Below, in pieces: positions 1 to 64,000 of a stretch of 64,000 nucleotides of DNA. The stretch lies in contig JABLXQ010000009.1 in NCBI GenBank assembly GCA_013178375.1, positions 82,347 to 146,346 of the forward strand, read 5' to 3'. A model generated the notes under the pieces. That model had not been told where the DNA came from and did no database searches. It saw nothing but the letters and a program-made list of their open reading frames with translations. Each line of letters opens with the position of its first letter. Positions within the stretch are counted from its first letter, which is position 1. The translations under genes were made by a program, and so were the position numbers. This stretch comes from Gammaproteobacteria bacterium (GTDB lineage Bacteria; Pseudomonadota; Gammaproteobacteria; Pseudomonadales; Ketobacteraceae).

Positions 1-1606
1 CGATCAGGCTGATCTGGTCATTCGCCACCAGCCCGGCATTGTCGATCGCCTCGCTGAAAATCAGCGACAGGCCATCGCGGATCGGGAATTCGGTGGCGCC
101 ATCCGCCGGATAGCTGCCGGTAATGGTGGGCGCCTGCGCATCGTCAGGCTTGCTCGCACTCAGATCCGAATTGATGCCCAGCACCATATGCGCCGGCGCC
201 AGATCCAGCCCCAGCAGATCCATGGTCAGGGTGCGCACGGTTTCAATCGTCAGATTGCCGTTCACGATCCTGGCGGTACCAGTAGCCTGCACATGGGGAA
301 TGGTCTGGTTCAGCACGGCGTTGCCTGCGCTGTCGGTGCCAGTCAGGGCCAGATCGAAAATCAGGTACACCGACACCGGCGCCTTGGTGTCGTCGGGAAT
401 GGTGTCGGCACTGCGGTAAGGATTACGCCCGAGAAAACCGGTGACATCCGACAGGAACGTCGCCTTGATGTCGCCGGTCTGCAGGTTGGCCGACACCTCG
501 CCACCCAACTGCAGATCCAGCCCGGTGATGTTGAGGAAATTGCCCCGCCGGATCACGAACGGAATCAGGCCCTCGAAATTGCCCGGGTCCGCCAGTTCCG
601 CCTGCACGGTGCTGTCCCGCAGATTGATATCGTTGGCACCGATAAGAGGGGAATACAAGTCGATGCTGTTGAGCGCGTGCCCGGTGGTGAAGGACGTGGC
701 CGGGAATCCCGCTTCGCCGAACGCCACCGTGGTATTGAAATGCTGAGTGATCACACAGTCGCAGGCATTCGCATCCTCGGGCACCAGTTCGTAGGTGACA
801 TCCGCCAGGGCTTCGCCGTTGAGATCCCGCACCGCACTGGTCAGACGCACCCGGTAGGTGGCGCCCGGGATCAGATCCTCGTCCGGATCGAAGCTCACGT
901 GCTGGCGCCGCACCATCAGGGAACCCACCACCGGCGTCTCGGTAGCGCCATCCACGGCCAGGAACTGGAAGCTGCTGCCGGCCTGCACGGTTTTTTCATC
1001 CAGGGGCTCGGTGAACTCCACCCGCACGGTGGCAAAATCCATGAACGGATAACGGCCGGACTGGGTGCTGCCCGGCAGATACACCGCCGGCTGCTCGCCA
1101 TTGATCGCCCGCACCGCCGGCACCGATCCGCTGACCGGATCATTCTGGCTGGTGGTAAAGGTCAGCAGGGGCGCGCTGGCGGGCAAATTGGTGTCGCCGC
1201 CCCCAATCACCGCACTGCGCATATGCAGCGCGTACTGGGTGCCCTGCAGCAACTGGTCCGTCTCGAATTCCACCACCTTGCCATTGACCACGGGGCTGAT
1301 CGCCACCAGGCTGTTGCCGGGGCCCACCAGACAGAAATTGCCGCTGACAGTGCCACCGCCGTCCACGCTGCAGGTGGCATCCACCGCGCTCTGGCTGGCA
1401 TTGCGGCTGAATCCGACGTAGAACCGGGTGCCAGTGGGCACATCGGTCTGGCCGGAAAAGGGATAGGTAAAGACCACGCCGTCCGACAGGACCGGTGGCT
1501 GGTAGGGATCGCCGGAGCCGCCCCCGTCACAGCCCGACAGGGCGCCCAGCAGAGCCAAGGTAGCCAGCCGGATTCCCAGGCCACCGGGAACAGAAGTGAA
1601 TTTCAT
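1..1606 (-). CDS. Large surface lipoprotein, N-terminal part; gene continues past the window start.
   Basis: An ATG at 1606 (minus) opens MKFTSVPGGLGIRLATLALLGALSGC-DGGGSGDPYQ, i.e. signal peptide, LSGC lipobox and Gly-rich linker. This frame is the codon-aligned antisense of the listed +ORF 188..1801. I reverse-translated 2..480 codon by codon and found no stop (no TTA/CTA/TCA on the + frame). The composition is T/G/V/D/N-rich, as in Ig-like or adhesin repeats. Confidence 0.7.
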   Translation of the reverse strand, partial: MKFTSVPGGLGIRLATLALLGALSGCDGGGSGDPYQPPVLSDGVVFTYPFSGQTDVPTGTRFYVGFSRNASQSAVDATCSVDGGGTVSGNFCLVGPGNSLVAISPVVNGKVVEFETDQLLQGTQYALHMRSAVIGGGDTNLPASAPLLTFTTSQNDPVSGSVPAVRAINGEQPAVYLPGSTQSGRYPFMDFATVRVEFTEPLDEKTVQAGSSFQFLAVDGATETPVVGSLMVRRQHVSFDPDEDLIPGATYRVRLTSAVRDLNGEALADVTYELVPEDANACDCVITQHFNTTVAFGEAGFPATSFTTGHALNSIDLYSPLIGANDINLRDSTVQAELADPGNFEGLIPFVIRRGNFLNITGLDLQLGGEVSANLQTGDIKATFLSDVTGFLGRNPYRSADTIPDDTKAPVSVYLIFDLALTGTDSAGNAVLNQTIPHVQATGTARIVNGNLTIETVRTLTMDLLGLDLAPAHMVLGINSDLSASKPDDAQAPTITGSYPADGATEFPIRDGLSLIFSEAIDNAGLVANDQISLI

Positions 1607-1830
1607 GCAAACCTCGTGATAACCGTCGCGTCGTCAACCCTGACCCCGTCACCACTCCCGGCGCTTTTTCCTCCAATTCCTGGAGTAAATATGGTCGACA
1701 GATCAACGACTGACCAGTCATTATGCAAGGATTTTCCCGATCCTGGACACAGAGCACCCTTGAACCGCTGCCGGATTCAGGGGAAACTGGCGCCCCTGTA
1801 GACAAAACAAGAACAACAAGAGGGGTTTGC

Positions 1831-2442
1831 ATGAAACACAGCTTCATGAAGCACAGGTTATTGACCGCGCTGATAGTGGGAACCGGGTTGCTGCTGTCGG
1901 CCTGCACCAACACCATCAAGTACGACACCAAGCCGCTCAAGCCCGTCGTGAAGACCAACGTCAACATGCCGGAATTCCAGAAGGCCACCCAGTCCATGGT
2001 CAGCGCCATGCTGCAGTCACCCCAGGTGCTGGAGATCACCGGCAACCAGCGTCCCAAGCTGGCAGTGTTCGGACTGGTGGATTTCACCGGCGAAGACATC
2101 GACATTTCGGCCCTGAACAACGGCATGTTTGCCCAGATCGGCCAGTCGGCCAAGTTCAACTTCGCCGACCCCACCGCCCTGACCAAGGCCGACCAGGCCC
2201 AGTCCCCCAACCGTTATGACCTGCTGGAAGACGCCACTGCCTCGAAGGCCCTGAGCCAGTCCGTGGGCGCCGACTTCCTGCTGATCGGCGAAGTCAGCAA
2301 CGTGGTGCGGTCGCAACCGCAGCAGAAGGAAGTCTGGTACCGGCTGTCGCTGAAGCTGGTGGACGAGCGCAGCGGCCAGTTCCTGTGGCAAGAGCGACGC
2401 GAATTCCTCAAGAGCCAGAAGAAGGTTATCTACGGCATCTGA
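1831..2442 (+). CDS. lpoB: LpoB-like lipoprotein (penicillin-binding protein activator LpoB family).
   Basis: AGAGGGG RBS then ATG at 1831. MKHSFMKHRLLTALIVGTGLLLSAC carries a signal peptide and lipobox. Blocks MVSAMLQSP, FLLIGEVSN and RLSLKLVDERSGQFLW match my recollection of LpoB (MVSKML..., YVLYSSASG, QLMLVQTGEIIW). Confidence 0.55.
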   Translation: MKHSFMKHRLLTALIVGTGLLLSACTNTIKYDTKPLKPVVKTNVNMPEFQKATQSMVSAMLQSPQVLEITGNQRPKLAVFGLVDFTGEDIDISALNNGMFAQIGQSAKFNFADPTALTKADQAQSPNRYDLLEDATASKALSQSVGADFLLIGEVSNVVRSQPQQKEVWYRLSLKLVDERSGQFLWQERREFLKSQKKVIYGI

Positions 2443-2472
2443 TGCCGGCTTTGAACCAGTGAAATCCTCCTC

Positions 2473-2775
2473 TCAGATAGACAGCGGCGGCGGCAACTCC
2501 GCCGCCAGCTCCCCGCCAGTGACGCAAGCCGCAGTTTGAACTCTCCAGCCTTTCACCGCCGCCCTATTCCCTTCACAATCGGGCAATTCACGATCAACTG
2601 ACAGCGGGGCGGCCGCCACCGCCGGCGCGGGCCATTCGGGCGTCTGCACCGGTACTGGCGCCAGCACCCGCAACCCGAAAACCAGCAGGGCACAGCCTGC
2701 CGCCAGTTGCAGCAGGGTCAGGCTGATTTCGTTCTGTCCGTGGGTGAATTGACTGTTCTTGACTAGTCTGTTCAT
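2473..2775 (-). CDS. Small single-pass membrane protein (hypothetical).
   Basis: GGAGG RBS 7 nt upstream of the ATG at 2775. MNRLVKNSQF... has one hydrophobic helix ISLTLLQLAAGCALLVFGL. The longer listed ORF (2473..2934) starts upstream without an RBS. Confidence 0.4.
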   Translation of the reverse strand: MNRLVKNSQFTHGQNEISLTLLQLAAGCALLVFGLRVLAPVPVQTPEWPAPAVAAAPLSVDRELPDCEGNRAAVKGWRVQTAACVTGGELAAELPPPLSI

Positions 2776-2960
2776 GGCAAGCCTCCGCCGGGGATTGGAT
2801 GGGTACCCTGCCATTACGCCGGCCATTTCGGGCGGCAAACCGCCGCAATCGAGGCAGACTGCCGCTGAATCCTGATCATTTGTGGCAGTGCACTTTCTGC
2901 GCGCCACACTTGATATACACTGACGCCATTGCACATCCGCACCAGCCAGCCACGAGATTT

Positions 2961-3659
2961 ATGGCCAAACACATTGCACTGATCGAAGACGAAGCGGCGA
3001 TCCGCGAAAACTACAAGGCCTTCCTGCAGCGTCAGGGTTACCAGGTCAGCACCTACGATTCGCGGCCGTCGGCCCTCAAGGCGTTCCACCAGTCGCTGCC
3101 GGACATGGCGGTGATCGACATCGGCCTGCAGGATGAAATCGAGGGCGGCTTCGACCTGTGCCGGGAACTGCGCCAGCTGGCGCCGCAACTGCCGATCATC
3201 TTCCTCACCGCCCGCGACAGCGAACTGGATGCGATTTCCGGCCTGCGCCTGGGCGCCGACGACTATCTCACCAAGGACATCAGCCTGCCCCACCTGGCGG
3301 CCCGCATCATCGCCCTGTTCCGCCGGCTGGATATCCTCAGCAAGCCCTCGGCCCTGTCCAACAAGCTGGAACGGCAGGAACTGATGCTGGACCTGGACCG
3401 CATGTACGCCACCTGGCAGGAACAGAACCTGGACCTGACCCTGACCGAATTCTGGATTCTGCACGCCCTGGCCAAACACCCCGGCCACGTGAAGAACCGC
3501 CAGCAGCTGATGGACGCCGCCAATGTGGTGCTGGACGACAACACCATCACGTCCCACATCAAGCGCATCCGCAAGAAATTCAACCAGATCGACGCCAGCT
3601 TCGACGCGATCCAGACCGTGTACGGCATGGGTTACCGCTGGCACATCCCGGACGCCTGA
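2961..3659 (+). CDS. OmpR/PhoB-family response regulator.
   Basis: MAKHIALIEDEAAIRENYKAFLQRQGY is a receiver domain (IEDE acidic pocket, phospho-Asp at MAVIDIGL, KD near TKDIS). The C-terminal winged helix ends VYGMGYRWHIP. The listed ORF begins upstream at a non-ATG codon; I chose the ATG at 2961. Confidence 0.85.
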   Translation: MAKHIALIEDEAAIRENYKAFLQRQGYQVSTYDSRPSALKAFHQSLPDMAVIDIGLQDEIEGGFDLCRELRQLAPQLPIIFLTARDSELDAISGLRLGADDYLTKDISLPHLAARIIALFRRLDILSKPSALSNKLERQELMLDLDRMYATWQEQNLDLTLTEFWILHALAKHPGHVKNRQQLMDAANVVLDDNTITSHIKRIRKKFNQIDASFDAIQTVYGMGYRWHIPDA

Positions 3660-3662
3660 TTC

Positions 3663-5738
3663 GTGGGGCTGCGTTCGCAACTGCTCGTCGTTTCCCTCTG
3701 CACCCTGCTGCTGCCCTGGGCGGGCTGCCAGTACGTGCAGGAAATGGAAGGCGTGCTGCGGGAAAACCAGAGCCACGCCATGATCGGCCAGACCGCCCTG
3801 CTGGCCCGCATGCTGAACCAGACCGTTGACCTGCCGGAACCGGTGAAGGGCAACCTGTTCTACACCCCGGTGCGCTACCAGCCGGTGGAAATGGACGGCT
3901 ATGACGACGACTGGCAGGGCCACAGCGCCGACACACTGGAAAACGCAGCCGCCTCGATGGACCTGCGCCTGCAGAAGGGGCTGCACGGCAACGACCTGTA
4001 TTTGTTCCTGCAACTGCACGACACCCGCCTGATCTACCACCACCCGGGCCAGAGCTTCCGCCGCAGCGACCACATCCGCGTGCGCACCGGGTCCGGCAAG
4101 AACGAATTGCAGTGGCTGTTCTTCACCAGCGGTCCGGGTCAGTTGCAGGTCTATGAAAAACGCACCGGCTACAAGCGACTACGGGCACGCCCCGAGATCG
4201 ATGCCTGGTGGCAGGAGACCGGCACCGGCTACCAGCTGGAAATCCGCATTCCCCGCAAGCTGATCCGCACCCATCTGGACATCCAGGTTTATGACCGCGA
4301 TCCCTACGAGAAAAAAACCCGGCTGGCCCTGTCCACCCGGCGTGGCGGCGATGCCTCGGTGTGGGTCAAACCGCTGGGGGATCTGCTGCCAGCCCTGCAG
4401 CCCTGGCGCACCCACGACACCGACATCACCCTGGTGGACCCTCGCGGCTGGCCCCTGGCGCCCCAGAAAAACTGGCTCAACGACGACAGCCCGCTGGACA
4501 GCAACGTCACCCTCGACCAGGGCCTGATCGACAAGACCATCAGCCGCTTTTACCGCTTCCTGGTGGAACACCTGACGCCACGCTCCAGTCACAGCCTGTG
4601 GCCGCTGCCCACGCAGGCCCTCAGCCGACTGCAGCAACGCATTCCGCTGGAAAAGCTGGACACCGCCAGCAGCCGCAACGCCAGCGCCGACTGGTTCCGC
4701 TGGCCCAACACCGACCGCGCCGCCCTGCTGGTGGTGCAGCCGGTACGGCAGGAAGGGGAACTCAAGGGTTACCTGCTCTACACCCAGACCGGTGAAGCCC
4801 TGGTGAGCATGACCAACAATGCCCTGCGCCGGGTCACCCACCGGGCCCTGCTGGTGATGGCCATCGTCGTGGCCGTGCTGATCCTGTATGCCTCATTCCT
4901 GTCCTGGCGTATCCGCCAGCTGAAAACCCGGGCCGAGGCCGCCATCACCAGCGACGGCAAGGTCAACCAGTTCATTCCCTCAAAACAGGAAGACGAGATC
5001 GGCGACCTGTCCCGCAGCTACCACAACCTGCTGCAGCGGGTGCGCAACTACACCAGCTACCTGGAAACCCTGGGCGGCAAGCTGGCCCACGAACTGCGCA
5101 CGCCGCTGGCCATCGTCAAATCCTCGCTGGAACTGGCCCAGACCAGCCCCGGCAACAACGCCGAATACCTGCAGCGGGCCCAGGAGGGCAGCGAACGCCT
5201 GCGCCTGATCCTGTCTGCCATGAGCGAGGCCAGCCGGGTGGAACAGACCATCCAGCAGAGCGATTTCCAGACCTTCGACCTGCGCTCGCTGGTGCGGGAC
5301 ATGGCCCAGGCCTATGGCGACACTTACACCAGCCACCGCTTCCAGAGCGAACTGCCGGATGTGCCGGCCTGGGTGCGCGGCAGCCCGGAACTGATCGTGC
5401 AGATGCTGGACAAGCTGGCGGACAACGCCCGCGACTTCGCCCCGCCCGACAGCACCATCGAGATCGCCGTCAACAGCTTCAAGAACAAATGGTTGCTGAC
5501 GGTGAGCAACATAGGCCCCACCCTGCCTCCAAACCTGGAAGGGCAGCTGTTCGATTCCCTGGTGTCCCAGCGCGATGCCGACCACAAGGGCCAGTCGCCC
5601 CACCTGGGGTTGGGCCTGTATATCGTCCGCCTGATTGCCGCCGCCCATGAAGGCCAGGTGGAAGCCCACAACCGCGCCCAGGGCGACGGCGTGGTGTTCA
5701 CCGTCACCCTGCCTGCCGCCAGCGCGGAGCGGAACTGA
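3663..5738 (+). CDS. Sensor histidine kinase with a large (about 370 aa) periplasmic domain.
   Basis: GTG start 4 nt after the regulator stop. N-terminal TM LLVVSLCTLLLPW, second TM LLVMAIVVAVLILYASFLSW, H-box LAHELRTPLAIV, and ATP-lid/G-boxes DNARDF and LGLGLYIVRLIAAAHEG. Confidence 0.85.
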   Translation: MGLRSQLLVVSLCTLLLPWAGCQYVQEMEGVLRENQSHAMIGQTALLARMLNQTVDLPEPVKGNLFYTPVRYQPVEMDGYDDDWQGHSADTLENAAASMDLRLQKGLHGNDLYLFLQLHDTRLIYHHPGQSFRRSDHIRVRTGSGKNELQWLFFTSGPGQLQVYEKRTGYKRLRARPEIDAWWQETGTGYQLEIRIPRKLIRTHLDIQVYDRDPYEKKTRLALSTRRGGDASVWVKPLGDLLPALQPWRTHDTDITLVDPRGWPLAPQKNWLNDDSPLDSNVTLDQGLIDKTISRFYRFLVEHLTPRSSHSLWPLPTQALSRLQQRIPLEKLDTASSRNASADWFRWPNTDRAALLVVQPVRQEGELKGYLLYTQTGEALVSMTNNALRRVTHRALLVMAIVVAVLILYASFLSWRIRQLKTRAEAAITSDGKVNQFIPSKQEDEIGDLSRSYHNLLQRVRNYTSYLETLGGKLAHELRTPLAIVKSSLELAQTSPGNNAEYLQRAQEGSERLRLILSAMSEASRVEQTIQQSDFQTFDLRSLVRDMAQAYGDTYTSHRFQSELPDVPAWVRGSPELIVQMLDKLADNARDFAPPDSTIEIAVNSFKNKWLLTVSNIGPTLPPNLEGQLFDSLVSQRDADHKGQSPHLGLGLYIVRLIAAAHEGQVEAHNRAQGDGVVFTVTLPAASAERN

Positions 5739-5873
5739 GTCCGTCCGGCTGCTTTTGCAGCAACTGGCCAAATCTGGATTATGCTGAAAGGGCAGCGGCG
5801 GGATTTGCCGGCTTGCAACCGGCTCCCGGACTGAGCCACTATTGATCAAACAACAACCAAGCCGGATACCCGC

Positions 5874-6224
5874 ATGAGCACTGACGACGAGCGCCGCCGC
5901 GCCCCCCGCGCCCCCATCGACGACACCCTGTTCATCAAATCCATTTCGTCCCGGCAGGTCAGCATGCTGGAACCGGGCAACATCGGCGCCGCCGCCAGCA
6001 CCATCAACGCCTCGGCCACCGGCCTGCAGGTGGAGCTGGAATTCGACGTGTTGCAAGGCGCCGAAATTGCCCTGTGGATCAACGCCGAATCCGGCACCCG
6101 CACCCTGATCAGCGGCGTGATCCGCTGGAGCCGCCCTACCGAACGGGACAGCTTCCTGGTGGGCATCGAACTGGACGCCGAATCGGGTCCGGCCATCAAC
6201 GACTGGCTCGACAACATCCACTGA
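5874..6224 (+). CDS. PilZ domain protein (c-di-GMP receptor).
   Basis: Both PilZ signatures are present: RRAPR (RxxxR) and NASATG (D/NxSxxG). Confidence 0.7.
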   Translation: MSTDDERRRAPRAPIDDTLFIKSISSRQVSMLEPGNIGAAASTINASATGLQVELEFDVLQGAEIALWINAESGTRTLISGVIRWSRPTERDSFLVGIELDAESGPAINDWLDNIH

Positions 6225-6397
6225 GCCTGCCTGCCGCGAGGGCCGTTGCGCCCTCCCTCATCAATCAGCTTGCGCACAGCCTTGCAGTTTCGCCACAATA
6301 ACGCTGCAAGGGGCCGGAGCCGGCTCCTCCGATAACAACAATCGACAACAAAAAATGAAGCCATCCTGGCCAGCGCGGCCAGGCCGAGGGAAGCGCC

Positions 6398-6766
6398 ATG
6401 AGAAGTACCATGAAAAGCCTTGTCCACGCCGTAACACTGGCCGCCCTGCTCGGCGGCTGTAGCTCGTCTTCCATCATTCCCCAGCAGGAAGACCCCATCA
6501 TCACCGAGCTGAAAGGCAAGAACACCGATTTCGTCACCAACAAACTGGGCCTGCCCAACCAGCGCGAAGAAACCCGCTCCGGCGGCGTGATCTGGGTGTA
6601 TCTCGACAAGCGCAAAGGCATGAGCGCCAGCGAGTGCAGCGTGACCCTCTCCATCCGCCAGAACAATGTGGAAAGCGTCGTCATCAAGACCGAAGCGCCA
6701 TCCCTGCTGTCGGCGGTGAACAGTTCCTGCGAAAACATCCGCAAGTCACTGACCAACCACTCCTGA
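6398..6766 (+). CDS. Small lipoprotein, possibly SmpA/OmlA (BamE)-like.
   Basis: AGGGAAG RBS. MRSTMKSLVHAVTLAALLGGCSS carries a lipobox. LGLPNQREETRSGGVIWVY resembles the BamE lG.P....W.Y core; this is weak. Confidence 0.45.
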   Translation: MRSTMKSLVHAVTLAALLGGCSSSSIIPQQEDPIITELKGKNTDFVTNKLGLPNQREETRSGGVIWVYLDKRKGMSASECSVTLSIRQNNVESVVIKTEAPSLLSAVNSSCENIRKSLTNHS

Positions 6767-6989
6767 TCCGCCTACAGGCCGGGCCTGTCGCTGGCCCGCG
6801 CCCTGCCCCTTGATGGATACTCCTTTTGAACGTTGTCACGGGGATGCGTTTTGCATTTCCATGACTGCCGCAGCCCCCGTTACCAAATCGGCATGGACTT
6901 CGGGAAACAGCGTGATTAACCTGCGCAGCGTTTCGTCCTGCCAACGCAGGCTGCTTCTGTTTCGCTGACACGTTGGGGAGTCTGTCGTC

Positions 6990-9377
6990 ATGAATCAACG
7001 GATCGCTGCTTTTCTCGTCCGCTACCGGCTGTGGCTGTTCCTGGCCAGCCTGCTCATGGTGGGCGTGGCTGCCACCGGTTTCTCCCGTCTGGAGTACGTA
7101 GCCGACTACAAGAATTTCTTTGCACCGGACGATCCGCACCTGCGCGCGTTCGAGGATCTGCAGGACACCTTCAGCCGCGTGGACAACGTGGTGTTCGTGC
7201 TGGAACCGAAAAACGGCAAGGTGCTGTCGCCGGAGGGCATCCGGGCCCTGCAGTGGATCACCGAGGCCGGCTGGAAACTGCCGTTCTCGATCCGCATGGA
7301 CTCCCTCGCCAATTTCCAGCACACCCGCGCTGAAGAAGATGAGCTGATCGTGGAAGATCTGGTGCCGGCGGATTTCGACGGCAGCGCCGCCAGCCTCGAC
7401 CGCATCGCCCGCATCATCGCCAGCGAACCCACCGTGAGCAAACGCACGCTGACGCCGGATGGCGCACTCACCCTGGCCATGGTGACACTGGAACTGCCGC
7501 AAGATCAGACCACGGCGCTGGAACAGCTGATGGAAGGCCCCGGCGGCGTCAACGAGCTGGTCGCACAATTCCAGGCTGCCCACCCGGAGGTCACCGTCCA
7601 TGTCACCGGCGTGTCGGTGTCCAACTATTACCTGGGTATCGTCTCTGCCCGCGACATGAATGTTCTGATGCCCGTACTGCTGCTGGTGGTGCTGGTACTG
7701 GTGGGCGTCATGACGCGCTCGGTGGCCAACACTTTCCTTACCCTGTTCGTGGTGATCGTGTCCGTGGTCACCACCATCGGCTGCGTCGGCCTGCTGGGTT
7801 TTCCGCTCAACAATGTAAGTTCCGTGGCACCAATGGTGATCCTGACTCTGGCGGTGGCGGAATGCGTGCACCTGCTCTGCTATTACTCGATCAAGTTGCG
7901 GGAAGGTCACAGCAAGGAAGACGCCATGCGGCTGAGCCTGGAAAGCAACCTGCGCGCGATCTTCTTCACCAGCTTCACCACTGCGGTGGGCTTCATGGGC
8001 ATGAACACCATCGATTCGCCGCCATTCGTGCAGTTCGGCTACATCGCATCATTCGGCATCGTCATGGCCTATGTGTTCGGCCATACCATGCTGCCGCAAC
8101 TGGCGATCTGGCTGACCCGCGCCCACACCGGGCCGACCGAGCAGCATAGCGACACCGTGCACAGCGCCACCGCCGACTGGGTGATCGCCCATCCCCGGCG
8201 AGTGTTCTTCGGCACGCTGCTGGTGTCCTTTGCCATCAGCGTCAGCATGGTGCTGAACGACATGAACGACGACAACGTGGGTTATTTCGACCGGGACATG
8301 CCGCTGCGCGTCGCCATCGAACGGGCGGAACAGCACGGGATGGGTATGAACTTCATCGAATATTCACTGGATGCCGGCGAGAATTACGGCATCACCGATC
8401 CTGCCTATCTGGCCAAAGTGGAAAAATTCATCCAGTGGGCCCAGCAGCAACCGGAAGTGATCAACGTATCGTCCTTCACCAACGTGCTGAAGCGGCTGAA
8501 CCAGAACATGCACGGCGACGATCCCGCTTACTACATATTGCCGGAATCCCGCGAGCTGGCATCGCAGTATCTGCTGATGTACGAAATGTCGCTGCCAGTG
8601 GGCATGGACCTGAACAACCAGATTGACACCGGCAAATCGGCGCTGCGCATTACTCTCAGCACGCGCATGATGAAAGCGAAACAGAACCTGGCGCTGGAGC
8701 AACGCGTACAGGACTGGATGGCCGCCAATATTCCCGAACTGCAAACCCACGGCGCCAGCCCCACCATCATGTTTTCCCATATCGGCCAGAACAGCATTCG
8801 CAGCGTAATGACGGGCTCGCTATCCGCCATCGCCATCATCTGCCTGTGCATGATGTTTGCGTTTGGTTCCCTGCGGCTGGGCCTGATGGCACTGCTGCCG
8901 AATATTTTTCCGTCCACCATCGCGCTGGGCCTGTGGGGCCTGTTCGTGGGTGAAGTCAACATGGCGGTGGCGGTGATCTTCACCATTTCGTCCGGCATCA
9001 TCGTCGACGACACCATTCACCTGTTCTCGAAATTCTCCGACGGCCTGCGCAAGGGCCTGAACGTGGACGACAGCATCCGTTACTCATTCGCCCATGCCGG
9101 ACGTGGCGTGGTGATCACGACGGTAGTGCTGTGCGCCGGTTTCGCGATGCTGGGTTTCTCGGATTTCATCGTGAACAGAACCCTTGGCATTCTGGTGGCC
9201 GGCACCATCGCGATTGCGATCCTGTTCGATCTGCTGTTCCTGCCGTCGGTGCTGAAGGTGTTTCCCATCGACACCGCACGGTTTTACCAGCCTCCCGCAC
9301 ACCCGGCGACGAACGGTGCCGGCAGCGCGGAAGCTTACCGCCCGCAACCGGAAAAACTGGCGGAACCGACCGCCTGA
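6990..9377 (+). CDS. MMPL/RND-superfamily exporter (COG1033-type predicted exporter).
   Basis: 795 aa with two 6-TM bundles (VLMPVLLLVVLVLVGVM..., AIICLCMMFAFGSLRLGLMALLPNIF...) separated by large periplasmic loops. GGGGAG RBS. A hairpin terminator follows. Confidence 0.8.
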   Translation: MNQRIAAFLVRYRLWLFLASLLMVGVAATGFSRLEYVADYKNFFAPDDPHLRAFEDLQDTFSRVDNVVFVLEPKNGKVLSPEGIRALQWITEAGWKLPFSIRMDSLANFQHTRAEEDELIVEDLVPADFDGSAASLDRIARIIASEPTVSKRTLTPDGALTLAMVTLELPQDQTTALEQLMEGPGGVNELVAQFQAAHPEVTVHVTGVSVSNYYLGIVSARDMNVLMPVLLLVVLVLVGVMTRSVANTFLTLFVVIVSVVTTIGCVGLLGFPLNNVSSVAPMVILTLAVAECVHLLCYYSIKLREGHSKEDAMRLSLESNLRAIFFTSFTTAVGFMGMNTIDSPPFVQFGYIASFGIVMAYVFGHTMLPQLAIWLTRAHTGPTEQHSDTVHSATADWVIAHPRRVFFGTLLVSFAISVSMVLNDMNDDNVGYFDRDMPLRVAIERAEQHGMGMNFIEYSLDAGENYGITDPAYLAKVEKFIQWAQQQPEVINVSSFTNVLKRLNQNMHGDDPAYYILPESRELASQYLLMYEMSLPVGMDLNNQIDTGKSALRITLSTRMMKAKQNLALEQRVQDWMAANIPELQTHGASPTIMFSHIGQNSIRSVMTGSLSAIAIICLCMMFAFGSLRLGLMALLPNIFPSTIALGLWGLFVGEVNMAVAVIFTISSGIIVDDTIHLFSKFSDGLRKGLNVDDSIRYSFAHAGRGVVITTVVLCAGFAMLGFSDFIVNRTLGILVAGTIAIAILFDLLFLPSVLKVFPIDTARFYQPPAHPATNGAGSAEAYRPQPEKLAEPTA

Positions 9378-9383
9378 ATCAGG

Positions 9384-9425
9384 GCGCACCGGCAGACCTG
9401 TGGCGCTGCCGGTGCGCTATTTTGT
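9384..9425 (+). terminator. Rho-independent terminator after the MMPL gene.
   Basis: GCGCACCGGCAG-acctgtggcg-CTGCCGGTGCGC (12-bp perfect stem) followed by TATTTTGT. Confidence 0.6.
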
Positions 9426-9536
9426 AAGAAATCATGAGCCCCACCCCCATCCCCTTCCGCTCAACTGGCCTTTGCCCCCACCCGCCTTTAGAATGTGAAC
9501 CCTGCTGAATTCGCTTCACTCATCAAGGATTGCATC

Positions 9537-10727
9537 ATGGTCATCCACCCGAAGGTAAAAGGTTTTATCTGCACCACGGCACATCCGGTGGGGTGCGCAG
9601 CCAACGTCAACGAACAGATCCGGTTTGTGCAGGGCCACGGTCCTATTGCAAACGCACCCAAGCGCGTGCTGGTGATCGGCGCGTCCACCGGTTACGGCCT
9701 GGCATCGCGCATCACTGCCGCATTTGGTTGCGGCGCCGCGACCCTCGGCGTGTTTTTTGAAAGGCCCGCCGCCGGCAAGCGCACCGGCACCGCTGGCTGG
9801 TACAACTCGGTGGCCTTCCAGAATGCAGCGGAAAAAGCCGGCCTCTATTCGAAGAACATCAACGGCGATGCGTTTTCCAATGCGGTAAAGGAAAAAGCCA
9901 TCGAACTGATCAAAGCCGATCTGGGCCAGGTGGATCTGGTGGTGTACAGCCTGGCATCGCCGCGCCGTCAGCATCCGGACACCGGCGTCGTGTATTCATC
10001 CACGCTCAAGCCCATCGGCAAGGCAGTCACGCAAACCGGCCTCGACACCGATCGCGAGATCATCAAGCAATTCACGCTGGAACCGGCAGCGCAGGAAGAC
10101 ATCGACAACACCGTGACCGTGATGGGTGGCGATGACTGGGAACGCTGGCTGGCGGCCCTGAGCAAGGCCGGCGTGCTGGCGCCGGGTTGCAAGACCACGT
10201 CCTACACCTATGTGGGCGAAAAAATTACCCGCGACATTTACTGGGACGGCACCATCGGCGCGGCGAAAAAAGACCTGGACCGTGCCGCCACTGCACTGCG
10301 TGGCAAGGGCTTCGACGCCACCGTGTCGGTGCTGAAAGCGGTGGTGACACAATCCAGCGCGGCGATTCCGGTGATGCCGCTGTATCTTGCGCTGCTGTTC
10401 CGGGTGATGAAGCAGGACGGCTCCCACGAGGGCTGCATCGAGCAGGTTTACCGCCTGTTCAGCGAGTGCCTGTACAACGCCAATCCGCGCAAGGATGCAG
10501 AAGGCCGCAACCGGGTGGACGAAAAAGAGGTGCGCCGTGAAATTCAGGGCGAGGTGGAAAAACTGTGGCCGCTGGTAACCACCGAGAACCTGAATGACAT
10601 CAGCGATTTTCGCGGCTTCCGCGCCGAGTTTCTGAAACTGTTCGGCTTTGGCGTGAACGGCGTGGATTACGATGCGGATGTGGATGCGGAAGTGCAGGTG
10701 AATAATCTGGTGGATATGACGCAGTAA
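9537..10727 (+). CDS. fabV: Enoyl-[acyl-carrier-protein] reductase FabV (trans-2-enoyl-CoA reductase family).
   Basis: AAGGA RBS then ATG at 9537. [93 protein letters not shown] and NLFGFG match FabV almost block for block. Confidence 0.9.
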
Positions 10728-10751
10728 TTTTTACGCCGCGTCAGTCGCGCA

Positions 10752-10794
10752 ATAAAAACGCCGGGCTGTGATCACACAACCCGGCGTTTTTATT
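10752..10794. terminator. Bidirectional rho-independent terminator between the convergent fabV and DUF349 genes.
   Basis: AATAAAAACGCCGGGctgTGTGATCACAcaaCCCGGCGTTTTTATT: an 8-bp GC stem with an A-run upstream and a T-run downstream. The loop itself contains the palindrome TGTGATCACA. Confidence 0.7.
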
Positions 10795-10822
10795 GAATCG
10801 TTTTTTTTCGGAGGGTCCGGCC

Positions 10823-13708
10823 TCAACCACCCGCCTTCTTCAACACCGCCTTGAACCGCTTGCCGAACTGCGCCCGCAGAGCCGCTGCCACCGGCCCCAC
10901 CAGACACCACTCCACCTGAAGCTGTTCAATCCGCTCGGCATCGCTGAGCGCATTGGCCTGCCGCTGCTGCAATCCGCTCGACAGCCGGTTCACCTGCAAC
11001 TCCATGCGTCGCTTCTGATCTTCCTGCGGCGATTCCACACCGGCAAGAATTTCCAGCCGGATGCACAGGTCGTGCAGCTGGCTGGCATTCTTTTCCAGTT
11101 CAGCCGCTGTCGGCTTGTCGGCTTTCTGCAGACGGGCAATCGCACCTTCATAGCGCGCCTGCAATCCGGCCTGCGCTGCGGCTGGCACATCGCGATCGCT
11201 GCTCCACTCCGCTTCCGGCGCAGCGCCAAACAGGTCGCCCTGGGTGGATGCCAGCAGCGTATCTTCCAGTTCATCGCAGACACCGGCGCGGCGCCACAGC
11301 TCGACAAAATATTCCTGCCGATGCTGGGCCTGGGCATTGGTCAGGCCTTGCTGGAAATGGGCACACACGGCCTTGAAGCGCTTTTGCAGCGTATCGTGAT
11401 GCTCGCGCGGCAATTGGCCCAGATCGGTAAAACGTTGTTTCAGTTGCTGGAATTCCTGCTGTGCCGCCGCCAGATCCTGAAAATCACTTTCCGCCAGTTG
11501 CTCGATCTGTTCGCACAAATGCTCCGCATGCACCACGTTCTGCTCGCGCTCTTTCTGCGCGGCCACGCGCTGCTGGTCGCGACGCTCGAAAACGCTGTCG
11601 CAGGCAGCGCGAAAGCGTTTCCACAGGCGGGCGTCATCGCGACGCGATACCAGCCCGACTTCTTTCCACTGCTTCTGCAGTGTCTTGACCTGATCGATGG
11701 TGTCGGTGGCATCACTCTGCGCCAGGGCCTCGGCGCGTTCAATCAGTTGCTCACGACGGATGCGGTTGCGGTTGAATTCGTCCTGCAGCTTGCCGCGCAA
11801 CTGGTCCAGCAGACCGTTGAAGCGGTCCTGGATCTGCTTGCCTTCCTTGCGCTCCACCGGCGTGTACAGGCGCCACTCTTCCTTCGCGGTTTCATAGACT
11901 TCGTTCACCGCTTTCCAGTTGGCATTGGCCCAGTCGTATTGCGTCAGGTACAGCTGCAGCTGGTCGCAAATGCGCTGGCGGTCCGCCAGATTTTTCTGGC
12001 GCACGCTGGCCAGTTTTTCAAAATATTCGCGGCAGGGTTCGTAGGCTTTTTCGGCGGCAACGCTGAAGCGATCCCACAATTCCTTGTTGCGGCCCTTGTC
12101 GGCCTCGCCTAGAGCGCGCCACTCATCCTGCAGACGGCGGATCTTGTTCGACAGCGCCTGCGGCTCGACGGCGGCGCCCACCAGCGTTTCCATCTCGTGA
12201 CACAGCTCTTCTTTTTTCGGCGTGGACACGAAACCCTGCCAGTCGCGCAGTTCGTTCACCTGGATGGTGAGTTCCCGCAGCTGCTTCTGGTAGCCGGTGG
12301 CGGTCTTGATCGGCAGGTGTTTCACCAGGTGGCTGGCGTCCCGCAGCAAACGGTTGGCGGACTTCAGCTGACCCTGTTCGATCTCTTTTTTCAGGTCGGC
12401 GAAGATGCCCTTGATGTTGCTGATCGCATCCTGCTCCAGCGTGGTGGCTTTCTGTTGCAGATGCTCGCAGTGGTGCTGTGCCTGCTGGAGCAGTTTCAGC
12501 GATTCGGGCCAGGCCAGTTCTTCCGGCCACTGCAGGTCGCCGATGGCATTTTCGAGCAGCTTGCGCATTTCCACCAGCGTGGTCATGGTGGCTTCCTTCA
12601 CGTCGAGCACAGTGTTGGCGGCACGGACGATGGACTCCTGGTGCTCCGCCAGTTTGCGTACGGCGTCCAGCGCCCGTTGCAGCAACGCGTGGATGCGCAG
12701 GAAACGCTTGCGTTCGTCGGCAGCCGGTTCCACCACGCTGGCAGCTTCATCCCAGCGGATTTTCTGGGTGCTGAGCAGGGCCTGTAGCGCGGGAATGTCC
12801 GACGGCTGCAGCACGGCGTTGAAGCTCAGCTGCTTGACCGCTTCTTCCAGCTGTTCGCAGGCGGCCATGCGTTCGTGCAAGGCATCGCGCCGGCGCTGCA
12901 CTTCTTCCTGCTGGCGGTTCTGTTCGTTGTGAATATCGTCGACGGTGGCCTTGCACAGGGTGTAGGCGCGATTGAAACGGTGGCTGGCTTCGTTGTCGGC
13001 GTGATGCTGCAGCCGGTGCCACTGCTTCTGCAGATGTTCCAGTTTCGGTGCGTACAGATTGTCGTAGGGCAGCCGCGAGAGCATTTCGATGCTCTGACAC
13101 AGCTCGGCAATCTGCTGTTCGATGCCTGCCTCTTCCTGCTGTTCGCTGCGGATCAGGTTCAGCTTGTCCTTGCAGATGCGCCAGACACCCTTGTCCTTGC
13201 CTTTGCTGGCCTTGATCACCCGCTCCAGCGCCGCTTCGCGGTGCAGCTTCTGCGCCGCCGCCTGCCGCATCTGCGCCAGCGGCAGGTTCAGCGCATAGCC
13301 TTCCAGCACCGTTTCGTCATTCACCAGTTCCAGCGCCTGCAAACCGAGCGCCACATTCTGGGTCTGCTCGATGATGGCAACCAGGGCCCTGGTATCCAGC
13401 CCCGCCAGCATGGATTTCAGATCGCTGTCGGCGCCGCTGGCAGACTGCGTCAGCACATTGATCAGGTGTTCGATGGCACGGTTGCGCACGGTGCCATCTT
13501 TTTCCTGCTGGATCAGGGTAATCAGTTTGTCGCGCTGGGGAATGCGCTTGAGCGCCGCCAGCCGCACTTCATTTTCGGTATCGCCCTTCGCCATCAGTTC
13601 GATGATGTGAAAATCGTTGGCGTCATTGACGTTGAGATTCTGCAGGGCCTGAATCCGCACCTGGGGTTTGGCGCTTTGCCATTTGGGCTTGAACAATTTT
13701 TTGAACAT
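10823..13708 (-). CDS. DUF349-repeat protein (961 aa, helical).
   Basis: Repeated about 70-aa units with W/F-x-R-F signatures (KELWDRFSVAAEKAYE, ARLWKRFRAACDSVFERR, LQKRFKAVCAHFQQ, IQDRFNGLLDQLR). Highly charged, predicted all-alpha. Its start overlaps the folA stop. Confidence 0.6.
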   Translation of the reverse strand: MFKKLFKPKWQSAKPQVRIQALQNLNVNDANDFHIIELMAKGDTENEVRLAALKRIPQRDKLITLIQQEKDGTVRNRAIEHLINVLTQSASGADSDLKSMLAGLDTRALVAIIEQTQNVALGLQALELVNDETVLEGYALNLPLAQMRQAAAQKLHREAALERVIKASKGKDKGVWRICKDKLNLIRSEQQEEAGIEQQIAELCQSIEMLSRLPYDNLYAPKLEHLQKQWHRLQHHADNEASHRFNRAYTLCKATVDDIHNEQNRQQEEVQRRRDALHERMAACEQLEEAVKQLSFNAVLQPSDIPALQALLSTQKIRWDEAASVVEPAADERKRFLRIHALLQRALDAVRKLAEHQESIVRAANTVLDVKEATMTTLVEMRKLLENAIGDLQWPEELAWPESLKLLQQAQHHCEHLQQKATTLEQDAISNIKGIFADLKKEIEQGQLKSANRLLRDASHLVKHLPIKTATGYQKQLRELTIQVNELRDWQGFVSTPKKEELCHEMETLVGAAVEPQALSNKIRRLQDEWRALGEADKGRNKELWDRFSVAAEKAYEPCREYFEKLASVRQKNLADRQRICDQLQLYLTQYDWANANWKAVNEVYETAKEEWRLYTPVERKEGKQIQDRFNGLLDQLRGKLQDEFNRNRIRREQLIERAEALAQSDATDTIDQVKTLQKQWKEVGLVSRRDDARLWKRFRAACDSVFERRDQQRVAAQKEREQNVVHAEHLCEQIEQLAESDFQDLAAAQQEFQQLKQRFTDLGQLPREHHDTLQKRFKAVCAHFQQGLTNAQAQHRQEYFVELWRRAGVCDELEDTLLASTQGDLFGAAPEAEWSSDRDVPAAAQAGLQARYEGAIARLQKADKPTAAELEKNASQLHDLCIRLEILAGVESPQEDQKRRMELQVNRLSSGLQQRQANALSDAERIEQLQVEWCLVGPVAAALRAQFGKRFKAVLKKAGG

Positions 13709-13714
13709 GGTCGT

Positions 13715-14218
13715 TTAGGATCGTCTGCGTTGATAGGTCACAATGCTGAAAGCAATTGCGGAATCCGCCCCCGCGGCCACATCCTGGCGTTCGGTTTCCT
13801 GCCACTGCTCAACGTCGAGCGGCGGAAAAAACGCGTCGCCTTCCGGCGACAGATGCACTTCGGTGACGTAGAGCGTGTCAACCAGCGGCAATGCCTGGCG
13901 GTAAATCTCGGCGCCGCCAATCACCACCACTTCGTTGCTGGAAGAATCGGTTAACCGTTGCGCCTGTGCCAGCGCATCCTGCAGCGAATGCGTCAGATGG
14001 CACTGGTCGGGCAACGTCATGTTGTTGCGGCTGATGATGACATGGGGCCGGCCCGGCAGCACGCGGCCCAGGGACTCAAACGTCTTGCGGCCCATGATGA
14101 TGGGCTTGCCCAGGGTGCGTGCCTTGAAATGCTTCAGGTCGGCCGGCAGATGCCAGGGCAACTCATTGTTACGGCCGATCACGTTGTTGTCGGCCTTGGC
14201 CACGATCAGCGAAATCAT
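13715..14218 (-). CDS. folA: Dihydrofolate reductase.
   Basis: MISLIVAKADNNVIGRNNELPWHLPADLKHFKARTLGKPIIMGRKTFESLGRVLPGRPHVIISR is canonical DHFR. Confidence 0.95.
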   Translation of the reverse strand: MISLIVAKADNNVIGRNNELPWHLPADLKHFKARTLGKPIIMGRKTFESLGRVLPGRPHVIISRNNMTLPDQCHLTHSLQDALAQAQRLTDSSSNEVVVIGGAEIYRQALPLVDTLYVTEVHLSPEGDAFFPPLDVEQWQETERQDVAAGADSAIAFSIVTYQRRRS

Positions 14219-14247
14219 GCAGTCGAATCCCTCCGGACCGTTCCGGG

Positions 14248-15081
14248 TCAGATCGCCACCGGCGCCTTGATGGCCGGGTGAGGATCATAACCCTGCAATT
14301 CGAAATCGTCGTAGGTGAAATCGAACAGGGATTTCACCGCCGGATTCAGTTTCATGACCGGCAGCGGGCGCGTCGCGCGGCTCAGCTGCAGATCGACCTG
14401 CTCCATGTGATTCAAATAAATATGCACGTCGCCGAAGGTGTGCACGAAATCACCGGGCTGCAGACCGCACACCTGCGCCACCATCAGCGTCAGCAAGGCA
14501 TAGGACGCAATATTGAACGGCACGCCGAGAAACACATCGCCGCTGCGTTGATACAGCTGGCACGACAGCCGGCCTTCCACCACATAAAACTGGAACAGAC
14601 AGTGGCACGGTGGCAACGCCTGTTTTCCCGCCGCGGCATTTTCCTTCGGCGAGAATTTCACGTCCGGCAGCACCACCGGATTCCAGGCGCTCAACACCAG
14701 ACGGCGCGAATCCGGATTGCGTTTGATTTCATCCAGCAGTTGTTGCAACTGATCGACGGTTTCACCATTGGGGCCTTCCCAGCTGCGCCACTGCTTGCCA
14801 TACACCGGGCCCAGTTCGCCGTTGGCATCGGCCCATTCGTCCCAGATCGAAACGCCGTTTTCCTTCAGGTAGGCGATGTTGGTTTCGCCGCGCACGAACC
14901 ACAGCAGTTCGTGAATAATCGATTTCAGATGCACTTTCTTGGTGGTGACCAGCGGAAAACCGTCCGCCAGATTGAAGCGCATCTGATAACCGAACAGGCT
15001 GGTGGTGCCGGTGCCTGTTCGATCACTTTTGGTAACACCGTTTTCTTTGATATGGCGCAATAGATCGAGATACTGTTTCAT
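14248..15081 (-). CDS. thyA: Thymidylate synthase.
   Basis: [36 protein letters not shown] ... [12 protein letters not shown] (active-site Cys) ... is canonical ThyA. Confidence 0.95.
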
Positions 15082-15096
15082 GGATCGAACGCGGCC

Positions 15097-15906
15097 TCAG
15101 ATCTTGGAATTGGAATACGAAGAATGACGCCCGTAAGCGCAATAAAGCAGGACCAGTCCCACCGCGATCAGCGGCAGCGACAGCAGCTGGCCCATGGTGA
15201 GCCAGTCAAAGGCGACGAAGCCCAGTTGCACATCGGGCTGGCGCGCAAATTCCACGATGAAACGGAACAGGCCGTAAAACAGCGCGAACAGGCCGGATAC
15301 CGCATAACGGGGCCGCGGCTTGCGGGAAAAGAACCAGAGGATGCTGAACAGCACCAGTCCTTCCAGCGTGGCCTGATACAGCTGCGACGGATGCCGTGCC
15401 AGATTGTCCACGTGCGGGAACACCATGCCCCAGGGTCCATCGGTGGGGCGCCCCACCAGTTCGCCGCCGATGAAATTGCCGATGCGGCCCAGGCCCAGTC
15501 CGATCGGCACGATGGGCGCGCCGAAATCCAGCACATCCCAATAGTGTTTCTGCGTATTACGCGCGAACAGCAGCACTGCGATCATCACTCCCAGCATGCC
15601 ACCGTGAAACGACATGCCGCCGTTCCAGACCTGGAACAGGGTGAGGGGGTTATCGAGAAAGGCGCCGAAATTGTAGAACAGTACATAACCGATGCGGCCA
15701 CCCAGGATCACGCCCAGGGCGCCGTAGAAAATCAGGTCGCTGACCTGTTCGGTGGTCCAGCCGGACTGGGGCTGGCGGGCACGCCGGTTCAGCAACATGA
15801 AACCGGACAGAAAGCCGGCGAGGTACATCAGGCCGTACCATCGGATGTCGAGAGGGCCTATGGAAATCGCGACCGGATCGATCTTCGGGAAAGTCAGCAT
15901 GGGCAA
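15097..15906 (-). CDS. lgt: Prolipoprotein diacylglyceryl transferase.
   Basis: [35 protein letters not shown] and [19 protein letters not shown] are Lgt signature blocks, in the conserved lgt-thyA order. Confidence 0.95.
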
Positions 15907-15927
15907 AACCTTTAGGGAATCTCGGAT

Positions 15928-15960
15928 GCGAATGCCGGCGCTGGCGCCGCGAGCATTCGC
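15928..15960 (-). terminator. GC-rich hairpin between the A-domain gene and lgt (terminator or attenuator candidate).
   Basis: GCGAATGC-CGGCGCtgGCGCCG-cga-GCATTCGC is a nested perfect palindrome. There is no clear U-tract, so its function is uncertain. Confidence 0.3.
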
Positions 15961-16014
15961 GCGAGCGAAGTAGTGTACACGATTGGGTGCGGGAGGGCAT
16001 GGGGTGGGCGGCGG

Positions 16015-17556
16015 TTACGGCGCCAGCAGGGCCTGCAGCGCGCCGTAATCCACCTTGCCGTTGGCGTTCACCGGCAGGCGCTCCAGGGTCAGGATCTGGC
16101 GCGGCTGCATGTAGGCCGGCAGGGTGGCTGTCAATTGCGCAAGTACCTCTTCCTCCGGCAGCCAGGGCTGCACCACAAACCCGACCACACCGGTGAACAG
16201 GCCATCCGCACTGCGCGGCCAGGGCACCACGGCCGCCAGCTGGGTACCCGCCACCTGGCGCAGACAGTGTTCCACTTCCTGCAATTCCACCCGGTAGCCG
16301 TTGATCTTCACCTGGCGATCCAGCCGCCCGGCGTAGAGGATGCCGAAGTCCGGATGGACGGTGGCGCAATCACCAGTGCGGTACCAACGCGTTTCATCGC
16401 ACCCGGCAAACCACTGCTGCACGAACACGGCAGCGGTTTTTGCGGCGTCCGCCAGATAACCCGCACTGAGCTGCGTGCCCGCCAGCCAGAGCTCACCGCT
16501 TTCACCGGGCGCCGCCAGCGTCGCGTCCTCACGCACCACGCGGGCCTGCTGGCCGGGATAGGGCCAGCCGATAGGCACCACGCTCAGCTGGCGCCAGTCG
16601 TCGCGATCGCGCTGCAGCTCGAACGCGGTGATGGCAATGGTGGCCTCGGTGGGGCCGTACAGGTTGGCGACGCGGGCGTTGGGCGCCGCATCCAGCCAGG
16701 CCAGGGCGCTGGCGGTGGGCAGCGCCTCGCCACAGAAAAAAGAAAATTGCAGCGACGGCAGCACGCCCGGCCGCAACAATCCGCTCTGCTTGGCGATGCT
16801 GGCCATGGAGGGTACGGAAAACCAGACCTGGATCTGCTGCCGGCGCACGAACTGCAGCGGCATCAGCAGATCCTGGGCGGTGGGAATCACCAGACAGCCG
16901 CCCTGCTGCCAGCACACGAACAGATCATGTACCGACAGATCGAAGGTGAGATCAAACATCTGCGAGTAACGCAGGCCCGCCGGCAGGGGATACAGGGCGT
17001 GGAAATTCCGCAGGTAGGCGAGCAGGTTGCCCACGCTGACCGGGATGCCCTTGGGCACGCCGGTGGTGCCCGAGGTGAACAGCAGGTAGGCCGGCAGGTC
17101 GGCGGCGAATTGCGCCAGCGGCGGTGACTGATCCGATGGCTGAATCAGGCGGGCGTCCGGCACGGCCTCATCCAGCGCCAGCACCGACTGTAAATTCGCG
17201 TCTTCCGCCAGACGCTGGCACTGGTCCGCCGCTTCCCCGCCCGCCACCAGCACCCGCGCAGCGGACAGCGTCAACATGCGCTGGTTGCGGGCATCGGGAA
17301 ACGCCGGATTCAGCGGTACCCAGGTAAAGCCCTCGGCCGCACAGGCCAGGATCGCCACATACGCCACCAGGCTGCGGCTGGCCAGCACGGCGACGGGATC
17401 GCCGGTCTGCACGCCGCAGTCGCGCAATGCAACACGACAGCCGTTGACCCAGAGCCCCAGCTCGCGGTAAGAAAAAGTGCTGCCCTGCACACAGAGGGCG
17501 GGCGCATCCGGTGCGGAAAGGAAATTGCGGGCAAAGGTGTCGTGGTAAATATTCAT
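16015..17556 (-). CDS. Stand-alone NRPS-type adenylation domain (amino-acid activating).
   Basis: All A-domain core motifs are present: A3 LLFTSGTTGVPKG, A4 FDLTFDLS (Asp typical of alpha-amino substrates), A5 NLYGPTE, A7 YRTGD, A8 GRLDRQVKINGYRVELQEVE, A10 NANGKVD. There is no fused carrier or C domain. Confidence 0.8.
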   Translation of the reverse strand: MNIYHDTFARNFLSAPDAPALCVQGSTFSYRELGLWVNGCRVALRDCGVQTGDPVAVLASRSLVAYVAILACAAEGFTWVPLNPAFPDARNQRMLTLSAARVLVAGGEAADQCQRLAEDANLQSVLALDEAVPDARLIQPSDQSPPLAQFAADLPAYLLFTSGTTGVPKGIPVSVGNLLAYLRNFHALYPLPAGLRYSQMFDLTFDLSVHDLFVCWQQGGCLVIPTAQDLLMPLQFVRRQQIQVWFSVPSMASIAKQSGLLRPGVLPSLQFSFFCGEALPTASALAWLDAAPNARVANLYGPTEATIAITAFELQRDRDDWRQLSVVPIGWPYPGQQARVVREDATLAAPGESGELWLAGTQLSAGYLADAAKTAAVFVQQWFAGCDETRWYRTGDCATVHPDFGILYAGRLDRQVKINGYRVELQEVEHCLRQVAGTQLAAVVPWPRSADGLFTGVVGFVVQPWLPEEEVLAQLTATLPAYMQPRQILTLERLPVNANGKVDYGALQALLAP

Positions 17557-17701
17557 GCAGAATTTCGCTTCGTTTCCTGCCGGTTGACTACATTAAATTA
17601 CCAGACCACAGCACTCAAAACGGACCGGTTTCATTACAATTCCCGCGTCTGTTTTTTCGACCACTTCAACTTTGTCGATCACTTCACCGGGCCTGTTTGC
17701 G

Positions 17702-18589
17702 ATGGAAGAATCAATTGTCAGCACCTTTCTGATTCCTGGTGTGCTCGCCGCCATGATGGTGGGCATGGGCATGACGCTGCAACCGCTGGATTTCCAGCGT
17801 CTGTATCTGTATCCGAAAGCCGTTATCACAGGCCTGCTGGCGCAGGTGCTGCTGTTGCCGGCACTGGGTTTCCTGATCGTGTCACTGGTGCCGATGGCGC
17901 CGGAACTGGCGGTGGGGCTGATGATCATCGCGCTGTGTCCCGGCGGAGTCGGCTCCAATCTGCTGACCCTGTTGGCACGGGCCGACAGCGCACTGTCCAT
18001 TACACTGACCGCCATCAGCAATGTGCTGATGGTGATCACGCTGCCGGTGTTCATCAATTTTTTCCTGCGCCATTTCATGGGCCAGGGTACCGACATCCAG
18101 CTGCCGGTGCTGCAGACCATCCTGTCCACTGCGCTGCTCACTGTTCTACCCATTGCGGTGGGGATGGCGCTGCGGCGCTATGCCGGCGATCTGTCGGGAC
18201 GCATAGAAACGGGCTTTCGCCGGCTGTCCGTGGCCGTACTGGTGCTGTTGATGCTGGGCATCGGCTGGCGCAACCGCGAGGTGTTCCTGAATTCGCTGTT
18301 GGATCTGGGACCCGCCGCGCTGGCACTCAATCTGGGTTCCATGGCGCTGGGTTTTGCGCTGGCCGCACTGGCCCGGCTGGAATTGTCGCAACGTGTCACC
18401 ATCGCCATTGAAACCGGCTTCCAGAATGCGGCGCTGGCCATCCTGGTGACCACCACCTTCCTGCACAATCCGCAAATGGCACTGGCACCGGCCTTTTACG
18501 GCGGCACCATGTTCATCGGCGGCTTTTTGCTGATTGGTCTGCTGAAACTGAAAGCCCCGCTGGCAACGACCAACGCCACAACCGGCTGA
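17702..18589 (+). CDS. Bile acid:sodium symporter (BASS/SBF) family transporter.
   Basis: About 9 TM, with the family-typical ALCPGGVGSNLLTLLARAD motif. I chose the ATG at 17702; the listed ORF begins at a TTG at 17672. Confidence 0.7.
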   Translation: MEESIVSTFLIPGVLAAMMVGMGMTLQPLDFQRLYLYPKAVITGLLAQVLLLPALGFLIVSLVPMAPELAVGLMIIALCPGGVGSNLLTLLARADSALSITLTAISNVLMVITLPVFINFFLRHFMGQGTDIQLPVLQTILSTALLTVLPIAVGMALRRYAGDLSGRIETGFRRLSVAVLVLLMLGIGWRNREVFLNSLLDLGPAALALNLGSMALGFALAALARLELSQRVTIAIETGFQNAALAILVTTTFLHNPQMALAPAFYGGTMFIGGFLLIGLLKLKAPLATTNATTG

Positions 18590-18633
18590 GTCACTGACAG
18601 CTGAGCCACTGCCTCCGCAAAAAAAGGCAGCGC

Positions 18634-19584
18634 TCAATTCTGTGTCAGCCGATCCACCCAGCCCTGCAGCAGATTCTGCAGCATGGCATCATCAGGACGC
18701 AGGAACGGATGCAGAGCAAGTGTCAGTGTCAGGCAACCATTGAACGTGGCCGCCGCCGCACCGATCGGTGCGGTGCGCGTGCAGGGTGGCGTAAAAAATA
18801 AATAGGGTGCCGCACTGGCATCCCAGTTCCACACACCCAGGTTCGAAAAAGTGCCCATCTGGCTGTTGTTGCTGCCGTAATAACGCTGCACCTGCTTACG
18901 CACCAGACCCGGTCCGAACCGGCAAATCGTGGTGAGAAAATCCCAGCTGCCCCAATGGTGACCGGCATCGAACAGGCCACGAATAATCCGGTGCACCTGC
19001 GCGGGGGAATCCGCATCTTCAAACACCACCGTCACGATGGAGGACTGGTTTTCCTCCACGCTGTCGGCCCGCACCGCGCCGCGCAGATTGATGGTATTGC
19101 CCCACGCCCGCGGCGTGACGGCAGCCGTAAGCTGCTGCGCCGCGACACCGCTCAATGCCCACAGCAGAAAGCTGTTCAGTGTCACCTGCTGGCGCTTGGA
19201 GTTGGCGAGAATCGCCTGGGTCTGCTCCACACTCAGCACCCGCCCCAGACGCAGCGTGGACAGCTTGGCAACGCGGCCATCCGGTGTCGGTGTCCACTGC
19301 CTCCACTGCACCGGCTGCGGTGTGCGGGTGCGGAATTTGCGCCAGGCATAGCGCACCCGCTGCAAGCGCCCGGGCACCACGCCCGCATAGCGCGGCACAT
19401 CGATGCTGACGCCCTGCTGTTTCAGCGCATGCAGGAACATGCCCATGCCATCCACTTCCTGATGCCGCAGATAATGCCAGTGCACCGGATCGTCGTTGCC
19501 ACGCACCGGCGCATAGGCGATGTCCGGATCGTCACCGAATTCCTCCAGAATATCGAACAGGCGGTGAATGTAGTGCGCGGGCAT
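18634..19584 (-). CDS. Hypothetical 316-aa protein, possibly a divergent acyltransferase.
   Basis: I recognise no family. The N-terminal HWHYLRHQEVDG loosely resembles the HHxxxDG acyl-transfer motif; this is weak. Confidence 0.35.
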   Translation of the reverse strand: MPAHYIHRLFDILEEFGDDPDIAYAPVRGNDDPVHWHYLRHQEVDGMGMFLHALKQQGVSIDVPRYAGVVPGRLQRVRYAWRKFRTRTPQPVQWRQWTPTPDGRVAKLSTLRLGRVLSVEQTQAILANSKRQQVTLNSFLLWALSGVAAQQLTAAVTPRAWGNTINLRGAVRADSVEENQSSIVTVVFEDADSPAQVHRIIRGLFDAGHHWGSWDFLTTICRFGPGLVRKQVQRYYGSNNSQMGTFSNLGVWNWDASAAPYLFFTPPCTRTAPIGAAAATFNGCLTLTLALHPFLRPDDAMLQNLLQGWVDRLTQN

Positions 19585-19610
19585 CGTTGCTCCTCAGGTG
19601 GCAGTGCGTT

Positions 19611-20456
19611 TCAGGCGGCAGAGCGTTCGGCCGGCAGCAACAGATTGCCATCAGCATAGTGGGCTTTCCACTTTTCCGTCAGCTCACGGGTGTCTTGCTG
19701 CCAGGGATGAAAATCACGGCGGTAGAAATCGAGAAAATCCCGGCGCAACACCGCACACAGACCACCACGCCCGAACAGGAAGCGCATTCCCTCGCGCCAC
19801 ATGCTGCCGCGCCAGAGCAGCCCGTCATGGCGCAGCATGTGCACCATCCGCGTGCTGATGCGGAAACTGATCAGCGCGATGGCAAAGGTCATCCACACCA
19901 CGCGGGTGCGATAGGCGCCGTCCAGCGTTGCATACACATCCCAGGCCACCGCCTTGTGTTCGATCTCTTCCACCGAATGCCACTGCCACAGCGCTTTGAC
20001 ATGGGGATCAGCCTGCGTCATGAATTCGCCCCGCAACAGCGCCGCCGACAGAATCGACGTGAGATGCTCGCAGGAAATCGTCACCGCCAGCGCCTGCATC
20101 GGCCGCAAAAAACGGCGCAGACGCCCGGTCATGCGGTTCATGGAGCGGTCCATTGCGTCGATGTCATAACCCCAGCGCTTCATCAGCTGGTTGTACTTGG
20201 CATGCTCGCGGGAATGAAAGGCTTCCTGGCCGATGAAAGCGCTGATCTGCTTCTGCAGCTCTGGATCAGCGATCTGCTCGCGCACCTGGCGCAGGGAAAA
20301 AATGAACAGGTCCTCGCCCACCGGCAAGGTGGTGGAGAACGCATCAAAAAAATGACTGATAAACGGTGAGTCCGCGTACCAGAAGCGTGGCGTATCAGCG
20401 GGAAAATCAATGCTGACCGGGCGCGGTTTTATTTCAAGATCCTGCGGTGTTTTCAT
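19611..20456 (-). CDS. Predicted metal-dependent hydrolase family protein (PF10118-like) with ExxH pairs.
   Basis: 281 aa. QEAFHSREHAKY and VEEIEHKAVAWD carry ExxH-type metal ligands. Its start overlaps the desaturase stop by 23 nt. Confidence 0.5.
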   Translation of the reverse strand: MKTPQDLEIKPRPVSIDFPADTPRFWYADSPFISHFFDAFSTTLPVGEDLFIFSLRQVREQIADPELQKQISAFIGQEAFHSREHAKYNQLMKRWGYDIDAMDRSMNRMTGRLRRFLRPMQALAVTISCEHLTSILSAALLRGEFMTQADPHVKALWQWHSVEEIEHKAVAWDVYATLDGAYRTRVVWMTFAIALISFRISTRMVHMLRHDGLLWRGSMWREGMRFLFGRGGLCAVLRRDFLDFYRRDFHPWQQDTRELTEKWKAHYADGNLLLPAERSAA

Positions 20457-21399
20457 GGGGCGCTTCTCCGCCGCTGATCCCTGCGGCCCGGGTTTTTGTT
20501 ATGGCACCGGCGCTCTTTAGTTTGCGCTGGCGGTCTTCCTGCGACACGGTATGAATATCCCACACCCAACCCAGCTGCTCCGCCACTTTCAGCACGCCGT
20601 AGCCGTAATCGATTTGCCACCAAGCGTGGCTGTTTTTGCCGGACTTGGGAAACGCATGATGATTGTTATGCCAGGCACCGCCCAGCGTGACCAGAGCAAA
20701 ACCGGCATTGTTGCGACTGTTGTCCTTGCTGTTGTAAGGCTGCGTGCCCGCCAGATGACACAGGGAATTGATCAGGAAAGTGCCCTGCTGGGTGGCGAAC
20801 AGACGGATCACACCGCCCAGCAGAAAACCACGCAGCGCACCTTCCCAACTCATATCCCACAGGCCGCTCAGTGCAGCAGGCAACGCCAGCCCCAGCAGCA
20901 CCCAGCCATAATAGATTCGCGTTTTCGACAGCCGGGTAATGATAGGATCGCGATACAGCCACAACGCAAACTTGTCCGGCAGTGGCGGCCGGTACGACCA
21001 TTTCCACAACACCTGCGCGTGCAGAAAACCTTTCAGGCGACCCAGCACGCCTTCGCCACTGTGCAGTGGTGTGTGCGTATCCTGTGGCTGGTCGCTAAAG
21101 CGGTGGTGATGAATGTGATTGGTGGCCCAGGCGATCACCGAGCCCTGTCCGCCCATCGACGCAAACACCACCAGCAATCCTTTCAGCCAGGGCCGCACCT
21201 GAAACGCCTGGTGGGAAAAATAGCGGTGATAACCCAGCTCGATACCCACCACCGTGACGAACCACATCAGCAACAGACCCACGAGATCCACCGCCTGCAC
21301 GCCGGTACGCGCGAGCACGACGATGCCCAGCAGCGCGCCCAGAAACGGCACCACATCCAGCAGAATGAAATGCCGTTTTTGCATGGCGGAGATATTCAT
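20434..21399 (-). CDS. Membrane acyl-lipid/acyl-CoA desaturase (fatty acid desaturase family).
   Basis: Three His boxes, HRYFSH, HHHRF and HNNHHAF, plus 4 TM helices. This is the stearoyl-CoA/DesA-type architecture. Confidence 0.85.
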   Translation of the reverse strand: MNISAMQKRHFILLDVVPFLGALLGIVVLARTGVQAVDLVGLLLMWFVTVVGIELGYHRYFSHQAFQVRPWLKGLLVVFASMGGQGSVIAWATNHIHHHRFSDQPQDTHTPLHSGEGVLGRLKGFLHAQVLWKWSYRPPLPDKFALWLYRDPIITRLSKTRIYYGWVLLGLALPAALSGLWDMSWEGALRGFLLGGVIRLFATQQGTFLINSLCHLAGTQPYNSKDNSRNNAGFALVTLGGAWHNNHHAFPKSGKNSHAWWQIDYGYGVLKVAEQLGWVWDIHTVSQEDRQRKLKSAGAITKTRAAGISGGEAPHENTAGS

Positions 21400-21427
21400 G
21401 GCGTTTCCTCCAGCAGCGACGCTGCGA

Positions 21428-21655
21428 TCAGGCCAGCTTGGCCGTCACTACATCCAGCAACTGGGACACACTGACGACGCCATCCAGATCTTCCTGCACC
21501 AGGGTGATATCAAGCTCTTCCTGCAGCTCCACCACGGTTTCGATCAGCACGAAGGAATCCGCCACCAGATCGGTGAGGCGTGCATTTTCCGTTACCCGTG
21601 CCGCGTCGATCTTCAGCAGTTTTGCCAGCAGGGCGGTCAGTTCATTGCGTTGCAT
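21428..21655 (-). CDS. Acyl carrier protein (carrier 2).
   Basis: 75 aa, acidic. LTDLVADSFVLIETVVELQEE carries the DSxxxxE phosphopantetheine-attachment motif. Confidence 0.8.
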   Translation of the reverse strand: MQRNELTALLAKLLKIDAARVTENARLTDLVADSFVLIETVVELQEELDITLVQEDLDGVVSVSQLLDVVTAKLA

Positions 21656-21685
21656 TTTTCGTTACTCCGATATAAAAAAATTTGC

Positions 21686-21805
21686 TGAACGATTAAGGAT
21701 GCGATTGCCCATCAAGAAACGCTGCAAGTACACCCCTGTAAGCTCGACAGCGGCCTTCCATGGCCGCTGACATTCTTGATGGGCAATCGCATCCTTGATC
21801 GTTCA
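21686..21805 (-). repeat. 120-bp structured element: 33-bp near-perfect inverted-repeat arms around a 7-bp-stem inner hairpin.
   Basis: Arm 1 is 21686..21718 (TGAACGATTAAGGATGCGATTGCCCATCAAGAA). Arm 2 is 21773..21805, its reverse complement with one mismatch. The inner hairpin is CAGCGGCC-ttccat-GGCCGCTG at 21748..21769. It lies between the ferritin-like and ACP genes. Confidence 0.85.
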
Positions 21806-21816
21806 ACAGCAAATAT

Positions 21817-22380
21817 TCAAAACGCGTAATTCTGCTTGTCGAGAATATGGCCTATCCGTTCACCGTGTTCGGCGATCATGCGGCCATAGACTTCCTCATC
21901 CGCCTTGCGGAAGCGCTCGCAGGTATTCTTCACCCGCTCGGCGCCAAATTTCTCTTCCATCTGCTTGAGTGCATCGCCCACCCACTGGATGTGCCACTTC
22001 TCATCTTCCATGATGGTGTTGAGCGCATGCTGCACCGCCGGATGAATGTCGCGCACACGGGAATGACGGGCGTACTGGGAAATCACACGGCGTTCGAACA
22101 CCATGGTCAGCGCCAGAATCTCCATAATGTTGGTGGGCATGCCCGCCGCTTCCAGGTAATGATCCTGGTAGGCGAACGTCATCTTGATCGGGTCCAGATT
22201 CATGTCGCCCAGGGCCTTGGTCCAGTACCAGGCGTGCTGGCTTTCGTCGGCAAAATGCTTGGTGAGGTCGAACTGGATCGGCCCCGCGGGCAACACCCGC
22301 GCCAGACGGCTGAAAAACTGCGCGCCGGAAATTTCGGAATTGCGGTAAAAGCTGACGATCCAGCGATCGTTGTCATTCAT
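21817..22380 (-). CDS. Ferritin-like superfamily protein (putative small di-iron oxygenase subunit).
   Basis: 187 aa. Two ExxH motifs, ADESQHAWYW and MEDEKWHIQW, spaced about 90 aa apart as in four-helix-bundle di-iron proteins. Confidence 0.5.
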   Translation of the reverse strand: MNDNDRWIVSFYRNSEISGAQFFSRLARVLPAGPIQFDLTKHFADESQHAWYWTKALGDMNLDPIKMTFAYQDHYLEAAGMPTNIMEILALTMVFERRVISQYARHSRVRDIHPAVQHALNTIMEDEKWHIQWVGDALKQMEEKFGAERVKNTCERFRKADEEVYGRMIAEHGERIGHILDKQNYAF

Positions 22381-22391
22381 GGTCCATCTCC

Positions 22392-22970
22392 TTATCCGTT
22401 GTGCAGGGCGAATGCCGCTGACAACACTCCTCCGGGAATTTCGATACTGATGTAACGGAAATGCTGCACCCGGCCACCGGCGCGCACACGGGCGGTGCCG
22501 CTGCGACGGTTCGGGTAATCTAGTTCGTACGCGGTAACCCAGCGCTGCTGACCACCCAGATCAGCCTTGAACAGCGCTTCTTTCACCGTCCAGATCCGCA
22601 GCAGGTCACGGCCATTCGCCGCACCCAGTTGCGCATCCTCGCGCCGGGTCAGCATCAACCGGCGATGACGTTCATCCAGCGGACGCCAGGGTTCGAAATC
22701 CAGCCCGACGCCACGATAGGGCGATTGCCGCAGTGCCAGCGCAAAAGTGCGATCGCCTGCATGCGTTAGCGAATGGTCGGCCTGGGCACTGCGCAGCGGG
22801 CCTTCCGGTGCACGCCCCAGCCACTGTCGAGCCGCGCGCAGCAAACGCGCACTGCCGCCGCTGGTCGCAGCTGCGTGCGCCGACCACAACCGCGCATCCA
22901 CATCCGCGAAGTGCGTCAAGCGTTGTTCCAGCGCACCCAGCCGTTGCAGCATCAGACTTCTCTGCCCCAC
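22392..22970 (-). CDS. 4'-phosphopantetheinyl transferase (Sfp/EntD type).
   Basis: The PPTase motifs GVGLDFE (G-x-D) and WTVKEALFKA (W-x-KEA-x-K) are present. Its start overlaps the R-domain gene stop by 19 nt. Confidence 0.85.
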   Translation of the reverse strand: MGQRSLMLQRLGALEQRLTHFADVDARLWSAHAAATSGGSARLLRAARQWLGRAPEGPLRSAQADHSLTHAGDRTFALALRQSPYRGVGLDFEPWRPLDERHRRLMLTRREDAQLGAANGRDLLRIWTVKEALFKADLGGQQRWVTAYELDYPNRRSGTARVRAGGRVQHFRYISIEIPGGVLSAAFALHNG

Positions 22971-24049
22971 TTGGTATTCACCAGGTACTGCACCGTGTTG
23001 CGCACCAGCGTTTCCGGATCGGGCGCACGATAGCGGTCGATGGACCCGCGCAATTGATCATTATGAAACTGCTTGGTGACAAACATCTGCGGCGCAAACG
23101 GGCGAATGCTTTCCACCGCCTGGGACACCACCTGTCCCGACAGCCCGCTCAACCCTTCCGCCAGCAGCTCAAACGATTCGAAATCCGTAAACAGCGGCCG
23201 CAGGATGCGACGCTTGCGAAAACCTTCGTCGTTGCCGAACACTTCAAAACAGATATCCACCAGTCGTCCGATGGGCAGCGATTCCTCGCGGCGATGGCAA
23301 ACGTGGAAGAACTGGCGCTCCGGCACCGCCTTCACACTCAGCTCGGCAATCGCATCCGCCACGAATTCGCCGGTCACCAGATAGATCGGCGTTTCCTCGG
23401 TACCGGGCAGCATGGAAATCAATCCATAAAACAGCAGCCGCATGGTGTTGTGGAATACGTTGTACTGGGTGACGTCGCCGGCGTCGTTGTGGGCCAGCAC
23501 AGTGGCCACGCGGTAGATGTGCCAGGGCAGATCGCCGTATTCATTCTGCAGAATCGCTTCCGCCTCGCACTTGGAGCGCTCGTAGTGATTGGCAAACGGG
23601 CCTGCTGCGGGCAACGGCTGCTCCTTGATATCGCCTTGCACCAAACCAGCAGCATAGGCCGTGCTCACATAACAGAAGCGCCGCAACTGCGGACACTGGC
23701 GCGCAAACGCCAGCATCTTGCGGGTGCCGTCCCGGTTCACGGCATTGGCTACGTCTTCCTTCACATTGAAGGCGGTGACAGCAGCGGCGTGCACGATGCG
23801 ATCCACCTGCTGCGGATTCACCGTGGCGAACGGCGCATCGCCGTACAGATTGCCGGTATGAATTTCAATGCGGGCACGCTGTGCCGCATACTTCTGTTCC
23901 AGCTGCGCCTGTTTGCGTGCAAACTCTTCCGCGTCGTTCGACCGCACCCACAGCAGCAATTGCGCATCGGTGTTGGCCAGCAGGCGATCGCAGACCATGC
24001 CGCCGATATAGCCGTCGGCGCCGGTTACCAGAATCCGTTCTGACGTCAT
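22952..24049 (-). CDS. Thioester-reductase (R) domain protein, SDR/NAD-epimerase fold.
   Basis: MTSERILVTGADGYIGGMV is a Rossmann GxxGxxG. YERSKCEAE is the catalytic YxxxK. The length and layout match terminal NRPS/PKS reductase domains and fatty acyl-CoA reductases. The ATG at 24049 lies 1 nt after the carrier-protein stop. Confidence 0.75.
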   Translation of the reverse strand: MTSERILVTGADGYIGGMVCDRLLANTDAQLLLWVRSNDAEEFARKQAQLEQKYAAQRARIEIHTGNLYGDAPFATVNPQQVDRIVHAAAVTAFNVKEDVANAVNRDGTRKMLAFARQCPQLRRFCYVSTAYAAGLVQGDIKEQPLPAAGPFANHYERSKCEAEAILQNEYGDLPWHIYRVATVLAHNDAGDVTQYNVFHNTMRLLFYGLISMLPGTEETPIYLVTGEFVADAIAELSVKAVPERQFFHVCHRREESLPIGRLVDICFEVFGNDEGFRKRRILRPLFTDFESFELLAEGLSGLSGQVVSQAVESIRPFAPQMFVTKQFHNDQLRGSIDRYRAPDPETLVRNTVQYLVNTKWGREV

Positions 24050-24050
24050 T

Positions 24051-24299
24051 TCACACCGCCTCGGCAAAAAATGCGGCGCAGATGGTATTCACGGAATGGA
24101 AATTTTCCGGTTGCACCTGATCGATATCCAGCGGACGTTCCTGCAAATGTTCCAGAAACAGAATCAGATCCATGATCTGGATCGAGGTCAGAATTTTCTG
24201 TTCCAGCAACGCGGTGTCATCCTGCAGCGCAGCGGCATTCACCTGCGGGTTTTTGGCCAGAATCCAGTCTCGAATCCGGGTTTTTACGGTGCTACTCAT
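24051..24299 (-). CDS. Carrier protein (PCP/ACP-like; carrier 1).
   Basis: 82 aa with a 4-helix carrier layout. The attachment Ser is in KILTSIQIMDLILFLE. Its ATG overlaps the oxygenase stop (ATGA). Confidence 0.65.
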   Translation of the reverse strand: MSSTVKTRIRDWILAKNPQVNAAALQDDTALLEQKILTSIQIMDLILFLEHLQERPLDIDQVQPENFHSVNTICAAFFAEAV

Positions 24300-25159
24300 A
24301 CAGCAGGCGCCTCAGTCATCATGCGGTTTTCCAGGAAATAATCGATGCAGCTTTTTGACACAGCCTGGCGGTGGGCACGACACACTGGCGCATCCCACGC
24401 TTTCTGATACAGCGCATAGCCATTGTCCAAACCTGCGTCTGCGTACACCGCCGGGTTGTAATACTCACGCCAGGTGGACACCATGTAATTGGCAAGATAC
24501 GACTGCACCCCCGCCACCGTCTCCGGTTTCCAGGTGGGCGCCCATTGCTCGAACAGTTTTTTCGACAGCTCGCGGCCAAACGCCAGATGACGGGATTCGT
24601 CGTTGTGGTGATATTGATTGATATGCTGCGCCAGTGGATGCAGTCGCTCGTCCTTGCCCATCGCCAGATTGTAGTGATCCACCAGTTCCTCGAAGATCAC
24701 CACCTTGGCGAAAAACAGAAAATCCGCCTCGCCTTTTTCATACTTGCGCGGAAAACTCAGCTTCTTGTCCGGATACACCTTTTTGCCGTAACGATGGCAG
24801 AAGGTACCGAACACTGTCATGTGCTTGTTTTCTTCATCAAGAAAATGGTGCAGGTATTCCGACAGCTCCGGCGACCAGTCCATGTAATACAGATGCTCGG
24901 CCAGTCCGCCGATCAGCGCTTTTTCACCGTGAATATTCAGGCCGAAAAAATTAACCGTTTCCCAGAATGCCAGTTTTTTCTGCTGCGCCTCGCTTAAAGC
25001 AGCAAATTCTTCCAGGCCATAAATGGAAATGAGTTCCGGGGAAAAATGCCAGTCATCCAGGCTCAATGCATCCGGCCACTGGAATTCCTCATAAGGGCTG
25101 TTATAGCGTTTGACGGAAGCGTCACTCAGCTTGCGGGCGATTTTGGCGAGGCGTTCCAT
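24296..25159 (-). CDS. AurF-like di-iron N-oxygenase family protein (PvfB/HamC-like arylamine/amine oxygenase).
   Basis: 287 aa with the ExxH ligand sets FLDEENKHMTVF and HNDESRHLAFG and an extra carboxylate in VIFEELVDHY. Soluble, with a W/F-rich N-terminus as in the AurF/CmlI family. Family assignment is from motif memory, not a search. Confidence 0.6.
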   Translation of the reverse strand: MERLAKIARKLSDASVKRYNSPYEEFQWPDALSLDDWHFSPELISIYGLEEFAALSEAQQKKLAFWETVNFFGLNIHGEKALIGGLAEHLYYMDWSPELSEYLHHFLDEENKHMTVFGTFCHRYGKKVYPDKKLSFPRKYEKGEADFLFFAKVVIFEELVDHYNLAMGKDERLHPLAQHINQYHHNDESRHLAFGRELSKKLFEQWAPTWKPETVAGVQSYLANYMVSTWREYYNPAVYADAGLDNGYALYQKAWDAPVCRAHRQAVSKSCIDYFLENRMMTEAPAV

Positions 25160-26136
25160 CAGTCAGCTACCTTTTCCAGCAGAATACAGGACCAGTTCAA
25201 ACCGAATCCTGCCATCGGCAGCAGGATCTTGTCGCCGGGCTGAATCTGGCCCTCGGACTGCACGGTTTTCAGATTGATGATGTTGTCGCCGGAAATGCAG
25301 TGGCCGGCAGTACCGATGGTGGGCATCAAAATGCGTTGGAAATCGAAGCGCAGCACGCTGGACAAAATGCGCCACGCCTTGCGGTTGGTGTTCTGGGGCA
25401 CGATCCACTGCACATCCGCCGGGGTGATGCCGGCCTTGCGGCACAGCTCGGTGATCATGCGGTGGCTGTAGCTGAAATAGAAGCCAGCGGTTTCCTCGTC
25501 ATTGGCCGTGGCCATGGCGCCGTTGGTGATGTGGTGGGCGCCCAGGAAGCGGTAACCCCGCGCCTCACGGCTGACGATACAGGCGGCACCGCCGTCGGAG
25601 ATCAGGTTGTAGGCCTGCTCATAGGCAGCGCCTTGGGGAAAACGGTCGGCAGTGATGCAGAGGATATGCTGCATGTCCGGTTCCGCCTGCAGCATTGCGC
25701 TGGCCACGCGGATCGAACCGAGCATGCCGGTGCAGGCCTGCTGGTTGATGCCCATGACATAGGCGTTGTCCATGCCAAAATCCGCCTGTAGGCGGCTGGC
25801 GGGAAAATCCATCAGGTGTTTGACGTCGCGGCTGCTCTCAAACTGGTGCACATCGCCGTTGTTGCCGTTCAGGGGCAGGCAGGTGACATACAGGATCAGA
25901 TCAATTTTGGGCAGCAGATCCCGGGTTTCCGGGTAAGTGGTGAGCATGTCATCCAGAGCACCCCGCGCCAGATCGTAGGCGCTTTCGCCCTCGGGGCAGA
26001 CATGGTGGGTACCAAAACCGGCATCCTCCAGCGCACTGGCAGCCGAGAACAGGCCGTTGGCCGCCTCGGCTTCCGCCAGGGTACGACGCTGGCTGCCCAG
26101 CCGGAAAGCGGGGAAATTCAGATAGATGTCCTTCAT
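25159..26136 (-). CDS. FabH-like (KAS III family) enzyme: condensing enzyme or ACP-dependent acyltransferase.
   Basis: Thiolase-fold. The active-site Cys is in GINQQACTGMLGS. The region expected to hold the FabH His/Asn reads IVPQNTNRKAW / TAGHCISGDN instead of PHQAN / GNTSAAS. Its stop and the downstream ATG share one nucleotide (TGATG). Confidence 0.7.
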   Translation of the reverse strand: MKDIYLNFPAFRLGSQRRTLAEAEAANGLFSAASALEDAGFGTHHVCPEGESAYDLARGALDDMLTTYPETRDLLPKIDLILYVTCLPLNGNNGDVHQFESSRDVKHLMDFPASRLQADFGMDNAYVMGINQQACTGMLGSIRVASAMLQAEPDMQHILCITADRFPQGAAYEQAYNLISDGGAACIVSREARGYRFLGAHHITNGAMATANDEETAGFYFSYSHRMITELCRKAGITPADVQWIVPQNTNRKAWRILSSVLRFDFQRILMPTIGTAGHCISGDNIINLKTVQSEGQIQPGDKILLPMAGFGLNWSCILLEKVAD

Positions 26137-26525
26137 GTACTACGTCCTTTATACGTCAGAGACCGCTTTTGCTCATCGCCGATCAAGCACTTGAAACGAA
26201 CAAAATCGAACGCGATTGGTTAATAATAGTGCAATTCCCAACATGTTGTTCAAATATTAGCCATATCTGGGAGTGGCAAGTGCAGATGTAGCCAGCGGTG
26301 AAACGCCCGGCAATGTTCGTCATTTCCCGACCGGCAGTCAATTAACGGTAAAAAAACGCTACAAATCCCAGCCTAAACAAAACATTGTGGCAGCATCATG
26401 AAATCCGCTCCCGTTACAATGGCTAACAAATCACTCAAGAATATGCACAAGTCCCGCCACGCAAGAATGGATATCCTTAGACACTCAACTTTCATTGATT
26501 GACCATTTTTTGGGCGGATAACGAC

Positions 26526-28256
26526 ATGGATCGTTCAATTTTTAGTATCAAAAAGGAAAGTCCTGTTGCGGATTCCCTGAAATCATTTTCGTTTTCGAAC
26601 CTTTTGCAGGCCGCCGCAGTTGAATATGGCCGCTTTCCCGCCTTTTCTGACCGCAGCGGGGGCCTCTGGCGCAGCCTGGACTTTCGCAATTGCGCCCGCC
26701 GCAGCAATGCCATCGCCTACTGGCTGGAGCAGAAACGGCTCAATACACGCTGCATGATCTTTGCCGAATCCCGTCTGGAGTGGCCGCTGGCCTTCTTCGG
26801 CATCATGAATGCCGGCGCCGTGGCCATTCCGGTGGACGCCAAGTCCACCGCCCAGGAACTGGCCACCTTCATCCGCCACACCCAGCCGGCCGTGCTGATG
26901 CTGTCGCCCAAGCTTCAGGGCGTGGCGGAGCAGGCGGCGGAACTGGCACAGTGGCAGGGTCCGCTGGTGCTGCTGGATCTGGACAACCAGCGCGACAGCC
27001 GCGCCATCGGCACCTTCGAAACCGCCCCCGCCAGTTTTCGCCCCCATTCGCTGAGCGCCAATTCCACCGCCGTGATCGCGTTCACTTCGGCCACGTCAGG
27101 TCAGCCCAAGGCGGTGGAGACAAGCGTGCGCAACCTGTTCCACCAGATGCAGTCGCTGCGCGACCTGTTCGGTGTGAAGCCCGGCGATGCACTGCTGTCG
27201 ATCCTGCCGCTGAGCCATCTGCTGGAATTGTCCTGCGGCTTTCTGGCGGCGTTCGCCAGCGGCGCCCACATCAATTACCTGAATTCGATCCTGCCCAACG
27301 AAATCAAGGATGCGCTGAAGCAGCGGGGCATCACCCACATGATCGTGGTGCCGCTGTTGATGGACATGATTCGCAAGGGCATCGAGCGCAACTTCACCAC
27401 CAAACTCGGCACGCGGGGCGCAACCGTGCTGCAGGGCATGCAGCTGGCATCCAGCCTGGCGCCGACCAATCCGATGCGGCGTTTTCTGAACCGTTTCATC
27501 CTCAGCGAGCTGGGGCCGAAACTGAACACACTGATCGTGGGCGGCGCCACACTCGACCCGTCCACACTCACCTTTTTCAACAACCTGGGCATCAGTTCCT
27601 GGCAAGGCTATGGCCTCACCGAAACCAGCCCGGTGGCGGCGGTGAATTCACCCGGACAGATCAAGCGTGGCTCGGTGGGTCGCGCCATGCCGGGCTGCAG
27701 CATCCGCATCGAGGCGGCGCCGGGGGAAAAAATCGGCGAGATCCTGATTAAAGGCCCCTGCATCATGAACGGCTATTTCAATGACCGCGCCTACACCCGC
27801 GAGGCAATCGACCAGCAGGACTGGTTCCACACCGGCGATCTGGGCTATGTCTGCGACGACGGTTACCTGTTCATCACCGGCCGCAAGAAAAACCTGATCG
27901 TGCTCGATGGCGGCAAGAAGGTGTATCCGGAAGAGGTGGAGAAAGCGCTGTCCGCCAGCCTGCTGTTCCAGGAGCTGTGCGTAACCGGCCTGAAGGTACC
28001 GCATCCATCCATGCCGGGCAAACTGACCGAACAGGTGAGTGCGGTGATCGTGCCCCAGGCCCAGCTGCGGGAATCGAAAAATCTGGCGGATCTGCAAACG
28101 TTGTGCGAACAGGAAGTGCAGCGCCTGTGTCGCGAGCTGTCGTCTTACAAGCGGCCGGTGCAGGTGATCGTACAACTGGAAGAACTGCCCAAAACCCGCA
28201 CCGGCAAGGTGAAAGCGCCGCTGGTGCAGCAACAACTGTCGGCTTCGCATTCGTAA
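26526..28256 (+). CDS. Fatty acyl-AMP ligase / long-chain acyl-CoA synthetase (ANL superfamily).
   Basis: AFTSATSGQPKAV (A3), YGLTETS (A5), WFHTGDLG (A7), GRKKNLIVLDGGKKVYPEEVE (A8) and LPKTRTGKV (A10). The ATG at 26526 lies 27 nt inside the listed TTG-start ORF 26499..28256. It is divergent from the KASIII operon. Confidence 0.8.
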   Translation: MDRSIFSIKKESPVADSLKSFSFSNLLQAAAVEYGRFPAFSDRSGGLWRSLDFRNCARRSNAIAYWLEQKRLNTRCMIFAESRLEWPLAFFGIMNAGAVAIPVDAKSTAQELATFIRHTQPAVLMLSPKLQGVAEQAAELAQWQGPLVLLDLDNQRDSRAIGTFETAPASFRPHSLSANSTAVIAFTSATSGQPKAVETSVRNLFHQMQSLRDLFGVKPGDALLSILPLSHLLELSCGFLAAFASGAHINYLNSILPNEIKDALKQRGITHMIVVPLLMDMIRKGIERNFTTKLGTRGATVLQGMQLASSLAPTNPMRRFLNRFILSELGPKLNTLIVGGATLDPSTLTFFNNLGISSWQGYGLTETSPVAAVNSPGQIKRGSVGRAMPGCSIRIEAAPGEKIGEILIKGPCIMNGYFNDRAYTREAIDQQDWFHTGDLGYVCDDGYLFITGRKKNLIVLDGGKKVYPEEVEKALSASLLFQELCVTGLKVPHPSMPGKLTEQVSAVIVPQAQLRESKNLADLQTLCEQEVQRLCRELSSYKRPVQVIVQLEELPKTRTGKVKAPLVQQQLSASHS

Positions 28257-28300
28257 TTTCGCATTCGTAACGGTTAATCATCATAGGGAAGGAGTACTGC

Positions 28301-31300
28301 GTGGAATTGTCTGCGGTCATATTATTGACCTTTAACTTTTTATATATCGGCGCCACACCGGCGTTTTTCTTCCGCAAGGACGGCTCGTTCAACCTGATGT
28401 GGTTCATCACCGGGTTGCCGCTGTTTCTGTGGCCGGTTTCCCTGTTCGGTGTGTACTGGGGCTATCTGGAGCCGAACCTGGCCCTGGACAGCGAAATGTA
28501 CGCCAGCATGAAAACCCTGGGCGTGCTGCTCAGCTGCGGCTCCATCGCGCTGATCTCGCTGACGATGGGCACGCACCGCATTCCGCTGGCCCTGTGGCAT
28601 CAGGACAACGACGCGCCGCGCACCATCGTCACCTGGGGCGCTTACCGTTTTATCCGGCATCCGTTTTACACGTCATTCATCATCGCCCACACCGCCGCGC
28701 TGATGATCGCGCCGCACTGGTTCCAGTTGCTGCTGCTGTCCTACCAGATCCTGATCCTGAATCACACCGCCGCGCGTGAGGAACGCAATCTGAGCCAGTC
28801 CAGCTTCGGCGCGGAATACCGTGATTTCATCACCCGCACCGGCCGCTTCTTTCCCAAACCCCGAGCTGCGGCCTTCATGGAAACCTATCTGGTGTGGGTC
28901 ACCCAGTATCGTCATCTGGTGCTGGGCCTGCTGGCCGGCTTCACCATTTTCTTCAGTGTGTTTCTCGTCAACATCGGCATCAACGCCACGCCGTATTTCA
29001 TTTCGCCGGACCATCCGGTGCGCGTCACCGAGTCTGAAATCAAAAGCATTTTCACCAACACGGAAGAACAGGCCTTCGTGGCGCTGGTGGATGAAAAGAA
29101 CGGCATTTTCACCACCGCCAATCTGGAACTGGTGCAAAAACTGACGCAGCAGCTGGAACGGATTTCATTTGCCAGCGACAGCGACCTGGAACGCTTGCGC
29201 AGCATCGCGGGCGACGACGCCGAAGCACAGGCCATCGTGGCCAGGGTTGCGGAAAACGGCATCGGGCTGGACGACGTGGAGCCGCTGCGTCAACTCGCAC
29301 AGCACGGCAAAACCGCGAAGACCCTGACCGCCCAGGAACTGAAAAAAATCGACGACATCATCGTGCGTGCGCGGCCCGTGAAGCGCGTGCGCAGCCTGTT
29401 CACCGTGGAAGACATCCGGGTGGACGGCGACGATCTGGCCATCGATTCCCTGATCGAACGGATTCCGTCGGACAGTGCCGGACTGCAGGCGCTGCAACAG
29501 CACATCATGGCCAATCCGCTGCTGGTGGGCGTGATCGTGTCGCAGGATGGCAAGGCCACCAACATGCAGGTGGAACTGAATATCGCCGAAGACGACTCGC
29601 CCAGCATGCAGGCGGTGTACGCCGCCATTGAAAAACTGCTGGCGGAAGCCGGCGGCGATGCGCAGCTGCATTTTTCCGGTCCGCCGATGGTGACTGCCCA
29701 GATCGCGCAGATCATCCAGCAGGACAACATGCTGTTTTTCCCGCTGGTGTCCACGGTGATCTGTCTGATCCTGTTCATCAGCTTCCGCCGTCTGCAAGCG
29801 GTGGTGCTGACCATGACGGTGTGCACGCTGTCCACGCTCTGGACCATGGGTTTCATGGCCATGTTCGGCATCGACGTGAATATCGTCACCGCCAGCCTGC
29901 CGGTGTTCCTGATGACTATTGCGGTGGCCGATTCCATTCATTACCTGACAGAATATTACGGCCTGCTCAACACCCATGACCGGGTGGAAGCGGCGAAGGT
30001 GGCACTGCGCCATCTGATGAAACCGATGTTCATGACCAGTCTCACCGATTTCTTCGGCTTCATCGCGCTGGCGTACACCAGCCTGGTGTTCGTGCGCGAG
30101 TTCGGTATTTTCATCGCCGTCGGTGCGGTATTCGCCTTCATCATTTCCGTCACCCTGCTGCCCGCCATCCTGCCGCTGCTGAAACAGCCGGCCAACGCCA
30201 GCGAGAACAAGCAGAGCGCGCTGATGAATCCCGTCAACCGTGGTTTCGGCAAACTGTACCTGACATTGGGACGCGCACCGCTGCTGGTGCTGGCGGCCAC
30301 GGCTGCCGTCGCTGCGTTCACCACCTATCTGTCGAGCGAAGTGCGCGTGGACAACCACAACATCGTGCAGTTCAGCGAGGACACCCGCATCCGTCAGGAC
30401 GACGAAATCCTGAATCGTCACTTCGGCGGCACCGTGCCGATCAACGTCTGGTTCAGCGCGGCCGATGAACGCCGTTTCACCCAGCCCGATGTGATCGTCG
30501 CCATGGACCAGATCGCGCAGCGGTTTGAACAGCACGAGATCATCGGTTACGTGGGCTCGCCCAGCAATCTGGTGAAGCGCATTCACCAGCTGCTCAACGA
30601 CACCGACTACGCCCTGCCGGCGGATATGTCGCCGGAGCTGATTGCGCAATATTTCCTGCTCTATGAAAACGGTAACGGTCAGGAAATCCGCGACTCGCTG
30701 GATGAGAATTACCAGAACGCGCGACTGGTGGCACTGTCCCATACCGACCAGTCCTCGAAAGTACGCGCCGTGCTGCAGGATGTGGAGGCATACGCCAAAA
30801 CCGTGCTGCCCGCCGACGTGAAAATGCAGGTTGCCGGCTTCGGCCAGATCATGGTGACCAGCACGGATGAAATCGTGAATGGCCAGATCAGCAGCCTGAC
30901 CATTGCCACGCTGCTGATCGCCGGCGTGATGATCCTGCTGTTCCGCTCCTGGTGGACCGGCGTGCTCAGCGTCATTCCGCTGGCGCTGACTATCCTGATC
31001 AACTTCGGCACCATGAACGGGCTGGGGCTGGATATCGACATCGGCACCGCGCTGATCACCGGCATCGTGTTCGGTATCGGCATCGACTATGCGATCCATC
31101 TGCTGTCGTATATCAAGCGCGCCACCGGCGAAGGCAAGCCCCTGGCCCAGGCCATCGAAGCCGCCATCGAGCATGCCTCCTGGCCGATCATGGTGAACTC
31201 GGTGTGTCTGGCGCTGGGCTTCTGTGTGCTGGTGGCGTCGCACTACGGCTCCACCGGACGCCTGGGCCTGCTGATCGCCGGCACCATGATCGTGTGCGCG

Positions 31301-31366
31301 TTGCTGACGCTGATCGTGTTGCCGGTACTGGTGAAACTGTTCAAACCCAAGGCACTGCAAAACTGA
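28301..31366 (+). CDS. Fusion protein: N-terminal ICMT/PEMT-family membrane methyltransferase plus C-terminal MMPL/RND exporter.
   Basis: GGAAGGAG RBS, then GTG at 28301. Residues 1-185 carry 4-5 TM with RFIRHPFYTSF and EERNLSQSSFGAEYRDFITRTGRFFP (ICMT/PEMT signatures RHPxY and EE..L..FG..Y..Y...R.xP). Residues about 190-1021 form two 6-TM bundles with large periplasmic loops, homologous in layout to the 6990..9377 exporter. Confidence 0.75.
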   Translation: MELSAVILLTFNFLYIGATPAFFFRKDGSFNLMWFITGLPLFLWPVSLFGVYWGYLEPNLALDSEMYASMKTLGVLLSCGSIALISLTMGTHRIPLALWHQDNDAPRTIVTWGAYRFIRHPFYTSFIIAHTAALMIAPHWFQLLLLSYQILILNHTAAREERNLSQSSFGAEYRDFITRTGRFFPKPRAAAFMETYLVWVTQYRHLVLGLLAGFTIFFSVFLVNIGINATPYFISPDHPVRVTESEIKSIFTNTEEQAFVALVDEKNGIFTTANLELVQKLTQQLERISFASDSDLERLRSIAGDDAEAQAIVARVAENGIGLDDVEPLRQLAQHGKTAKTLTAQELKKIDDIIVRARPVKRVRSLFTVEDIRVDGDDLAIDSLIERIPSDSAGLQALQQHIMANPLLVGVIVSQDGKATNMQVELNIAEDDSPSMQAVYAAIEKLLAEAGGDAQLHFSGPPMVTAQIAQIIQQDNMLFFPLVSTVICLILFISFRRLQAVVLTMTVCTLSTLWTMGFMAMFGIDVNIVTASLPVFLMTIAVADSIHYLTEYYGLLNTHDRVEAAKVALRHLMKPMFMTSLTDFFGFIALAYTSLVFVREFGIFIAVGAVFAFIISVTLLPAILPLLKQPANASENKQSALMNPVNRGFGKLYLTLGRAPLLVLAATAAVAAFTTYLSSEVRVDNHNIVQFSEDTRIRQDDEILNRHFGGTVPINVWFSAADERRFTQPDVIVAMDQIAQRFEQHEIIGYVGSPSNLVKRIHQLLNDTDYALPADMSPELIAQYFLLYENGNGQEIRDSLDENYQNARLVALSHTDQSSKVRAVLQDVEAYAKTVLPADVKMQVAGFGQIMVTSTDEIVNGQISSLTIATLLIAGVMILLFRSWWTGVLSVIPLALTILINFGTMNGLGLDIDIGTALITGIVFGIGIDYAIHLLSYIKRATGEGKPLAQAIEAAIEHASWPIMVNSVCLALGFCVLVASHYGSTGRLGLLIAGTMIVCALLTLIVLPVLVKLFKPKALQN

Positions 31367-31413
31367 AACAACCACACCCACCCGCGCGACAGCCAACTGC
31401 GCGCGGGCCGGCG

Positions 31414-31421
31414 TGTATAAT
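31414..31421 (+). promoter_or_regulatory. Extended -10 element (TGTATAAT) upstream of the RegB-like kinase gene.
   Basis: TGnTATAAT lies 72 nt upstream of the ATG at 31493 and is preceded by a GC hairpin (31381..31407). No clear -35 element. Confidence 0.3.
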
Positions 31422-31492
31422 GCGGGCAATCCCACCCGCATCGATCCTGTCGGCGCGGACCCGATCTGGCAGGAGACCCCCTGGTCCACCCC

Positions 31493-32815
31493 ATGAAACA
31501 ACCGGTAACCCTCGCGCCCCCGTCCTGGTGGCAGGCTCCCCTGCAACGGGACAGCCTGCGCTACCTCACCTGGTACATGTGCATCCTGCTGGCCGTGATG
31601 CTCACGGCCAGTCTCGCTTTCCACCTGCAGAAAATTGAACTGCCCGCGCGCCTGCACTGGCTGCTGCTGCCGACCCAGACGCTGCTGACCGTCGCCACTT
31701 TTATCGCCTGGCGCCGGCGCGCATCGGTACCGGAGGCGCTTTACCTGCTGTTGCTGTTCTGCTCCATCGGCCTGCTGGGCTGGTTCCTGCACGACGCCGG
31801 TGGCCACACCAATCCGGTGATTTCCCTGCTGCTGGTGCCCCTGGCCATGGGTGCCGCCCTGCTGGGGTGGCAGGCTACGGCACTGATCGCCATCAGCGTG
31901 CTGCTGCTCTACACCGCGCTGACTGAATATTTCATTCCACTTGATATGGGTAGCAATATGGCCGGCCAAGCGCACCACAACCACGCCGGTGCCAGCGACC
32001 ATTTCATGCAGCTGCATTTGTTGGGAATGTGGATCACCTTCGCGGTGTCGGTGCTGCTGATCGTCGGACTGGTGCTGCCGCTGGCGCAGTCCATGCGCCG
32101 CCAGCGCGACCAGATCGCGCGCCAGCAGGAAAAAATCCTGCAGGACGAAAAGCTGATCGCCTTGGCGACTTTCGCCGCCAGCGCCGCGCATCAACTCGGC
32201 ACTCCGCTTTCCACCCTCGCGGTACTCACCGACGATCTGAAAGACGCGCTGGCAGACCGGCCCGACCTGCAGCAGGATCTGCAGCTGATGGCGCAACAGA
32301 TTCACACCTGCAAGGCCACCCTGCACGGCATGATGCGCAAGGCTGATAATTTGCGGAACGACGTGCGCGAACCGGTGGCCATCGACCAGCTCACCCAGCG
32401 CCTGCGCCAGCAGTTCAACCTGCTGCACCCGGCGCGGGAATTGCGCGTGATGGGCCAGCCGCCTGCCTGCACCGTTGTCGGTGACGAAACTCTGGACCAG
32501 GCCCTGCTCAACCTGCTGGATAACGCCGCCCGCGTCAGCGCCACCGATCCTGAACTCGCCTTCGAACAGCAGGGCAACAGCATCTGCCTGCGCATCACCG
32601 ACACCGGCCCGGGCGTGCCCGACGCTGTTCTGCCACAACTGGGGGAAGCCTTCGTCACCTCGCGCCAGGACGGCCTGGGGCTGGGCCTGTTTTTGTCCCA
32701 CGCCACCATCAACCGGCTGGGCGGCACCCTGCGCCTGCTGCCATCCACCCGCCCCGGCGCCAGCGGCACTGTGACCGAAGTGCGCCTGCCACTGGCAGGA
32801 ACGGAAACCCCATGA
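31493..32815 (+). CDS. RegB/PrrB/RoxS-like redox-sensing membrane histidine kinase.
   Basis: Six TM. The intramembrane quinone-site-like heptapeptide is GGHTNPV (RegB GGxxNPF). The H-box is SAAHQLGTPLSTL, with a Cys in IHTCKATL (RegB redox Cys position). The G-box is GLGLGLF. Confidence 0.75.
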   Translation: MKQPVTLAPPSWWQAPLQRDSLRYLTWYMCILLAVMLTASLAFHLQKIELPARLHWLLLPTQTLLTVATFIAWRRRASVPEALYLLLLFCSIGLLGWFLHDAGGHTNPVISLLLVPLAMGAALLGWQATALIAISVLLLYTALTEYFIPLDMGSNMAGQAHHNHAGASDHFMQLHLLGMWITFAVSVLLIVGLVLPLAQSMRRQRDQIARQQEKILQDEKLIALATFAASAAHQLGTPLSTLAVLTDDLKDALADRPDLQQDLQLMAQQIHTCKATLHGMMRKADNLRNDVREPVAIDQLTQRLRQQFNLLHPARELRVMGQPPACTVVGDETLDQALLNLLDNAARVSATDPELAFEQQGNSICLRITDTGPGVPDAVLPQLGEAFVTSRQDGLGLGLFLSHATINRLGGTLRLLPSTRPGASGTVTEVRLPLAGTETP

Positions 32816-33354
32816 CCGCCATCCCCAGCTTGCTGCTGATCGACGACGATTCCCTGTTCCTGCAGACACTGGGCCGCTCCCTGCAACGGCGCGGCACCGA
32901 AGTGGCCACCGCCCGCGACAGTGCCAGTGCCCTGCACACGCTGCAGCACAAACGCTTCGACCTGATCCTGCTGGATCTGAACCTGGACGGCGAGAGCGGC
33001 CTGAAACTGCTGCAGCAGATCCTGACGCTCCAGCCGGACGCCCGGGTAGTCATGCTCACCGCCTACGCCAGCGTCGCCACCGCCGTGGACGCCATCAAGC
33101 GCGGCGCCGAAAACTACCTGTGCAAACCGGTCACCGCCACCGACATCCTGGCCCTGCTGCAGGACGACGCCGACAACACAACCGACAGCAACGCCCTGCA
33201 GGAAAACCCGCTGTCGGTAGACCGGCTGGAATGGGAACACCTGCAACGGGTGCTGCTGGAACACGACGGCAACATCTCCGCCACTGCCCGCGCCCTCAAC
33301 ATGCACCGCCGCACCCTGCAGCGCAAACTGCAGAAACGGCCGGTGAGCAAATAG
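32812..33354 (+). CDS. RegA/ActR/RoxR-like response regulator (receiver plus Fis-type HTH).
   Basis: LLLIDDDSLF ... DLILLDLNL is a receiver domain. The C-terminal GNISATARALNMHRRTLQRKLQK is a Fis-family HTH. It overlaps the kinase gene (ATGA). Confidence 0.8.
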   Translation: MTAIPSLLLIDDDSLFLQTLGRSLQRRGTEVATARDSASALHTLQHKRFDLILLDLNLDGESGLKLLQQILTLQPDARVVMLTAYASVATAVDAIKRGAENYLCKPVTATDILALLQDDADNTTDSNALQENPLSVDRLEWEHLQRVLLEHDGNISATARALNMHRRTLQRKLQKRPVSK

Positions 33355-33478
33355 CGAAAACGATTGCCAATTCAAATCCTTGCGTCACACCTTCGGTACA
33401 CCCGCCCGCTGGCCGTTGCAAACCCATTGTCACGGACTAAGCTTCAAAACGAATGCCCATCGCACGAGGAGTTCCACT

Positions 33479-34066
33479 ATGATCAGGATGTTGAAAGTTG
33501 CCCTTCTTGCTTCACTTGCCCTGCTGCCTGCCGTCTCCCAGGCCGAAATGGCCCAGGCCGAACTGCAGAAAATCCTCAAACCCCGCATCGACGGCCTCAT
33601 GTTCCTCACCAAGAACGCCATGTTTCTCGACGCCATCCGCGAACAGAACCGCGCCAACGCCAGCCTGGAAGAAATCCAGAAAATCGACGAGGAATGGAAG
33701 GCCGGCAAATCGCCGCTGATCCAGGAATTGCAGGACAACAAAGTGGGCGCGTTTCTGAAAAATATCATCGTGCAGCAGTCGGATGTGTACAACGAAGCCT
33801 TCGTCACCGATGCCAAGGGCGCCAATGTGGCGGCCTACCCCGCCACCAGCGATTACTGGCAGGGCGACGAGGACAAATTCACCAAGGCCTTCGCCGGCGG
33901 CAAGGGTGAAATCTTTATCGGCGACGTGGAAGAAGACGAAAGCACCAAGCAGACTGCGGTGCAGATTTCCGTGCCCATGCTGTACAACAAGGAAGCCGTC
34001 GGCGTGCTGGTGATCGGCGTGAAAGTGTCGGTGTTGGAAGCGGAAAAACTGAAGGCAGGAAAATAG
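33479..34066 (+). CDS. Secreted/periplasmic protein (hypothetical).
   Basis: GAGGAG RBS. MIRMLKVALLASLALLPAVSQA is a signal peptide. No recognisable family. Confidence 0.5.
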   Translation: MIRMLKVALLASLALLPAVSQAEMAQAELQKILKPRIDGLMFLTKNAMFLDAIREQNRANASLEEIQKIDEEWKAGKSPLIQELQDNKVGAFLKNIIVQQSDVYNEAFVTDAKGANVAAYPATSDYWQGDEDKFTKAFAGGKGEIFIGDVEEDESTKQTAVQISVPMLYNKEAVGVLVIGVKVSVLEAEKLKAGK

Positions 34067-34149
34067 CGCGGCAGATTGTTATAAACGGATCGTTCAAACC
34101 TGTCGCGGCAATACCGCCGCGACACTGATTGGCACCGCCGGCACTTGTA

Positions 34150-36444
34150 TTACGTCGTCGGCTCTTTCGCCGGCCCGGGAAAATGCATGGGCCGGATAAA
34201 GCTGCCCAGCCCCGCCCTTTCCATCATCAAATCCATGTGGCTGCGGATCACCTGGGCATTGTCCATGGTCCACACCTGCTGCAGGATTTCCTTGGCCCGC
34301 GCCAGGCCAATCTTGCGCAACACCCATTTCACCCGCAGCAAACTGCTGGCGCTCATGCTCAGCGTGTCATAACCCATCGCCATCAGCAGAATCGCCCCGC
34401 GCGGATCGCCCGCCAGCTCACCACAGATCGACACCGGCTTGCCCTCGGCCTTCACTTCCGTCACCACCGTCTGCAGCGCGCGCAGCACGGCGGGATGAAA
34501 CGCGTGGTACAGATTGGCTACTCGACGATTGTTGCGATCCACCGCCAGAATGTATTGCGTCAGATCGTTGCTGCCCACCGACACAAAATCGCACTGCTGC
34601 ACGAACTCGCGGCACTGGTACACCGCGGCGGGCACCTCGATCATCACACCCACCTGCGGCATCACCACATGGGCACCCTCTTCCAGCACCTCCAGATAGG
34701 CGCGGTGGATCAGGTGCATCGCCTCCTCGATCTCGGTGATCGAACTCACCATCGGCAGCATGATGCGCAGGTTGTCCAGGCTTTCGCTGGCCCACAACAT
34801 GGCGCGTATCTGCACCAGGAAAATTTCCGGATGGTCCAGCGTCACGCGAATGCCGCGCCAGCCCAGGAACGGGTTGTCTTCATGAATGGGAAAATACGGC
34901 AACGCCTTGTCACCGCCGATATCCAGCGTGCGCATGGTGACACTGGCGGGATGAAACGCTTCCAGCTGCTGGCGGTAGATTTCCATCTGCTCCAGTTCCG
35001 ACGGAAAACGGTCGCGCACCATGAACGGAATCTCGGTGCGGTACAGGCCCACACCCTCGGCACCGCGCTGGATCGAAATGCCCACGTCCGCCATCAGCCC
35101 GGTGTTCACGTACAGCGTGATGCGGTGGCCATCGGTGGTGATGCAGGGCAGGTCCGCCACCACCTCCAGTTCCTTCGACAGCTGCTTCTCTTCGTCGATG
35201 ATGGCCCGGTACTGGCGCAGCACTTCGCCGCTGGGCGACACGATCACTTCGCCACGATGACCATCGACGATCAGCTCCAGCCCTTCCAGGCGCGACAGCG
35301 GAACATCACCCACGCCCACCACGGTGGGAATACCCAGCGAACGCGCCACGATCGACATGTGGCTGTTGCTGGAGCCATGCTGCGACACGATGCCGAGAAT
35401 GCGGTCGCGGGGAATATCGACAAAGATGGTGGGCGTGATGTCATCGCCGACGATGATGGTGTTCGGCGGCACGGTGGTGTTCTGCGGCTTCGACTGCTGC
35501 AGATACGCCAGAATGCGCAGGCCCAGATCGCGCACATCGGAGGCGCGGGCGCGCAGGTAGGAATCCTCCATGGATTCGAACGCCGCCACGTGTTTCAGCA
35601 CCACTTCCCGCAACGCGCCCTGAGCCCAGTTGCCGGCTTCAATGCGGGCGCGGATCTCGCCCGCCAGTGCGGCGTCATCCAGCATGCGTTCGTACACCTG
35701 GAACAGCGCCTGCTCTTCCGGCGGCAGCGTCAGCAACGCCTTTTCACCCAGGGCGCGAATTTCGGTGCGCACGGATTTCAGCGCTTCATTCAGCGCACGC
35801 AGTTCCTTCTTGATGTTCTTGGCGGCACGATCGGGCACGGATTTGAAATTGGCGGGCGGATACACCACATGGGCACGGCCAATCGCCACCCCGGTGCAGC
35901 CGGCCACACCATCGAATTTCGCGGTGAGTGTGCCTTTGTTGCCGAAGATGCCGTCGATGGCACCGGTGGCTTCCGCATGGGCCACCACCGCCGCCAGCTG
36001 GGCCGAGATGGTCACCAGAAACGCTTCTTCCTGCTGATCGAACTTGCGGCTTTCCCGCTGCTGTACCACCAGCACGCCCAATAGTTTGCGGTGGTGAATG
36101 ATGGGCACGCCCAGAAAGGAATGGAACGGCTCTTCGCCGGTTTCCTGCAGGTAACGGAATTTGGGGTGGCTGGGAGCGTCGTCCAGGTTGATGGGCTCTT
36201 CCCGCATCCCCACCTGGCCCACCAGGCCCTCGGAGAAATGCAGGGTGGCATTACCGACAGCGGACTTGTTCAAGCCCTCGGTGGCCATCAGGTAATAGCG
36301 GTTGGCGCCGTGGTCGAGCAGATAGATGGAGCACACCTCGGTGCCCATGGATTTGCGCACGCGCGACACCATGACTTCGAGGGCCGCCGACAGATCGGGG
36401 GCGGCGTTGACCTCTTGAACGATTCGCCTCAGGGTTTCCAGCAT
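34150..36444 (-). CDS. ptsP: Phosphoenolpyruvate-protein phosphotransferase PtsP (EI-Ntr, GAF-containing).
   Basis: N-terminal GAF domain, then EI phosphohistidine (GSSNSHMSIVARSLGIPTVVG) and PEP-utilising domains (GLYRTEIPF, VSVGSNDLTQY). The ATG at 36444 gives 764 aa. Conserved rppH-ptsP pairing. Confidence 0.9.
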   Translation of the reverse strand: MLETLRRIVQEVNAAPDLSAALEVMVSRVRKSMGTEVCSIYLLDHGANRYYLMATEGLNKSAVGNATLHFSEGLVGQVGMREEPINLDDAPSHPKFRYLQETGEEPFHSFLGVPIIHHRKLLGVLVVQQRESRKFDQQEEAFLVTISAQLAAVVAHAEATGAIDGIFGNKGTLTAKFDGVAGCTGVAIGRAHVVYPPANFKSVPDRAAKNIKKELRALNEALKSVRTEIRALGEKALLTLPPEEQALFQVYERMLDDAALAGEIRARIEAGNWAQGALREVVLKHVAAFESMEDSYLRARASDVRDLGLRILAYLQQSKPQNTTVPPNTIIVGDDITPTIFVDIPRDRILGIVSQHGSSNSHMSIVARSLGIPTVVGVGDVPLSRLEGLELIVDGHRGEVIVSPSGEVLRQYRAIIDEEKQLSKELEVVADLPCITTDGHRITLYVNTGLMADVGISIQRGAEGVGLYRTEIPFMVRDRFPSELEQMEIYRQQLEAFHPASVTMRTLDIGGDKALPYFPIHEDNPFLGWRGIRVTLDHPEIFLVQIRAMLWASESLDNLRIMLPMVSSITEIEEAMHLIHRAYLEVLEEGAHVVMPQVGVMIEVPAAVYQCREFVQQCDFVSVGSNDLTQYILAVDRNNRRVANLYHAFHPAVLRALQTVVTEVKAEGKPVSICGELAGDPRGAILLMAMGYDTLSMSASSLLRVKWVLRKIGLARAKEILQQVWTMDNAQVIRSHMDLMMERAGLGSFIRPMHFPGPAKEPTT

Positions 36445-36520
36445 GCTCGCGCTCTCTCGTGCCAGTGCAGAAGCCTCACGGCCGTGCAGCGGCAAATTCC
36501 CGTTTTTAATCGTTATGCGG

Positions 36521-37018
36521 TCATTCCGCCAAACGCTGTCCCACCACTGCGTGCAAGGAAGGCGCGAGCTCTTTCAACGCCTTGCGGTACACCTCACGCT
36601 TGAAGGACACCACCTGGTTCAGCGGATACCAGTAACTAACCCAACGCCAGTCATCGAACTCCGGCGGATTGCCATAGGCAAAACTGACCTGGCTTTCATT
36701 GCCGGTCAGCATCAATAAAAACCATTTCTGTTTCTGGCCAATACACAGCGGACGGCTGCGGTAGCGCAGAAAACGCTTTGGCAGACGGTAGCGCAACCAG
36801 CCTTCAGTGCAGCTGACGATCTCGACGTCGCTGTCCCTGAGGCCGATTTCCTCATGCAATTCGCGATAGAGAGCCTGTTCCGGGGATTCGTTCTCGGCAA
36901 TGCCGCCCTGGGGAAACTGCCACGCGTCCTGACCCACCCGGCGTGCCCACAGCACCTGGCCCTGTCGATTCGCCAGTATGATCCCGACGTTTGGCCTGAA
37001 TCCATCCTCATCTATCAC
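36521..37018 (-). CDS. rppH: RNA pyrophosphohydrolase (Nudix).
   Basis: [10 protein letters not shown]-like start [11 protein letters not shown] and Nudix box [23 protein letters not shown]. Confidence 0.9.
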
Positions 37019-37274
37019 GTTGCCGTTTTCCGAATCTGTTTATCGGTAATAAATACCTTAGTCCGTGCCGCCGCACAACTGCGCAATCGGGCAACAGATT
37101 CCCGACAGATGCCGATGGCTCCACTATACTATAGACATATTCATTTGATTTTTCTAAGTTTTTGAAAGCCCTGAAAATGAACGTGCATTTTCCCTGCCAC
37201 GGCAAGCTGATACACTGCGTATCATCCTGCCGTGATTTGCATTCGCTCCCCTTTCGCGCACTGACGAGGTACCG

Positions 37275-37937
37275 ATGAGCCTGGCCATATTCGATCTCGA
37301 CCACACCCTGCTGAACGGAGACAGTGATCACGCCTGGGGGGAATTCCTGGTGCGGCAACAGATTGTCGATCCGTCCTTCTACCAGCGCCAGAACGATCAT
37401 TTTTACGAGCAGTACAAGCAGGGCACCCTGGATATCCACGAATATCTGGCCTTCGCGCTGGAACCCCTGACCCGCTTTCCAGTGCAGGAGCTGGAGCTGA
37501 TGCACCGCCAGTTCATGCGCGAATTCATCACCCCCATGCGTCAGGCCAAGGCCGACGGGCTGCTGCAGCAACACCGCGAGCGGGGCGATTTCCTGCTGAT
37601 CATCACCGCCACCAACCGCTTCATCACTGCGCCTATCGCCCGCTCCATGGCCGTGGACGACCTGCTGGCCACCGATCCGGAAATCCTGGGCGACCGCTAC
37701 ACCGGCCGGGTGAAGGGCATCCCCTGCTACCGGGAAGGCAAGGTGCAACGGCTGCACCAGTGGCTGGAAGACACCGAGCACACGCTGGACGACAGCTATT
37801 TCTACACGGATTCCATCAACGACCTGCCGCTGCTGGAGGAAGTGACCCACCCCTTCGTGGTGGATGCGGACGAGCGCCTGCAGGACGAAGCCCGCCGGCG
37901 CAACTGGCCGCTGATGTCGCTGCGCCCAATCTCCTGA
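37275..37937 (+). CDS. HAD-superfamily hydrolase (HAD-IB/SerB-like subfamily).
   Basis: FDLDHTLL (motif I, DxD), IITATN (motif II) and YTDSINDLPLL (motif IV). Confidence 0.75.
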   Translation: MSLAIFDLDHTLLNGDSDHAWGEFLVRQQIVDPSFYQRQNDHFYEQYKQGTLDIHEYLAFALEPLTRFPVQELELMHRQFMREFITPMRQAKADGLLQQHRERGDFLLIITATNRFITAPIARSMAVDDLLATDPEILGDRYTGRVKGIPCYREGKVQRLHQWLEDTEHTLDDSYFYTDSINDLPLLEEVTHPFVVDADERLQDEARRRNWPLMSLRPIS

Positions 37938-37946
37938 CGCTGGCGT

Positions 37947-39182
37947 TTACAGGGCCGGACTGATCCGGAACAGCATCGCCTTCAGGTACTGGGTTTCGGG
38001 AATGGCGGGGTGGATCGGATGATCCGGGCCCTGGCTGCCACGGAACAGCAGCTGGGCGTGACGGTCCACATGGCGGGCAGCGCCGCGCACCGTGTCCAGC
38101 AAGATCTCTTCCGGCAAATGCATGGAGCAGGAGCCGGACATCAGAAACCCGTTCTGTTCCAGCAACCGGATCGCCAGCGTATTCAGCTTCTTGTAGGCAC
38201 TGAGGCCGTTGTTGAAATCCTTCTTGCGCTTGATGAACGCGGGCGGATCGATGATCACCACGTCGAACTTGTGGCCGTCTGCCAGCAGCGCTTCCAGCAC
38301 ATCAAAGGCGTTGCCTTCCAGCGTGGTCACCTTGTCCACGATGCCCTGGCGCTCGGCGTTGGCCTGCAGCTGATCCAGCGCAGATTCCGATGCGTCCACC
38401 GCGAACAGCTCGCTGGCACCGGCAGCCATGCACTGCAAGCCCCAGCCGCCGACGTAGGAGAACACGTCCAGCACCTTGCGGCCTTTCACCCAGCGCATCA
38501 GCTCGCGGCGGTTTTCGCGGTGATCGTAGAACCAGCCTGTCTTCTGGCCTTCGCGGCTGTCCACCTGGAACTGCACGCCGTTTTCTTCCAGCACCAACTG
38601 ATCAGGCCATTCGCCCGCTGCCACTTCCACCGCCAGCGGCAGGCCTTCCTGCTCGCGCAGGGGGCTGTCGTTGCGCCAGAGCACGGCCTTGGGCTTCAGC
38701 ACCTGTTGTAGGGCCGCCAGCAGCGGCTGCTTCAGGCGCTCCATGCCGGCGGTGTTGAGCTGCGCCACCAGATAATCGCCGAAGCGGTCCACCACCAGGC
38801 CGGACAGGCCGTCGCTGTCACCGTACACCAGCCGGTAAAAAGGTTTGCTGTACACGGTTTCGCGCAGGGACAGCGCCTCCTGCAGGCGCTCCGCCAGCAG
38901 CTTCTGGTTCAGCGCACACCGCCAGTCGCGGCTGAGCAGGCGGCAGCAGATCAGCGAGTGCGGGTTGGCATAACCACGTCCCAGGGGCAGGCCGCCGGCA
39001 GTTTCCACCACCACTTCGCAGCCGGGTTCCAGGTCTTTCAGTGGCGTGGCGGCGATATCCACTTCGTTGCTGTAGATCCACAGATGTCCACCCTTCAGGC
39101 GGCGATCTTCCTTGGCTTTCAAGCGGATACGGGGGAGTGATTCTGGTTGCTGCGATTCTGGGGACTGCGATTTTGAAGACAC
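37947..39182 (-). CDS. rlmI: 23S rRNA m5C1962 methyltransferase RlmI-like (PUA plus class I SAM methyltransferase).
   Basis: KGGHLWIYSNEV is an RlmI-like N-terminus. VLDVFSYVGGWG is the SAM motif I. DPPAF is motif IV. The start is ambiguous: a GTG at 39182 is chosen (Ser/Pro/Gln-rich leader), a TTG at 39122 is the alternative, and the listed ORF runs to 39293. Confidence 0.7.
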   Translation of the reverse strand: MSSKSQSPESQQPESLPRIRLKAKEDRRLKGGHLWIYSNEVDIAATPLKDLEPGCEVVVETAGGLPLGRGYANPHSLICCRLLSRDWRCALNQKLLAERLQEALSLRETVYSKPFYRLVYGDSDGLSGLVVDRFGDYLVAQLNTAGMERLKQPLLAALQQVLKPKAVLWRNDSPLREQEGLPLAVEVAAGEWPDQLVLEENGVQFQVDSREGQKTGWFYDHRENRRELMRWVKGRKVLDVFSYVGGWGLQCMAAGASELFAVDASESALDQLQANAERQGIVDKVTTLEGNAFDVLEALLADGHKFDVVIIDPPAFIKRKKDFNNGLSAYKKLNTLAIRLLEQNGFLMSGSCSMHLPEEILLDTVRGAARHVDRHAQLLFRGSQGPDHPIHPAIPETQYLKAMLFRISPAL

Positions 39183-39274
39183 GGTGCGGACTCGGCTGGG
39201 CAAAGGGCAATGCAGGGGACGGCTGCTACACTGAATTGCAGTGCTTGAATTCAGGAACGGGCAAGTATACCGGA

Positions 39275-40168
39275 ATGAGCGACCCCACCCCACTGGACGA
39301 CGAGAAAATCCAGCGCATCCTGCGCGGGATCACCGTGCCGCCGCAGCCGCAGATCATTGTCGACATTCACATGGAACAGGCGATGCCGAACCCGGACATC
39401 AACCGGATCGGCAAGCTGATCAGTCACGACGTGGGTCTGGCGGGCACCATCCTCAAGGTGGTGAACTCCAGCCTGTTCGGCCTGAAAAACCGGATTACCT
39501 CGATTGAGCAGGCGGTACGCATCCTGGGCCTGCAGACCATCATCCGCATCACCGAGGGCCTGTCGATCAAGGGCGAGATGGACGACGAAACCATCATTGC
39601 CATGGGCGGCTTCTGGGACAGCGCCATGGACATTGCGTCCGTCTCTGCCACCATCGCCCGCAACATTGGCTACCAGTCGCCAGACAAGGCCTATTGCCTG
39701 GGCCTGTTCCACAATTGCGGCGTGCCACTGCTGATGCGCGCCCATGCCGACTACCCCGACATCATGCGCGAATCCTATTCCCATCCCGGCGAGCGGGTGA
39801 TCGACACCGAGAACCGCAAGCTGAAGACCAACCATGCGGTGGTGGGCTATTTCGTGGCGAAATCCTGGAGCCTGCCGCCGGACCTGTGCGAAGTGATCGC
39901 CGAACACCACAGCAGCGAGGACATTTTCCGCGAGTCCACCCGCGCCACTTACGACGGCGGCAAGAAAACCCTGCTGGCAATCCTGAAGATGGCGGAGCAC
40001 ATCTGCGGCCTGCACTCGACCCTGGGCGGACAGGCGGAGGATCACGAATGGAACGCCATCTGCCACGATCTGCTGGCCTATGTGGGCCTGAGCGACCTGG
40101 ATTTCGACGACATGGCAGCACGGCTGGAACACCTGGGCGTCAACAGCCAGGACACCTTTCACGACTAG
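39275..40168 (+). CDS. HDOD-domain signalling protein.
   Basis: ILKVVNSSLFGLKNRITSIEQAVRILGL ... LGLFHNCG ... VIAEHH carry HD-related output domain (HDOD) signatures. The ATG at 39275 lies inside the longer listed ORF. Confidence 0.65.
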   Translation: MSDPTPLDDEKIQRILRGITVPPQPQIIVDIHMEQAMPNPDINRIGKLISHDVGLAGTILKVVNSSLFGLKNRITSIEQAVRILGLQTIIRITEGLSIKGEMDDETIIAMGGFWDSAMDIASVSATIARNIGYQSPDKAYCLGLFHNCGVPLLMRAHADYPDIMRESYSHPGERVIDTENRKLKTNHAVVGYFVAKSWSLPPDLCEVIAEHHSSEDIFRESTRATYDGGKKTLLAILKMAEHICGLHSTLGGQAEDHEWNAICHDLLAYVGLSDLDFDDMAARLEHLGVNSQDTFHD

Positions 40169-40276
40169 CACCCGGCGATCTCCAGACAGTCAATTGGCTT
40201 GCAAAATTGCCACGCAATAGTCCTATGGTTAGACTACCCGCCACGTCGGATCAGGGAATTGGGGCTGAAACCGGTC

Positions 40277-41482
40277 ATGCTGTCGCGTCATCGTTTGGCG
40301 AACCTGCTGTTCGCACTGTTATCCGTATTGCTTCCTGCCTCACTGGCCTTCGCGGCGGTGAGCGGCGTCACTGTGAGCCCGAAACAGGGCACGCTCGATG
40401 TTGCCCAGGGCGGCTCACTCACGTTGAAATGGGTGGTATCCACCAGCCCGGCCCACGCGGGCGGCGCATTTTCGGCCCAGGGCCTGCTCACTGATCCGGT
40501 CACCGGCGCCATCCTGCACACGGTGGCCACACCGTTCAACCGCACCGAAGGCTCCGGGCCTCTGCATTTCGACGAGGTGCTGGCCCTCACGCCAGCGCAA
40601 CTGCAGGAATGGGAGGCGAAAGGCATTTCGGCCGTGTCCTACCAGCGCGCATTCGGTTCCAGCGCCAGCGATACCGGCAACAAGACCGCCGCCGCCAGCG
40701 CCAACCTGATCATCACCCTGACCGGTGCCGCCGACCCCACCACGCCGCGCACCCCTGCCGCCGGCCTGTTCATCCACAAACTCAACCTGCGCTTTGCCAA
40801 CGCCCGCAACAAGAAGCGTTTTTCCCCCGGCAGTTCCCTGCGCGCCAAGCTGGACCTGCGCTATTCCGGCACCGGCCTGCTGCAGGGCACCTGGCAGATC
40901 GCCAGCGAAGTCGGCACCGGCGCCAAACCGGTGTTCACCACCCTGGCACAGGTGCGCCGGCAGCTGAAACTGGCGCAACGGGAATTTCTGGTGAGCCCGG
41001 AACTGCCCACCCAGGAACCGGGCAATTACCGGCTGCGGTTTTGCGTGCAGCCGCTGATCGTGGTGTCGGACCAGTTGCATATCGATGGGCAATGTCCGGA
41101 ACCGGAACTGATGGCCGAAATCGATTACCGCATCGACGGCAAAGATGCGCCCCGCACCACGGTGGAGATCGAACTGCTCACGGCCCTCTCGATGACGCTG
41201 ACGCCACAGACGCCGCTGAAATGGAACAAGCTGAAAGGCGCGGTGGCGTATCAGGTGCAGATTTTCAAATCCGGCAACGATGATGTGGAAGACGCGGTGG
41301 ACGGTGCAGAATTTGTGGTGCGCATGATCAGCAGCCCTGATCGCACCCAGCTGTATCTGTCGGAACTGGCCCGCCAGCAGCTGCAGCCAGGTCAGCAGTA
41401 CCGCTGGCGCGTCACGGCGCACGATGAAAACGCGCTGCTGATCGGCACCAGCGAATTCGCCGAATTTACCTATTTGCCCTGA
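40277..41482 (+). CDS. Secreted hypothetical protein.
   Basis: MLSRHRLANLLFALLSVLLPASLAFA is a signal peptide, followed by a beta-rich body. Its 3' end overlaps the convergent giant gene by 13 nt. Confidence 0.5.
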   Translation: MLSRHRLANLLFALLSVLLPASLAFAAVSGVTVSPKQGTLDVAQGGSLTLKWVVSTSPAHAGGAFSAQGLLTDPVTGAILHTVATPFNRTEGSGPLHFDEVLALTPAQLQEWEAKGISAVSYQRAFGSSASDTGNKTAAASANLIITLTGAADPTTPRTPAAGLFIHKLNLRFANARNKKRFSPGSSLRAKLDLRYSGTGLLQGTWQIASEVGTGAKPVFTTLAQVRRQLKLAQREFLVSPELPTQEPGNYRLRFCVQPLIVVSDQLHIDGQCPEPELMAEIDYRIDGKDAPRTTVEIELLTALSMTLTPQTPLKWNKLKGAVAYQVQIFKSGNDDVEDAVDGAEFVVRMISSPDRTQLYLSELARQQLQPGQQYRWRVTAHDENALLIGTSEFAEFTYLP

Positions 41483-44400
41483 GGCGGGCTGGTTTTGACC
41501 CGCGCATCCAGCGTGCGCAGCTGATCCAGCACCTGCTGCATCTTGTCGTGGGTGCGCAGGTCCAGTCCCAGTTTGCCATCCATGGTTTTCACCAGCGGGT
41601 AGATGCTGTTTTCCAGCGTGTCGGCCAGCGTTTTCAGCATCAGGTCGATGCCGGGGACAGGCTGGTTGATCACCTCCACTTCACAGCGCATCTGCGCTGC
41701 GGCTTCTGCGAAGGCTTGCAGCGCTTTTTCGATGCGTTTGCTTACCTGCTGCTGGTTCTGCTCCACGCTGTGCACCAACGTTTTCAAATGCTCGTTCTGT
41801 TGCGCAGTGCGCGAGTCGTTCAACGTTGCACTGACCTGGCCAACCGCTTCCCCCAGCGCATGCAGCTGCATCACCACGCGGGTGCCAACATCGGCCTCGT
41901 CGCCACCGGTTTGCTTCAGACGCTGGAATTCCTTTTTGATCGCCTGCCAGCGTTGCTGCTGCGCTTCCTGCATATTGCCACGCAATTCCGCCAGCTTGAG
42001 CAGGTTGGCCTCGGTGCCGGATGTGAGCAGCTGCGCTTCACCCAGATAGTGATCGTCGATCAGGGTGAGCAGCTCCGCGTCCGTCATCACTGCTGAAATC
42101 TTTTCCGCCATCTTGTTCATGTTGCGGTAACTGCCCTGCAGCTTGAACGGCGGCTCGGTGCGGAATTTGTCGTCCTGCGCGGCGGAGGCGATGTACTGCT
42201 GGTTCACTTTCAGCACCACCTGCTGGATGCGGAAAAGTTTCTGTAACGTCTCGATGATCTCGCGGGATTCAGCGGCGGAATAGGGATGTTTCAGCTCCAC
42301 TTCGTTGAATGCGCGACCGCGGGCGGCATCGACAAAGCAGTAGAAATCCGCCATGTCGCGGGTGGCCAGCGGCGCCAGCACCGGATTCGAGGTCATGCTG
42401 TTTTCGATGTAGCTGAGCGCGAAGACTTCCTCCATGCCACCGAGCACGTCACCCAGGTTGTAGATGTCGGCGCGGTTGGCCAGCATGTCGGGAATCTTGA
42501 ACAGCTCGCCGCTTTCGGTATACGGGTTGCCCGCCATGCCGACGCAGAATTTCTTGCCACGCATGTCGTAGGTTTTGGTGACACCTTTCCACACGCCTTC
42601 AATGCGGCGCGTGCCATCGCACAGGGAAATGAATTTCTGCAGGAACTCAGGATTGGTGTGCTGGATGTCATCCAGGTACAGCATCACGTTGTTGCCCATT
42701 TCCAGCGCCAGGTTGAGCTTTTCCAGCTCCTGCCGCGCGGTGGCGTTCGGTGCCTGCTGCGGATCAAGGGAATCCACCTGATGGCCCAGCGACGGGCAGT
42801 TGATCTTCATGAAGATCAGACCGAGACGGTGGGCGACATATTCCATCAGCGTGGTTTTGCCGTAACCCGGCGGCGAGATCAGCATCAGCAGACCCATCAG
42901 ATCGGTGCGCCGGTTCTCGCCCACGGTGCCCATCTGCTTGGCTAGGTTGGCGCCGATGATGGGCAGGTAGGATTCGCTGATCAGCTTGTTGCGCACGAAG
43001 GACGAGAGCGGGCGCGGCTTGAACTGGTCCAGCCGCAGCCGGCGTTTTTCCTGCTCGATGATGCGCTGGCGGGTTTCCAGAAACTGCAGATAGGTCGGTA
43101 CGGTGTGATCGGCATGCTGCTGCAGGCGCAGCAGAAATTCATCCAGCCGGATGGGCAGATTGCCCTGCTGGATAGTGGCGTGGGACGACAATAATTTTTC
43201 CACGCTGAACTGCAGGTTGAGTTCGCGCGGCTGCCAGCGCAGGCGGGTATCCACCAGCAGGCGGGCAGCGGCTTCTTCGGCATAAGGTGTCAAGGTGTTA
43301 TGTGTCGACGCGCTGTCGGCCTGCCTGTGCAGCCACGCCTGCACCCAGCCCAGCACGAAGCGCCAGGCGGCACCGGGCTGTTCCTGCAGATTTTTCACCG
43401 TTTCATCAAAAGTAGCGGCGGCGTTGGCGGTATTGAGCGCCATGCGCAGCTGCTCCACCAGCGTGAGCGCCGCGCGGGTGATCACAAATTCCGCCTGTGG
43501 CCGCGCCAGTTCCCGCAGCAGGTACTGGGCGGCGCGGGCGCTTTGGGCAGAATCCGTTTCGATCTGCTGCTGGTGCAGAAAATCCCGCAGCTGCTGCTGG
43601 ATTTCATTCTGCAACTGCTGCAGCGCGTTGGCGGAACCAAACAGGTTGAGCATGTGCAGCGCCGATTGCGCCCGTGCCGGCCAGATGCCGGTGTGCGCAT
43701 CACGGCAATAGCGGCTCCAGAACAGCGTGGCCAGCGCGCGGGTGGGCGGATCGAAGCGCAACAGGTCGGCCATTTCATACAGCGGCAGCAGCTGGTCCAG
43801 AATCAGCGTGGCGTCATGATCGTGAATGCCCCGTTCATAACCTTCGCGATAGCGCGGTTCGGCATAGCGGCGCACGCAGTTCAACAAACCGTCGGGCTGT
43901 TGCCGTGCCTGCCGCAACTGGTCCAGTGAAAGCTGTTCGGTGCCACTTTCGGCATGGCGCAGCACAGAATAGGCCAGATATTCCGCCCGGCTCACCTGCT
44001 GGTTTTCCGACGGCAGCGACATGGACCAGAACGCCTGCGTGCCGGCGAGCGTTTCCGCATCCAGCGCTTCATAAAAATCCGTGCCGGTGAGATGAAAATA
44101 CAGCGCGCCATCGCGGGGCAACAGAGTCAGATCCAGTTCCTGCTGATTGACGCTGAAACGGTGCAACGGCCCCAACTTCACCACATTGCCGTCGGCTTCG
44201 TAAATATCGGCCTTGTCGCGCAGGCCGCGCACCGACTGATCCTTCAGCGCCTTCAGTCGCGCTTCAATATCATCGGCCTTGACGCTGTCATCCAGTCCGC
44301 GCAGTTGCTGCGCCAGCTGCCGCAGTTTTTCCACCAGCGGATCGGAACTGAAAAACGTATTGTGCTCGTCCTCGTTGCGGAACTTGCCGCTGCGACGCTT

Positions 44401-46770
44401 GATGCCGTCGATGATGCGGTTGGCGGCATCCAGCAGCGTCTGCGCCCGGCGCTGGCGCTCATCCAGCAGCTGCTGCTTGTGGGTTTCGAAACTTTCAAAA
44501 ATTTCCTCGCGCTTGCCTAGGATGTCAGCGAGGAACTCGTCGTGTTCACCGAACTGGCTTTCCAGCTCCTGCAGCTGGGTCATGATGCGCGACAGCTGTT
44601 CGTCGCAGCGCTCCGGTGTGTTCGACAGCGCCAGTCCGTTGGTAACGCTTTGCGCCAGCAACTTGAACTGGGCGGAAAATTGCGCCAGCGCCTCGGCAGA
44701 ACCCAGATTTTTCACCTGGTTCTGCGCCCGCGCCCGCACCTGGTTCAGTTGTGAATACAGCGCGGAAATGGCGTCGATGATACGGGTGCGGGTGTTGGCT
44801 TCGGCCGAGGTGATGCCGCTGATGGTTTCGGTGAGCAGATCCAGGCCCTGACTCAGCTGATCCAGCTTCTGCAACGGCGCTTCCAGTTCGGCGCGAATGG
44901 CAATCGCAGCAATCTGTTTGTCCAGCTCACCCAGATCGCGGTACAGCGGCTTCAGCGCTTCCTCTTTTGCCAGAAACTCCACCGTGCGCTGCGACAGCTG
45001 CAGCCGCGCCTTGTCCAGCTGCTGATCCAGTTCCGTAATTCTGTTCTTGTCGATATAGCGGTATTCACCGATGGTCAGCAGATGGCCGCGCATCTTGCGA
45101 ATGTCCGCCAGACCCTGCACGAACGGTTGTGGCGTGGTCCAGCTGTCGGGCTGGATCTGTTTCAGCAGGGCGCGGGTTTGTGCGTCGGCTTTATCCAGCG
45201 CCTCGCCGGAACTGCGGCGGATGGCCGCCACCTTTTCATATTCATCCAGGATCAGCTCGCCAGTTTCGACGATCTGGTGCAGCAGTGCAGCAGTCTCCTG
45301 CATCTCCGTCGCGCCGATCCAGTGATACTGATCGAACAGGCGCCCCGCGTATTTGCACAGCTCGTGATAATGCGTGGCCTGGGCATCGGGTTTGCGAACC
45401 AGCTGGCACACACCAAACAGATCGGAAATACCCCGCACCAGATCCGCGTTACCGATGCGGCCGAAAAAAGTCCGCGACTGCTGTGTCTGGCTGGCGTGCA
45501 CGTCGGAATAGAATGGCGTCTGCCACAGCTGCATCGGATGCACGCGGGTAGGTTCGCTTTCCGCCTGGAACATCAGCATGCGGCCGTCTTCAAAACGGGC
45601 ACAGCCGTGGGCATACAGCGGCGTGCGCAACTGCCGCTCGATCAGATTGTACGGGTACAGCGCCACCAGCCCGTTCACTGGCTCGTACAGCAGATACAGC
45701 ACATCCTCGCCGTTGGGGGATTTGATGGCGCGCTTGAAACGCAGGCCGGCATTGGGCTCATCGAACGTCTTGTAATCGCCGGTCTGCAGATAAAAGCCGC
45801 CTGGAAACAGAATGCCGTGATTGTCAGGCAGCTGCACGCAACTATCACCGATGGCGTCGATCCGCACCACGGATTCGTTGAGGCGGTTGAACACCAGATA
45901 ACGCCACTGCGGTTCCTGGTAGGGGCGGATTTTCAGCAGGATCAGCTGGCCCAGCTCCGCGAAAAAAAATTCCGCGTCGTCGAGGGACTGGTTGGGATCG
46001 GCCACCGGATCGGAATACACGCCCTTGCCGGTGGCGGTGTTGTTTTCCACCTTGATGGTGAGATCGCCGCCAATGGTGTCGACGAAAATCGTGTCGAGAA
46101 TATTCAGGTGGGGATGGCGGCCTTCCACGATCAGCTCCCGCGCCACCGGCCGCCATTCGAAATCCTGCGGCGATGGCAGCTGGATGTCGCGTTCGCCACG
46201 ATTGTCGATGTATTCAATACGCTGGCCATCGGCTGAAACGGACCAGCGGAACACGCGCTGGTCCGCCGCCCGCTCGCCGATCTGGAAACTGGCCAGCAGT
46301 TTGCCGTCCCACACCACCAGCAGGGTGAGCACGGTATTTTTGTAATAGGTGTACAGCTCGTTGAAATCGGACTGGAAGCGGGCGTCCGCCAGAAAGGTAT
46401 TCTCGATCGGAACGGCATCCATTTCCGGATTGCCGTCCCGCTCTACCAGTTTGTAGACGGAGAACACGTCGGCCACCTGGGTGGATTTTTTCAGGCCGAG
46501 AAACACGTTGTAGCCGAACAGCAGGCTGTCGCCCACGCGTACGATATCGCGCGCCACACAATTGTTTTCGGTGCGCACGCGGGTGCGGCCAATCACCTGC
46601 ATTTCGGTGGAGCCGAATTCCTCCAGCCGCTGTTTGTTAAGACCAGTGGCCAGCGCCTCCAGGCGATTGCCCTGCTCCAGCAGACGCTTGCGGATAACCT
46701 CATACGCCGAACCCTGGGTGACCGCCTGTTCCACCTGCTGCTCGCCGACAGCCGCCGGTGCCTTGTCCAT
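41470..46770 (-). CDS. Giant (about 1767 aa) protein with a C-proximal AAA+ ATPase domain and a coiled-coil tail.
   Basis: Walker A LMLISPPGYGKTTLMEY, Walker B MLYLDDIQHTNPE and sensor-1-like FCVGMAGNPYTE lie near residues 1250-1400. About 1200 aa N-terminal of them carry no motif I recognise. The C-terminal 300 aa are Q/E/L-rich coiled coil. Its start is either the ATG at 46770 or a TTG at 46797. Confidence 0.75.
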   Translation of the reverse strand: MDKAPAAVGEQQVEQAVTQGSAYEVIRKRLLEQGNRLEALATGLNKQRLEEFGSTEMQVIGRTRVRTENNCVARDIVRVGDSLLFGYNVFLGLKKSTQVADVFSVYKLVERDGNPEMDAVPIENTFLADARFQSDFNELYTYYKNTVLTLLVVWDGKLLASFQIGERAADQRVFRWSVSADGQRIEYIDNRGERDIQLPSPQDFEWRPVARELIVEGRHPHLNILDTIFVDTIGGDLTIKVENNTATGKGVYSDPVADPNQSLDDAEFFFAELGQLILLKIRPYQEPQWRYLVFNRLNESVVRIDAIGDSCVQLPDNHGILFPGGFYLQTGDYKTFDEPNAGLRFKRAIKSPNGEDVLYLLYEPVNGLVALYPYNLIERQLRTPLYAHGCARFEDGRMLMFQAESEPTRVHPMQLWQTPFYSDVHASQTQQSRTFFGRIGNADLVRGISDLFGVCQLVRKPDAQATHYHELCKYAGRLFDQYHWIGATEMQETAALLHQIVETGELILDEYEKVAAIRRSSGEALDKADAQTRALLKQIQPDSWTTPQPFVQGLADIRKMRGHLLTIGEYRYIDKNRITELDQQLDKARLQLSQRTVEFLAKEEALKPLYRDLGELDKQIAAIAIRAELEAPLQKLDQLSQGLDLLTETISGITSAEANTRTRIIDAISALYSQLNQVRARAQNQVKNLGSAEALAQFSAQFKLLAQSVTNGLALSNTPERCDEQLSRIMTQLQELESQFGEHDEFLADILGKREEIFESFETHKQQLLDERQRRAQTLLDAANRIIDGIKRRSGKFRNEDEHNTFFSSDPLVEKLRQLAQQLRGLDDSVKADDIEARLKALKDQSVRGLRDKADIYEADGNVVKLGPLHRFSVNQQELDLTLLPRDGALYFHLTGTDFYEALDAETLAGTQAFWSMSLPSENQQVSRAEYLAYSVLRHAESGTEQLSLDQLRQARQQPDGLLNCVRRYAEPRYREGYERGIHDHDATLILDQLLPLYEMADLLRFDPPTRALATLFWSRYCRDAHTGIWPARAQSALHMLNLFGSANALQQLQNEIQQQLRDFLHQQQIETDSAQSARAAQYLLRELARPQAEFVITRAALTLVEQLRMALNTANAAATFDETVKNLQEQPGAAWRFVLGWVQAWLHRQADSASTHNTLTPYAEEAAARLLVDTRLRWQPRELNLQFSVEKLLSSHATIQQGNLPIRLDEFLLRLQQHADHTVPTYLQFLETRQRIIEQEKRRLRLDQFKPRPLSSFVRNKLISESYLPIIGANLAKQMGTVGENRRTDLMGLLMLISPPGYGKTTLMEYVAHRLGLIFMKINCPSLGHQVDSLDPQQAPNATARQELEKLNLALEMGNNVMLYLDDIQHTNPEFLQKFISLCDGTRRIEGVWKGVTKTYDMRGKKFCVGMAGNPYTESGELFKIPDMLANRADIYNLGDVLGGMEEVFALSYIENSMTSNPVLAPLATRDMADFYCFVDAARGRAFNEVELKHPYSAAESREIIETLQKLFRIQQVVLKVNQQYIASAAQDDKFRTEPPFKLQGSYRNMNKMAEKISAVMTDAELLTLIDDHYLGEAQLLTSGTEANLLKLAELRGNMQEAQQQRWQAIKKEFQRLKQTGGDEADVGTRVVMQLHALGEAVGQVSATLNDSRTAQQNEHLKTLVHSVEQNQQQVSKRIEKALQAFAEAAAQMRCEVEVINQPVPGIDLMLKTLADTLENSIYPLVKTMDGKLGLDLRTHDKMQQVLDQLRTLDARVKTSPPQGK

Positions 46771-46904
46771 TACCGCCACGCGATTCTTCCTCTGCAAACG
46801 ATTCTTGCTCTGACAGCGTCGTGGAAATATGCCGGTGTCCGGCTAACGCGATCGTTCGCGCCGCCAGACCTTCCGGTGTCATGTTACGGGCTCATGCTGC
46901 AGGG

Positions 46905-48995
46905 TCAGGCCTGCTGTTCTTCCGCCGGTTTGACCTCGACAGGTTTGGTCTCGGCAGCACTGCCCAGATTCAAAAGCCGGTTGAACGCCTGATTGATCAT
47001 CGGGCTTTTCGCGGCAATGCCATTCACCGCGTTGCCGATGGACAGCGCCTTGGCGAAGTTCGCGAAGTAATCGCCTTCGCCACCGACGATTTCGATCTTC
47101 GCTTTTTGCAGCGCGGCGCCCAGCACTTCGGCCTGCTCTTTGGCGATGTCCTTGTTGGCGGCAATCGTCGCCATGACTTCCTCGAACGCCAGCTCCAGCC
47201 GCATGCGCAATTCCTCGAACTCGCGCGCTGCCGGGCTCATGTTGTTCATGGCGCTGAATTTCTCGGTCAGGCCATCGGCTTCGGCGCGGCCCTTCTCGCG
47301 AATCACGTCCGCCGACGCAATGCCTTTCTCCCGTTCCGCCAGCGCCACTGCCTTGCCAATGGCTTCGTCGCCCGATGCCTGCGCCGCCAGCTTCTCCTTC
47401 AGCGCGCGGGCTTCCGCCAGACCGATCTGCTCGTCGCCACGGGCCTTCGCCGACAGTTTTTCTTCCAGCACCTTGGCATCTGCCAGGCCCTGTTTCTCGT
47501 TGGCTTCCGCCTGCGCCTCGATCACGCGCGCCTTTGCCAGACCCAATGCCTGGTCTGCATTGGCTTTCGCCACGCCTTCTTTTTCCAGCGCTGCCGCCTG
47601 GGCTTCCTTCACCCGCGCGTCCGCCAGGCCCGGTGCCGCCTGCTCCGCCTGCATGCCTTCGGCCCGCTTGATCTGGGCCTCGGCCTGCTTCGCCGCCGCT
47701 TCCAATTCCGCCTGGGCGATGGTGTTGATTTCCTTCGCCTTGTGAATGGCCTTGCGCTCTTCCGCCTCGGCTTTCTTCACCTGCTTCACCAAATCCTCTT
47801 CAGCGATGGCCTGGGCATCCAGAATCTTCGCCTGCTTGGAACGCTCGGCTTCGGAAATGGTGCGCACATCCTTGATCCGCTCTTCTTCCTCGGCCACTTT
47901 CTTGTCTACCGCGATGCGCTCGGAAATGGTGTTGGCGATGATCTTACGCTCCTCTTCCAGCGCTTTTTCCTTGTCGATGGTCTGCAGCTCCACCTCGCGT
48001 TCGCGATTGACGATTTCCAGCTGGCGCGCCTTCTCCACTTTTTCGTGCTCAATCGCCACCACACGCTCGCGGTTTTTCTCGGCGATCTCGATCTGGCGCT
48101 GTTTATTTTGTTCAGACACCGCCAGCGCTTCCTCGGTTTCGATGCGGGCCTGCTCCGCCTTGCGCCGCTCCTCTTCTTTCACCTTGCTGGTTTCCGCTTC
48201 TTCGCGGGCACGAATCGATTCCACCTCGCGCTTCTGCCGCGCCTCGGCATCGGCCTGCTGTTTTTCCAGTTCCAGCATGGCTTCGCGGGTCGACACGTTC
48301 TTGCGGGTGATTTCCAGTTCCTCGTCGCGCTCCAGCCGGTTGGTTTCGATATTCTGCTGGGCGGTAATCTGGGTGATCTTGCGGATGCCTTCGGAATCCA
48401 GAATGTTGTTGGGATCGAGGGCGGATTTCGGGGTCTGCTCCAGATAATCGATGGCCACATCTTCCAGCACATAGCCGTTGAGATCGTCGCCAATCACTTC
48501 AATGATTTTGTCGCGGAACTGGATACGGTTTTCAAACAGCTCCAGGAATTCCATTTTCTTGCCGACGGTTTTTAATGCCTCGGAGAATTTCGCGTTGAAC
48601 AGCTCACTCACCGCATCCTTGCTCGACGCCCGCTCCACGCCCACCGCCTTCGCCACCTTCAGCACATCCTCGGTGGTTTCATTCACGCGCAGATAGAACG
48701 CCACCGTGATGTCCGCCCGCAGATTATCCTTGCAGATCAGACCGTCCTTGCCGCTGCGATCGATCTCCAGGGTGATGACGGAAATCTTCATCACTTCCTT
48801 CTTGAAAATCACAGGCCAGACGATAGCGCCGGTAAAACTCACCTTCGGCACCGATGCCAGCGTGTTGACGATCAGCGCCTGCCCCTGTTCCACTTTGATA
48901 TAGAACGCCTTCACTGCCAGCAGCAACAACACCAGCACCGCAAAAGAACCGCCCACCACGGTGATCCAGAAAAAAATCCAGCCCGAATCGAACAT
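46905..48995 (-). CDS. yqiK: Flotillin / SPFH (band 7) family protein, YqiK-like.
   Basis: AGGAGAG RBS. N-terminal TM IFFWITVVGGSFAVLVLLLLAV, then an SPFH domain, then about 350 aa of EA/AK-rich coiled coil. Confidence 0.85.
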   Translation of the reverse strand: MFDSGWIFFWITVVGGSFAVLVLLLLAVKAFYIKVEQGQALIVNTLASVPKVSFTGAIVWPVIFKKEVMKISVITLEIDRSGKDGLICKDNLRADITVAFYLRVNETTEDVLKVAKAVGVERASSKDAVSELFNAKFSEALKTVGKKMEFLELFENRIQFRDKIIEVIGDDLNGYVLEDVAIDYLEQTPKSALDPNNILDSEGIRKITQITAQQNIETNRLERDEELEITRKNVSTREAMLELEKQQADAEARQKREVESIRAREEAETSKVKEEERRKAEQARIETEEALAVSEQNKQRQIEIAEKNRERVVAIEHEKVEKARQLEIVNREREVELQTIDKEKALEEERKIIANTISERIAVDKKVAEEEERIKDVRTISEAERSKQAKILDAQAIAEEDLVKQVKKAEAEERKAIHKAKEINTIAQAELEAAAKQAEAQIKRAEGMQAEQAAPGLADARVKEAQAAALEKEGVAKANADQALGLAKARVIEAQAEANEKQGLADAKVLEEKLSAKARGDEQIGLAEARALKEKLAAQASGDEAIGKAVALAEREKGIASADVIREKGRAEADGLTEKFSAMNNMSPAAREFEELRMRLELAFEEVMATIAANKDIAKEQAEVLGAALQKAKIEIVGGEGDYFANFAKALSIGNAVNGIAAKSPMINQAFNRLLNLGSAAETKPVEVKPAEEQQA

Positions 48996-49012
48996 TGTGT
49001 TTCTCTCCTAAT

Positions 49013-49075
49013 GAAAGCTCTGCCTATTAAAAGCTCTGCCTGTTACAAGACCAGCCTGTTATAAAGCCTGTTCAG
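49013..49075 (-). repeat. Short direct repeats in the yqiJ-flotillin intercistronic spacer.
   Basis: AAAGCTCTGCCT(A/G)TTA appears twice (49013..49028 and 49029..49044), followed by CAGCCTGTTA and AAGCCTGTTCA. The GCCTGTT core occurs four times in 60 nt. Confidence 0.6.
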
Positions 49076-49683
49076 CTCTTGAATTCATGTTCCGGCACGA
49101 CCCAGAACAGGTTCGTGTCCTTGCGATGCTCGATCAGCACCACCTTGTCGCCCCGCTGCAAGCCCTTGCCGGCTTCGGCGCGCACTTTCAGGATCAGCTC
49201 GGCGCCATCGATCACCGTGGTCGCCTCGCCAAACGTTTCGTCCACCCGGCTGGAGCGCACGGTGCAGAGCGCACCAATCAGCACCTTGTCCGGCGCCGAC
49301 GCGTTCAACGCCCGGAACAGGGGGCGCAGCGGTTTCACCACCTGCGCGCTCACCAGTACAGACACCGCCAGCGACACCGGAATGGCCAGCGTGCCGGTCA
49401 CATAGTTGAGCCAGTTGCCCGGCTCGCCCACGAACAGCAGCGCCACGATCAGGTAGCAGGTGGCCCAGGAAAACAGCGCCACCAGCCCCAGTACCATCGA
49501 CAGCGGAACCCCCTTCAGGCCCAGCGTGGTCATCAGGCCCGACAGCGCTTCGAATTCGAAATCAACGTCGTCGAATCCCGCCAGCCCCACTGCCGCCAGC
49601 AACAGGTAGAGGAACGCAAAAGCGCCAAAAATCGTAAAGATAACCGTGGGATAACTCGAAATGTTCTGCAGGAACGCTTCCAT
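49072..49683 (-). CDS. yqiJ: YqiJ/NfeD-like membrane protein (flotillin partner).
   Basis: N-terminal TM bundle, then a C-terminal soluble beta domain (VVLIEHRKDTNLFWVVP). Conserved yqiJ-yqiK order. Confidence 0.7.
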   Translation of the reverse strand: MEAFLQNISSYPTVIFTIFGAFAFLYLLLAAVGLAGFDDVDFEFEALSGLMTTLGLKGVPLSMVLGLVALFSWATCYLIVALLFVGEPGNWLNYVTGTLAIPVSLAVSVLVSAQVVKPLRPLFRALNASAPDKVLIGALCTVRSSRVDETFGEATTVIDGAELILKVRAEAGKGLQRGDKVVLIEHRKDTNLFWVVPEHEFKS

Positions 49684-49698
49684 ACACAGCCCCCGGCC

Positions 49699-49916
49699 AT
49701 TGACATATCATGTCAATCTAGTAACAACGACATATTATGTCAATGGCAAAAATCCATACTTGTTGTAGTGGACAGCCCGGCGCTATTTTGTATTGAATGC
49801 CGGCTACCGTTTCAGTCGTGCAGGCACTATAGCCAAGCCATACGGACATAACAAAAAATTGTTTGACATATTATGTCGTGCGGCCTAGCCTTTCCCGTAC
49901 GACATAATATGTCAAC
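49699..49916. promoter_or_regulatory. Four palindromic operator-like sites (consensus TTGACAT-N3-ATGTCAA) in the divergent promoter region.
   Basis: Site 1 at 49699..49717 is ATTGACAT-atc-ATGTCAAT (8-3-8, perfect). Site 2 at 49726..49744 is aacGACAT-att-ATGTCAAT. Site 3 at 49862..49880 is TTTGACAT-att-ATGTCgtg. Site 4 at 49898..49916 is tacGACAT-aat-ATGTCAAc. One pair flanks each divergent promoter. Confidence 0.7.
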
Positions 49917-49943
49917 CACTTCTACCCGGCGCAGGAGACCTCA

Positions 49944-50351
49944 ATGCACCGATTGCAGGAACTGACCTACACCCTGAGCGACCTCAACTATGAAGGCCAC
50001 ACCTTCAACTGCCTGCCCATTGGCGGCGCGCAGAATGTGTTGCAGATACTGGTGTCGGATCTGGACGAAATGCCAATCTATGTCACTGTCACCGACACCC
50101 AGATGCTGTGTATCACCTATCTGTGCCGGCGTGACGAGATCCGCACCGACAAGCGTGATGAACTCAACCGGTCCATGCTGGAAATGAACGTTGCCGTGCC
50201 ACTCAGCTCGTTCGCGCTGATCGAGGACTACTATGTAATATTCGGCGCACTTTCCACCACCAGCAGCATCAATGATATCTGCCGGGAACTGGTTACCCTG
50301 GCCGCCAACGCCTACGACGCGCTGGAAGCCATCGAAGAATTTCTGGTTTGA
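49944..50351 (+). CDS. yjfI: YjfI-like protein (DUF2170).
   Basis: 135 aa, acidic, soluble. It sits immediately upstream of a PspA/IM30-family gene as in the enterobacterial yjfIJ pair. Assignment is by context and size. Confidence 0.45.
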   Translation: MHRLQELTYTLSDLNYEGHTFNCLPIGGAQNVLQILVSDLDEMPIYVTVTDTQMLCITYLCRRDEIRTDKRDELNRSMLEMNVAVPLSSFALIEDYYVIFGALSTTSSINDICRELVTLAANAYDALEAIEEFLV

Positions 50352-50384
50352 ACCTCATTTGAGCGACGTAACGGGAGACACCCC

Positions 50385-51080
50385 ATGAGCAGCGTATTCG
50401 ACAAACTCTGGACCGCCCTGCGCGGCGGCGCACGGGAAATCGGTGACGCCATCGTCGATGCCAACGGCATCCGCATTTTCGAGCAGGAAATCAAGGACGC
50501 CACCGACAACATCGCCACCGCGAAAAGAAGCCTCACCGAAGTGATGGCCAGAAAGATGCAGGCTGTGCGCAAGGTGGCGGAACTGGGCGACGCCATTACC
50601 CAGAATGAACGCTTTGCCACCCAGGCCCTTGAGCAGAACAACGAGGCACTGGCACTGGATGTGGCCGGCAAGATCGCAGGACTGGAGAACGACCGCAACG
50701 AGCAGGCTGCCATCGTCACCCGGCTGGATCACCAGATTGAACAGCTTAAGGCGCACATCAAGAAAGCCGAGAAGCTGATCGCCGATCACGAGCGCGAACT
50801 GGCCATTGTGCGCACCACAGAAAGCGTGCAGAAGGCCACCGAACAAGTGGTGGAAAACGTGGCCGCCAACAACTCCTCCCTGAATTCCGCCCGCGATTCC
50901 CTGGAGCGCATCAAGAAGCGGCAGGAACTGAAACAGGACCAGATGGCCGCCGGCGAACTGCTGGATAGTGAATTGGGCGACCAGGGCCTGGACGCCAAGC
51001 TGGAGGCCGCCGGCATCAAGGGAACAAAAGCCGATGCGGCTGCCATTCTGGCACGGCTGAAGGCGGCCAAACCTTCCTGA
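50385..51080 (+). CDS. yjfJ: PspA/IM30 family protein (YjfJ-like).
   Basis: 231 aa, all coiled coil. MSSVFDKLWTALRGGAREIGDAIVDANGIRIFEQEIKDA is typical of the N-terminus of PspA/YjfJ/Vipp1 (ESCRT-III superfamily). Confidence 0.7.
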   Translation: MSSVFDKLWTALRGGAREIGDAIVDANGIRIFEQEIKDATDNIATAKRSLTEVMARKMQAVRKVAELGDAITQNERFATQALEQNNEALALDVAGKIAGLENDRNEQAAIVTRLDHQIEQLKAHIKKAEKLIADHERELAIVRTTESVQKATEQVVENVAANNSSLNSARDSLERIKKRQELKQDQMAAGELLDSELGDQGLDAKLEAAGIKGTKADAAAILARLKAAKPS

Positions 51081-51207
51081 TATAATGCGGGTCTTATAAT
51101 ATGGCCCTGCAGCGGCGCGCAGCAGCCCGGGTGGCTCTCCGCGCCGTGACGTCATTTATTGCCACTACTGATTACCGGAAACCCAGGCGGAACCACAGGC
51201 TGAACCG

Positions 51208-51522
51208 ATGAAGAATTCCCGCTGGCAACAAGAACAGAACGCCATCAAGGCCGTGCAGGTGGCGTTCGACATTTCCGCCGAGGCCCAGAAGGTCATCAAG
51301 CAGGAAGCCCTGTCCAACAACCTCAATCCACCGGACCAGATCCGCAAGATTCTCGGCCTGTCCTACAACAAGAAACCGGTACGTCCGCGCCTGACCGTAA
51401 CGCTGAAAGACGAGGATTTCGAAGTGCTGGCGGCCCGCTACGGGCTTGACCCGAAGGACCAGGCCGCCATCAAGGAAAAAGTGGTGGAAGAGCTGGTGGG
51501 CTTCGCCCGCAAACCGCGCTGA
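51208..51522 (+). CDS. Small protein with two tandem ribbon-helix-helix-like units (putative DNA-binding).
   Basis: Unit 1: KAVQVAF (beta), DISAEAQKVIKQEAL, PPDQIRKILG. Unit 2: PRLTVTL (beta), KDEDFEVLAARYG, DQAAIKEKVVEEL. Each matches the RHH beta-alpha-alpha pattern. Confidence 0.4.
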   Translation: MKNSRWQQEQNAIKAVQVAFDISAEAQKVIKQEALSNNLNPPDQIRKILGLSYNKKPVRPRLTVTLKDEDFEVLAARYGLDPKDQAAIKEKVVEELVGFARKPR

Positions 51523-51548
51523 TCCTCATCTTCAGGGCAGCTCCGGCG

Positions 51549-52520
51549 TTACAGCCAGCCCTTGCGGCGGAAAAACAGCAACTGGGTTGTCACCACCGAC
51601 AGCATCACGCCAATCAGAATGAAGTAGCCATTTTCCGAATGCAGTTCCGGCATGTTGTCGAAGTTCATGCCGTAAATCCCCGACAGCAAACCCAGCGGCA
51701 CGAAGATCGCCGTAATCACCGTCAATGCCTGCATGGTTTTGTTCAGCTGGTGCGATGTCAGCGACAGATAACCCTCCACCAGATCCCCGCACTGATCGTA
51801 AAACAGCGTGCCCAGGCTGTGCATGCGTTCGCATTTGTCATACACGTCCTGCAACGCGTGATAGAGCGCCACATCCTCGCCATTCAATTCCGCTGTCGGC
51901 TCCTTGATGATCTGGCGCACGATCCGTTCGTGGTAGCTGAACACCCGGGTCAGCTTGCGCAGGCGCGACCGGTACATCACCAGCTTGTGCATCATGGTGT
52001 CGGTGGGGCGCGTCAGCATGTCATCCTCGATCTGGCTCAGCTTGTCTTCCAGTTCCAGCAGCCCGGCCAAATAGCCATTCATCGAAGCACGCAGAATGCG
52101 CATCATCAGCAATGCCGGTTTTTTCAGGTAAGTGGCCAGCTCATTGTTCTGGTCCCACACCGACTGAATACCGATGGAATGGCCATCGCGACGGGTGATC
52201 AGGAAATTCGTACCAACAAAAAACGCCAGCTGGACGTGATCAATATCGAGATCGGCATCGAAGCGCTGAAAGCCGCGATAAAGCATGAAAGTGTAGTGAT
52301 CGAATTCCTCCACCTTGGGCGGATGCCGCGGGCGCTGGGCGTCACTGATCGCCATGGGATTGATGTTCAGGTTCAGCAGCAGCTTCTCCTCGGCGTGGGG
52401 ATCTTCGTTCTCAAGATCCAGCCAGAGCACGCTGCCCGGGCTGTCGCGCCAGCGCTCGGCGGCGGACGAATCAAACCGGAGAAGACCGCCATCGGCGGTC
52501 AATAGTATGGATCGGATCAT
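51549..52520 (-). CDS. CorA/ZntB-family divalent cation transporter.
   Basis: Two C-terminal TM helices with the YGMNF signature (GMN motif) in SGIYGMNFDNMPE. The ATG at 52520 gives 323 aa. Confidence 0.85.
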   Translation of the reverse strand: MIRSILLTADGGLLRFDSSAAERWRDSPGSVLWLDLENEDPHAEEKLLLNLNINPMAISDAQRPRHPPKVEEFDHYTFMLYRGFQRFDADLDIDHVQLAFFVGTNFLITRRDGHSIGIQSVWDQNNELATYLKKPALLMMRILRASMNGYLAGLLELEDKLSQIEDDMLTRPTDTMMHKLVMYRSRLRKLTRVFSYHERIVRQIIKEPTAELNGEDVALYHALQDVYDKCERMHSLGTLFYDQCGDLVEGYLSLTSHQLNKTMQALTVITAIFVPLGLLSGIYGMNFDNMPELHSENGYFILIGVMLSVVTTQLLFFRRKGWL

Positions 52521-52748
52521 GCGTCCTGCTTCCTGTGCGGGCCCCGTTATGCGCAACATTGTAGCGACTAATTGGTAATTTTCACATCATTCCGGCACTG
52601 CGTTTGCCGCCGTAGAAAAAGCGTAAAACTTAAGGAAAAGTTAGGGTTTTCTTACGCAACATTTAGCAACGCCATGCGTCTCTTCGCCCTATGCTTTCCA
52701 TCACCGAACGACAGGCCCGACCAGGGGCCGCACCCAGGGAGAGACCAC

Positions 52749-53417
52749 ATGCACCAGCAACGCTTCGACATTTACCGCCTCATTCACAAAGGTCTGCGCG
52801 CCTATCTGACGGAAACCCTGCTGGCCGTTGGCCGCATGGACCTGGACGCCTCCGCCGATCTGCATGCAGGCCTGACCCAGCTGCACAGCCTGCTGGATTT
52901 CTGCGAAAGCCACCTGCAGCACGAAAACACCTTTATCCATCCGGCGATGAACCTGTGCCAGCCCGGTTCCGCCGACTCGATGTCGGATCATCACCAGCAA
53001 CATGTGGCGATGATCGCGGAACTGCGCGGCGCGGCGCGGCAGTTGCGTGCCTGCGCCCAGCCGGACCGGGAACTGCTGGCTGCTCAGCTGTACCGCAAGC
53101 TGGCGCTGTTCGTGGCGGACAACCTGGCACACATGCACGAAGAGGAAACCCGCAACAACAGCATCCTTTGGAACTGCTACAGCGATGCCGAAATCCAGGC
53201 CATCCATCAGGCGATCTTGCAATCCATTCCACCGCAGGAAAACGCCGTGGCCATGCACTGGATGCTGGCGGCGCTGAATCATCAGGAACGGCATGCGCTG
53301 CTGAGCGGTATGCGCCGGGAAGCGCCACAGCCGGTATTTGAGAACACGCTGGCGATTGCGCAGCAGAACCTGCCCCGTTCCGAATGGAACAAACTGCAAT
53401 TCGCACTGGCCTGCTGA
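52749..53417 (+). CDS. Hemerythrin-like (HHE cation-binding) domain protein.
   Basis: Spaced His/Glu ligands in IHKGLRAYL, HLQHENTFIHP, HHQQHVAMIAEL and LAHMHEEETRNN. All alpha. Confidence 0.5.
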   Translation: MHQQRFDIYRLIHKGLRAYLTETLLAVGRMDLDASADLHAGLTQLHSLLDFCESHLQHENTFIHPAMNLCQPGSADSMSDHHQQHVAMIAELRGAARQLRACAQPDRELLAAQLYRKLALFVADNLAHMHEEETRNNSILWNCYSDAEIQAIHQAILQSIPPQENAVAMHWMLAALNHQERHALLSGMRREAPQPVFENTLAIAQQNLPRSEWNKLQFALAC

Positions 53418-53462
53418 GACGCGGAGCGACCTTACATTCAATCGTTAAACAAGGAGATTATC

Positions 53463-53891
53463 ATGGAGATGAAAATGGAAAACTTTGCAGCGCGCTGGAT
53501 CTACATGGCGGTGATTTATTTCGTGGTGGCCGTGGGCCTGGGCATTTTCATGGGCGCATCCCACGACCACAGTCTGATGGCGGTGCACGCGCACCTGAAT
53601 CTGCTGGGCTGGGTGTCGCAGGGGCTGACGGGCGTGATCTATCACTATTTCCAGAACGCGGGCCGCAGCAAGCTGGCATCAGCGCATTTCTGGATCTACA
53701 ACGTTGCATTGGCACCGATGATGCTGGCGTTGGCATTGCTCCTCAAGGGCAACGTGGCGGCGGAACCGGTGCTGGGGATTCTGTCGATGGTGATGGGCAT
53801 CAGCGTCCTGCTGTTCGCAATCAACATGTTTCTGCCGCGCAAGGCCAGCGGCAATGCGTCAAAGCGCAGCGCCAACCTCGTGCTCCAGTAA
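53463..53891 (+). CDS. His-rich 4-TM membrane protein (hypothetical).
   Basis: 142 aa. SHDHSLMAVHAHLNLLGWVSQGLTGVIYHY carries intramembrane His residues. Confidence 0.45.
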   Translation: MEMKMENFAARWIYMAVIYFVVAVGLGIFMGASHDHSLMAVHAHLNLLGWVSQGLTGVIYHYFQNAGRSKLASAHFWIYNVALAPMMLALALLLKGNVAAEPVLGILSMVMGISVLLFAINMFLPRKASGNASKRSANLVLQ

Positions 53892-55205
53892 CTGCACCGG
53901 CTGGTTCACCTGCAGACGAAAACGTCCACGCCCTGTCTTCACGATCGCCAGGGCGCTGGATTTCTCAGCCAGCCGCCGCTGCAACAGAATCAGGCGCGCT
54001 TCCAGATTGTCGTCGATATCTGGCAGATTCAAATGTTTGTCCAGCCGCAATTCGCGGTTGCTGAATTCAGTGCGGTTTTCATGGACGTAGTAATGCAAAA
54101 GACGCCAGAGGATGGCGCCGGCCACACCCTTGATCAGGTAATCGTCGCCGATAAAAACGCTGTGATTGGCGGGATAAAAACGAATCTGCAGACGCGCGCC
54201 TGCCGGTGACGCGCCCACCGCAACTGCAGCGGTATCCGTTTCCACATCGCCCGCCTGCTGCAGCTGCACAAGGTTCAACGCAATCTGCTGCGCCAGTACT
54301 GACAGGCCGTCTTCATCCTCGAAACCGAAGCGCATGTCCTGCGCGCTTTCTACATACAGCACACCGAGCAGTTTGCCCGACGCCAGCAACGGCAACGCCA
54401 TCTGGCTGTGGGGCTCCGCCAGGCCGGGAAACGGAATTGCCGTCTCCAGCCGCTGCGGATCGAGGCCGGCATTTTCCCGCACCGCCTTGCTGTAGCTGTA
54501 TTCCGCCGCCATGTGGGTAATGCGGATCGGCGTCTGGTACTGCGCTGCTACGCCGATCACGCCGCAACCCAGCGGAATTTCCGAACCAATGCCGGAATGG
54601 ACGTAACCCCGGCTCGCCACCGTATAAAGTTTGTGACCGCACTCGTCCCACATCAGCAACAGGGAATGGCGGATGTCGAGCATTTCCTCCAGACCACCCA
54701 ACACTTCCTCAAACAGGCCCGCCATGTCGCCGCAACCCGCGACGCGCTGGCCCAGCGCCCGCAGCACGGTCAGCCAGTTGTAGGGCGGCAACGCGCGCGG
54801 AGCCTCGGCACCGGGCACGCGTTCGATATCCAGTACACGGCACACATCGGCGCCGCGCAGTTCAAACACGCCAGCCATGCCCGTGTGCGACGCAATGCCC
54901 GCCAGCTTCGCCTTCATGTTCTGGAACAGCGGGCCATCGGTTTCGGTGCGCAAATACAGCAGCGCCAGACGATAACGCGCGGCGGTTTCAGGATCGATCA
55001 GATACGCGGTGAGCTGCGGATTGGCCAGCATGTTGCCGCGGGTCTTGTTGAAAAACTGGAAGGACAGCGCCACCTGATTGCTGTCGACATAATGCACCTG
55101 CGACACATAGGACACGTTGGGAATTCCGTTGGCGTCGCAGGTGGCGACCACGCCGGGGATCGCACCCTCCAGGCTGTGACGGATGGTATCCAGGGCGATT
55201 TTCAT
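53859..55205 (-). CDS. PNPOx-like FMN-binding split-barrel domain fused to a GAF domain.
   Basis: The N-terminal 130 aa (GAIPGVVATCDANGIPNVSYVSQVHYVD) is pyridoxamine-5-phosphate-oxidase-like. The central GAF is CGHKLYTVASRGYVHSGIGSEIPLGCGVIGVAAQ. Confidence 0.55.
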   Translation of the reverse strand: MKIALDTIRHSLEGAIPGVVATCDANGIPNVSYVSQVHYVDSNQVALSFQFFNKTRGNMLANPQLTAYLIDPETAARYRLALLYLRTETDGPLFQNMKAKLAGIASHTGMAGVFELRGADVCRVLDIERVPGAEAPRALPPYNWLTVLRALGQRVAGCGDMAGLFEEVLGGLEEMLDIRHSLLLMWDECGHKLYTVASRGYVHSGIGSEIPLGCGVIGVAAQYQTPIRITHMAAEYSYSKAVRENAGLDPQRLETAIPFPGLAEPHSQMALPLLASGKLLGVLYVESAQDMRFGFEDEDGLSVLAQQIALNLVQLQQAGDVETDTAAVAVGASPAGARLQIRFYPANHSVFIGDDYLIKGVAGAILWRLLHYYVHENRTEFSNRELRLDKHLNLPDIDDNLEARLILLQRRLAEKSSALAIVKTGRGRFRLQVNQPVQLLEHEVGAAL

Positions 55206-55738
55206 GGCAGCGGCTCCAGCCGGGCGCCCGCGTTGGGGCCGGGGGTCTGCAGGAACACGTCGTCCGGCGTGAAGGTCACGGCCACCAGATCGGATTTCTC
55301 ATGCTGGTAATAGAGCCCGGTGAAGGCGCGGGAAAAACCGATGGTGAGCAGGTCGTCGGCAAAGGCCTCGAAACTGGTCTGGACCAGCTGTTCGTCACCG
55401 GACGAGGCTGTTTCCAGACGCGCATCCGAGCCCTTGATCTGCAGCGAACGGTGGGTGCTGGGGCGGGTGAACACCACCGCGATCTGGCCGGACTTCTCCA
55501 GATCCCGCAGCAGCGCCTCGCTCTGGGATTTCACCAGCAGCAGGCGCAGGGTACGGCCGCCGTCGCATACCGCGCACCCTAGGCCGCGCGCCAGGGACGG
55601 CACATGCCGCACATCCCGCGAGGCCACGCAGACCGACACGCCGGAGCGGATGAAGTCGGCGTCCTCAGGGCGCAGGACGGGGGGTGAGGGGGCGGTGGTG
55701 GACATGGGTGTGGGAATCCCGGCAGATGACCCAATCAT
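55202..55738 (-). CDS. PNPOx-like FMN-binding family protein.
   Basis: GAGGGGG RBS. SGVSVCVASRDVRHVPSLARGLGCAVCDGGRTLRLLL is split-barrel-like. Its stop overlaps the downstream gene start (55202..55205). Confidence 0.5.
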   Translation of the reverse strand: MIGSSAGIPTPMSTTAPSPPVLRPEDADFIRSGVSVCVASRDVRHVPSLARGLGCAVCDGGRTLRLLLVKSQSEALLRDLEKSGQIAVVFTRPSTHRSLQIKGSDARLETASSGDEQLVQTSFEAFADDLLTIGFSRAFTGLYYQHEKSDLVAVTFTPDDVFLQTPGPNAGARLEPLP

Positions 55739-55898
55739 CTTATGTCCCCCTCTGATGCTTTTTCAAGCACTTGCCGGCAATGCCCGCCTGAAAATAAATA
55801 CGCAATTTCCAACGATTTTACGTTGTTGCACCGGACCAATTCTGACTAGCATAAAGACTGCTCTACTGAACAACTATTCATTGCATTGGGGAAACACC

Positions 55899-57188
55899 AT
55901 GAAAACAAAAACCATAGTGGCCGTTTCAGCGGCCCTGAGCCTGACTGCGTGCCTGCCCGCCATTGCCTGGAAAACCCTGATCACGGGTGCCGACCTCACC
56001 GGCGCTATACTCCCTGTGGCAACCGACAGCTCCAGCAATACCTATCAGCTTTTTCCCATCGGCACCCAATTATTTCTGCGCAAGCTTGATCCCAAGGGAG
56101 TTGAATTGTGGCAAATGAACGTGGATGAGAGCGTGGCGAATTCGCTGACCTTTGCCGAACCACAGCTGCGCGTTTCACCGCAGGGTGCCGTGGTGGGATA
56201 CCACGACAAGGAGACCAGGCAGGCTTTTTTGAAGCAGTACGATCCCGATGGCGCGGTGTTGTGGAGTGCAGATTTCGGCACTCATGCCAGTGAAACATTG
56301 CGTGACATCGTTGTGGGGGCAGACGGCAGCCTGACCGCAGCATTGCGGCTTTCAAGCACCCGGACCAGTGTTCAGCGCTACGATAGCAGCGGCCTCGCAG
56401 CACCGGAGACACTGCTGCAAAACGGTTTGTTCATCTGTCTTGGCGGCTGTGACGTCACCATTGCAGTCAACGGCACGGGCGAGACGCTGGTGAATCTGGC
56501 TGACATCGATGCGACACTCTCCTATCTGATCGACGCGAACGGCACATTGTTATGGAACAAGAGCCGAGTGACCAATGTTCTGGCTGGCTACACCAGCACG
56601 CCGGTCACAGTGTCGACCAATGGATTTGTCTCCACTCACCCTGGCGCCACCTGGGAATATGACCTGGCTGGTACCGAAACCTGGAGCAAACCATTCGGAT
56701 CGATCGCCCAACCCGCAATGGACGCGAGCGGCAATATTTATGTGCTTGATTCAAACTTTGTGAGCACCTTTCTTTATCCCATCACTCCCAAGGTCCACAA
56801 ACTTGCCAGCGATGGAACCCCGTTGCTGGAAATCCCGCTTGTTGACCAGTACAAGGCTAGCCAGATCGCGTGGCACGAGGACTACCAGCGCCTGATCACC
56901 CTCAGCAACTATTACACGGTAGGGCCGGAAGTTGACTTTACTATTACCAAGGAATCTGGCCAGACACTGTCTGTCTTCGACGTCGCCGGGACGAAAATGC
57001 AGAGTTACAAGAGCAAGCCCGTGCAGGAAAAAGTCCCGGTTTGCACACCCATACCCGATTGTCTTACTTACACCGTGATTCCGGGAGAAACCTGGGGTCG
57101 CTTCGCCATTGCCGCCAACAGGCGAATCGTGGTGTCAGGCTTGATTGAGGACAGCGAGCGTTTCGCAAAGGCGTACAGACTCCCATGA
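55899..57188 (+). CDS. Lipoprotein with beta-propeller-like repeats (hypothetical).
   Basis: MKTKTIVAVSAALSLTAC is a signal peptide plus lipobox. Repetitive G-x-L/V-W blocks (GAVLWSAD, GTLLWNK, TETWSKPFG) suggest PQQ-like blades. Confidence 0.55.
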   Translation: MKTKTIVAVSAALSLTACLPAIAWKTLITGADLTGAILPVATDSSSNTYQLFPIGTQLFLRKLDPKGVELWQMNVDESVANSLTFAEPQLRVSPQGAVVGYHDKETRQAFLKQYDPDGAVLWSADFGTHASETLRDIVVGADGSLTAALRLSSTRTSVQRYDSSGLAAPETLLQNGLFICLGGCDVTIAVNGTGETLVNLADIDATLSYLIDANGTLLWNKSRVTNVLAGYTSTPVTVSTNGFVSTHPGATWEYDLAGTETWSKPFGSIAQPAMDASGNIYVLDSNFVSTFLYPITPKVHKLASDGTPLLEIPLVDQYKASQIAWHEDYQRLITLSNYYTVGPEVDFTITKESGQTLSVFDVAGTKMQSYKSKPVQEKVPVCTPIPDCLTYTVIPGETWGRFAIAANRRIVVSGLIEDSERFAKAYRLP

Positions 57189-57327
57189 CCAACAACACCT
57201 GACCAGTCTGCCCAATCAGGTTCCACCAGCGCATACAATACGCTCCCGCCCCGCGCGGGAGCCATTTCCCTGACAAAACTCAAAGTCTTCCCCTGTTCAA
57301 TCCCCTTACCTTTCTGCTACAACGAAA

Positions 57328-58860
57328 GTGCAATCGTGCAAGATGTCGTTGTCAGGGGGAAAACCGATGGTCCTGGGAATCAACAGTGCATTCACCCAGC
57401 TGCGCAAACTGGAATTGCAGATGGAATCCGCTCCGCATTACCAGGACTGGGAACTGCTGGCCCGACAGCACGATCAGCTGTCCGGGAAAGAGAAGTGGAA
57501 GCAGCGCGATGAAACCATGCTGTACGATTTCGTGGAGATCCGCATCCGCCACGACAAATTGCGGAAATTACTGGATGCTGAAAATCACAGCGAACTGCTG
57601 TACGCACTGAATGAAGGCCTGCACGGCAACATGGCCGGCATGGGTCGTCCCATCCTGTATGCGCAATCCTGGACCGGCACCAAATACCTGATCGATGAAT
57701 TCGTCTCCACAACGGTGGAAGCCCTGCGCTTCATTGCCGCCGCAGACGAAAGCAAAATCACCCTGCCGGAAAAAATCGATTTCTTCCGCCGCGCCAGCCA
57801 CTGCTATGGACGGTCCGCGCTGATGCTGAGCGGTGGCGCCGGCCTGATTTATTTTCACCACGGTGTGGTGCAGATGCTGATCGACGAAAATCTGCTGCCC
57901 AACGTTCTGTCCGGTTCCAGCGCCGGTTCCTGGGTCTGCGCGCAACTGGGCACGCACACCGATGCCGAACTCAAAGCCGGCTATTTCGACCGCTACCGTT
58001 ACGATATGCCCGACGTGTCGCCGCTGGACGTCCTGCTGCAGCGCAACGGTGCCATTCCGCCGCTGCAGGTGAAAGACCAGGCGCTGGACAACTTCGATTC
58101 CCGCATGACGTTCCAGGAAGCCTACGAACTCACCGGCCGCTATATCAGCGTCTCCATCGCACCGGCGGAGAAATACCAGAACTCGCGCCTGATGAACGCG
58201 ATCACCTCGCCCAATGTTTATATCCGCAGCGCCATCGACGCCTCCAGCAGTATCCCGGGCCTGTTTCCGCCCGTCACCCTGTACGCCAAGGGCAGCGACG
58301 GACGCCCCAAGCCTTACCTGTCATCGCGCAAGTGGGTGGACGGTTCCACCTCGCAGGATCTGCCCGCCAAGCGGCTGGCACGGCTGTTCGGCGTCAATCA
58401 CTATCTGGTGAGCATGATCAACCCGCTGGCCGCGCCGTTCGTGAAAGATCCCAAACTGCGCCACAGCAAGGGTATGGCCAGCATTGCGTCTGAACTAGGC
58501 ATCAAGTTGATGAAGGATTTTCTGCACATTGCGGAAAGTTATTCATCGCGTTTCGGTATCGACATTTTCAGCCCTGCTTTTCTGATGACCCATGCCGTGC
58601 TGGACCAGAAATACACCGGCGACATCAACATGATTCTGGACATGCAGGATTTTCACCTGAGGCAGATTCTGCATTTCTTTAAGGAAGGGGAAATCGAACA
58701 ACTGATATTGGCGGGCAAGCGCAGCGTGTGGCCGCGGATCTCGATGATCCGCAACACCTCATTGATCGGGCGCGTGCTGGATGACATTCTGGAAGAGATC
58801 GATCAGCGCGAACTGCAGCTGGCTGGCGAGGCACACAAAAGAATGGTGGGAGCGACCTGA
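57328..58860 (+). CDS. Patatin-like phospholipase family protein (DUF3336-type N-terminus).
   Basis: LSGGAGLIYFHHG is an oxyanion Gly-rich loop. GSSAGSW is the GxSxG nucleophile elbow. A DG dyad region (VDGSTSQDLP) follows. The start is uncertain: the ATG at 57367 (MVLGINS) is the alternative. Confidence 0.6.
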   Translation: MQSCKMSLSGGKPMVLGINSAFTQLRKLELQMESAPHYQDWELLARQHDQLSGKEKWKQRDETMLYDFVEIRIRHDKLRKLLDAENHSELLYALNEGLHGNMAGMGRPILYAQSWTGTKYLIDEFVSTTVEALRFIAAADESKITLPEKIDFFRRASHCYGRSALMLSGGAGLIYFHHGVVQMLIDENLLPNVLSGSSAGSWVCAQLGTHTDAELKAGYFDRYRYDMPDVSPLDVLLQRNGAIPPLQVKDQALDNFDSRMTFQEAYELTGRYISVSIAPAEKYQNSRLMNAITSPNVYIRSAIDASSSIPGLFPPVTLYAKGSDGRPKPYLSSRKWVDGSTSQDLPAKRLARLFGVNHYLVSMINPLAAPFVKDPKLRHSKGMASIASELGIKLMKDFLHIAESYSSRFGIDIFSPAFLMTHAVLDQKYTGDINMILDMQDFHLRQILHFFKEGEIEQLILAGKRSVWPRISMIRNTSLIGRVLDDILEEIDQRELQLAGEAHKRMVGAT

Positions 58861-58944
58861 CCGGCTTTCAGCGGGCCAATTCAACTTGCGCGTGCAACAA
58901 AACGGATTGTCATATCACCCGTTTTGTCGCACGCAATTTTTAAC

Positions 58945-59502
58945 TCAGAGCAGATGATCCGGAGCGCCGGTGACATAAATCTGCGACGAATCCACAATCA
59001 GGCCGGATTCCAGGAAGCGCCGCCCCAGCAACACCGGGTAAATGAAAGCATCACGATCCGTGAGCGTGAACTCGGTGGTATAGGTCTTGTCGCCAATTTT
59101 CAGATCCAGCTCCACCACAGGGCGTTTCACAAAATCCACCGTGTGCTGCTTGATCTTCACCATGCGCTTCACCGGTGCTTCCACCACTTTTTTCTGGTGC
59201 GGAATTCCCGGCATGCCGTGCCGGGACGGACGGGCCTTCTTGTCATATTTGAACCGTACCCATTGCTGGTTGTCACGGGTGAAATACTCGATGTCCTCCG
59301 CATGCAGTGAGGAGGTTTTCGCTCCCGAATCCAATTTGGCTTTCGCCACTATACCTGGCTGCTCGATGGTTACGAACTCCACCCAGCCGACAATATCGCG
59401 GCTTTTAACGGATTGAATTTCTGGGGATTTCTGGTTGGCAAAAACAAAAAAACTGCCGCTGAATGCAAGACAGAGGACCGCCAGTCGAATAATGCTACGC
59501 AT
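58945..59502 (-). CDS. Retropepsin-like aspartic protease (RimK-associated putative zinc-protease family, DUF785-like).
   Basis: Signal peptide MRSIIRLAVLCLAFSGSFFVFA. AKLDSGAKTSSLHA carries the D-S/T-G aspartyl-protease motif. Confidence 0.55.
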   Translation of the reverse strand: MRSIIRLAVLCLAFSGSFFVFANQKSPEIQSVKSRDIVGWVEFVTIEQPGIVAKAKLDSGAKTSSLHAEDIEYFTRDNQQWVRFKYDKKARPSRHGMPGIPHQKKVVEAPVKRMVKIKQHTVDFVKRPVVELDLKIGDKTYTTEFTLTDRDAFIYPVLLGRRFLESGLIVDSSQIYVTGAPDHLL

Positions 59503-59799
59503 GATATGTACTAACTGCTGTGGATAATGGATCGGGTGAGGTTTGCAACGGGGTAATAGTGTAGCGTACCGGACGGAATTTTCACCTGCCGAAAGTGGTG
59601 CCTAATCCGGTTCAATGACGGCCCTTGAGGCTGCCCGTCACGACGATGGCCCATGGAACCACCCCAACCCCTGGGGTGTCACGACCGGATTGACGGCGGC
59701 GCGTCAGCCCAATAGGATCACGGCTGCGGCAAGACTCGCTGCTGCAACCTTGAATTTATTCCTTGCCAACTTCCTGATCACTGTATTTGGGGATACCAC

Positions 59800-60426
59800 A
59801 TGAACAAGATCCTGACCGGCGCCCTGTTGCTGGCCGCTTTCGGCCCATGCGCGTTTGCCGACGACGTTGCTCCACTCTCCACAAGCACACCCACCAACGA
59901 TTTCGGCGCCCTGATCGGCGGCGCATTCACTTTCGGCGGCGACGAGCTGGCGGAATACCAGGTGGAATATGAAGACGGCGATAACAGCAGCGAAAACATC
60001 CGGGCCGGCGAGCAGTTCTACCTGTTCGGCGGTGCCTACTTCCGCCACACCGAATCCGCCGAACTGGCTTACGGCGCGCAGTTCAACGTCGGCTGGTTCA
60101 ACAACTCCATCTCCGGCGACAACGGCGATGTCACCCTGACCCGCTACCCCTTCGAACTGATTCCCTTTATCGAGTTTCACAAATTCCGTTTTGGCCTGGG
60201 CCTGACCCTGCACACCAGCATCGAATTTGAAGACGATGCGGTGTATGAAGTCGCCGTAGAAGCCGAGGACGCCAGCGGCACTGTATTCATCATCGAATAC
60301 CTGTTCGCCGATCACCTGGCAGTGGGTCTGCGGATGGTGGATATTGAGTATGAATTCGGCGAGGGTCGTTATTCAGAAACGTTTGATGCGGGGCATGCGG
60401 GGATTAGTGCGAGTTGGTTGTTCTAA
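59800..60426 (+). CDS. Small outer-membrane beta-barrel protein (OmpW/OmpA-like, 8-strand class).
   Basis: Signal peptide MNKILTGALLLAAFGPCAFA. Alternating amphipathic strands. C-terminal aromatic ASWLF. Confidence 0.6.
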   Translation: MNKILTGALLLAAFGPCAFADDVAPLSTSTPTNDFGALIGGAFTFGGDELAEYQVEYEDGDNSSENIRAGEQFYLFGGAYFRHTESAELAYGAQFNVGWFNNSISGDNGDVTLTRYPFELIPFIEFHKFRFGLGLTLHTSIEFEDDAVYEVAVEAEDASGTVFIIEYLFADHLAVGLRMVDIEYEFGEGRYSETFDAGHAGISASWLF

Positions 60427-60444
60427 AACCGTTCTGATATAAAC

Positions 60445-60474
60445 GCAGCGGTCTTCATATAGGGAGACCGCTGC
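60445..60474. terminator. Hairpin between the convergent OMP gene and the FG-GAP gene (bidirectional terminator candidate).
   Basis: GCAGCGGTCT-tcatatagg-gAGACCGCTGC is a 10-bp perfect stem. The flanks are A/T-rich but lack a clean U-tract. Confidence 0.5.
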
Positions 60475-60515
60475 GCCTTCAGATGATCCAATGGTATGAA
60501 TTCTAATGACGGCCC

Positions 60516-63500
60516 TCAGTGGTAAAAATACAAAGCTTTGGAGGTCGCGACAATCACCTTTTCACCGACGTTGGCGGCGTCCAGATTGTAGTATCCATAT
60601 TCCGTCAACGTGCCTATCAACAGATTCGATTGCCATACAATTGCACCGTCCGACGAGCTGACCTCATACAGTTTTGAATAGAGTTTGCGGAAATTTCTGG
60701 ATTCGTCCTGCAGCGAACCATATGTACCCGCCACCAGCAGATTTCTATTACCCGCTGGCCGATTCTTCTGTATTACTGGTTCCGATACGGCGACATCCAA
60801 CACCTGGACATCACCGGTCTCAGTGTGAATGATCCAGAATTTGGACAGCGGTCGGCTACCATAACCGCCGCGATAAACCACAATCTCATCGAGGTTGTCA
60901 CCCGTGACGTCCAGGACAGAGAGGAAATACTCATCGGAACCAGTAGTCTCAATCGGATAGCGTGCAACCTCCACAATATTATTTCCTGAATAATCGTACA
61001 CGACCAGCAGCGCACCACCCGACACAAAGCTGAACAGGGCGGCCAGACGCTGCGTACCACCAAAGGTTCGTCCCACCAACTCAGCAGCCTCACAGTTGGC
61101 AGGCACACCATATGCACTGATATTCGCTTGCCAGGTCACCGAGGTTTCATTGAGCTTTAACCATGCCAATGCGCTGTCGGCACCCGCAAATCCGCACCTG
61201 AACGCATCATACTCATGATCACCGTCGAAATCGGAGATGGTCCAGCGAGCATTCTCGACAGCTGACCGGCTTCCGATAAACTGCCCGATCGTCTCACCTG
61301 AAGGGATAGAATCAAGGCGAATTGTTGAATGTGCGACATTTCGGCTAATAGAAACCAGTCCACCATCCAGCGCCTGATGCTGTTGTGAAGTCATAATATC
61401 CTTAGCGAGAACACCAAGTTCTGGTTCAATCATTCCCAATTCAAGGCCGTCATTGCCATCAAACTCGACATACCCCAAGGAATAGATCCTCGGTATGCTG
61501 GTGGAATAGTTTGCGAATATTCGACTTCCATCCCAAGCAGGTCCAAAGCCTGATTGCAACTTGCTGTCCTGCAGGAAAGAAAAGGTTTGGACACTACCGT
61601 TATCGACATTCATCAGCTCGGCAGTGTTGCTCTGTATTGACGCCAGCTGATTGCCTACCAAATCCAAATAACCCAATCGTTCGATCAGAACATCAAACGT
61701 CCTTACCAAACTGAATGTCCCATCCGTATACACATACCGGTGGAACTGGTTGGTAAAAGAATAGATAAGGTACAGGTCTGCAAACACACCAGACCCAGCA
61801 TTCATGAATCTCAGAATGGGACACCAGGGCACTTGTGCGCCCAGCGGATTCTGAATCGAGGATTGGGAAATTCTCGCCAGTGTAGTCGCGTTATAAACAG
61901 ACATCACGATATCGGACGGAAAGCTGCATTCCTGATCACCGTCCACAATGACGAGTTCGGCTGCCGCACTTCCAGTTACGTTGGCCAGAAACACTTTCTT
62001 GGTTCCCACCAACCCCACCAGATTCCGCGCTGTGGACCCGAAGCCATACAACCGCCCATCGTCCATCAGGAACTCGGGCTCCGCATCGGCATCAATGTTG
62101 CCAATGGCTGTCGCCGTCAGTACTCCCGTTTCGAAGGTCGATGTCACACTGTTAGACAACATTGAATAGCGAAAGAATCGAGTACCTAACTGCAGCACGA
62201 AGCCATTAAAGGAGACGTCTGCTGGATATACCTTCGAGCTTTCGAAGCTGGAAAGCCCACTGAACCCCGCAAGAGAAGCAACGCCAACTTCTTGGTCGAT
62301 CTCCGGACTGACAACATGGATGCTGTCTTCATACACCATGATCAGCTCTGGACGATTGTCATTGTCGAAGTCCTGCAATTCCAGTGATTGCAAGCGAGAG
62401 TTCTCGGAAAAATTGCGCCCGACATGCGCCAGTCGACGTTGGCCTGAAACCAGCTCATACAGCAGATAGGAATTACCCCACTTGCAAACATAGGCTACAT
62501 TTCCGCTCTGACTCGTTACGCCCCAGCGCTGATTCTCGCACTCGACATTCAAAGGAGTGACATCCAATTGCACACTGTCATCACTCACGTCGACATCAAA
62601 TTCGACGCTGGATTGCCGCCCATTATATGCAACAGCTTCCACCATAATATTGCTGTTATTTTCATACAAAAGGAGTTCGGGAATACCTGTTACAACACCC
62701 TGGCTTGAGACCGTGACACCCTTCGGTGCATGCGCAATCGAAAATGCAAAAGGACCATCCAACGCTTCATTGGTAATTGAAAGAGGGACATTAAGTTCGG
62801 TGTCCTTCTCGATCGTCACCTCATCCACAGACTCAAATTCCGTGGGTAAAGGTATGACGTGGACGGTGAGCGGCAATGCAAATGGCGCAGTTGTTCCGTC
62901 ACGTGCGCCGATTTCCAGCACATAGTCTCCTTGACAGTTGAATACAAGATCCACGACTCGAACATCCTGCTGGTCGATCTCATGGCCACAACCGACCGCC
63001 GGCGCGCTGGTTACCCGGAATGAATAGATCAGCAGGTCATCGCGATCTGAAACATACTCTGCCGCATTCAAGGTCAGAAGCGCGTTCCGGTCAACCGACA
63101 CCGGCACGCTGCTCACAGCGAACGGCTGCCGATTGGGTGTGTGGGGCCATTCCAGAATCGCGTCCGGTTGAAAATCTCCGATCAGTTCAAACTGGCTTTG
63201 AGCTGCATTTATCAGCGCAAGCTTGAAGCTTTCGATCACGTAGCCACTCATTGGGTCATCGAAATCAAAATCCAACACGCCAAGAGTGTCATTGTTACCG
63301 GCAAACGTGAGGCGGCTTTCATCCATTTCACTCTTGATGATCACCTTACCGTCGACCGAATCCCAGAACTCCGCATCCACGGCAGCTCGCGCATCGGCTT
63401 TGCTAATTACCAGTTTATCGAGTTTGAACTGTCTGTTCTGCAAAGCAGACGTCATGATCGCCTGCCCCTGCAATACATAGCCATACGATTGGTCGAATTC

Positions 63501-64000
63501 CAGATCGAAATCACCCTGTAGGACGAAGCGCTCGTTGTCGACTTCTACGGTCAGCTGATCAATTGACGTAGTAGCGGCTCTCGGCAGCGATCCCATGGCT
63601 GTAATGTCATATACGATCTGGCCATCAATCCTGACGTCATCCATCACGCAGTTGGTGAATTGAACCACCAGACGCCCCAAGCCGGTCTCAGCATTAGTCT
63701 TGTCATCAACATCAAACGTCCCTGATTGGCAGACCTCTTCGTCTTCTCCACCCGAAGTATCATCACCCTCATCAAGCGCCAGAAAGTAAGGATCAAAGAA
63801 AGTCCCCACTAACGCTTCGACCGTATTCGAAACGACTAGCTGGGTGATCTGGTAGAAATTGGCGACATAACGCGGAAAATTGGTCTGCACCAGGGTGGCA
63901 TCGGCTTCATTGCCCGCATACACAATGGGCGCATAGGTTCTGAGCTTGAAGGAATCATCAATTTGCTTGTCGCCAGAATCACCACCGCCGCCGCCCCCAC
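60516..64000 (-). CDS. Very large FG-GAP/VCBS-like repeat surface protein, probably a lipoprotein; its 5' end lies beyond the window.
   Basis: FG-GAP-type repeats are DFDNDNRPELIMV, DFDGDHEYD, DVTGDNLDEIVV and GNIDADAEPEF. The frame stays open upstream of the listed GTG (63923) through ...GGGGGGDSGDKQIDDSF to position 64000. That Gly-rich linker typically follows a lipobox. Confidence 0.7.
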   Translation of the reverse strand, partial: GGGGGGDSGDKQIDDSFKLRTYAPIVYAGNEADATLVQTNFPRYVANFYQITQLVVSNTVEALVGTFFDPYFLALDEGDDTSGGEDEEVCQSGTFDVDDKTNAETGLGRLVVQFTNCVMDDVRIDGQIVYDITAMGSLPRAATTSIDQLTVEVDNERFVLQGDFDLEFDQSYGYVLQGQAIMTSALQNRQFKLDKLVISKADARAAVDAEFWDSVDGKVIIKSEMDESRLTFAGNNDTLGVLDFDFDDPMSGYVIESFKLALINAAQSQFELIGDFQPDAILEWPHTPNRQPFAVSSVPVSVDRNALLTLNAAEYVSDRDDLLIYSFRVTSAPAVGCGHEIDQQDVRVVDLVFNCQGDYVLEIGARDGTTAPFALPLTVHVIPLPTEFESVDEVTIEKDTELNVPLSITNEALDGPFAFSIAHAPKGVTVSSQGVVTGIPELLLYENNSNIMVEAVAYNGRQSSVEFDVDVSDDSVQLDVTPLNVECENQRWGVTSQSGNVAYVCKWGNSYLLYELVSGQRRLAHVGRNFSENSRLQSLELQDFDNDNRPELIMVYEDSIHVVSPEIDQEVGVASLAGFSGLSSFESSKVYPADVSFNGFVLQLGTRFFRYSMLSNSVTSTFETGVLTATAIGNIDADAEPEFLMDDGRLYGFGSTARNLVGLVGTKKVFLANVTGSAAAELVIVDGDQECSFPSDIVMSVYNATTLARISQSSIQNPLGAQVPWCPILRFMNAGSGVFADLYLIYSFTNQFHRYVYTDGTFSLVRTFDVLIERLGYLDLVGNQLASIQSNTAELMNVDNGSVQTFSFLQDSKLQSGFGPAWDGSRIFANYSTSIPRIYSLGYVEFDGNDGLELGMIEPELGVLAKDIMTSQQHQALDGGLVSISRNVAHSTIRLDSIPSGETIGQFIGSRSAVENARWTISDFDGDHEYDAFRCGFAGADSALAWLKLNETSVTWQANISAYGVPANCEAAELVGRTFGGTQRLAALFSFVSGGALLVVYDYSGNNIVEVARYPIETTGSDEYFLSVLDVTGDNLDEIVVYRGGYGSRPLSKFWIIHTETGDVQVLDVAVSEPVIQKNRPAGNRNLLVAGTYGSLQDESRNFRKLYSKLYEVSSSDGAIVWQSNLLIGTLTEYGYYNLDAANVGEKVIVATSKALYFYH

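Follow-up and report, generated by a model that had tools for sequence, protein, structure and literature searches.

In published pathways, a di-iron oxygenase turns carrier-bound glycine into a nitronate, an O-methyl nitronate or an oxime (PMC9967187, section 3.2; PMC12154687, section 9). In those sections, which relay He & Ryan 2021 and the work on althiomycin, the enteromycin carboxamide, akazaoxime/A-76356 and althiomycin modules are outlined as combinations of a loader, a small carrier and a ferritin-like di-iron N-oxygenase that work on the tethered amino group, accompanied by a methyltransferase and feeding an NRPS-PKS line. The Pvf and Ham systems, whose logic is summarized in PMC11659414 and which lead to valdiazen, fragin and pyrazine N-oxides, also direct an AurF-like oxygenase (PvfB/HamC) at a tethered amino acid and use reductase release, here with an A-T-R NRPS (PvfC/HamD); in fragin biosynthesis, a C-type enzyme adds a fatty acyl group. 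In the DltA/DltC system, a small free-standing carrier receives its load from a stand-alone A domain, and in Bll0957/Atu2573-type systems (PDB 3mey, 4h2s), a truncated class-II aaRS homologue lies beside a carrier of ~82 aa. Finally, acyl-activating enzymes, ACPs, membrane desaturases and ferritin-like di-iron proteins that work on a lipid chain are found in the CylA/B/C, JamA/B/C and AAR/ADO systems.

The window, the whole stretch of 64,000 nucleotides analysed here, contains a genuine, single and bounded 15-kb biosynthetic cluster at positions 16015-31366. Gene-by-gene family assignment recovered all 14 parts listed there in the original prediction, and the borders coincide as well, with agreeing coordinates and lgt immediately to the left of the A domain gene. 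The mixed character that had been predicted is evident: stand-alone NRPS-type parts (an A domain, a carrier, a C-like protein and a thioester reductase, TR) occur together with fatty-acid parts and several di-iron proteins. A two-component regulator (HK/RR pair) adjoins the cluster, while in locus L003, which encodes an identical AurF protein, DUF1775/MbnP genes follow the MMPL gene in place of that pair. Translational coupling of the genes was correctly foreseen, but the exact overlap lengths vary with the start codon chosen. The KASIII-like and AurF-type genes overlap by 1 nt, and the AurF-type and carrier 1 genes by 4 nt. For carrier 1 and the TR gene, taking the ATG at 24049 leaves a 1-nt spacer, and taking the TTG at 24067 gives a 17-nt overlap; the TR and PPTase genes overlap by 1 nt (TGATG, ATG 22952), or by 19 nt with the GTG at 22970. 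The desaturase and PF10118 genes overlap by 23 nt. Between the KASIII-like gene on the minus strand and the acyl ligase gene on the plus strand is an ORF-free region of 362 bp (26137..26498), a probable bidirectional promoter region between two operons. It holds a lone sigma-70-like site at 26252-26223 on the minus strand, a number no higher than chance.

The gene set co-occurs strongly across genomes, as the original prediction implied. Among distant loci with sufficient flanking sequence, which come from a dozen or more bacterial phyla (for example Cyanobacteriota, Nitrospirota, Acidobacteriota, Actinomycetota and Bdellovibrionota), the core cassette is on the same strand and in the same order in 39/39. 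Its parts are the acyl ligase, the membrane methyltransferase, the KASIII-like enzyme, the AurF-like di-iron oxygenase, carrier 1, the reductase, in some loci the PPTase, the small ferritin-like di-iron protein and carrier 2. The KASIII-like enzyme, the oxygenase, the TR and the small di-iron protein are each present in all 39 cassettes, carrier 1 and a ligase of the amino acid:carrier-protein type (aa:CP ligase) in 38 each, carrier 2 in 37, a free-standing methyltransferase in 35, the acyl ligase in 28 and the PPTase in 19. Homologue alignments indicate that the catalytic residues are kept in every core protein. The cluster in the window is one lineage's version of a ten-gene cassette, to which this lineage has added the A domain, the BASS transporter, the C-like protein, the PF10118 protein, the desaturase and the MMPL fusion.

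The window's clade stands apart in the enzyme available to load carrier 1. In other lineages, an aaRS-like, Bll0957-type aa:CP ligase (PDB 3mey, E 1e-28) comes after carrier 1, and this ancestral form of the cassette has just the arrangement of the Bll0957/Atu2573-type systems, a truncated class-II aaRS homologue beside a carrier of ~82 aa. No aa:CP ligase was found in the window's clade, which is the only one to have the stand-alone NRPS-type A domain instead (16015..17556, minus strand; 513 aa; PF00501/PF13193). In a rough NJ tree, the oxygenase of the window's clade is nested within the ligase-type clade; in this lineage, the A domain has replaced the aaRS-like ligase. The A domain scores 342.7 bits with the NRPS model TIGR01733, clearing its cut-off of 317.4, and in PDB comparison its closest relative of solved structure is LgrA's second A domain. 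LgrA module 2 activates glycine. DltA models are its second-best NCBIfam matches and DltA structures are among its PDB matches, but the score of 264 bits is far under the DltA cut-offs of 476 and 560, the window has neither DltB nor DltD genes, and the A domain gene sits in a biosynthetic operon. With the NRPS model passed and the DltA models failed, the NRPS-type assignment stands. No textbook glycine code is like its ten-residue code, DLHFFCLIAK. The code DLFFLCLIAK, which has 8/10 residues in common with it, is found in all A domains lying next to a homologous oxygenase and carrier, including that of an Azospirillum A-ACP-MT-oxygenase-NRPS-PKS cassette. By analogy, the A domain is proposed to load carrier 1, probably with glycine.

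Carrier 1 itself (24051..24299, minus strand; 82 aa) is a PCP-type aminoacyl carrier with a serine, Ser39, that is invariant in 77 homologues. A Pfam search gave no match, and PDB comparison gave weak matches to two PCPs, PigG and PltL, and to the Bll0957 system's aminoacyl carrier protein 1. In all contexts examined, it is located between the oxygenase and the loader. The Sfp-type 4'-phosphopantetheinyl transferase (22392..22952, minus strand; PF01648), of 186 aa from the ATG at 22952 or 192 aa from the GTG at 22970, has conserved G87xD91xE93 and W127TxKE131 motifs.

The ferritin-like di-iron oxygenase (24296..25159, minus strand; 287 aa; PF11583, 126 bits) has invariant residues E79, E110xxH113, E157/158 and H184xxxE188xxH191, and its ligands align with AurF E196, H223, E227 and H230, giving an AurF-type set that includes the third histidine. 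Sequence similarity to AurF is marginal (E 0.8), and the closest solved folds to its AF2 model (pLDDT 91.9) are CmlI and AurF; together with the PF11583 match, these folds assign it to the AurF family, not to a housekeeping family, in agreement with the earlier assignment. It is 31-39% identical to oxygenases whose neighbouring genes carry the annotation nitronate monooxygenase or SAM methyltransferase, and 33% identical to that of the Azospirillum cassette. "Nitronate monooxygenase" is a generic annotation here; by score, the proteins that bear it are no more than weak relatives of the FabK family. Likened through the gene context of its relatives, the trio of loader, carrier and di-iron oxygenase appears to match the published glycine-to-nitronate/oxime module; the comparison with enteromycin and althiomycin is by description and through relatives. 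The original prediction recognised no characterised pathway in this combination, which holds for the full lipid cassette, of which no description was found in the literature, but not for the trio. By the same analogy, the AurF-type protein is proposed to be an N-oxygenase acting on aminoacyl-S-carrier 1. The amino acid is likely to be glycine, oxidised to the nitro/nitronate or oxime level, and the amino-aldehyde or amino-alcohol with a basic amine that had been suggested is therefore less likely. There are also differences from the glycine nitronate modules. In place of an NRPS-PKS line, the window has a KASIII-like enzyme, a stand-alone TR, a second di-iron protein and a ligase/ACP arm, and it lacks a nitronate monooxygenase. 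Its methyltransferase is of the membrane ICMT/PEMT type and MMPL-fused, whereas the Tistrella and Azospirillum cassettes have soluble SAM methyltransferases, a difference in family that we count against the nitronate reading.

The ligase/ACP arm begins with an ANL-family acyl-activating enzyme resembling fatty acyl-AMP/CoA ligases (26499..28256, plus strand; PF00501/PF13193; start 26526 and 576 aa according to other gene callers). It scores under the cut-offs of long-chain fatty-acid-CoA ligase models, and its nearest solved relatives, with which residues of about 294-367 do not align, are acyl-CoA ligases (including malonyl-CoA synthetase) and luciferases, the FAAL 3pbk ranking lower. The ACP-type carrier 2 (21428..21655, minus strand; 75 aa; PF00550) is under the cut-offs of the ACP NCBIfam models; its Ser34 is invariant in 50 homologues, and it is proposed to be the acyl carrier. 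The KASIII (FabH)-like enzyme (25159..26136, minus strand; PF08541/PF08545) is the proposed catalyst for linking the acyl chain with the oxidised amino-acid unit, and its gene is directly upstream of the oxygenase gene in all 39 distant cassettes. It resembles FabH/KASIII, CerJ, ChlB3 and DpsC in its thiolase fold, nucleophilic cysteine and length, and scores under every NCBIfam FabH cut-off. Cys135 is conserved, but in place of the catalytic FabH residues His244 and Asn274 there are Gln248 (followed by Asn249) and His279, respectively, a substitution invariant in 64 sequences. The stand-alone thioester-reductase-type SDR (22952..24049, minus strand; 365 aa, or 371 aa with the TTG at 24067) has conserved GxxGYxG and Y162xxxK166 motifs; its top score is to NAD_binding_4 (PF07993, 108.6 bits) and not to Epimerase (60.7 bits), consistent with the predicted reductase and not with an epimerase-type housekeeping enzyme. 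TIGR01746, at 97 bits, is under cut-off.

The small ferritin/rubrerythrin-like di-iron protein (21817..22380, minus strand; 187 aa; PF02915, 24.7 bits) belongs to a cassette-specific family of just 537 clusters, labelled "ferritin-like", and its residues E16, H42, E46, H49, E96, E127 and H130 are kept in at least 97% of 56 homologues. At the far end of the cluster, an ICMT/PEMT-like methyltransferase (about residues 1-190) is fused to an MMPL/HAE3-type RND transporter (28301..31366, plus strand; PF04140, PF04191, PF03176, PF12349 and PF00873, with TIGR00921/TIGR00833 under cut-off). This fusion occurs only in loci L001-L012; in L088, a free-standing methyltransferase of 200 aa shares 50% identity with the fusion's N-terminal part.

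Among the accessory proteins, the BASS/SBF-family transporter (17672..18589, plus strand; start 17702 and 295 aa according to other gene callers) is TIGR00841-like (175.8 bits, under cut-off). The identical gene in L001 matches PF01758/PF13593, and a BASS gene accompanies the A domain gene in L008, L010, L011 and L012. Because this transporter occupies the plus strand, the opposing minus-strand ORFs 17593-18153 and 18146-18637 are spurious. The product of orf316 (18634..19584, minus strand; 316 aa), a minimal stand-alone condensation-domain-like acyltransferase, had no match in Pfam, NCBIfam or PDB sequence searches, and its family is rare, with 24 clusters and one distant member that matches PapA_C. 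Residues H41, D45 and G46 of its HxxxDG motif are invariant, and the top Foldseek matches of its AF2 model (pLDDT 89.8) are NRPS E/C/Cy domains and WS/DGAT, which bears out the acyltransferase-like label first given to this orphan. The membrane fatty-acid desaturase-family protein (20434..21399, minus strand; 321 aa; PF00487, 65.8 bits) has the His boxes HRYFSH, HHHRF and HNNHH in its translation and is missing from L011/L012 and most distant cassettes. The PF10118 "predicted metal-dependent hydrolase" (19611..20456, minus strand; 268 bits), with two ExxH motifs, appears to be the partner of the desaturase; the pair also lies beside the cassette in L078 (Kofleriaceae). The PDB holds no relative of the PF10118 protein, and the literature gave no informative account of it.

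From the gene content, catalytic motifs, synteny and loader swap described above, we infer the following chemistry. We read the region as a two-carrier lipid biosynthetic cluster in which, by analogy, carrier-bound glycine would be converted to a nitro-type group, joined to a fatty chain, reduced, methylated and exported, and we give this reading a probability of roughly 0.55. The predicted outline of an N-oxygenated amino-acid unit and a fatty chain, followed by reductive release, methylation and export, fits the parts. The PPTase would prime carriers 1 and 2. The A domain would put a small amino acid, most likely glycine, on carrier 1, a role of the aaRS-like aa:CP ligase in other lineages, and the AurF-type oxygenase would convert the tethered amine to a nitro/nitronate (nitroacetyl-S-carrier) or an oxime, as in the enteromycin and althiomycin analogy. 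The acyl ligase would transfer a fatty acid to carrier 2, and in the window's lineage, the desaturase and its PF10118 partner may alter this chain. Cys135 of the KASIII-like enzyme would accept the acyl group, which the enzyme would link to the oxidised glycyl unit. We favour C-acylation at the acidic nitronate carbon, for which decarboxylation would be unnecessary; the invariably replaced FabH His/Asn pair would be consistent with this. The TR would free the product as an aldehyde or alcohol, the small di-iron protein may carry out one further oxidation, and the ICMT-like domain would methylate the lipid, possibly on the nitronate oxygen, for export by the fused MMPL transporter. The C-like acyltransferase and BASS transporter would be lineage-specific extras.

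For the KASIII-like enzyme, N- or O-acyltransferase activity is an equal possibility, as in CerJ, ChlB3 and DpsC, which are among its PDB matches. It may be, though we consider it unlikely, that it N- or O-acylates an (N-hydroxy)aminoacyl-S-carrier and that the reductase yields an N-acyl amino aldehyde or alcohol (N-acylethanolamine-like or a hydroxamate lipid), essentially as first proposed; both di-iron enzymes would then hydroxylate or desaturate this lipid, and the PEMT-like domain would methylate it. Acyltransferase activity is frequent among KASIII-like enzymes that lack the canonical triad, the Cys-Gln/Asn-His site does not vary, and lipids are substrates of ICMT/PEMT-family methyltransferases. 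However, this does not account for a 3-His AurF-type oxygenase tied to a carrier and loader in every context, or for the neighbours of homologous trios that are annotated as nitronate monooxygenases.

More doubtful is a split Pvf/Ham-type pathway, in which an aliphatic amino acid would only be N-hydroxylated and the reductase would free an N-hydroxy amino aldehyde destined for signals of the pyrazine N-oxide/diazeniumdiolate type, with later acylation by the C-like protein in the manner of HamF. The same parts (A, T, R and an AurF-like N-oxygenase for a tethered amino acid) are present as separate proteins, orf316 is condensation-domain-like, as predicted for HamF, and the cluster adjoins a two-component regulator. 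Compared by description, however, the window differs in that separation, in a predicted small amino acid as opposed to Val, and in its KASIII-like joiner; counterparts of HamA, HamB, HamE and HamG are absent from the window by Pfam family assignment. The A-domain code is common to A domains from cassettes in which the oxygenase is accompanied by SAM methyltransferases, NRPS-PKS or glycosyltransferases and not by A-T-R proteins, and most lineages load via the aa:CP ligase, from a family with members reported to use Gly, Ala or Ser for loading (PMC9437257). Nearly all cassettes lack orf316, whereas the KASIII-like enzyme is universal, and a plasmid-wide tblastn search (E<=0.01) gave no Pseudomonas or Burkholderia match. 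Very improbable is a pathway that only modifies fatty acids, leading to hydrocarbons, halogenation or alkynes, with the AurF-like protein acting on acyl-ACP like CylC or the desaturase JamB, the reductase and small di-iron protein making an aldehyde and then an alkane as in AAR/ADO, and the amino-acid parts incidental. The ligase, ACP and di-iron enzyme resemble the CylA/B/C logic (PMC8406957), and a TR beside a small ferritin-like di-iron protein recalls cyanobacterial AAR/ADO, but the profile match to the aldehyde decarbonylase 5k52 is non-significant (E 0.66), profile and sequence comparison gave no significant relation to CylC or ADO, the oxygenase goes with an aminoacyl and not an acyl carrier (an amino-acid loader and PCP-type carrier flank it in 38/39 cassettes and all other contexts examined), and it has the third His typical of N-oxygenases, with CmlI and AurF as nearest folds.

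The biological role of aa:CP ligases was still termed unknown in a 2022 review (PMC9437257). While it is not proof of that role, the cassette provides these ligases with a context for it.

The cluster at 16015-31366 is a lineage-specific elaboration of a gene cassette that is spread over many phyla. It consists of 14 genes, whose assignment by family profiles matches the parts list of the original prediction throughout. The minus strand encodes an NRPS-type adenylation (A) domain, a 316-residue protein without a profile match (orf316, 18634-19584), a PF10118 protein, a membrane FA_desaturase, an ACP (carrier 2, 75 residues, 21428-21655), a rubrerythrin/ferritin-like protein of 187 residues (the small di-iron protein, 21817-22380), an Sfp-type PPTase, an NAD_binding_4 reductase (the thioester reductase, TR, 22952-24049), a second, PCP-type carrier (carrier 1, 82 residues, 24051-24299), a PF11583 AurF-family protein (the oxygenase, 24296-25159) and a KASIII-like protein. 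A BASS transporter, a divergent AMP-binding ligase and an ICMT-like/MMPL fusion are encoded on the plus strand. Two minus-strand ORFs, 17593-18153 and 18146-18637, were rejected as genes because they are spurious shadows of the plus-strand BASS gene (17672-18589). The tight coupling proposed earlier is borne out by overlaps of 1 nt (KASIII/oxygenase) and 4 nt (oxygenase/carrier 1) and by the junctions TGA-a-ATG (carrier 1/TR) and TGATG (TR/PPTase), with exact nucleotide figures that hinge on the choice of start codons.

To establish how widely the set occurs, one genome per species was scanned with an alignment of AurF-like proteins, yielding 80 loci against which every window protein was compared by tblastn; 39 distant loci had sufficient flank for scoring. 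All 39 contain the KASIII-like gene, the oxygenase, TR and the small di-iron protein; carrier 1 is found in 38 and carrier 2 in 37, with the acyl ligase present in 28 and the PPTase in 19. A free-standing ICMT-like methyltransferase of 200 residues occurs in 35 of the 39, and the methyltransferase-MMPL fusion is seen only in the clade of the window. Gene order, nearly always on a single strand, is ligase, methyltransferase, KASIII, oxygenase, carrier 1, a gene designated X, TR, (PPTase), small di-iron protein and carrier 2. Hosts include Nostoc, Stigonema, Planktothrix, Obscuribacterales, Nitrospirota, Blastocatellia, Acidimicrobiales, Bdellovibrionota, Omnitrophota, Planctomycetota, Myxococcota and others, and one cultured, fully sequenced carrier is Bdellovibrio sp. 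HCB337 (locus L067). Since core genes recur in up to 39 of the 39 scorable distant loci, and the catalytic residues of every core protein are conserved, the possibility raised in the original prediction that the genes show no conserved co-occurrence clearly fails. The desaturase/PF10118 pair and orf316 are accessory: they are lacking in L011 and L012, two loci of the window's own clade, and the pair is also found in one Kofleriaceae locus.

The cluster is flanked by lgt-thyA-folA on one side and by a RegB/RegA-like pair, then ptsP, on the other. In L003, where the AurF protein is identical, the genes that come after MMPL are unrelated, and the limits first drawn for the cluster are therefore kept. 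The histidine kinase/response regulator pair (31493-33354) was considered as a cluster member and rejected because L003 carries different genes at that place. This plus-strand pair, which resembles the RegB/RegA (ActS/ActR) redox system and scores under the equivalog cut-offs, directly follows the exporter gene; it adjoins the cluster in L001, L008 and L010 and not in L003. The G+C content of the cluster is not distinct from that of its flanks, Rfam gave no match in the window, and promoter-like sites occur no more often than chance predicts. The closest genomes are those of uncultured Ketobacter-like gammaproteobacteria.

Several other features of the window lie outside the cluster. A second MMPL-family transporter of 795 residues (6990-9377, plus strand) is encoded 7 kb to its left, and a 691-residue histidine kinase (3663-5738) lies about 1.3 kb upstream of that transporter. 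A 1775-residue protein (41470-46797, minus strand) with DUF3686 ('ATPase involved in DNA repair'), DUF7902 and a C-terminal AAA domain is followed by a 696-residue ORF without a Pfam match (46905-48995, minus strand), and the two might form a defence or repair system. At 60-64 kb, G+C falls from about 0.60 to 0.51 around a 1135-residue ORF without a Pfam match (60516-63923, minus strand); this segment may have been horizontally acquired.

In 38 of the 39 distant cassettes, gene X, which follows carrier 1, encodes a tRNA-synt_2b protein of about 290 residues that is homologous to Bll0957, a structurally characterised amino acid:carrier-protein ligase (PDB 3mey, E 1e-28). This truncated class-II aminoacyl-tRNA synthetase (aaRS) homologue is absent from the window and from L001-L012, the loci of its clade. 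Whereas the ligase adjoins the carrier in Bll0957-type cassettes, the window clade has a stand-alone A domain and the BASS gene instead. In a rough neighbour-joining tree, built without support values, the oxygenase of this clade falls among those of the ligase-type clade. The most economical account has the aaRS-like loader replaced by an NRPS A domain, and carrier 1 would therefore bear an amino acid. A 2022 review still calls the biological function of amino acid:carrier-protein ligases unknown (PMC9437257).

The A domain passes TIGR01733 (342.7 bits against a cut-off of 317.4), and its specificity code starts with D and ends with K (D235 and K517). In contrast, it scores far under the cut-offs of the DltA equivalog models (264 bits against 476 and 559.85). 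The ten-residue code, DLHFFCLIAK, is identical in its four relatives, and the near-identical DLFFLCLIAK occurs in all A domains beside a homologue of the cluster's oxygenase, in enteromycin-like and related cassettes and with that of Azospirillum included; as a control on code extraction, a GrsA fragment gave its known code. Among solved structures the A domain is closest to the second one of LgrA, which activates glycine. Glycine is probably also what the A domain loads onto carrier 1. For the akazaoxime cluster, the substrate of the glycine-loading NRPS is described as not predictable bioinformatically (PMC9967187).

The neighbouring oxygenase is predicted to be an AurF/CmlI-type N-oxygenase by profile, ligand set and fold. 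It scores 126.1 bits against PF11583 (cut-off 29.6), and across 20 diverse sequences there is no change at E79, E110, H113, E157/158, H184, E188 or H191, giving a site of the form E, ExxH, E, HxxxExxH. H184, E188 and H191 align with H223, E227 and H230 of AurF, third histidine included. Sequence similarity to AurF is marginal; the best Foldseek matches are CmlI (5hyh) and AurF (2jcd/3chu), with TM of about 0.6 and 11-13% identity, and R2lox and RNR R2 rank behind them. A reading as a CylC-type halogenase is not supported by context or ligand set.

The trio of oxygenase, carrier and loader also occurs in other settings. Inside glycosyltransferase or PKS/NRPS clusters, homologues of the oxygenase accompany a carrier and a stand-alone A domain of 40% identity, and Azospirillum plasmid p5 has an A domain, an ACP, a SAM methyltransferase, the oxygenase, an NRPS and a PKS. 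On Tistrella mobilis pTM2 (L089, 305501-309811), a compact operon encodes the oxygenase, an 85-residue carrier, an aaRS-related ligase, an annotated 'nitronate monooxygenase' and a SAM methyltransferase. A similarly compact operon on an Agrobacterium vitis plasmid (L090, 220700-224621) comprises the oxygenase, a carrier, a ligase homologue annotated merely as 'hypothetical protein', an annotated nitronate monooxygenase and a PPTase. On a plasmid of Streptomyces sp. NBC_00335 (L091, 147-160 kb), the oxygenase, carrier, aaRS-like ligase and PPTase sit beside type II KS/CLF, two ACPs, FabI and a ketoreductase, which hints at a further pathway to a lipid or polyene, with an oxidised amino acid as the primer. 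Relative to the window proteins, the trio homologues show identities of 31-39% (oxygenase), 37% (A domain) and 23-31% (carrier, where matched), and the ligases of the trio cassettes are 35-42% identical to that of the cassette at L088. At one further locus, L066, a trio of oxygenase, carrier and A domain neighbours an NRPS with a formyltransferase domain ahead of its A domain, into which a luciferase-like monooxygenase is inserted, together with a KS-AT-KR-DH-ACP-TE PKS (regions 12636-17513 and 3087-9836 of that locus).

These contexts recall published chemistry. As summarised in section 3.2 of PMC9967187 and section 9 of PMC12154687, He & Ryan (Nat Chem 2021) describe the conversion of carrier-bound glycine to a nitronate intermediate by a di-iron oxygenase. 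According to the same sections, this intermediate is O-methylated in enteromycin carboxamide and A-76356, and an aldoxime form appears in althiomycin and akazaoxime; the title of He & Ryan (2021) points to denitrification as a third fate (PMC9967187; PMC12154687). The Azospirillum and the Tistrella/Agrobacterium cassettes look like two branches of this glycine-nitronate chemistry. By context, the oxygenase of the cluster would belong to the same module; it is 31-39% identical to the oxygenases of cassettes that also encode an annotated nitronate monooxygenase or a methyltransferase. The methyltransferase of the cluster comes from the ICMT/PEMT family, whereas those of the Tistrella and Azospirillum cassettes are soluble SAM enzymes. 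No PF03060-type protein (nitronate monooxygenase) was found in the cluster by Pfam. The original prediction knew of no characterised pathway with these genes. The amino acid/oxygenase part would answer to a module already described, and of the whole cassette the literature searched contains no description. The interpretation in the original prediction survives in outline, having missed the known module, the cassette of many phyla and the A domain as a replacement for an aaRS-like ligase.

The KASIII-like protein shares the catalytic cysteine of FabH, but Gln248-Asn249 replaces FabH His244 and His279 replaces FabH Asn274 in 64 of 64 sequences, leaving the Cys-His-Asn triad incomplete, and the best score against FabH models is 66.7 bits (cut-off 315). 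Because this swap is without exception, the protein is predicted not to be a standard decarboxylating condensing enzyme. A role as an acyltransferase in the manner of CerJ, ChlB3 and DpsC fits, as does one as a condensing enzyme with a nitronate-carbon nucleophile, for which no decarboxylation is required. TR has PF07993 as its top Pfam match (108.6 bits) and retains the SDR motifs of thioester reductases, the Rossmann GxxGxxG (G16/G19 conserved) and the catalytic YxxxK (Y162/K166 conserved); its score against TIGR01746 is under the cut-off (97 bits against 213), and it is therefore a divergent member. A full E/ExxH/E/ExxH site and a conserved H42 mark the small di-iron protein, whose family is compact (537 clusters) and bears no informative name. 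The spacing of its invariant H42xxxE46xxH49 is that which AurF-type N-oxygenases show in their third-histidine motif, but it lies on the first ExxH helix.

Among the accessory proteins, orf316 belongs to a rare family (24 clusters) in which H41, D45 and G46 (HxxxDG) are invariant. It is shorter than canonical condensation domains. Foldseek aligns its AF2 model (pLDDT 89.8), which has the two-lobed CAT-like fold, with the condensation, epimerisation and cyclisation domains of NRPSs and with WS/DGAT at a probability of 1.0 (TMq 0.5-0.63). Motif and model thus agree with its earlier description as an orphan acyltransferase-like protein, and it is predicted to be a minimal free-standing C-domain-like acyltransferase. 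The acyl ligase is an ANL enzyme with an unaligned insertion at about residues 294-367; among solved structures it is closest to acyl-CoA ligases and luciferases, and the FAAL 3pbk ranks below these. NCBIfam has no model for the oxygenase, the small di-iron protein, orf316, PF10118 or the methyltransferases of related cassettes. PDB sequence searches with orf316, PF10118 and the small di-iron protein came back empty, and searches of the literature on PF10118 and on amino acid:carrier-protein ligases with di-iron enzymes gave nothing useful.

The gene content, motifs, synteny and loader swap are observed directly. The substrates, oxidation level, bond formed, order of steps and product would be as follows. 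The PPTase would prime both carriers, the A domain would place glycine on carrier 1, and the tethered amine would be N-oxygenated to the nitro/nitronate (or oxime) level. Carrier 2 would receive a fatty acyl group, the KASIII-like enzyme would carry out the joining, and TR would release the product reductively; further oxidation may fall to the small di-iron protein, and the ICMT-MMPL fusion would methylate and export. In its most specific form, to which we would give roughly one chance in five, the product is a previously unseen class of nitro/nitronate lipid. Nitroacetyl-S-carrier 1 would be C-acylated with a fatty acyl group by the KASIII-like enzyme through its rewired site (Cys/Gln-Asn/His), release by TR together with the small di-iron protein (possibly through ADO-like deformylation) would give an alpha-nitroketone lipid, and the membrane methyltransferase would convert this to an O-methyl nitronate. 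The nitroacetyl unit could serve as a malonyl surrogate without decarboxylation because its alpha-carbon is acidic.

Rival products are an N-acyl amino aldehyde or alcohol lipid and the product of a purely fatty-acid pathway. A hydroxylamine pathway like those of Pvf and Ham is a further rival, but the A, carrier and R functions are separate genes here rather than a single A-T-R NRPS, and the cluster has, by Pfam, no haem-oxygenase-like, cupin, cyclase or aminotransferase genes, the accessories of PvfA/HamA and PvfD/HamE type. The nocuolin A (noc) cluster, which also contains FAALs, ACPs and distant relatives of AurF, was rejected as a counterpart because it is a PKS/NRPS system of 38-42 kb whose gene set differs. 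An ADO/alkane reading was dropped, an insignificant profile match being all that stood behind it. The housekeeping readings that the original prediction had flagged (DltA, sugar epimerase, RNR-R2) all fail on profile scores and fold search, where the NRPS model, PF07993 and the CmlI/AurF folds win.

The cluster bears on both natural-product and lipid biochemistry. The loader swap is a clean natural case of non-orthologous displacement between ribosomal-type and non-ribosomal-type amino acid activation. If the proposed pathway is right, three enzyme types become targets for characterisation: the KASIII-like enzyme with its swapped pair, the cassette-specific small di-iron protein and the ICMT-like/MMPL fusion. 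Experiments are feasible, since Bdellovibrio sp. HCB337 is cultured and sequenced. Amino acid:carrier-protein ligases would gain a testable physiological context, in a pathway found in a dozen or more bacterial phyla. A conserved operon of Cyanobacteriota, Nitrospirota, Acidobacteriota, Actinomycetota, Bdellovibrionota, Planctomycetota and others would encode a never-isolated lipid with a reactive N-O group, and the recently discovered glycine-to-nitronate chemistry of a few antibiotic pathways would gain a role that is broad and probably physiological.

Follow-up and report, generated by a model that had tools for sequence, protein, structure and literature searches.

A conserved multi-phylum gene cassette with predicted carrier-bound amino acid N-oxygenation and lipid-type genes

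The 64,000-nucleotide stretch of gammaproteobacterial DNA analysed here (hereafter referred to as the window) contains a translationally coupled run of minus-strand genes, from 25159 down to 22392, that encode a KASIII-like enzyme, an AurF-family diiron oxygenase, an 82-residue carrier protein (CP1), a thioester reductase and a phosphopantetheinyl transferase (PPTase). The features of this run and of its surroundings are as follows.

16015..17556, minus strand: stand-alone NRPS-type adenylation (A) domain of 513 aa, predicted to load CP1 (TIGR01733)
17702..18589 (approximate), plus strand: SBF (bile acid:Na+ symporter family) transporter (PF01758, E=4e-32)
18634-19584, minus strand: 316-aa protein, tailoring block
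19611-20456, minus strand: PF10118 protein, tailoring block (Pfam)
20434-21399, minus strand: membrane fatty-acid desaturase, tailoring block (Pfam)
21428..21655, minus strand: CP2, an acyl carrier protein of 75 aa that contains a DSF motif (PF00550, E=7e-8)
21817..22380, minus strand: ferritin-like four-helix-bundle diiron protein, 187 aa (weak Rubrerythrin match)
22392..22952, minus strand: PPTase, Sfp-type 4'-phosphopantetheinyl transferase (PF01648, ACPS; 186 aa as called in identical loci)
22952..24049, minus strand: stand-alone thioester reductase (R), 365 aa (NAD_binding_4, TIGR01746)
24051..24299, minus strand: CP1, 82-aa type II peptidyl (aminoacyl) carrier, Ser39 being the predicted phosphopantetheine site (orthologue profile)
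24296..25159, minus strand: AurF-family ferritin-like diiron oxygenase, 287 aa, predicted N-oxygenase on a CP1-bound amino acid (PF11583)
25159..26136, minus strand: KASIII (FabH)-like enzyme, predicted to join a fatty acyl group to the CP1-bound unit (PF08541 and PF08545, ACP_syn_III)
26526..28256, plus strand: acyl-activating (AMP-binding) enzyme of the fatty-acid type, predicted to load CP2 (PF00501; 576 aa as called in identical loci)
28301..31366, plus strand: MMPL/RND exporter with a fused ICMT/PEMT-like membrane methyltransferase domain at 28301-28858 (Pfam MMPL; weak ICMT and PEMT matches)

All of the open reading frames in the first-pass annotation were recovered on the minus strand at the same coordinates, and its proposal that the AurF-family oxygenase, the carrier and the stand-alone reductase are coupled was upheld, the carrier being small and of the aminoacyl type. 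We read the junctions directly. The oxygenase and CP1 genes overlap by ATGA, the CP1 and reductase genes are separated by 1 nt, and the reductase and PPTase genes overlap by TGATG. The FabH-like gene described as lying immediately upstream is the KASIII-like gene (25159-26136), which overlaps the oxygenase gene, again by TGATG. The most likely start codon of the PPTase gene is the ATG at 22952, not the GTG at 22970. The same gene order was repeated in about 80 loci from about ten phyla, with 31-58% protein identity for these genes; thus, the open reading frames are real genes and not chance occurrences.

The conserved unit is larger than the three-gene core of the first-pass annotation. Across the ten or so phyla, the cassette comprises about ten genes, encoding the acyl-activating enzyme, an ICMT-like methyltransferase, the KASIII-like enzyme, the diiron oxygenase, CP1, an amino acid:[carrier protein] ligase (aa:CP ligase), the reductase, the PPTase, the ferritin-like second diiron protein and CP2. 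CP2, the ferritin-like gene, the divergent-strand genes for acyl activation and ICMT/MMPL (26499-31366) and the SBF gene had been left out of that annotation. The genes for the acyl-activating enzyme, CP2, the KASIII-like, ICMT-like and MMPL proteins are co-conserved with the cassette. The ferritin-like gene occurs in almost all cassettes, followed by CP2 in a conserved position; its product has invariant E16, E46xxH49, E96 and E127xxH130, and a search for a close solved relative returned none. A free-standing ICMT-like homologue of about 190 aa, 51% identical to the window domain at 28301-28858, was found in 65 of 89 loci. Long-chain fatty-acid ligases were the best NCBIfam matches of the acyl-activating enzyme, and a FAAL-type homologue adjoins the cassette in most phyla. 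A lipid is the probable product of the cassette, rather than a small signal of the amino-aldehyde kind.

The oxygenase matched the Pfam AurF model (PF11583) with 126.1 bits (gathering cut-off, 29.6) over model positions 6-270 of 282. The ligand positions E79, E110xxH113, E157/E158 and H184xxD187E188xxH191 were invariant among 16 diverse sequences; they make up a 3-His/4-carboxylate set (E; ExxH; E; HxxDExxH), including the third histidine in the HxxDExxH motif as defined in PMC12101540. A HMMER profile placed E157, H184, E188 and H191 on E196, H223, E227 and H230 of AurF. The AF2 model had a pLDDT of 92, and CmlI and AurF occupied ranks 1-7 of a Foldseek search against the PDB (best E=2.5e-5). 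These fold matches were modest: TM was about 0.6 and identity 11-12%, and R2lox and RNR R2 followed closely. At the sequence level even a profile gave only marginal similarity to the solved AurF and CmlI proteins (E=0.6-1), and R2lox scored slightly better (7e-4). The AurF assignment of 24296..25159 in the first-pass annotation, for which it had suggested a profile and structure comparison, therefore holds by the retained ligands and the top-ranking folds, with a small margin over R2lox, and its best fold matches were not the diiron enzymes of the ribonucleotide reductase or fatty-acid type, the outcome named there as contrary.

Could the diiron enzyme act instead on the acyl chain, which it would hydroxylate, desaturate or halogenate, the amino acid being the head group of an N-acyl amino alcohol lipid? 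R2lox, which is nearly as close to the oxygenase as AurF is, binds a fatty-acid ligand. The halogenases of the CylC/NocO type share the ferritin-like diiron fold and HxxDExxH with the window enzyme and act on a carrier-bound substrate, the FAAL-loaded acyl-ACP (PMC12101540), and the CylC-like family PF28091 had precomputed matches on a few homologues and a faint one on an Undibacterium protein. The window oxygenase itself, however, matches only AurF in Pfam, and it pairs with an aminoacyl carrier, unlike CylC and NocO: its gene always lies beside CP1 and an amino-acid loader rather than beside CP2 and the acyl-activating enzyme, and the oxygenase/carrier/loader triad is kept in Tistrella, where the fatty-acyl genes are absent. 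CylC has QExxH and its fourth carboxylate is moved out of the coordination sphere (PMC12101540), whereas the window enzyme has EExxH (E109-E110-N-K-H113) and invariant E157/E158, so that we rejected its identification as a CylC-type halogenase. Action on the acyl chain is, on this evidence, unlikely.

CP1 alone had no Pfam match. A profile of its orthologues, in which Ser39 is invariant, matched the type II peptidyl carrier proteins PltL (4e-9) and PigG (1.6e-5) and, at 0.066, the Bll0957 aminoacyl carrier; no D-alanyl carrier appeared at E<=10. These PltL/PigG-like matches speak against a DltC/Dcp-type carrier. The reductase scored 108.6 bits with NAD_binding_4 and 97 bits with TIGR01746, contains GxxGxxG and YxxxK motifs, and has the MxaA terminal reductase as its closest solved structure (1.7e-10).

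The A domain matched the amino-acid adenylation model TIGR01733 with 342.7 bits (cut-off, 317.4) and has the aspartate previously noted at the A4 position (FDLS). The DltA models gave 264-265 bits, below both of their cut-offs (476 and 560), and a D-Ala-activating DltA was rejected; the Dlt-type pair that the first-pass annotation had set against its own reading is thus disfavoured on the side of the A domain and on that of the PltL/PigG-like carrier. The specificity code, the extraction of which had also been suggested, is DLHFFCLIAK; it is invariant in the clade, down to 45% identity, and corresponds to no A-domain code known to us. Among single-domain PDB entries the joint best scores were those of 8xjz_C (259 bits) and 4oxi (258 bits), the latter of which we take to be the glycine-specific AlmE of V. 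cholerae. Judged from these sequence comparisons, the predicted substrate is a very small alpha-amino acid, with glycine the likeliest.

In other lineages a different enzyme stands in the loader position. Amino acid:[carrier protein] ligases, SerRS-like enzymes that have no tRNA-binding domain, are exemplified by Bll0957 and Atu2573, which were reportedly described by Mocibob et al. in 2010 and 2013, and a SerRS-like homologue of the Bll0957 type (PDB 3mey, E=1.7e-21) lies beside CP1 in the cassettes of other phyla. A tblastn search with one such ligase (from locus L088) found it beside CP1 in 73 of 89 related loci and nowhere in the 64-kb window (best E=1.1). Two groups of loci carry no such gene in the interval from CP1 to the reductase: the Ketobacter-like clade of the window (L001-L012), where it was apparently lost, and Polaribacter L080. 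The presence of the A domain is complementary: it accompanies the cassette in the window, L008, L010, L011/L012 and L094, that is, in every clade member with enough flanking sequence, always within 7 kb and in differing flanks, with or without the lgt neighbour, the clade members being 45-93% identical. Because the A domain occurs where the near-universal ligase is gone, it looks as if an NRPS-type A domain replaced the tRNA-synthetase-like ligase in this clade. The earlier suggestion that the distant A domain belongs with the oxygenase, carrier and reductase is upheld by the same distribution.

Alternatively, the A domain might have nothing to do with the cassette; CP1 would then be charged by an enzyme encoded elsewhere or would hold a group that is not an amino acid. 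Other genes lie in the 5.4 kb between the reductase gene and the A domain, and the plus-strand SBF transporter gene always splits the latter from the operon in the clade (gene calls of L001, L002 and L094). Its relatives at 40-45% identity also occur in polysaccharide loci with small carriers of their own, and Polaribacter L080 has neither the A domain nor the ligase within its 8.8 kb. Against this stand the complementary distribution and the constant proximity in differing flanks, and there is no second small carrier beside the A domain in the window. There is also a precedent: Undibacterium pigrum (L095) has a contiguous set of an AurF-like gene (41% identical), an 81-aa carrier, a reductase and a stand-alone A domain (42%; code DLHFLCLIAK). 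The Undibacterium set differs from the window in that its reductase is fused to an alpha/beta-hydrolase and in that KASIII-like, ferritin-like and second-carrier genes are absent from its called genes. We consider an unrelated A domain quite improbable. In L011, the position equivalent to that of the SBF gene holds a 304-aa open reading frame of unassigned family on the opposite strand.

Distant homologues of the oxygenase (31-39% identity) form diiron/carrier/aa:CP-ligase triads at four loci in Tistrella, Agrobacterium vitis and Streptomyces. NMO and/or methyltransferase genes adjoin the triads of Tistrella, A. vitis and one of the two Streptomyces loci (3/4), and NMO is present at homologue loci of all three genera. 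Judging by their genes, these triads look like glycine-to-nitronate systems of the Etm/Unk type, that is, the glycine-derived nitronate cassettes Etm, Unk1 and Unk2 (He & Ryan, Nat Chem 2021, 13:599, as recounted in part in PMC9967187, PMC11035981, PMC12154687 and PMC11611017). Carrier-bound amino acids are the substrates of EtmA and its homologues (PMC11611017); the FDO makes a nitronate (PMC12154687), which is then O-methylated or denitrified by NMO (PMC11035981). The window shares with these systems a PF11583 diiron oxygenase and a free-standing carrier; the likeness is one of gene context, and the relatives so defined are 31-41% identical. Unlike them, the window operon has no NMO and no class I SAM methyltransferase, only the ICMT-like domain fused to MMPL, and beyond them it has the KASIII-like enzyme, the reductase, the second diiron protein, the second carrier, the acyl-activating enzyme, the ICMT-like/MMPL protein and the NRPS A-domain loader. 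Since Etm/Unk systems are published as discrete proteins, discrete versions of this chemistry are already known; the contiguous Undibacterium set is another, and the first-pass description of the type II arrangement as unusual no longer applies.

That annotation had placed the genes in a dissociated Pvf/Ham pathway, in which N-hydroxylation on the carrier and reductive release would give an amino aldehyde and then pyrazine N-oxides or diazeniumdiolates, with acylation coming late, as in fragin. The window does have an AurF-family enzyme linked to a carrier, a reductase and an A domain, and PvfB and HamC are likewise PF11583 enzymes that act on carrier-bound amino acids (PMC11611017). In the Pvf (PvfB/PvfC) and Ham (HamC/HamD) pathways, too, a reductase sets the product free. 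Pvf and Ham, however, have one A-T-R protein, which is missing here; A, T and R are encoded by three separate genes. The KASIII-like, ferritin-like, ACP, ICMT-like, acyl-activating and MMPL neighbours, co-conserved across phyla, argue against such a pathway. By family assignment, none of the neighbours was recognisable as a Pvf/Ham accessory gene (PvfA/PvfD; HamA, B, E, F, G); they belong to the KASIII, ferritin-like, desaturase, PF10118 and MMPL families. The ancestral loader is a tRNA-synthetase homologue, the aa:CP ligase, rather than an NRPS, in a cassette of lipid-forming appearance, the A-domain code looks suited to a very small amino acid and not to Val or Leu, and the nearest informative relatives are the NMO/methyltransferase-linked triads. 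Membership in Pvf/Ham is therefore not sustained, and we hold this pathway to be very doubtful. Instead, on balance and with modest confidence, we assign the oxygenase to a carrier-protein-dependent branch of the AurF family that is Etm/Unk-like by gene context.

As far as can be judged from sequence, the most likely function of the cassette genes is N-oxidation of an amino acid about the size of glycine, held on a small carrier. The PPTase would convert CP1 and CP2 into their holo forms. The A domain, having taken over from the aa:CP ligase that would serve almost every other lineage, would charge CP1, through a thioester, with a very small alpha-amino acid, glycine being the likeliest. The diiron enzyme with O2 would oxidise the bound amine to a hydroxylamine or, if it works as EtmA does, further to a nitronate. 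The acyl-activating enzyme would place a fatty acid on CP2, and the KASIII-like enzyme would couple this chain to the oxidised glycyl group, either acylating the carbon of a nitronate or acylating a hydroxylamine on N or O. The reductase would then release an aldehyde or alcohol from CP1; the ferritin-like protein and the ICMT-like methyltransferase would modify this product, and the fused MMPL protein would export it. For this scheme as a whole, carrier-bound N-oxygenation by an Etm/Unk-context oxygenase within a lipid pathway, the chances seem to us slightly better than even; we infer in what order the steps run, how far the oxidation goes and which bond the KASIII-like enzyme makes.

The KASIII-like enzyme bears on the type of bond. 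Alignment to Aquifex FabH (2ebd) revealed a non-canonical Cys135/Gln248/His279 set, and C135, Q248, N249 and H279 were conserved in 76 of 76 orthologues. The acyl-accepting cysteine is kept, and Gln and His occupy the positions of the FabH decarboxylation residues His and Asn; because of this replacement, the enzyme would join its substrates without decarboxylation. A possible, still speculative extension is a multi-phylum pathway in which a glycine nitronate, in place of the malonyl enolate, would be the carbon nucleophile of a non-decarboxylative Claisen reaction on the Cys/Gln/His enzyme. Reductive release, a second diiron step and ICMT-like O-methylation would follow, giving nitro or O-methyl-nitronate lipids for MMPL export.

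The oxygenase may also stop at the hydroxylamine or hydroxylate an amide, as has been proposed for LitN, and the KASIII-like enzyme would then yield an N-acyl-N-hydroxy lipid, possibly metal-binding, that the reductase would set free. LitN is required for N-hydroxylation in lipothrenin biosynthesis of Streptomyces aureus, where the cluster encodes a KASIII-like enzyme, a FAAL, an ACP, a pair of 85-aa and 311-aa proteins and the AurF-like LitN (PMC10616846); this gene set, which has enzyme types in common with the window, makes an N-oxygenated lipo-amino acid. The lipothrenins, however, contain threonine and retain the carboxylate, unlike the predicted window product, and genes for a reductase, a ferritin-like protein and an MMPL are absent from their cluster. 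The linkage of the informative relatives to NMO and O-methyltransferase genes points to nitronate chemistry, and the conserved ICMT-like enzyme is hard to fit into a hydroxamate route, which we regard as unlikely.

The loader swap and the lipid-type extension appear to be undescribed so far. The biological role of aa:CP ligases was called unknown in a 2022 review (PMC9437257); a nitronate-lipid pathway, if true, would give them a widespread physiological one. In the clade of the window, the desaturase and the PF10118 protein may in addition tailor the chain; the tailoring block (18634..21399) is clade-specific, present in the window, L008, L010 and L094 and absent from the Ketobacter loci L011/L012.

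The minus-strand interval 26136–22392 consists of five tightly packed ORFs. These genes and the separate adenylation (A) domain are present as the first-pass annotation had named them, with families matched by Pfam and NCBIfam, and a further set of genes absent from its list lies nearby:

25159–26136, minus strand: KASIII/FabH-like protein (PF08541 and PF08545), directly upstream of the oxygenase, as had been noted
24296–25159, minus strand: diiron oxygenase of 287 residues (Pfam AurF, 126 bits)
24051–24299, minus strand: carrier protein of 82 residues (CP1)
22952–24049, minus strand: NAD_binding_4/thioester reductase of 365 residues
to 22392, minus strand: ACPS-type phosphopantetheinyl transferase (PPTase), at the distal end of the run
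16015–17556: A domain, above the NCBIfam amino-acid adenylation cut-off (342.7 versus 317.4 bits)
21817–22380: ferritin-like diiron protein, newly listed
21428–21655: second carrier protein (CP2; PF00550), newly listed
19611–21399: membrane fatty-acid desaturase and PF10118 protein, newly listed
18634–19584: 316-residue protein without assigned family, newly listed
divergent to the operon: fatty-acid-type acyl-activating enzyme, newly listed
28301–31366, divergent to the operon: MMPL exporter, its first ~190 residues ICMT/PEMT-like (28301–28858), newly listed

The junctions within the five-gene run, read directly in the sequence, are TGATG, ATGA, a 1-nt spacer and TGATG; the translational coupling by overlapping stop and start codons that had been proposed is therefore real. 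The most probable start codon of the PPTase is the ATG at 22952. The A4 motif of the A domain is FDLS, in agreement with the expected FDxS. Two minus-strand ORFs that seemed to continue the operon (17593–18153 and 18146–18637; 186 and 163 residues) proved to be spurious, the real gene being a plus-strand SBF-family transporter. In the window's clade, this transporter gene always separates the cassette from the A domain.

The oxygenase had been proposed to be AurF-like, the rival assignment being to fatty-acid or ribonucleotide reductase (RNR)-like diiron enzymes. When PDB sequences were searched with the single sequence or a profile, AurF and CmlI were not significant (E=0.6–1) and R2lox was the best match (7e-4). 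The oxygenase is therefore a distant family member, and its link to AurF and CmlI is drawn from Pfam, ligand motifs and a fold search. Across 16 aligned homologues that represent many phyla, E79, E110xxH113, E157/E158 and H184xxD187E188xxH191 are invariant, and HMMER aligned E157, H184, E188 and H191 with AurF E196, H223, E227 and H230. The CylC halogenases have QExxH and a displaced fourth carboxylate (PMC12101540), whereas the window oxygenase combines EExxH with a retained fourth carboxylate. With an AlphaFold model (pLDDT 92) as the query, CmlI and AurF structures were the seven best Foldseek matches in the PDB, with R2lox and RNR R2 close behind and TM scores of only ~0.6. The predicted fold thus favors the AurF-type assignment over a fatty-acid/RNR-like one, by a modest margin.

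The exact oxygenase protein occurs on 18 contigs, and its family gave 1361 matches, with 50–57% identity across phyla. When one genome per GTDB species was scanned for the pattern, 251 relatives were confirmed, nearly all in metagenome-assembled genomes (MAGs), including Blastocatellia, Nitrospirota, Obscuribacterales, Nostoc, Stigonema, Planktothrix, Bdellovibrionota, Acidimicrobiales, Planctomycetota, Omnitrophota and Burkholderiales. The window itself shares 98% identity with a Pseudomonadota MAG and 84% with one of a Ketobacter sp. We compared all window proteins by tblastn with 86, later 89, related loci (designated L001 onward), again nearly all from MAGs. The recurring order was acyl-activating enzyme, ~190-residue ICMT-like membrane protein, KASIII-like protein, diiron oxygenase and CP1, followed by a gap of ~850 bp, the reductase, in some cases the PPTase, the ferritin-like protein and CP2. 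Precomputed annotation and a PDB search showed that the gap holds a gene for a class II aminoacyl-tRNA synthetase (aaRS) core homologous to Bll0957, an amino acid:[carrier protein] ligase (E=1.7e-21). This ligase was found in 73 of the 89 loci.

In the window's clade (L001–L012) and one Polaribacter contig, the gap between CP1 and the reductase is essentially nil, and no homologue of the ligase was found in the whole 64-kb window (best E=1.1). The A domain instead accompanies the cassette in every clade member with enough flanking sequence (homologues 45–93% identical), with the desaturase block (the window, L008, L010 and L094) or without it (Ketobacter loci L011 and L012), and with or without a neighboring lgt. 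Some of the A-domain homologues in this identity range lie on contigs whose lengths equal those of contigs with diiron homologues. The A domain and the ligase thus have complementary distributions, which are best read as non-orthologous displacement and which support the earlier proposal that the A domain would act in trans. That a tRNA-synthetase-like loader was apparently exchanged for an A domain while the rest was kept speaks for CP1 aminoacylation as the conserved job of either loader. A second independent swap, suspected in Polaribacter L080, gained no support from this short contig, as the candidate 501-residue ORF is an ordinary glutamyl-tRNA synthetase. In the literature covered, which lacks most subscription journals, we found no description of the ten-gene lipid-type cassette or of the loader swap, an absence that is no proof in itself.

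CP1 alone had no Pfam match. A profile of its orthologues, in which Ser39 is invariant, matched two type II prolyl carriers, PltL (4e-9) and PigG, and gave a weaker match to the Bll0957 carrier (0.066). The alternative that the A domain and CP1 are a DltA/Dcp pair was not borne out, since the A domain falls below the cut-offs of the DltA models. The ten specificity positions, extracted by motif, read DLHFFCLIAK, a code unchanged among clade members with as little as 45% identity; more distant stand-alone relatives have DLHFLCLIAK. As a register check, a GrsA fragment returned DAWTIAAICK, which is the published GrsA code. DLHFFCLIAK is not known to match any published code. L322 and I330 are common to glycine, serine and cysteine codes, and their combination with the bulky H239, F278 and F299 suggests a very small substrate. 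Among single domains in the PDB, the highest scores were 259 bits (8xjz_C) and 258 bits (4oxi, Vibrio cholerae AlmE, a glycine:carrier ligase), while DltA scored 206 bits. A score of 340 bits for LgrA was discarded as strong evidence, since it is the sum of two A domains and the glycine module alone gives 186 bits. Glycine is our best guess for the substrate, held with medium confidence.

A tblastn search against plasmids returned homologues at 31–39% identity with curated annotation, in the following settings:

Tistrella mobilis pTM2: diiron oxygenase, 84-residue protein, aminoacyl-tRNA-ligase-related protein, nitronate monooxygenase (NMO) and SAM methyltransferase
Agrobacterium vitis: carrier, diiron oxygenase, NMO, aaRS-like protein and PPTase
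Streptomyces NBC_01431: diiron oxygenase, peptidyl carrier protein, aaRS-like protein and NMO
Streptomyces NBC_00335: diiron/carrier/aaRS-like triad adjoining KS/CLF genes

The best NCBIfam match of the Tistrella NMO-annotated protein is TIGR03151, and NMO annotations also cover FabK-like enoyl reductases. These triads look like systems of the type described by He & Ryan (Nat Chem 2021). Proteins of ~310–360 residues upstream of the Streptomyces diiron genes were tested as diverged KASIII enzymes and are not KASIII. In locus L081, which has the triad only, the neighboring genes carry no usable annotation. On the NBC_00335 plasmid (L092, 2887–12708), the diiron/ACP/ligase/PPTase set adjoins genes for KS/CLF-type ketosynthases, along with two further ACPs and a pair of AMP-binding enzymes; an oxidized aminoacyl unit may enter a type II PKS/FAS-like system at this locus.

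Judged from its genes, the window system would work like the carrier-dependent AurF-family oxygenases of the Etm/Unk and Pvf/Ham pathways. It had been described as Pvf/Ham-like, but it lacks the A-T-R fusion and is therefore not a member of that group. According to PMC11611017, EtmA, Unk1A and Unk2A belong to PF11583, and the substrates of EtmA and its homologues are carrier-bound amino acids. A nitronate is made by an FDO N-oxygenase (PMC12154687), and its fate is O-methylation towards enteromycin or denitrification by NMO (PMC11035981 and PMC9967187). In contrast to Etm/Unk, in which an adjacent NMO or class I methyltransferase is one defining feature, the window cassette has neither adjacent. 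Since Etm/Unk-type systems are on record, a fully discrete AurF-like/carrier/loader system is already known, and calling the discrete arrangement unusual was too strong. Undibacterium pigrum (L095, 4630–9638) has a contiguous AurF-like gene (41% identical), an 81-residue carrier, a 690-residue fusion of reductase and alpha/beta-hydrolase, and a stand-alone A domain (42%). By sequence, this cultured genus thus has a set of A, T, R and N-oxygenase functions that is fully discrete.

From the directly observed gene content, order and coupling, ligand conservation, carrier type and complementary loader distribution, we propose the following pathway. The A domain would load glycine on holo-CP1, and the diiron enzyme would oxidize the amine to a hydroxylamine or nitronate. 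The acyl-activating enzyme would put a fatty acid on CP2, and the KASIII-like enzyme would join the CP1- and CP2-borne units. All 76 KASIII-like orthologues keep Cys135 and have Gln248 and His279 in place of FabH His244 and Asn274, a set that fits condensation without decarboxylation. Two reactions are conceivable: an acidic nitronate could be C-acylated, or a hydroxylamine N/O-acylated as in the lipothrenin pathway (PMC10616846). The reductase, which among solved structures is closest to the MxaA terminal reductase, would release the product. The ferritin-like protein, with an invariant E/ExxH/E/ExxH set and no close relative among solved structures, would be a second oxidase. Finally, the ICMT-like domain would methylate the product and the MMPL protein export it. 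As pointed out in PMC11035981, nitronates have been put forward as mimics of carboxylate groups, which makes a carboxyl-methyltransferase-like enzyme a plausible, if speculative, nitronate O-methyltransferase. The methyltransferase is a separate gene of ~190 residues in 50+ related loci; in the window's clade it instead forms the N-terminal part of the exporter, a fusion suggesting that export is coupled to methylation.

In a 2022 review, the amino acid:[carrier protein] ligases were still without a known biological role (PMC9437257). The cassette sets such a ligase beside an N-oxygenase in at least 251 species-level genomes of about 10 phyla, which opens its role to direct test, and the window's clade offers a natural experiment in which the loader has been exchanged and the rest retained, the A domain being a loader that should be easily assayed. 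If the nitronate is indeed condensed, the cassette would represent a new way for lipid biosynthesis to form C–C bonds, and its products a new class of N-oxygenated bacterial lipids; otherwise, the cassette would still be a widespread lipid-linked branch of the carrier-dependent AurF-family oxygenases.

Several other features of the window were observed. A 36-nt inverted repeat (21683–21808; 94% complementary, 54-nt loop), unique in the window, fills the 160-nt gap between the ferritin-like and CP2 genes. The gap is much shorter in the near-identical locus L003, so the repeat may be a hairpin element that was inserted here, or it may act as a regulator within the operon. The 316-residue protein, which had no Pfam or NCBIfam match, is conserved only in the window's clade (57–60% identity in L008 and L010; 325 residues in L094), and its HHWGSWD stretch recalls the HHxxxDG acyltransferase motif. 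The desaturase and PF10118 ('metal-dependent hydrolase') genes overlap by 23 nt; this pair also adjoins the cassette in a Kofleriaceae MAG (L066, 1589–3900), so the two may work together. A second MMPL-family transporter (6990–9377) adjoins fabV, 17 kb from the cassette. A 1775-residue protein with DUF3686 ('ATPase involved in DNA repair'), DUF7902 and AAA domains, followed by a 696-residue protein without a Pfam match (together 41470–48995), may be a defense or repair module unrelated to the cassette. A 1135-residue ORF without a Pfam match (60516–63923) lies in the sole low-G+C part of the window (0.51 versus ~0.60) and may be foreign DNA.

Follow-up and report, generated by a model that had tools for sequence, protein, structure and literature searches.

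An ICMT-family methyltransferase domain fused to an MMPL/RND transporter at the edge of a putative lipid biosynthetic cluster in a Ketobacter-related lineage

RhlM of Paraburkholderia is an ICMT-family rhamnolipid carboxyl methyltransferase, encoded in the biosynthetic operon, which methylates a lipid carboxylate (PMC11069360). His122 and Glu162 have been modelled as its contacts with S-adenosylmethionine (SAM), and SAM-contacting His and Glu residues have also been named for Ma-ICMT and Tc-ICMT (PMC11069360). Before RhlM (2024), no bacterial substrate was known for the ICMT-like family. On the side of export, MmpL7 binds its lipid synthase PpsE (PMC1238737), and the solved structures of MmpL4/5 include, according to the Foldseek match descriptions, bound AcpM; coupling of synthesis to export therefore has precedent. 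Pvf/Ham-type pathways and the lipothrenin (lit) cluster lead to N-oxygenated lipo-amino compounds (PMC11659414, PMC10616846).

The gene presented here unites an ICMT-family methyltransferase and an MMPL/RND transporter in one polypeptide. It is a single listed ORF of 1021 aa with a GTG start, located at positions 28301..31366 (forward strand) of the window, by which the whole analysed stretch of 64,000 nucleotides is meant. The preferred reading, to which a probability of roughly 70% is assigned, is that of a genuine, selectively kept fusion, which arose once in a Ketobacter-related lineage and joins two genes of one widespread lipid cluster, the protein presumably serving methylation and then export.

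The cluster and its split relatives

The fusion gene is situated at the edge of the biosynthetic cluster, where the original prediction had placed it, directly 3' of an acyl-AMP/acyl-CoA ligase of the fatty-acyl-AMP-ligase-like type (26499..28256, forward strand; Pfam AMP-binding, E 3e-64). The divergent operon on the reverse strand begins with a KAS III (FabH)-like thiolase-fold enzyme (25159..26136; Pfam ACP_syn_III and ACP_syn_III_C), followed by an AurF-family di-iron oxygenase/oxidase (24296..25159; Pfam PF11583, E 2e-36), a probable divergent carrier protein of 82 aa (24051..24299; weak NCBIfam ACP matches, E 1.5e-4), a thioester-reductase-type NAD(P)-dependent reductase (22952..24067; NAD_binding_4, E 4e-31; TIGR01746, E 1e-27), a 4'-phosphopantetheinyl transferase (22392..22970; Pfam ACPS, E 3e-8), a ferritin/rubrerythrin-like core protein of 187 aa (21817..22380; Pfam Rubrerythrin, E 3e-5) and an acyl carrier protein (21428..21655; Pfam PP-binding, E 7e-8, and NCBIfam ACP models). 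The same strand carries accessory genes for a fatty-acid desaturase (20434-21399), a PF10118 protein (19611-20456) and a 316-aa protein without assigned function (18634-19584), as well as a stand-alone, DltA-like amino-acid adenylation domain (16015..17556), which exceeds the TIGR01733 cutoff of 317.4 with 342.7 bits. The accessory genes (18634..21399) belong to a part of the fused clade only, being present in L004 and L007 and not in L003 and L009. An OleABCD-type olefin/beta-lactone pathway was considered and dropped, as the reductase matches OleD with E 4e-4 only, against the TIGR01746 value given above.

The core of the orthologous cluster, which crosses phyla, comprises the KAS III-like and AurF-like enzymes, carrier proteins, an amino-acid loader, the thioester reductase, the ferritin-like protein and the fatty-acyl-AMP ligase. 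Orthologues in other phyla share 52-56% identity in the case of the KAS III-like enzyme and 49-58% in the case of the ferritin-like protein, and the 82-aa carrier protein is kept in all clusters. A gene for an aaRS-like amino acid-[ACP] ligase, present in 26 of the 29 long loci elsewhere, was not found in the 64-kb window; the DltA-like adenylation domain stands in for this ligase of other lineages. Searches of solved structures with the AurF-like and ferritin-like proteins returned no informative match, and the AurF-like protein has no close structure.

Outside the fused clade, the methyltransferase of the orthologous cluster is encoded by a separate gene of ~190 aa, as in L002, L085-L087 and most of the 80 metagenomic loci. 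At L002, a 194-aa ICMT gene (45% identity, E 5e-50) is accompanied by a separate RND gene (36% identity), and in Thermomonospora the MMPL, the ICMT and the ligase are three adjoining genes; a Streptomyces with P0214/P0225 is likewise a cultivable host of the split form. Other core cluster genes occur at 79 of the 84 loci with an ICMT family member, and in 53 of these 84 the ligase directly adjoins the ICMT gene. Since the methyltransferase and the exporter are separate neighbouring genes elsewhere, the fusion indicates that both activities belong to the same pathway, as had been suggested from the single sequence; the genomic evidence comes from unfused relatives, whose orthologous cluster includes the ICMT as a gene of its own. 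An MMPL of any sort is present in only 9 of the 29 long loci, and RND export is therefore not obligatory for the pathway. The cluster-linked MMPLs are of three different types or positions, and an MMPL was recruited to the cluster at least three times. No second domain was found in the longer relatives of the N-terminal domain (P0089, P0108 and others; long frames L112, L111 and L137), which were rejected as further fusions and represent stop-free high-GC DNA or unrelated extensions.

Split genes are thus the rule, and the fused form accounts for one of the 84 ICMT-family loci and 6 of the 391 RND relatives that the genome collection yielded. The fusion is rare, recent and limited to Ketobacter-related Gammaproteobacteria. 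Its occurrence in one young clade, amid prevailing split systems that mostly lack any MMPL, is what would be expected of a fusion without functional effect, in which the stop codon between adjacent genes was lost and the domains act as in split systems, with neither channelling nor a fixed order. Simple read-through would also fit the linker: in alignment A1 with the unfused P0009 and P0010, taken together with the alignment to the ICMT structure 4a2n, the ICMT fold gives way to RND similarity after just 2-3 residues (P187-R188-A189; 28859..28867, forward strand). The pLDDT over the junction is 82-90 in the full-length AlphaFold model, and a cytoplasmic C-terminus of the ICMT domain is the topology needed to enter RND helix 1 directly. 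However, so small a linker forces the domains into contact within the membrane. Moreover, the fusion is kept in relatives down to 63% identity, and the dN/dS values among fused homologues (0.06-0.24 in the N-terminal domain, 0.05-0.29 in the RND part) indicate purifying selection on both domains. An MMPL lying directly beside a separate ICMT gene in nine further loci also suggests a functional link between the two activities. A fusion without effect is unlikely in the light of this evidence, although it keeps some weight beside the selectively kept fusion that we prefer.

Transporter and methyltransferase domains

The transporter part (28868..31366 with the stop codon included, forward strand; residues ~190-1021) is of the MMPL/HAE3-type of RND proteins, and the full 12-TM MMPL exporter that had been predicted to follow in frame was borne out. 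Pfam MMPL (PF03176) matches with 132.3 bits against a cutoff of 20.5, in two stretches that correspond to internally repeated halves. The AlphaFold model (pLDDT 89, pTM 0.81) contains 12 TM helices, with periplasmic domains at ~235-460 and ~680-845, after helices 1 and 7. HAE3 is the top-scoring RND subfamily (TIGR00921, E 7e-62, 209.5 bits), and the fusion protein, which misses the curated cutoff of 351.9, lies outside the curated HAE3 set. The HpnN cutoffs are missed as well (TIGR03480, 109.3 versus 751.9 bits; NF052374, 56.1 versus 1100 bits). In the Foldseek search, MmpL4/MmpL5 are closest (target-normalised TM-score 0.81), followed by MmpL3, HpnN and NPC1L1. The residues D544 and H547 in helix 4 and D929, Y930 and H933 in helix 10 do not vary among the relatives, whether fused or unfused, and by analogy with MmpL3 they are presumably the proton-relay residues.

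The sequence reveals neither the direction of transport nor its substrate, and the order of the two activities could be reversed or the transporter could have another role, such as the supply of lipid to the methyltransferase, the uptake or recycling of an outer lipid, or self-resistance. Such roles would find a parallel in some related clusters (L100, L128), where a single polypeptide combines the ligase with an MFS transporter and an acyltransferase, an arrangement that we take to resemble the LplT/Aas system of lipid import and reacylation. However, characterised relatives of the RND branch, MmpL3/4/5 and HpnN, are outward exporters of lipids or siderophores, and the active site of the methyltransferase is predicted to face the cytoplasm, where synthesis occurs. 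A role other than export after methylation is considered improbable.

Residues 1-186 (28301..28858, forward strand) constitute a complete five-helix membrane methyltransferase domain of the ICMT family. The AlphaFold model of this domain (pLDDT 87, pTM 0.85) shows five long helices (3-23, 32-52, 65-91, 121-136 and 140-165), in agreement with the four to five TM segments of the original prediction, and both signatures named there, RHPFY (residues 119-123) and EERNLSQSSFGAEYRDFITRTGRFFP (160-185), are present. The N-terminus is predicted to be periplasmic and the C-terminus, together with the cofactor-binding loop, cytoplasmic; the positive-inside charge pattern of the domain fits a cytoplasmic C-terminus. 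The assignment as ICMT or PEMT had to be narrowed. ICMT (PF04140) scores 26.4 bits with residues 1-200 alone and 23.8 with the whole protein, at a cutoff of 24, whereas PEMT (PF04191) misses its cutoff of 25 with both (22.9 and 18.3 bits). A precomputed PF04140 match is present in the relatives P0004, P0006 and P0007. The NCBIfam isoprenylcysteine methyltransferase model NF040696 matches the fusion protein with E 4.7e-14 and 52.7 bits, short of the equivalog cutoff of 160. The domain is a member of the ICMT family but, with the curated cutoffs missed, is orthologous neither to PEMT nor to protein isoprenylcysteine methyltransferase. With the NF040696 cutoff far off and the Pfam score marginal in the whole protein, the substrate class is therefore not transferable. 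Moreover, the thioester reductase of the cluster would remove the carboxylate at that end, and thus carboxyl methylation is not assured.

The marginal Pfam score might also indicate that the domain is no longer a methyltransferase and now provides the transporter with a module for lipid binding or anchoring, or works with a different cofactor, as do steroid 5-alpha-reductases, which have the same fold and take ranks 4 and 6 in the fold search. The invariant loop 93-102, which is without counterpart in known ICMTs and poorly modelled, points in the same direction. However, the best matches in both fold and sequence are ICMT and not reductases. The structure 4a2n ranks first in Foldseek (TM-score 0.66-0.67 over 194 columns), the phmmer alignment with it (E 2e-6) reaches its natural C-terminus GRLFPK, and the NCBIfam matches of the domain are methyltransferases only. 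The His of RHPxY and the Glu of EE...FG..Y align with their 4a2n counterparts, and these cofactor motifs are invariant, as in stand-alone relatives (H120, P121, Y123, E160, E161, G170 and Y173 across 66 aligned family members). Among fused homologues, the N-terminal domain is also more conserved than the transporter. The loss of methyltransferase function is, if anything, even more improbable than a different role of the transporter.

Continuity of the reading frame

Read directly from the DNA, the frame is unbroken through the suspected junction (28800-28980). The ribosome-binding site is strong, with the Shine-Dalgarno sequence GGAAGGAG (28286..28293, forward strand), likewise read directly, 6 nt 5' of the GTG, and this start codon is common to L005-L010. 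Four complete, independent fused loci have ORFs of 1020-1027 aa without interruption and with the identical GTG start, and three further partial contigs carry the identical junction, which confirms the claim of one ORF with no frameshift near 28850..28900. The fused examples come in every case from metagenome-assembled genomes. An assembly or sequencing artefact masking a frameshift between two genes can be dismissed for practical purposes because of the dN/dS values and the conservation in independent metagenome assemblies, with one continuous frame in L005-L010 and L088 from separate studies at 63-97% identity, a junction conserved in amino acids among fused homologues, and eight 90%-identity clusters of the fusion protein with 43 member sequences in total. 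Met193 was rejected as a separate internal start of the transporter, since it is not kept in fused homologues. A scan for promoters and terminators around the fusion gene gave a number of sites not above chance expectation.

Proposed function and comparison with known systems

The most likely function of the fusion protein is the methylation of the cluster lipid, followed by its proton-driven export. The amino-acid loader, the carriers, the fatty-acyl-AMP ligase (FAAL), the KAS III-like, AurF-like and ferritin-like proteins and the thioester reductase would jointly build an amphiphilic lipid, which would partition into the inner membrane and there be methylated with SAM by the ICMT domain at the cytoplasmic face. 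The proton-driven MMPL/HAE3 part would then pull the methylated product from the membrane and pass it outward. The fusion sets a 1:1 ratio and the closeness of methyltransferase and exporter, and methylation, thereby placed at the membrane, is therefore probably the last step on the cytoplasmic side before export. It is from this arrangement that we infer the order of methylation and then translocation, which the original prediction had proposed. A more far-reaching version can be put forward tentatively, as a possibility with the odds against it: a single-chain methylate-and-export machine in which the lipid is handed over laterally in the bilayer and methylation licenses export, in a cluster that makes an undescribed class of methylated, probably N-oxygenated lipid derived from amino acids, with a distribution from Actinobacteria to Cyanobacteria and Proteobacteria.

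Gene fusions of such a kind point to proteins that work together, and this one ties an orphan bacterial family of ICMT-like methyltransferases to lipid export. A conserved cross-phylum cluster without a described product is a target for the discovery of natural products and envelope lipids. If direct transfer of the lipid proves true, the fusion would provide a compact model of how RND exporters receive substrates from biosynthetic enzymes; delivery of substrates to RND lipid exporters is also a question for the mycobacterial MmpL drug targets.

In the literature on AurF/ICMT, MMPL-methyltransferase fusions, related clusters and Ketobacter, neither the fusion nor the cluster was found described. 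Like the Pvf, Ham and lit systems, the present cluster combines a carrier-bound amino acid with an AurF-like di-iron oxygenase, with reductive release or a FAAL plus an ACP, and with a KAS III-like enzyme. However, those systems lack the ICMT-like methyltransferase, the MMPL and the ferritin-like protein and differ in gene content and order. The lit cluster, with KAS III, FAAL, ACP, an AurF-like protein and proteins of 85 and 311 aa, is likened here by description only; having no ICMT, MMPL or reductase, it was rejected as a counterpart and serves as a lead only.

RhlM and the fusion protein are both bacterial ICMT-family enzymes encoded in lipid biosynthesis loci, with an amphiphilic membrane product that is presumed in the present case. 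As likened through the described residues, H120 and E160/E161 of the fusion correspond to the SAM-contacting His122 and Glu162 of RhlM. RhlM, in contrast, is a stand-alone enzyme of a rhamnolipid operon, acts on a carboxylate acceptor and is not fused to a transporter. The ICMT of Methanosarcina acetivorans (4a2n) and eukaryotic ICMT (5v7p/5vg9) share with the N-terminal domain the five-helix core and the C-terminal cofactor motifs, but the identity is only ~20%, and the invariant loop HRIPLALWHQxNDAP is particular to the family of the N-terminal domain. To our knowledge, prenylated CaaX proteins are absent from bacteria; therefore the substrate of the domain must differ from that of ICMT proper.

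MmpL3, MmpL4/5, MmpL7 and HpnN represent, by fold, the same RND subtype as the transporter part: 12 helices are combined with two periplasmic domains, and helices 4 and 10 bear charged relay residues. Their genes lie in clusters for lipids or siderophores. The identity to the mycobacterial MmpL proteins and HpnN is only 13-16%, and the host here is Gram-negative. Moreover, the coupling in the MmpL systems is non-covalent, whereas here the tailoring enzyme resides in the same polypeptide as the transporter. The novelty claimed for this combination holds for the ICMT-RND fusion itself, but the general concept of an MMPL protein bearing a tailoring enzyme had already been annotated: P0045 and its relatives of ~1290 aa are named by NCBI 'trifunctional MMPL family transporter/lysophospholipid acyltransferase/class I SAM-dependent methyltransferase'. 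We know of no characterised member of this trifunctional type. P0045 and the fusion protein are alike in the covalent joining of an MMPL to lipid-tailoring enzymes that include a methyltransferase. In P0045, however, soluble enzymes follow the MMPL (53-~800) at the C-terminal side, as an acyltransferase (886-1004) and a class I methyltransferase (1100-1264), whereas the methyltransferase of the fusion protein is an integral-membrane domain of unrelated fold, placed N-terminally.

The fusion gene and its two parts

The fusion gene occupies 28301..31366 (+) as a single 1021-aa frame with a GTG start in the ORF list, and a strong Shine-Dalgarno sequence (GGAAGGAG) is present 6 nt 5' of the GTG. 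The junction DNA (28800-28980) was read as a continuous frame free of stops. Moreover, uninterrupted ORFs of 1020-1027 aa start from the same GTG in four complete homologous loci; two other loci are truncated by contig ends. The one ORF put forward in the original prediction is thus confirmed, with no frameshift or stop at the junction, and the fusion is real and not an artefact.

The Pfam ICMT model (cutoff 24 bits) gave a marginal match to the first 170 residues, scoring 23.8 bits on the whole protein and 26.4 bits on residues 1-200 alone, and the score of the PEMT model was below its cutoff. The NCBIfam isoprenylcysteine methyltransferase and HAE3 RND subfamily models matched with E-values of 4.7e-14 and 7e-62, respectively, both under the curated cutoffs, and are therefore family-level assignments, not statements of orthology. 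In a PDB sequence search with the N-domain, the Methanosarcina ICMT 4a2n was matched (E 2e-6) in an alignment that extends from the RHPxY motif to the natural C-terminus of 4a2n, the GRLFPK of which corresponds to GRFFPK at residues 181-186 of the fusion protein. Structure prediction from an alignment of 66 family members gave a confident N-domain model (pLDDT 87, pTM 0.85), with five long helices (3-23, 32-52, 65-91, 121-136 and 140-165) and a short C-terminal helix. In the Foldseek search with this model 4a2n ranked first, with a TM-score of 0.66-0.67 over the full length, and the next matches were eukaryotic ICMT and steroid 5-alpha-reductases, enzymes of the same fold. As modelled, the first part of the protein thus has the whole of an ICMT-type fold; of the ICMT/PEMT signatures originally predicted, the ICMT assignment holds at the family level and the PEMT one does not. 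His120 and Glu160/Glu161 are invariant among the 66 family members, and they correspond to the His and Glu described as SAM contacts in RhlM, Ma-ICMT and Tc-ICMT (PMC11069360).

The loop HRIPLALWHQxNDAP (HRIPLALWHQDNDAP; residues 92-106, window 28574-28618) is invariant throughout the N-domain family. It is the sole poorly modelled stretch in both the N-domain and the full-length models. None of the solved ICMTs compared has an equivalent, and the loop might act as a lid or substrate gate. Judging from hydropathy and Lys/Arg distribution, the C-terminus of the domain and loops 25-32 and 91-121 are cytoplasmic and the N-terminus lies outside. RND helix 1 enters the membrane from the cytoplasmic side, so this predicted topology is precisely that required for the chain to continue into it.

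The Pfam MMPL model matched the remainder of the protein in two stretches (132 bits). In the full-length model (pLDDT 89, pTM 0.81), an amphipathic helix (189-202) precedes helix 1 (204-224). A periplasmic domain of mixed alpha/beta structure separates helix 1 from helices 2-7, and a further periplasmic domain stands between helix 7 and helices 8-12. The model thus supports the predicted fusion to a full 12-TM MMPL exporter, and the residues after the N-domain are modelled as a complete RND transporter. Its top structural matches were the mycobacterial MmpL4/MmpL5 (TM-score 0.81, target-normalised), then MmpL3, HpnN and NPC1L1; by sequence, HpnN is the nearest solved protein to the transporter part, with a weak match. 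Residues invariant across fused and unfused relatives include Asp544 and His547 (helix 4) and Asp929, Tyr930 and His933 (helix 10); they fit an intact proton relay, which we presume them to form by analogy with MmpL3. The alignment of the unfused RND relatives P0009 and P0010 starts at about residue 189, which indicates that the linker between the ICMT and RND folds is just 2-3 residues long. A second, unfused HAE3/MMPL-type RND paralogue (795-aa ORF, 22-23% identical) lies about 20 kb upstream, at 6990-9377 (+).

Distribution of fused and split forms

In a collection of 5.8 billion proteins, the fused protein forms eight clusters (P0001-P0008; 64-97% identity, 43 member sequences). A scan of 185,579 species, with one genome each, found the fusion in 6 of 391 RND relatives, and a seventh example (L088, N-domain 68% identity) came from a metagenome scan. 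Every fused example is metagenome-assembled. The six from the genome scan belong to gammaproteobacterial assemblies: Ketobacter sp. (Ketobacteraceae, Pseudomonadales), unclassified Pseudomonadales, Gammaproteobacteria or Pseudomonadota, and one short Dongiaceae-binned contig. Pairwise dN/dS against the window ranged from 0.06 to 0.24 in the N-domain and from 0.05 to 0.29 in the transporter, values that point to selection on both parts, the methyltransferase being constrained at least as much as the pump.

Searched alone against 1.84 billion representative proteins, the N-domain retrieved 3305 relatives, of which 51 had E <= 1e-30. The best 150 were all of 473 aa or less, and nearly all of about 190 aa. 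Stand-alone homologues with 50-58% identity, annotated as ICMT-family proteins and no more, occur in Streptomyces, Thermomonospora, Planktothrix, Gammaproteobacteria, Acidobacteriota and others. Among 84 surveyed loci encoding a family member, one is fused and 79 have one or more further core cluster genes. The split form sought in the original prediction exists: in L002, for instance, a 194-aa ICMT gene (45% identity, E 5e-50) lies two genes upstream of an HAE3-type transporter orthologous to that of the window, which indicates that methyltransferase and transporter belong to one cluster. P0009, also from Ketobacter, is the closest of the unfused transporters (48%), and it sits outside any such cluster.

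A cross-phylum cluster and its version in the window

The genomic context of the stand-alone ICMT-like genes is strikingly constant. Besides the ICMT-like protein itself, the conserved genes encode an acyl-AMP ligase, an aaRS-like "amino acid-[ACP] ligase" (NF005479), a KAS III-like enzyme, a reductase of the thioester-reductase type, an AurF-like di-iron protein and a ferritin-like protein some 190 aa long. A small carrier-like protein (about 85 aa) and an ACP, in some cases accompanied by a phosphopantetheinyl transferase, complete the set. The cluster occurs in the window (16015-28256 with 28301-31366) and in L002, L085-L087 and L090-L167, and its proteins share 42-58% identity when the window is compared with loci of Actinobacteria, Cyanobacteria and other Proteobacteria. 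In the 29 surveyed loci of at least 9 kb, KAS III, AurF and reductase genes occur together in 24, the aaRS-like gene in 26 and an MMPL gene in nine.

At least three arrangements tie MMPL transporters to the cluster. In nine loci (Thermomonospora L085, 7706-10570; L101, L106, L108, L122, L147, L152, L163 and L167), the gene directly upstream of a separate ICMT gene encodes an actinobacterial-type MMPL; this MMPL has no similarity to the window RND detectable by tblastn and appears to be an independent recruitment to the same position. An HAE3-type MMPL follows the ACP in L133 and L150, and in L002 the orthologue of the window transporter (36% identity) follows the ligase. In two metagenomic versions of the cluster, L100 (6582-9992) and L128 (6498-10001), the ligase beside the ICMT gene is itself an MFS transporter-acyltransferase-AMP-binding fusion of about 1150 aa with an LplT/Aas-like architecture. 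This cluster family thus contains a second fusion of transporter and enzyme, independent of the first.

The fused clade departs from the general pattern in its amino-acid loader and its accessory genes. The aaRS-like ligase is absent throughout the 64-kb window; a stand-alone NRPS-type, DltA-like amino-acid adenylation domain is encoded at 16015-17556 (-) (TIGR01733, 342.7 bits, cutoff 317.4) and is kept in L003 and L009. It looks like a non-orthologous replacement of the ligase, which strengthens the case for amino acid loading onto a carrier protein. A second carrier is probably represented by an 82-aa window protein, which matches ACP models weakly and carries Ser where one would be expected. 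Genes for a fatty-acid desaturase and a PF10118 protein, together with an unknown gene, have been gained in a sub-group made up of the window, L004 and L007. In L007 the desaturase (2409-3298) is split in two frames at 2975, which may be a frameshift or a pseudogene. Directly 3' of the fusion gene, at 31493-33354 (+), lies a RegB/RegA-like pair (histidine kinase and Fis-type HTH response regulator), kept in position in L004 and L007 (64-74% identity); L003 and L009 carry a different hybrid kinase instead. The whole window (1-64000) has no tRNA genes or Rfam matches at the gathering threshold, and its G+C falls from about 0.60 to 0.51 across the last 4 kb.

Proposed route and known systems

The domain folds, topology, conserved cofactor and relay residues, genomic linkage and selection on both parts are directly supported. 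From the enzyme families, the ligase and the adenylation domain (or aaRS-like ligase) would charge the two carrier proteins with a fatty acid and an amino acid, a KAS III-like enzyme would join them, di-iron proteins would oxidise the joined intermediate, and the reductase would release it as a membrane-partitioning amphiphile. By analogy with RhlM, which methylates rhamnolipids (PMC11069360), the ICMT domain most likely methylates this lipid at the cytoplasmic face, after which the RND part would take it out of the inner membrane. Since the cluster contains a thioester reductase, methylation need not take place on a carboxylate; the methyl group may instead go to a hydroxylamine, a hydroxamate or another nucleophile.

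In the literature outside subscription journals, no description of an ICMT-RND fusion was found, in agreement with the original view that the combination was not known as characterised, and no publication on the cross-phylum cluster, which is perhaps a more valuable lead than the fusion itself. The assembly logic proposed for the cluster is, by analogy, like that of the Pvf/Ham systems and bears a looser likeness to the lipothrenin pathway (PMC11659414, PMC10616846). Non-covalent coupling of lipid synthesis to MmpL export is represented by MmpL7, which binds PpsE (PMC1238737), and by the AcpM bound in MmpL4/5 structures, according to the structure-match descriptions. The publicly annotated P0045 combines an MMPL transporter, an acyltransferase and a soluble methyltransferase of class I in one chain, a domain order that was confirmed. 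Together with the L100 and L128 fusions, it indicates that transporter-enzyme fusions are already a known theme in lipid pathways; what is new here is an N-terminal integral-membrane methyltransferase as the fusion partner, and the cluster that houses it.
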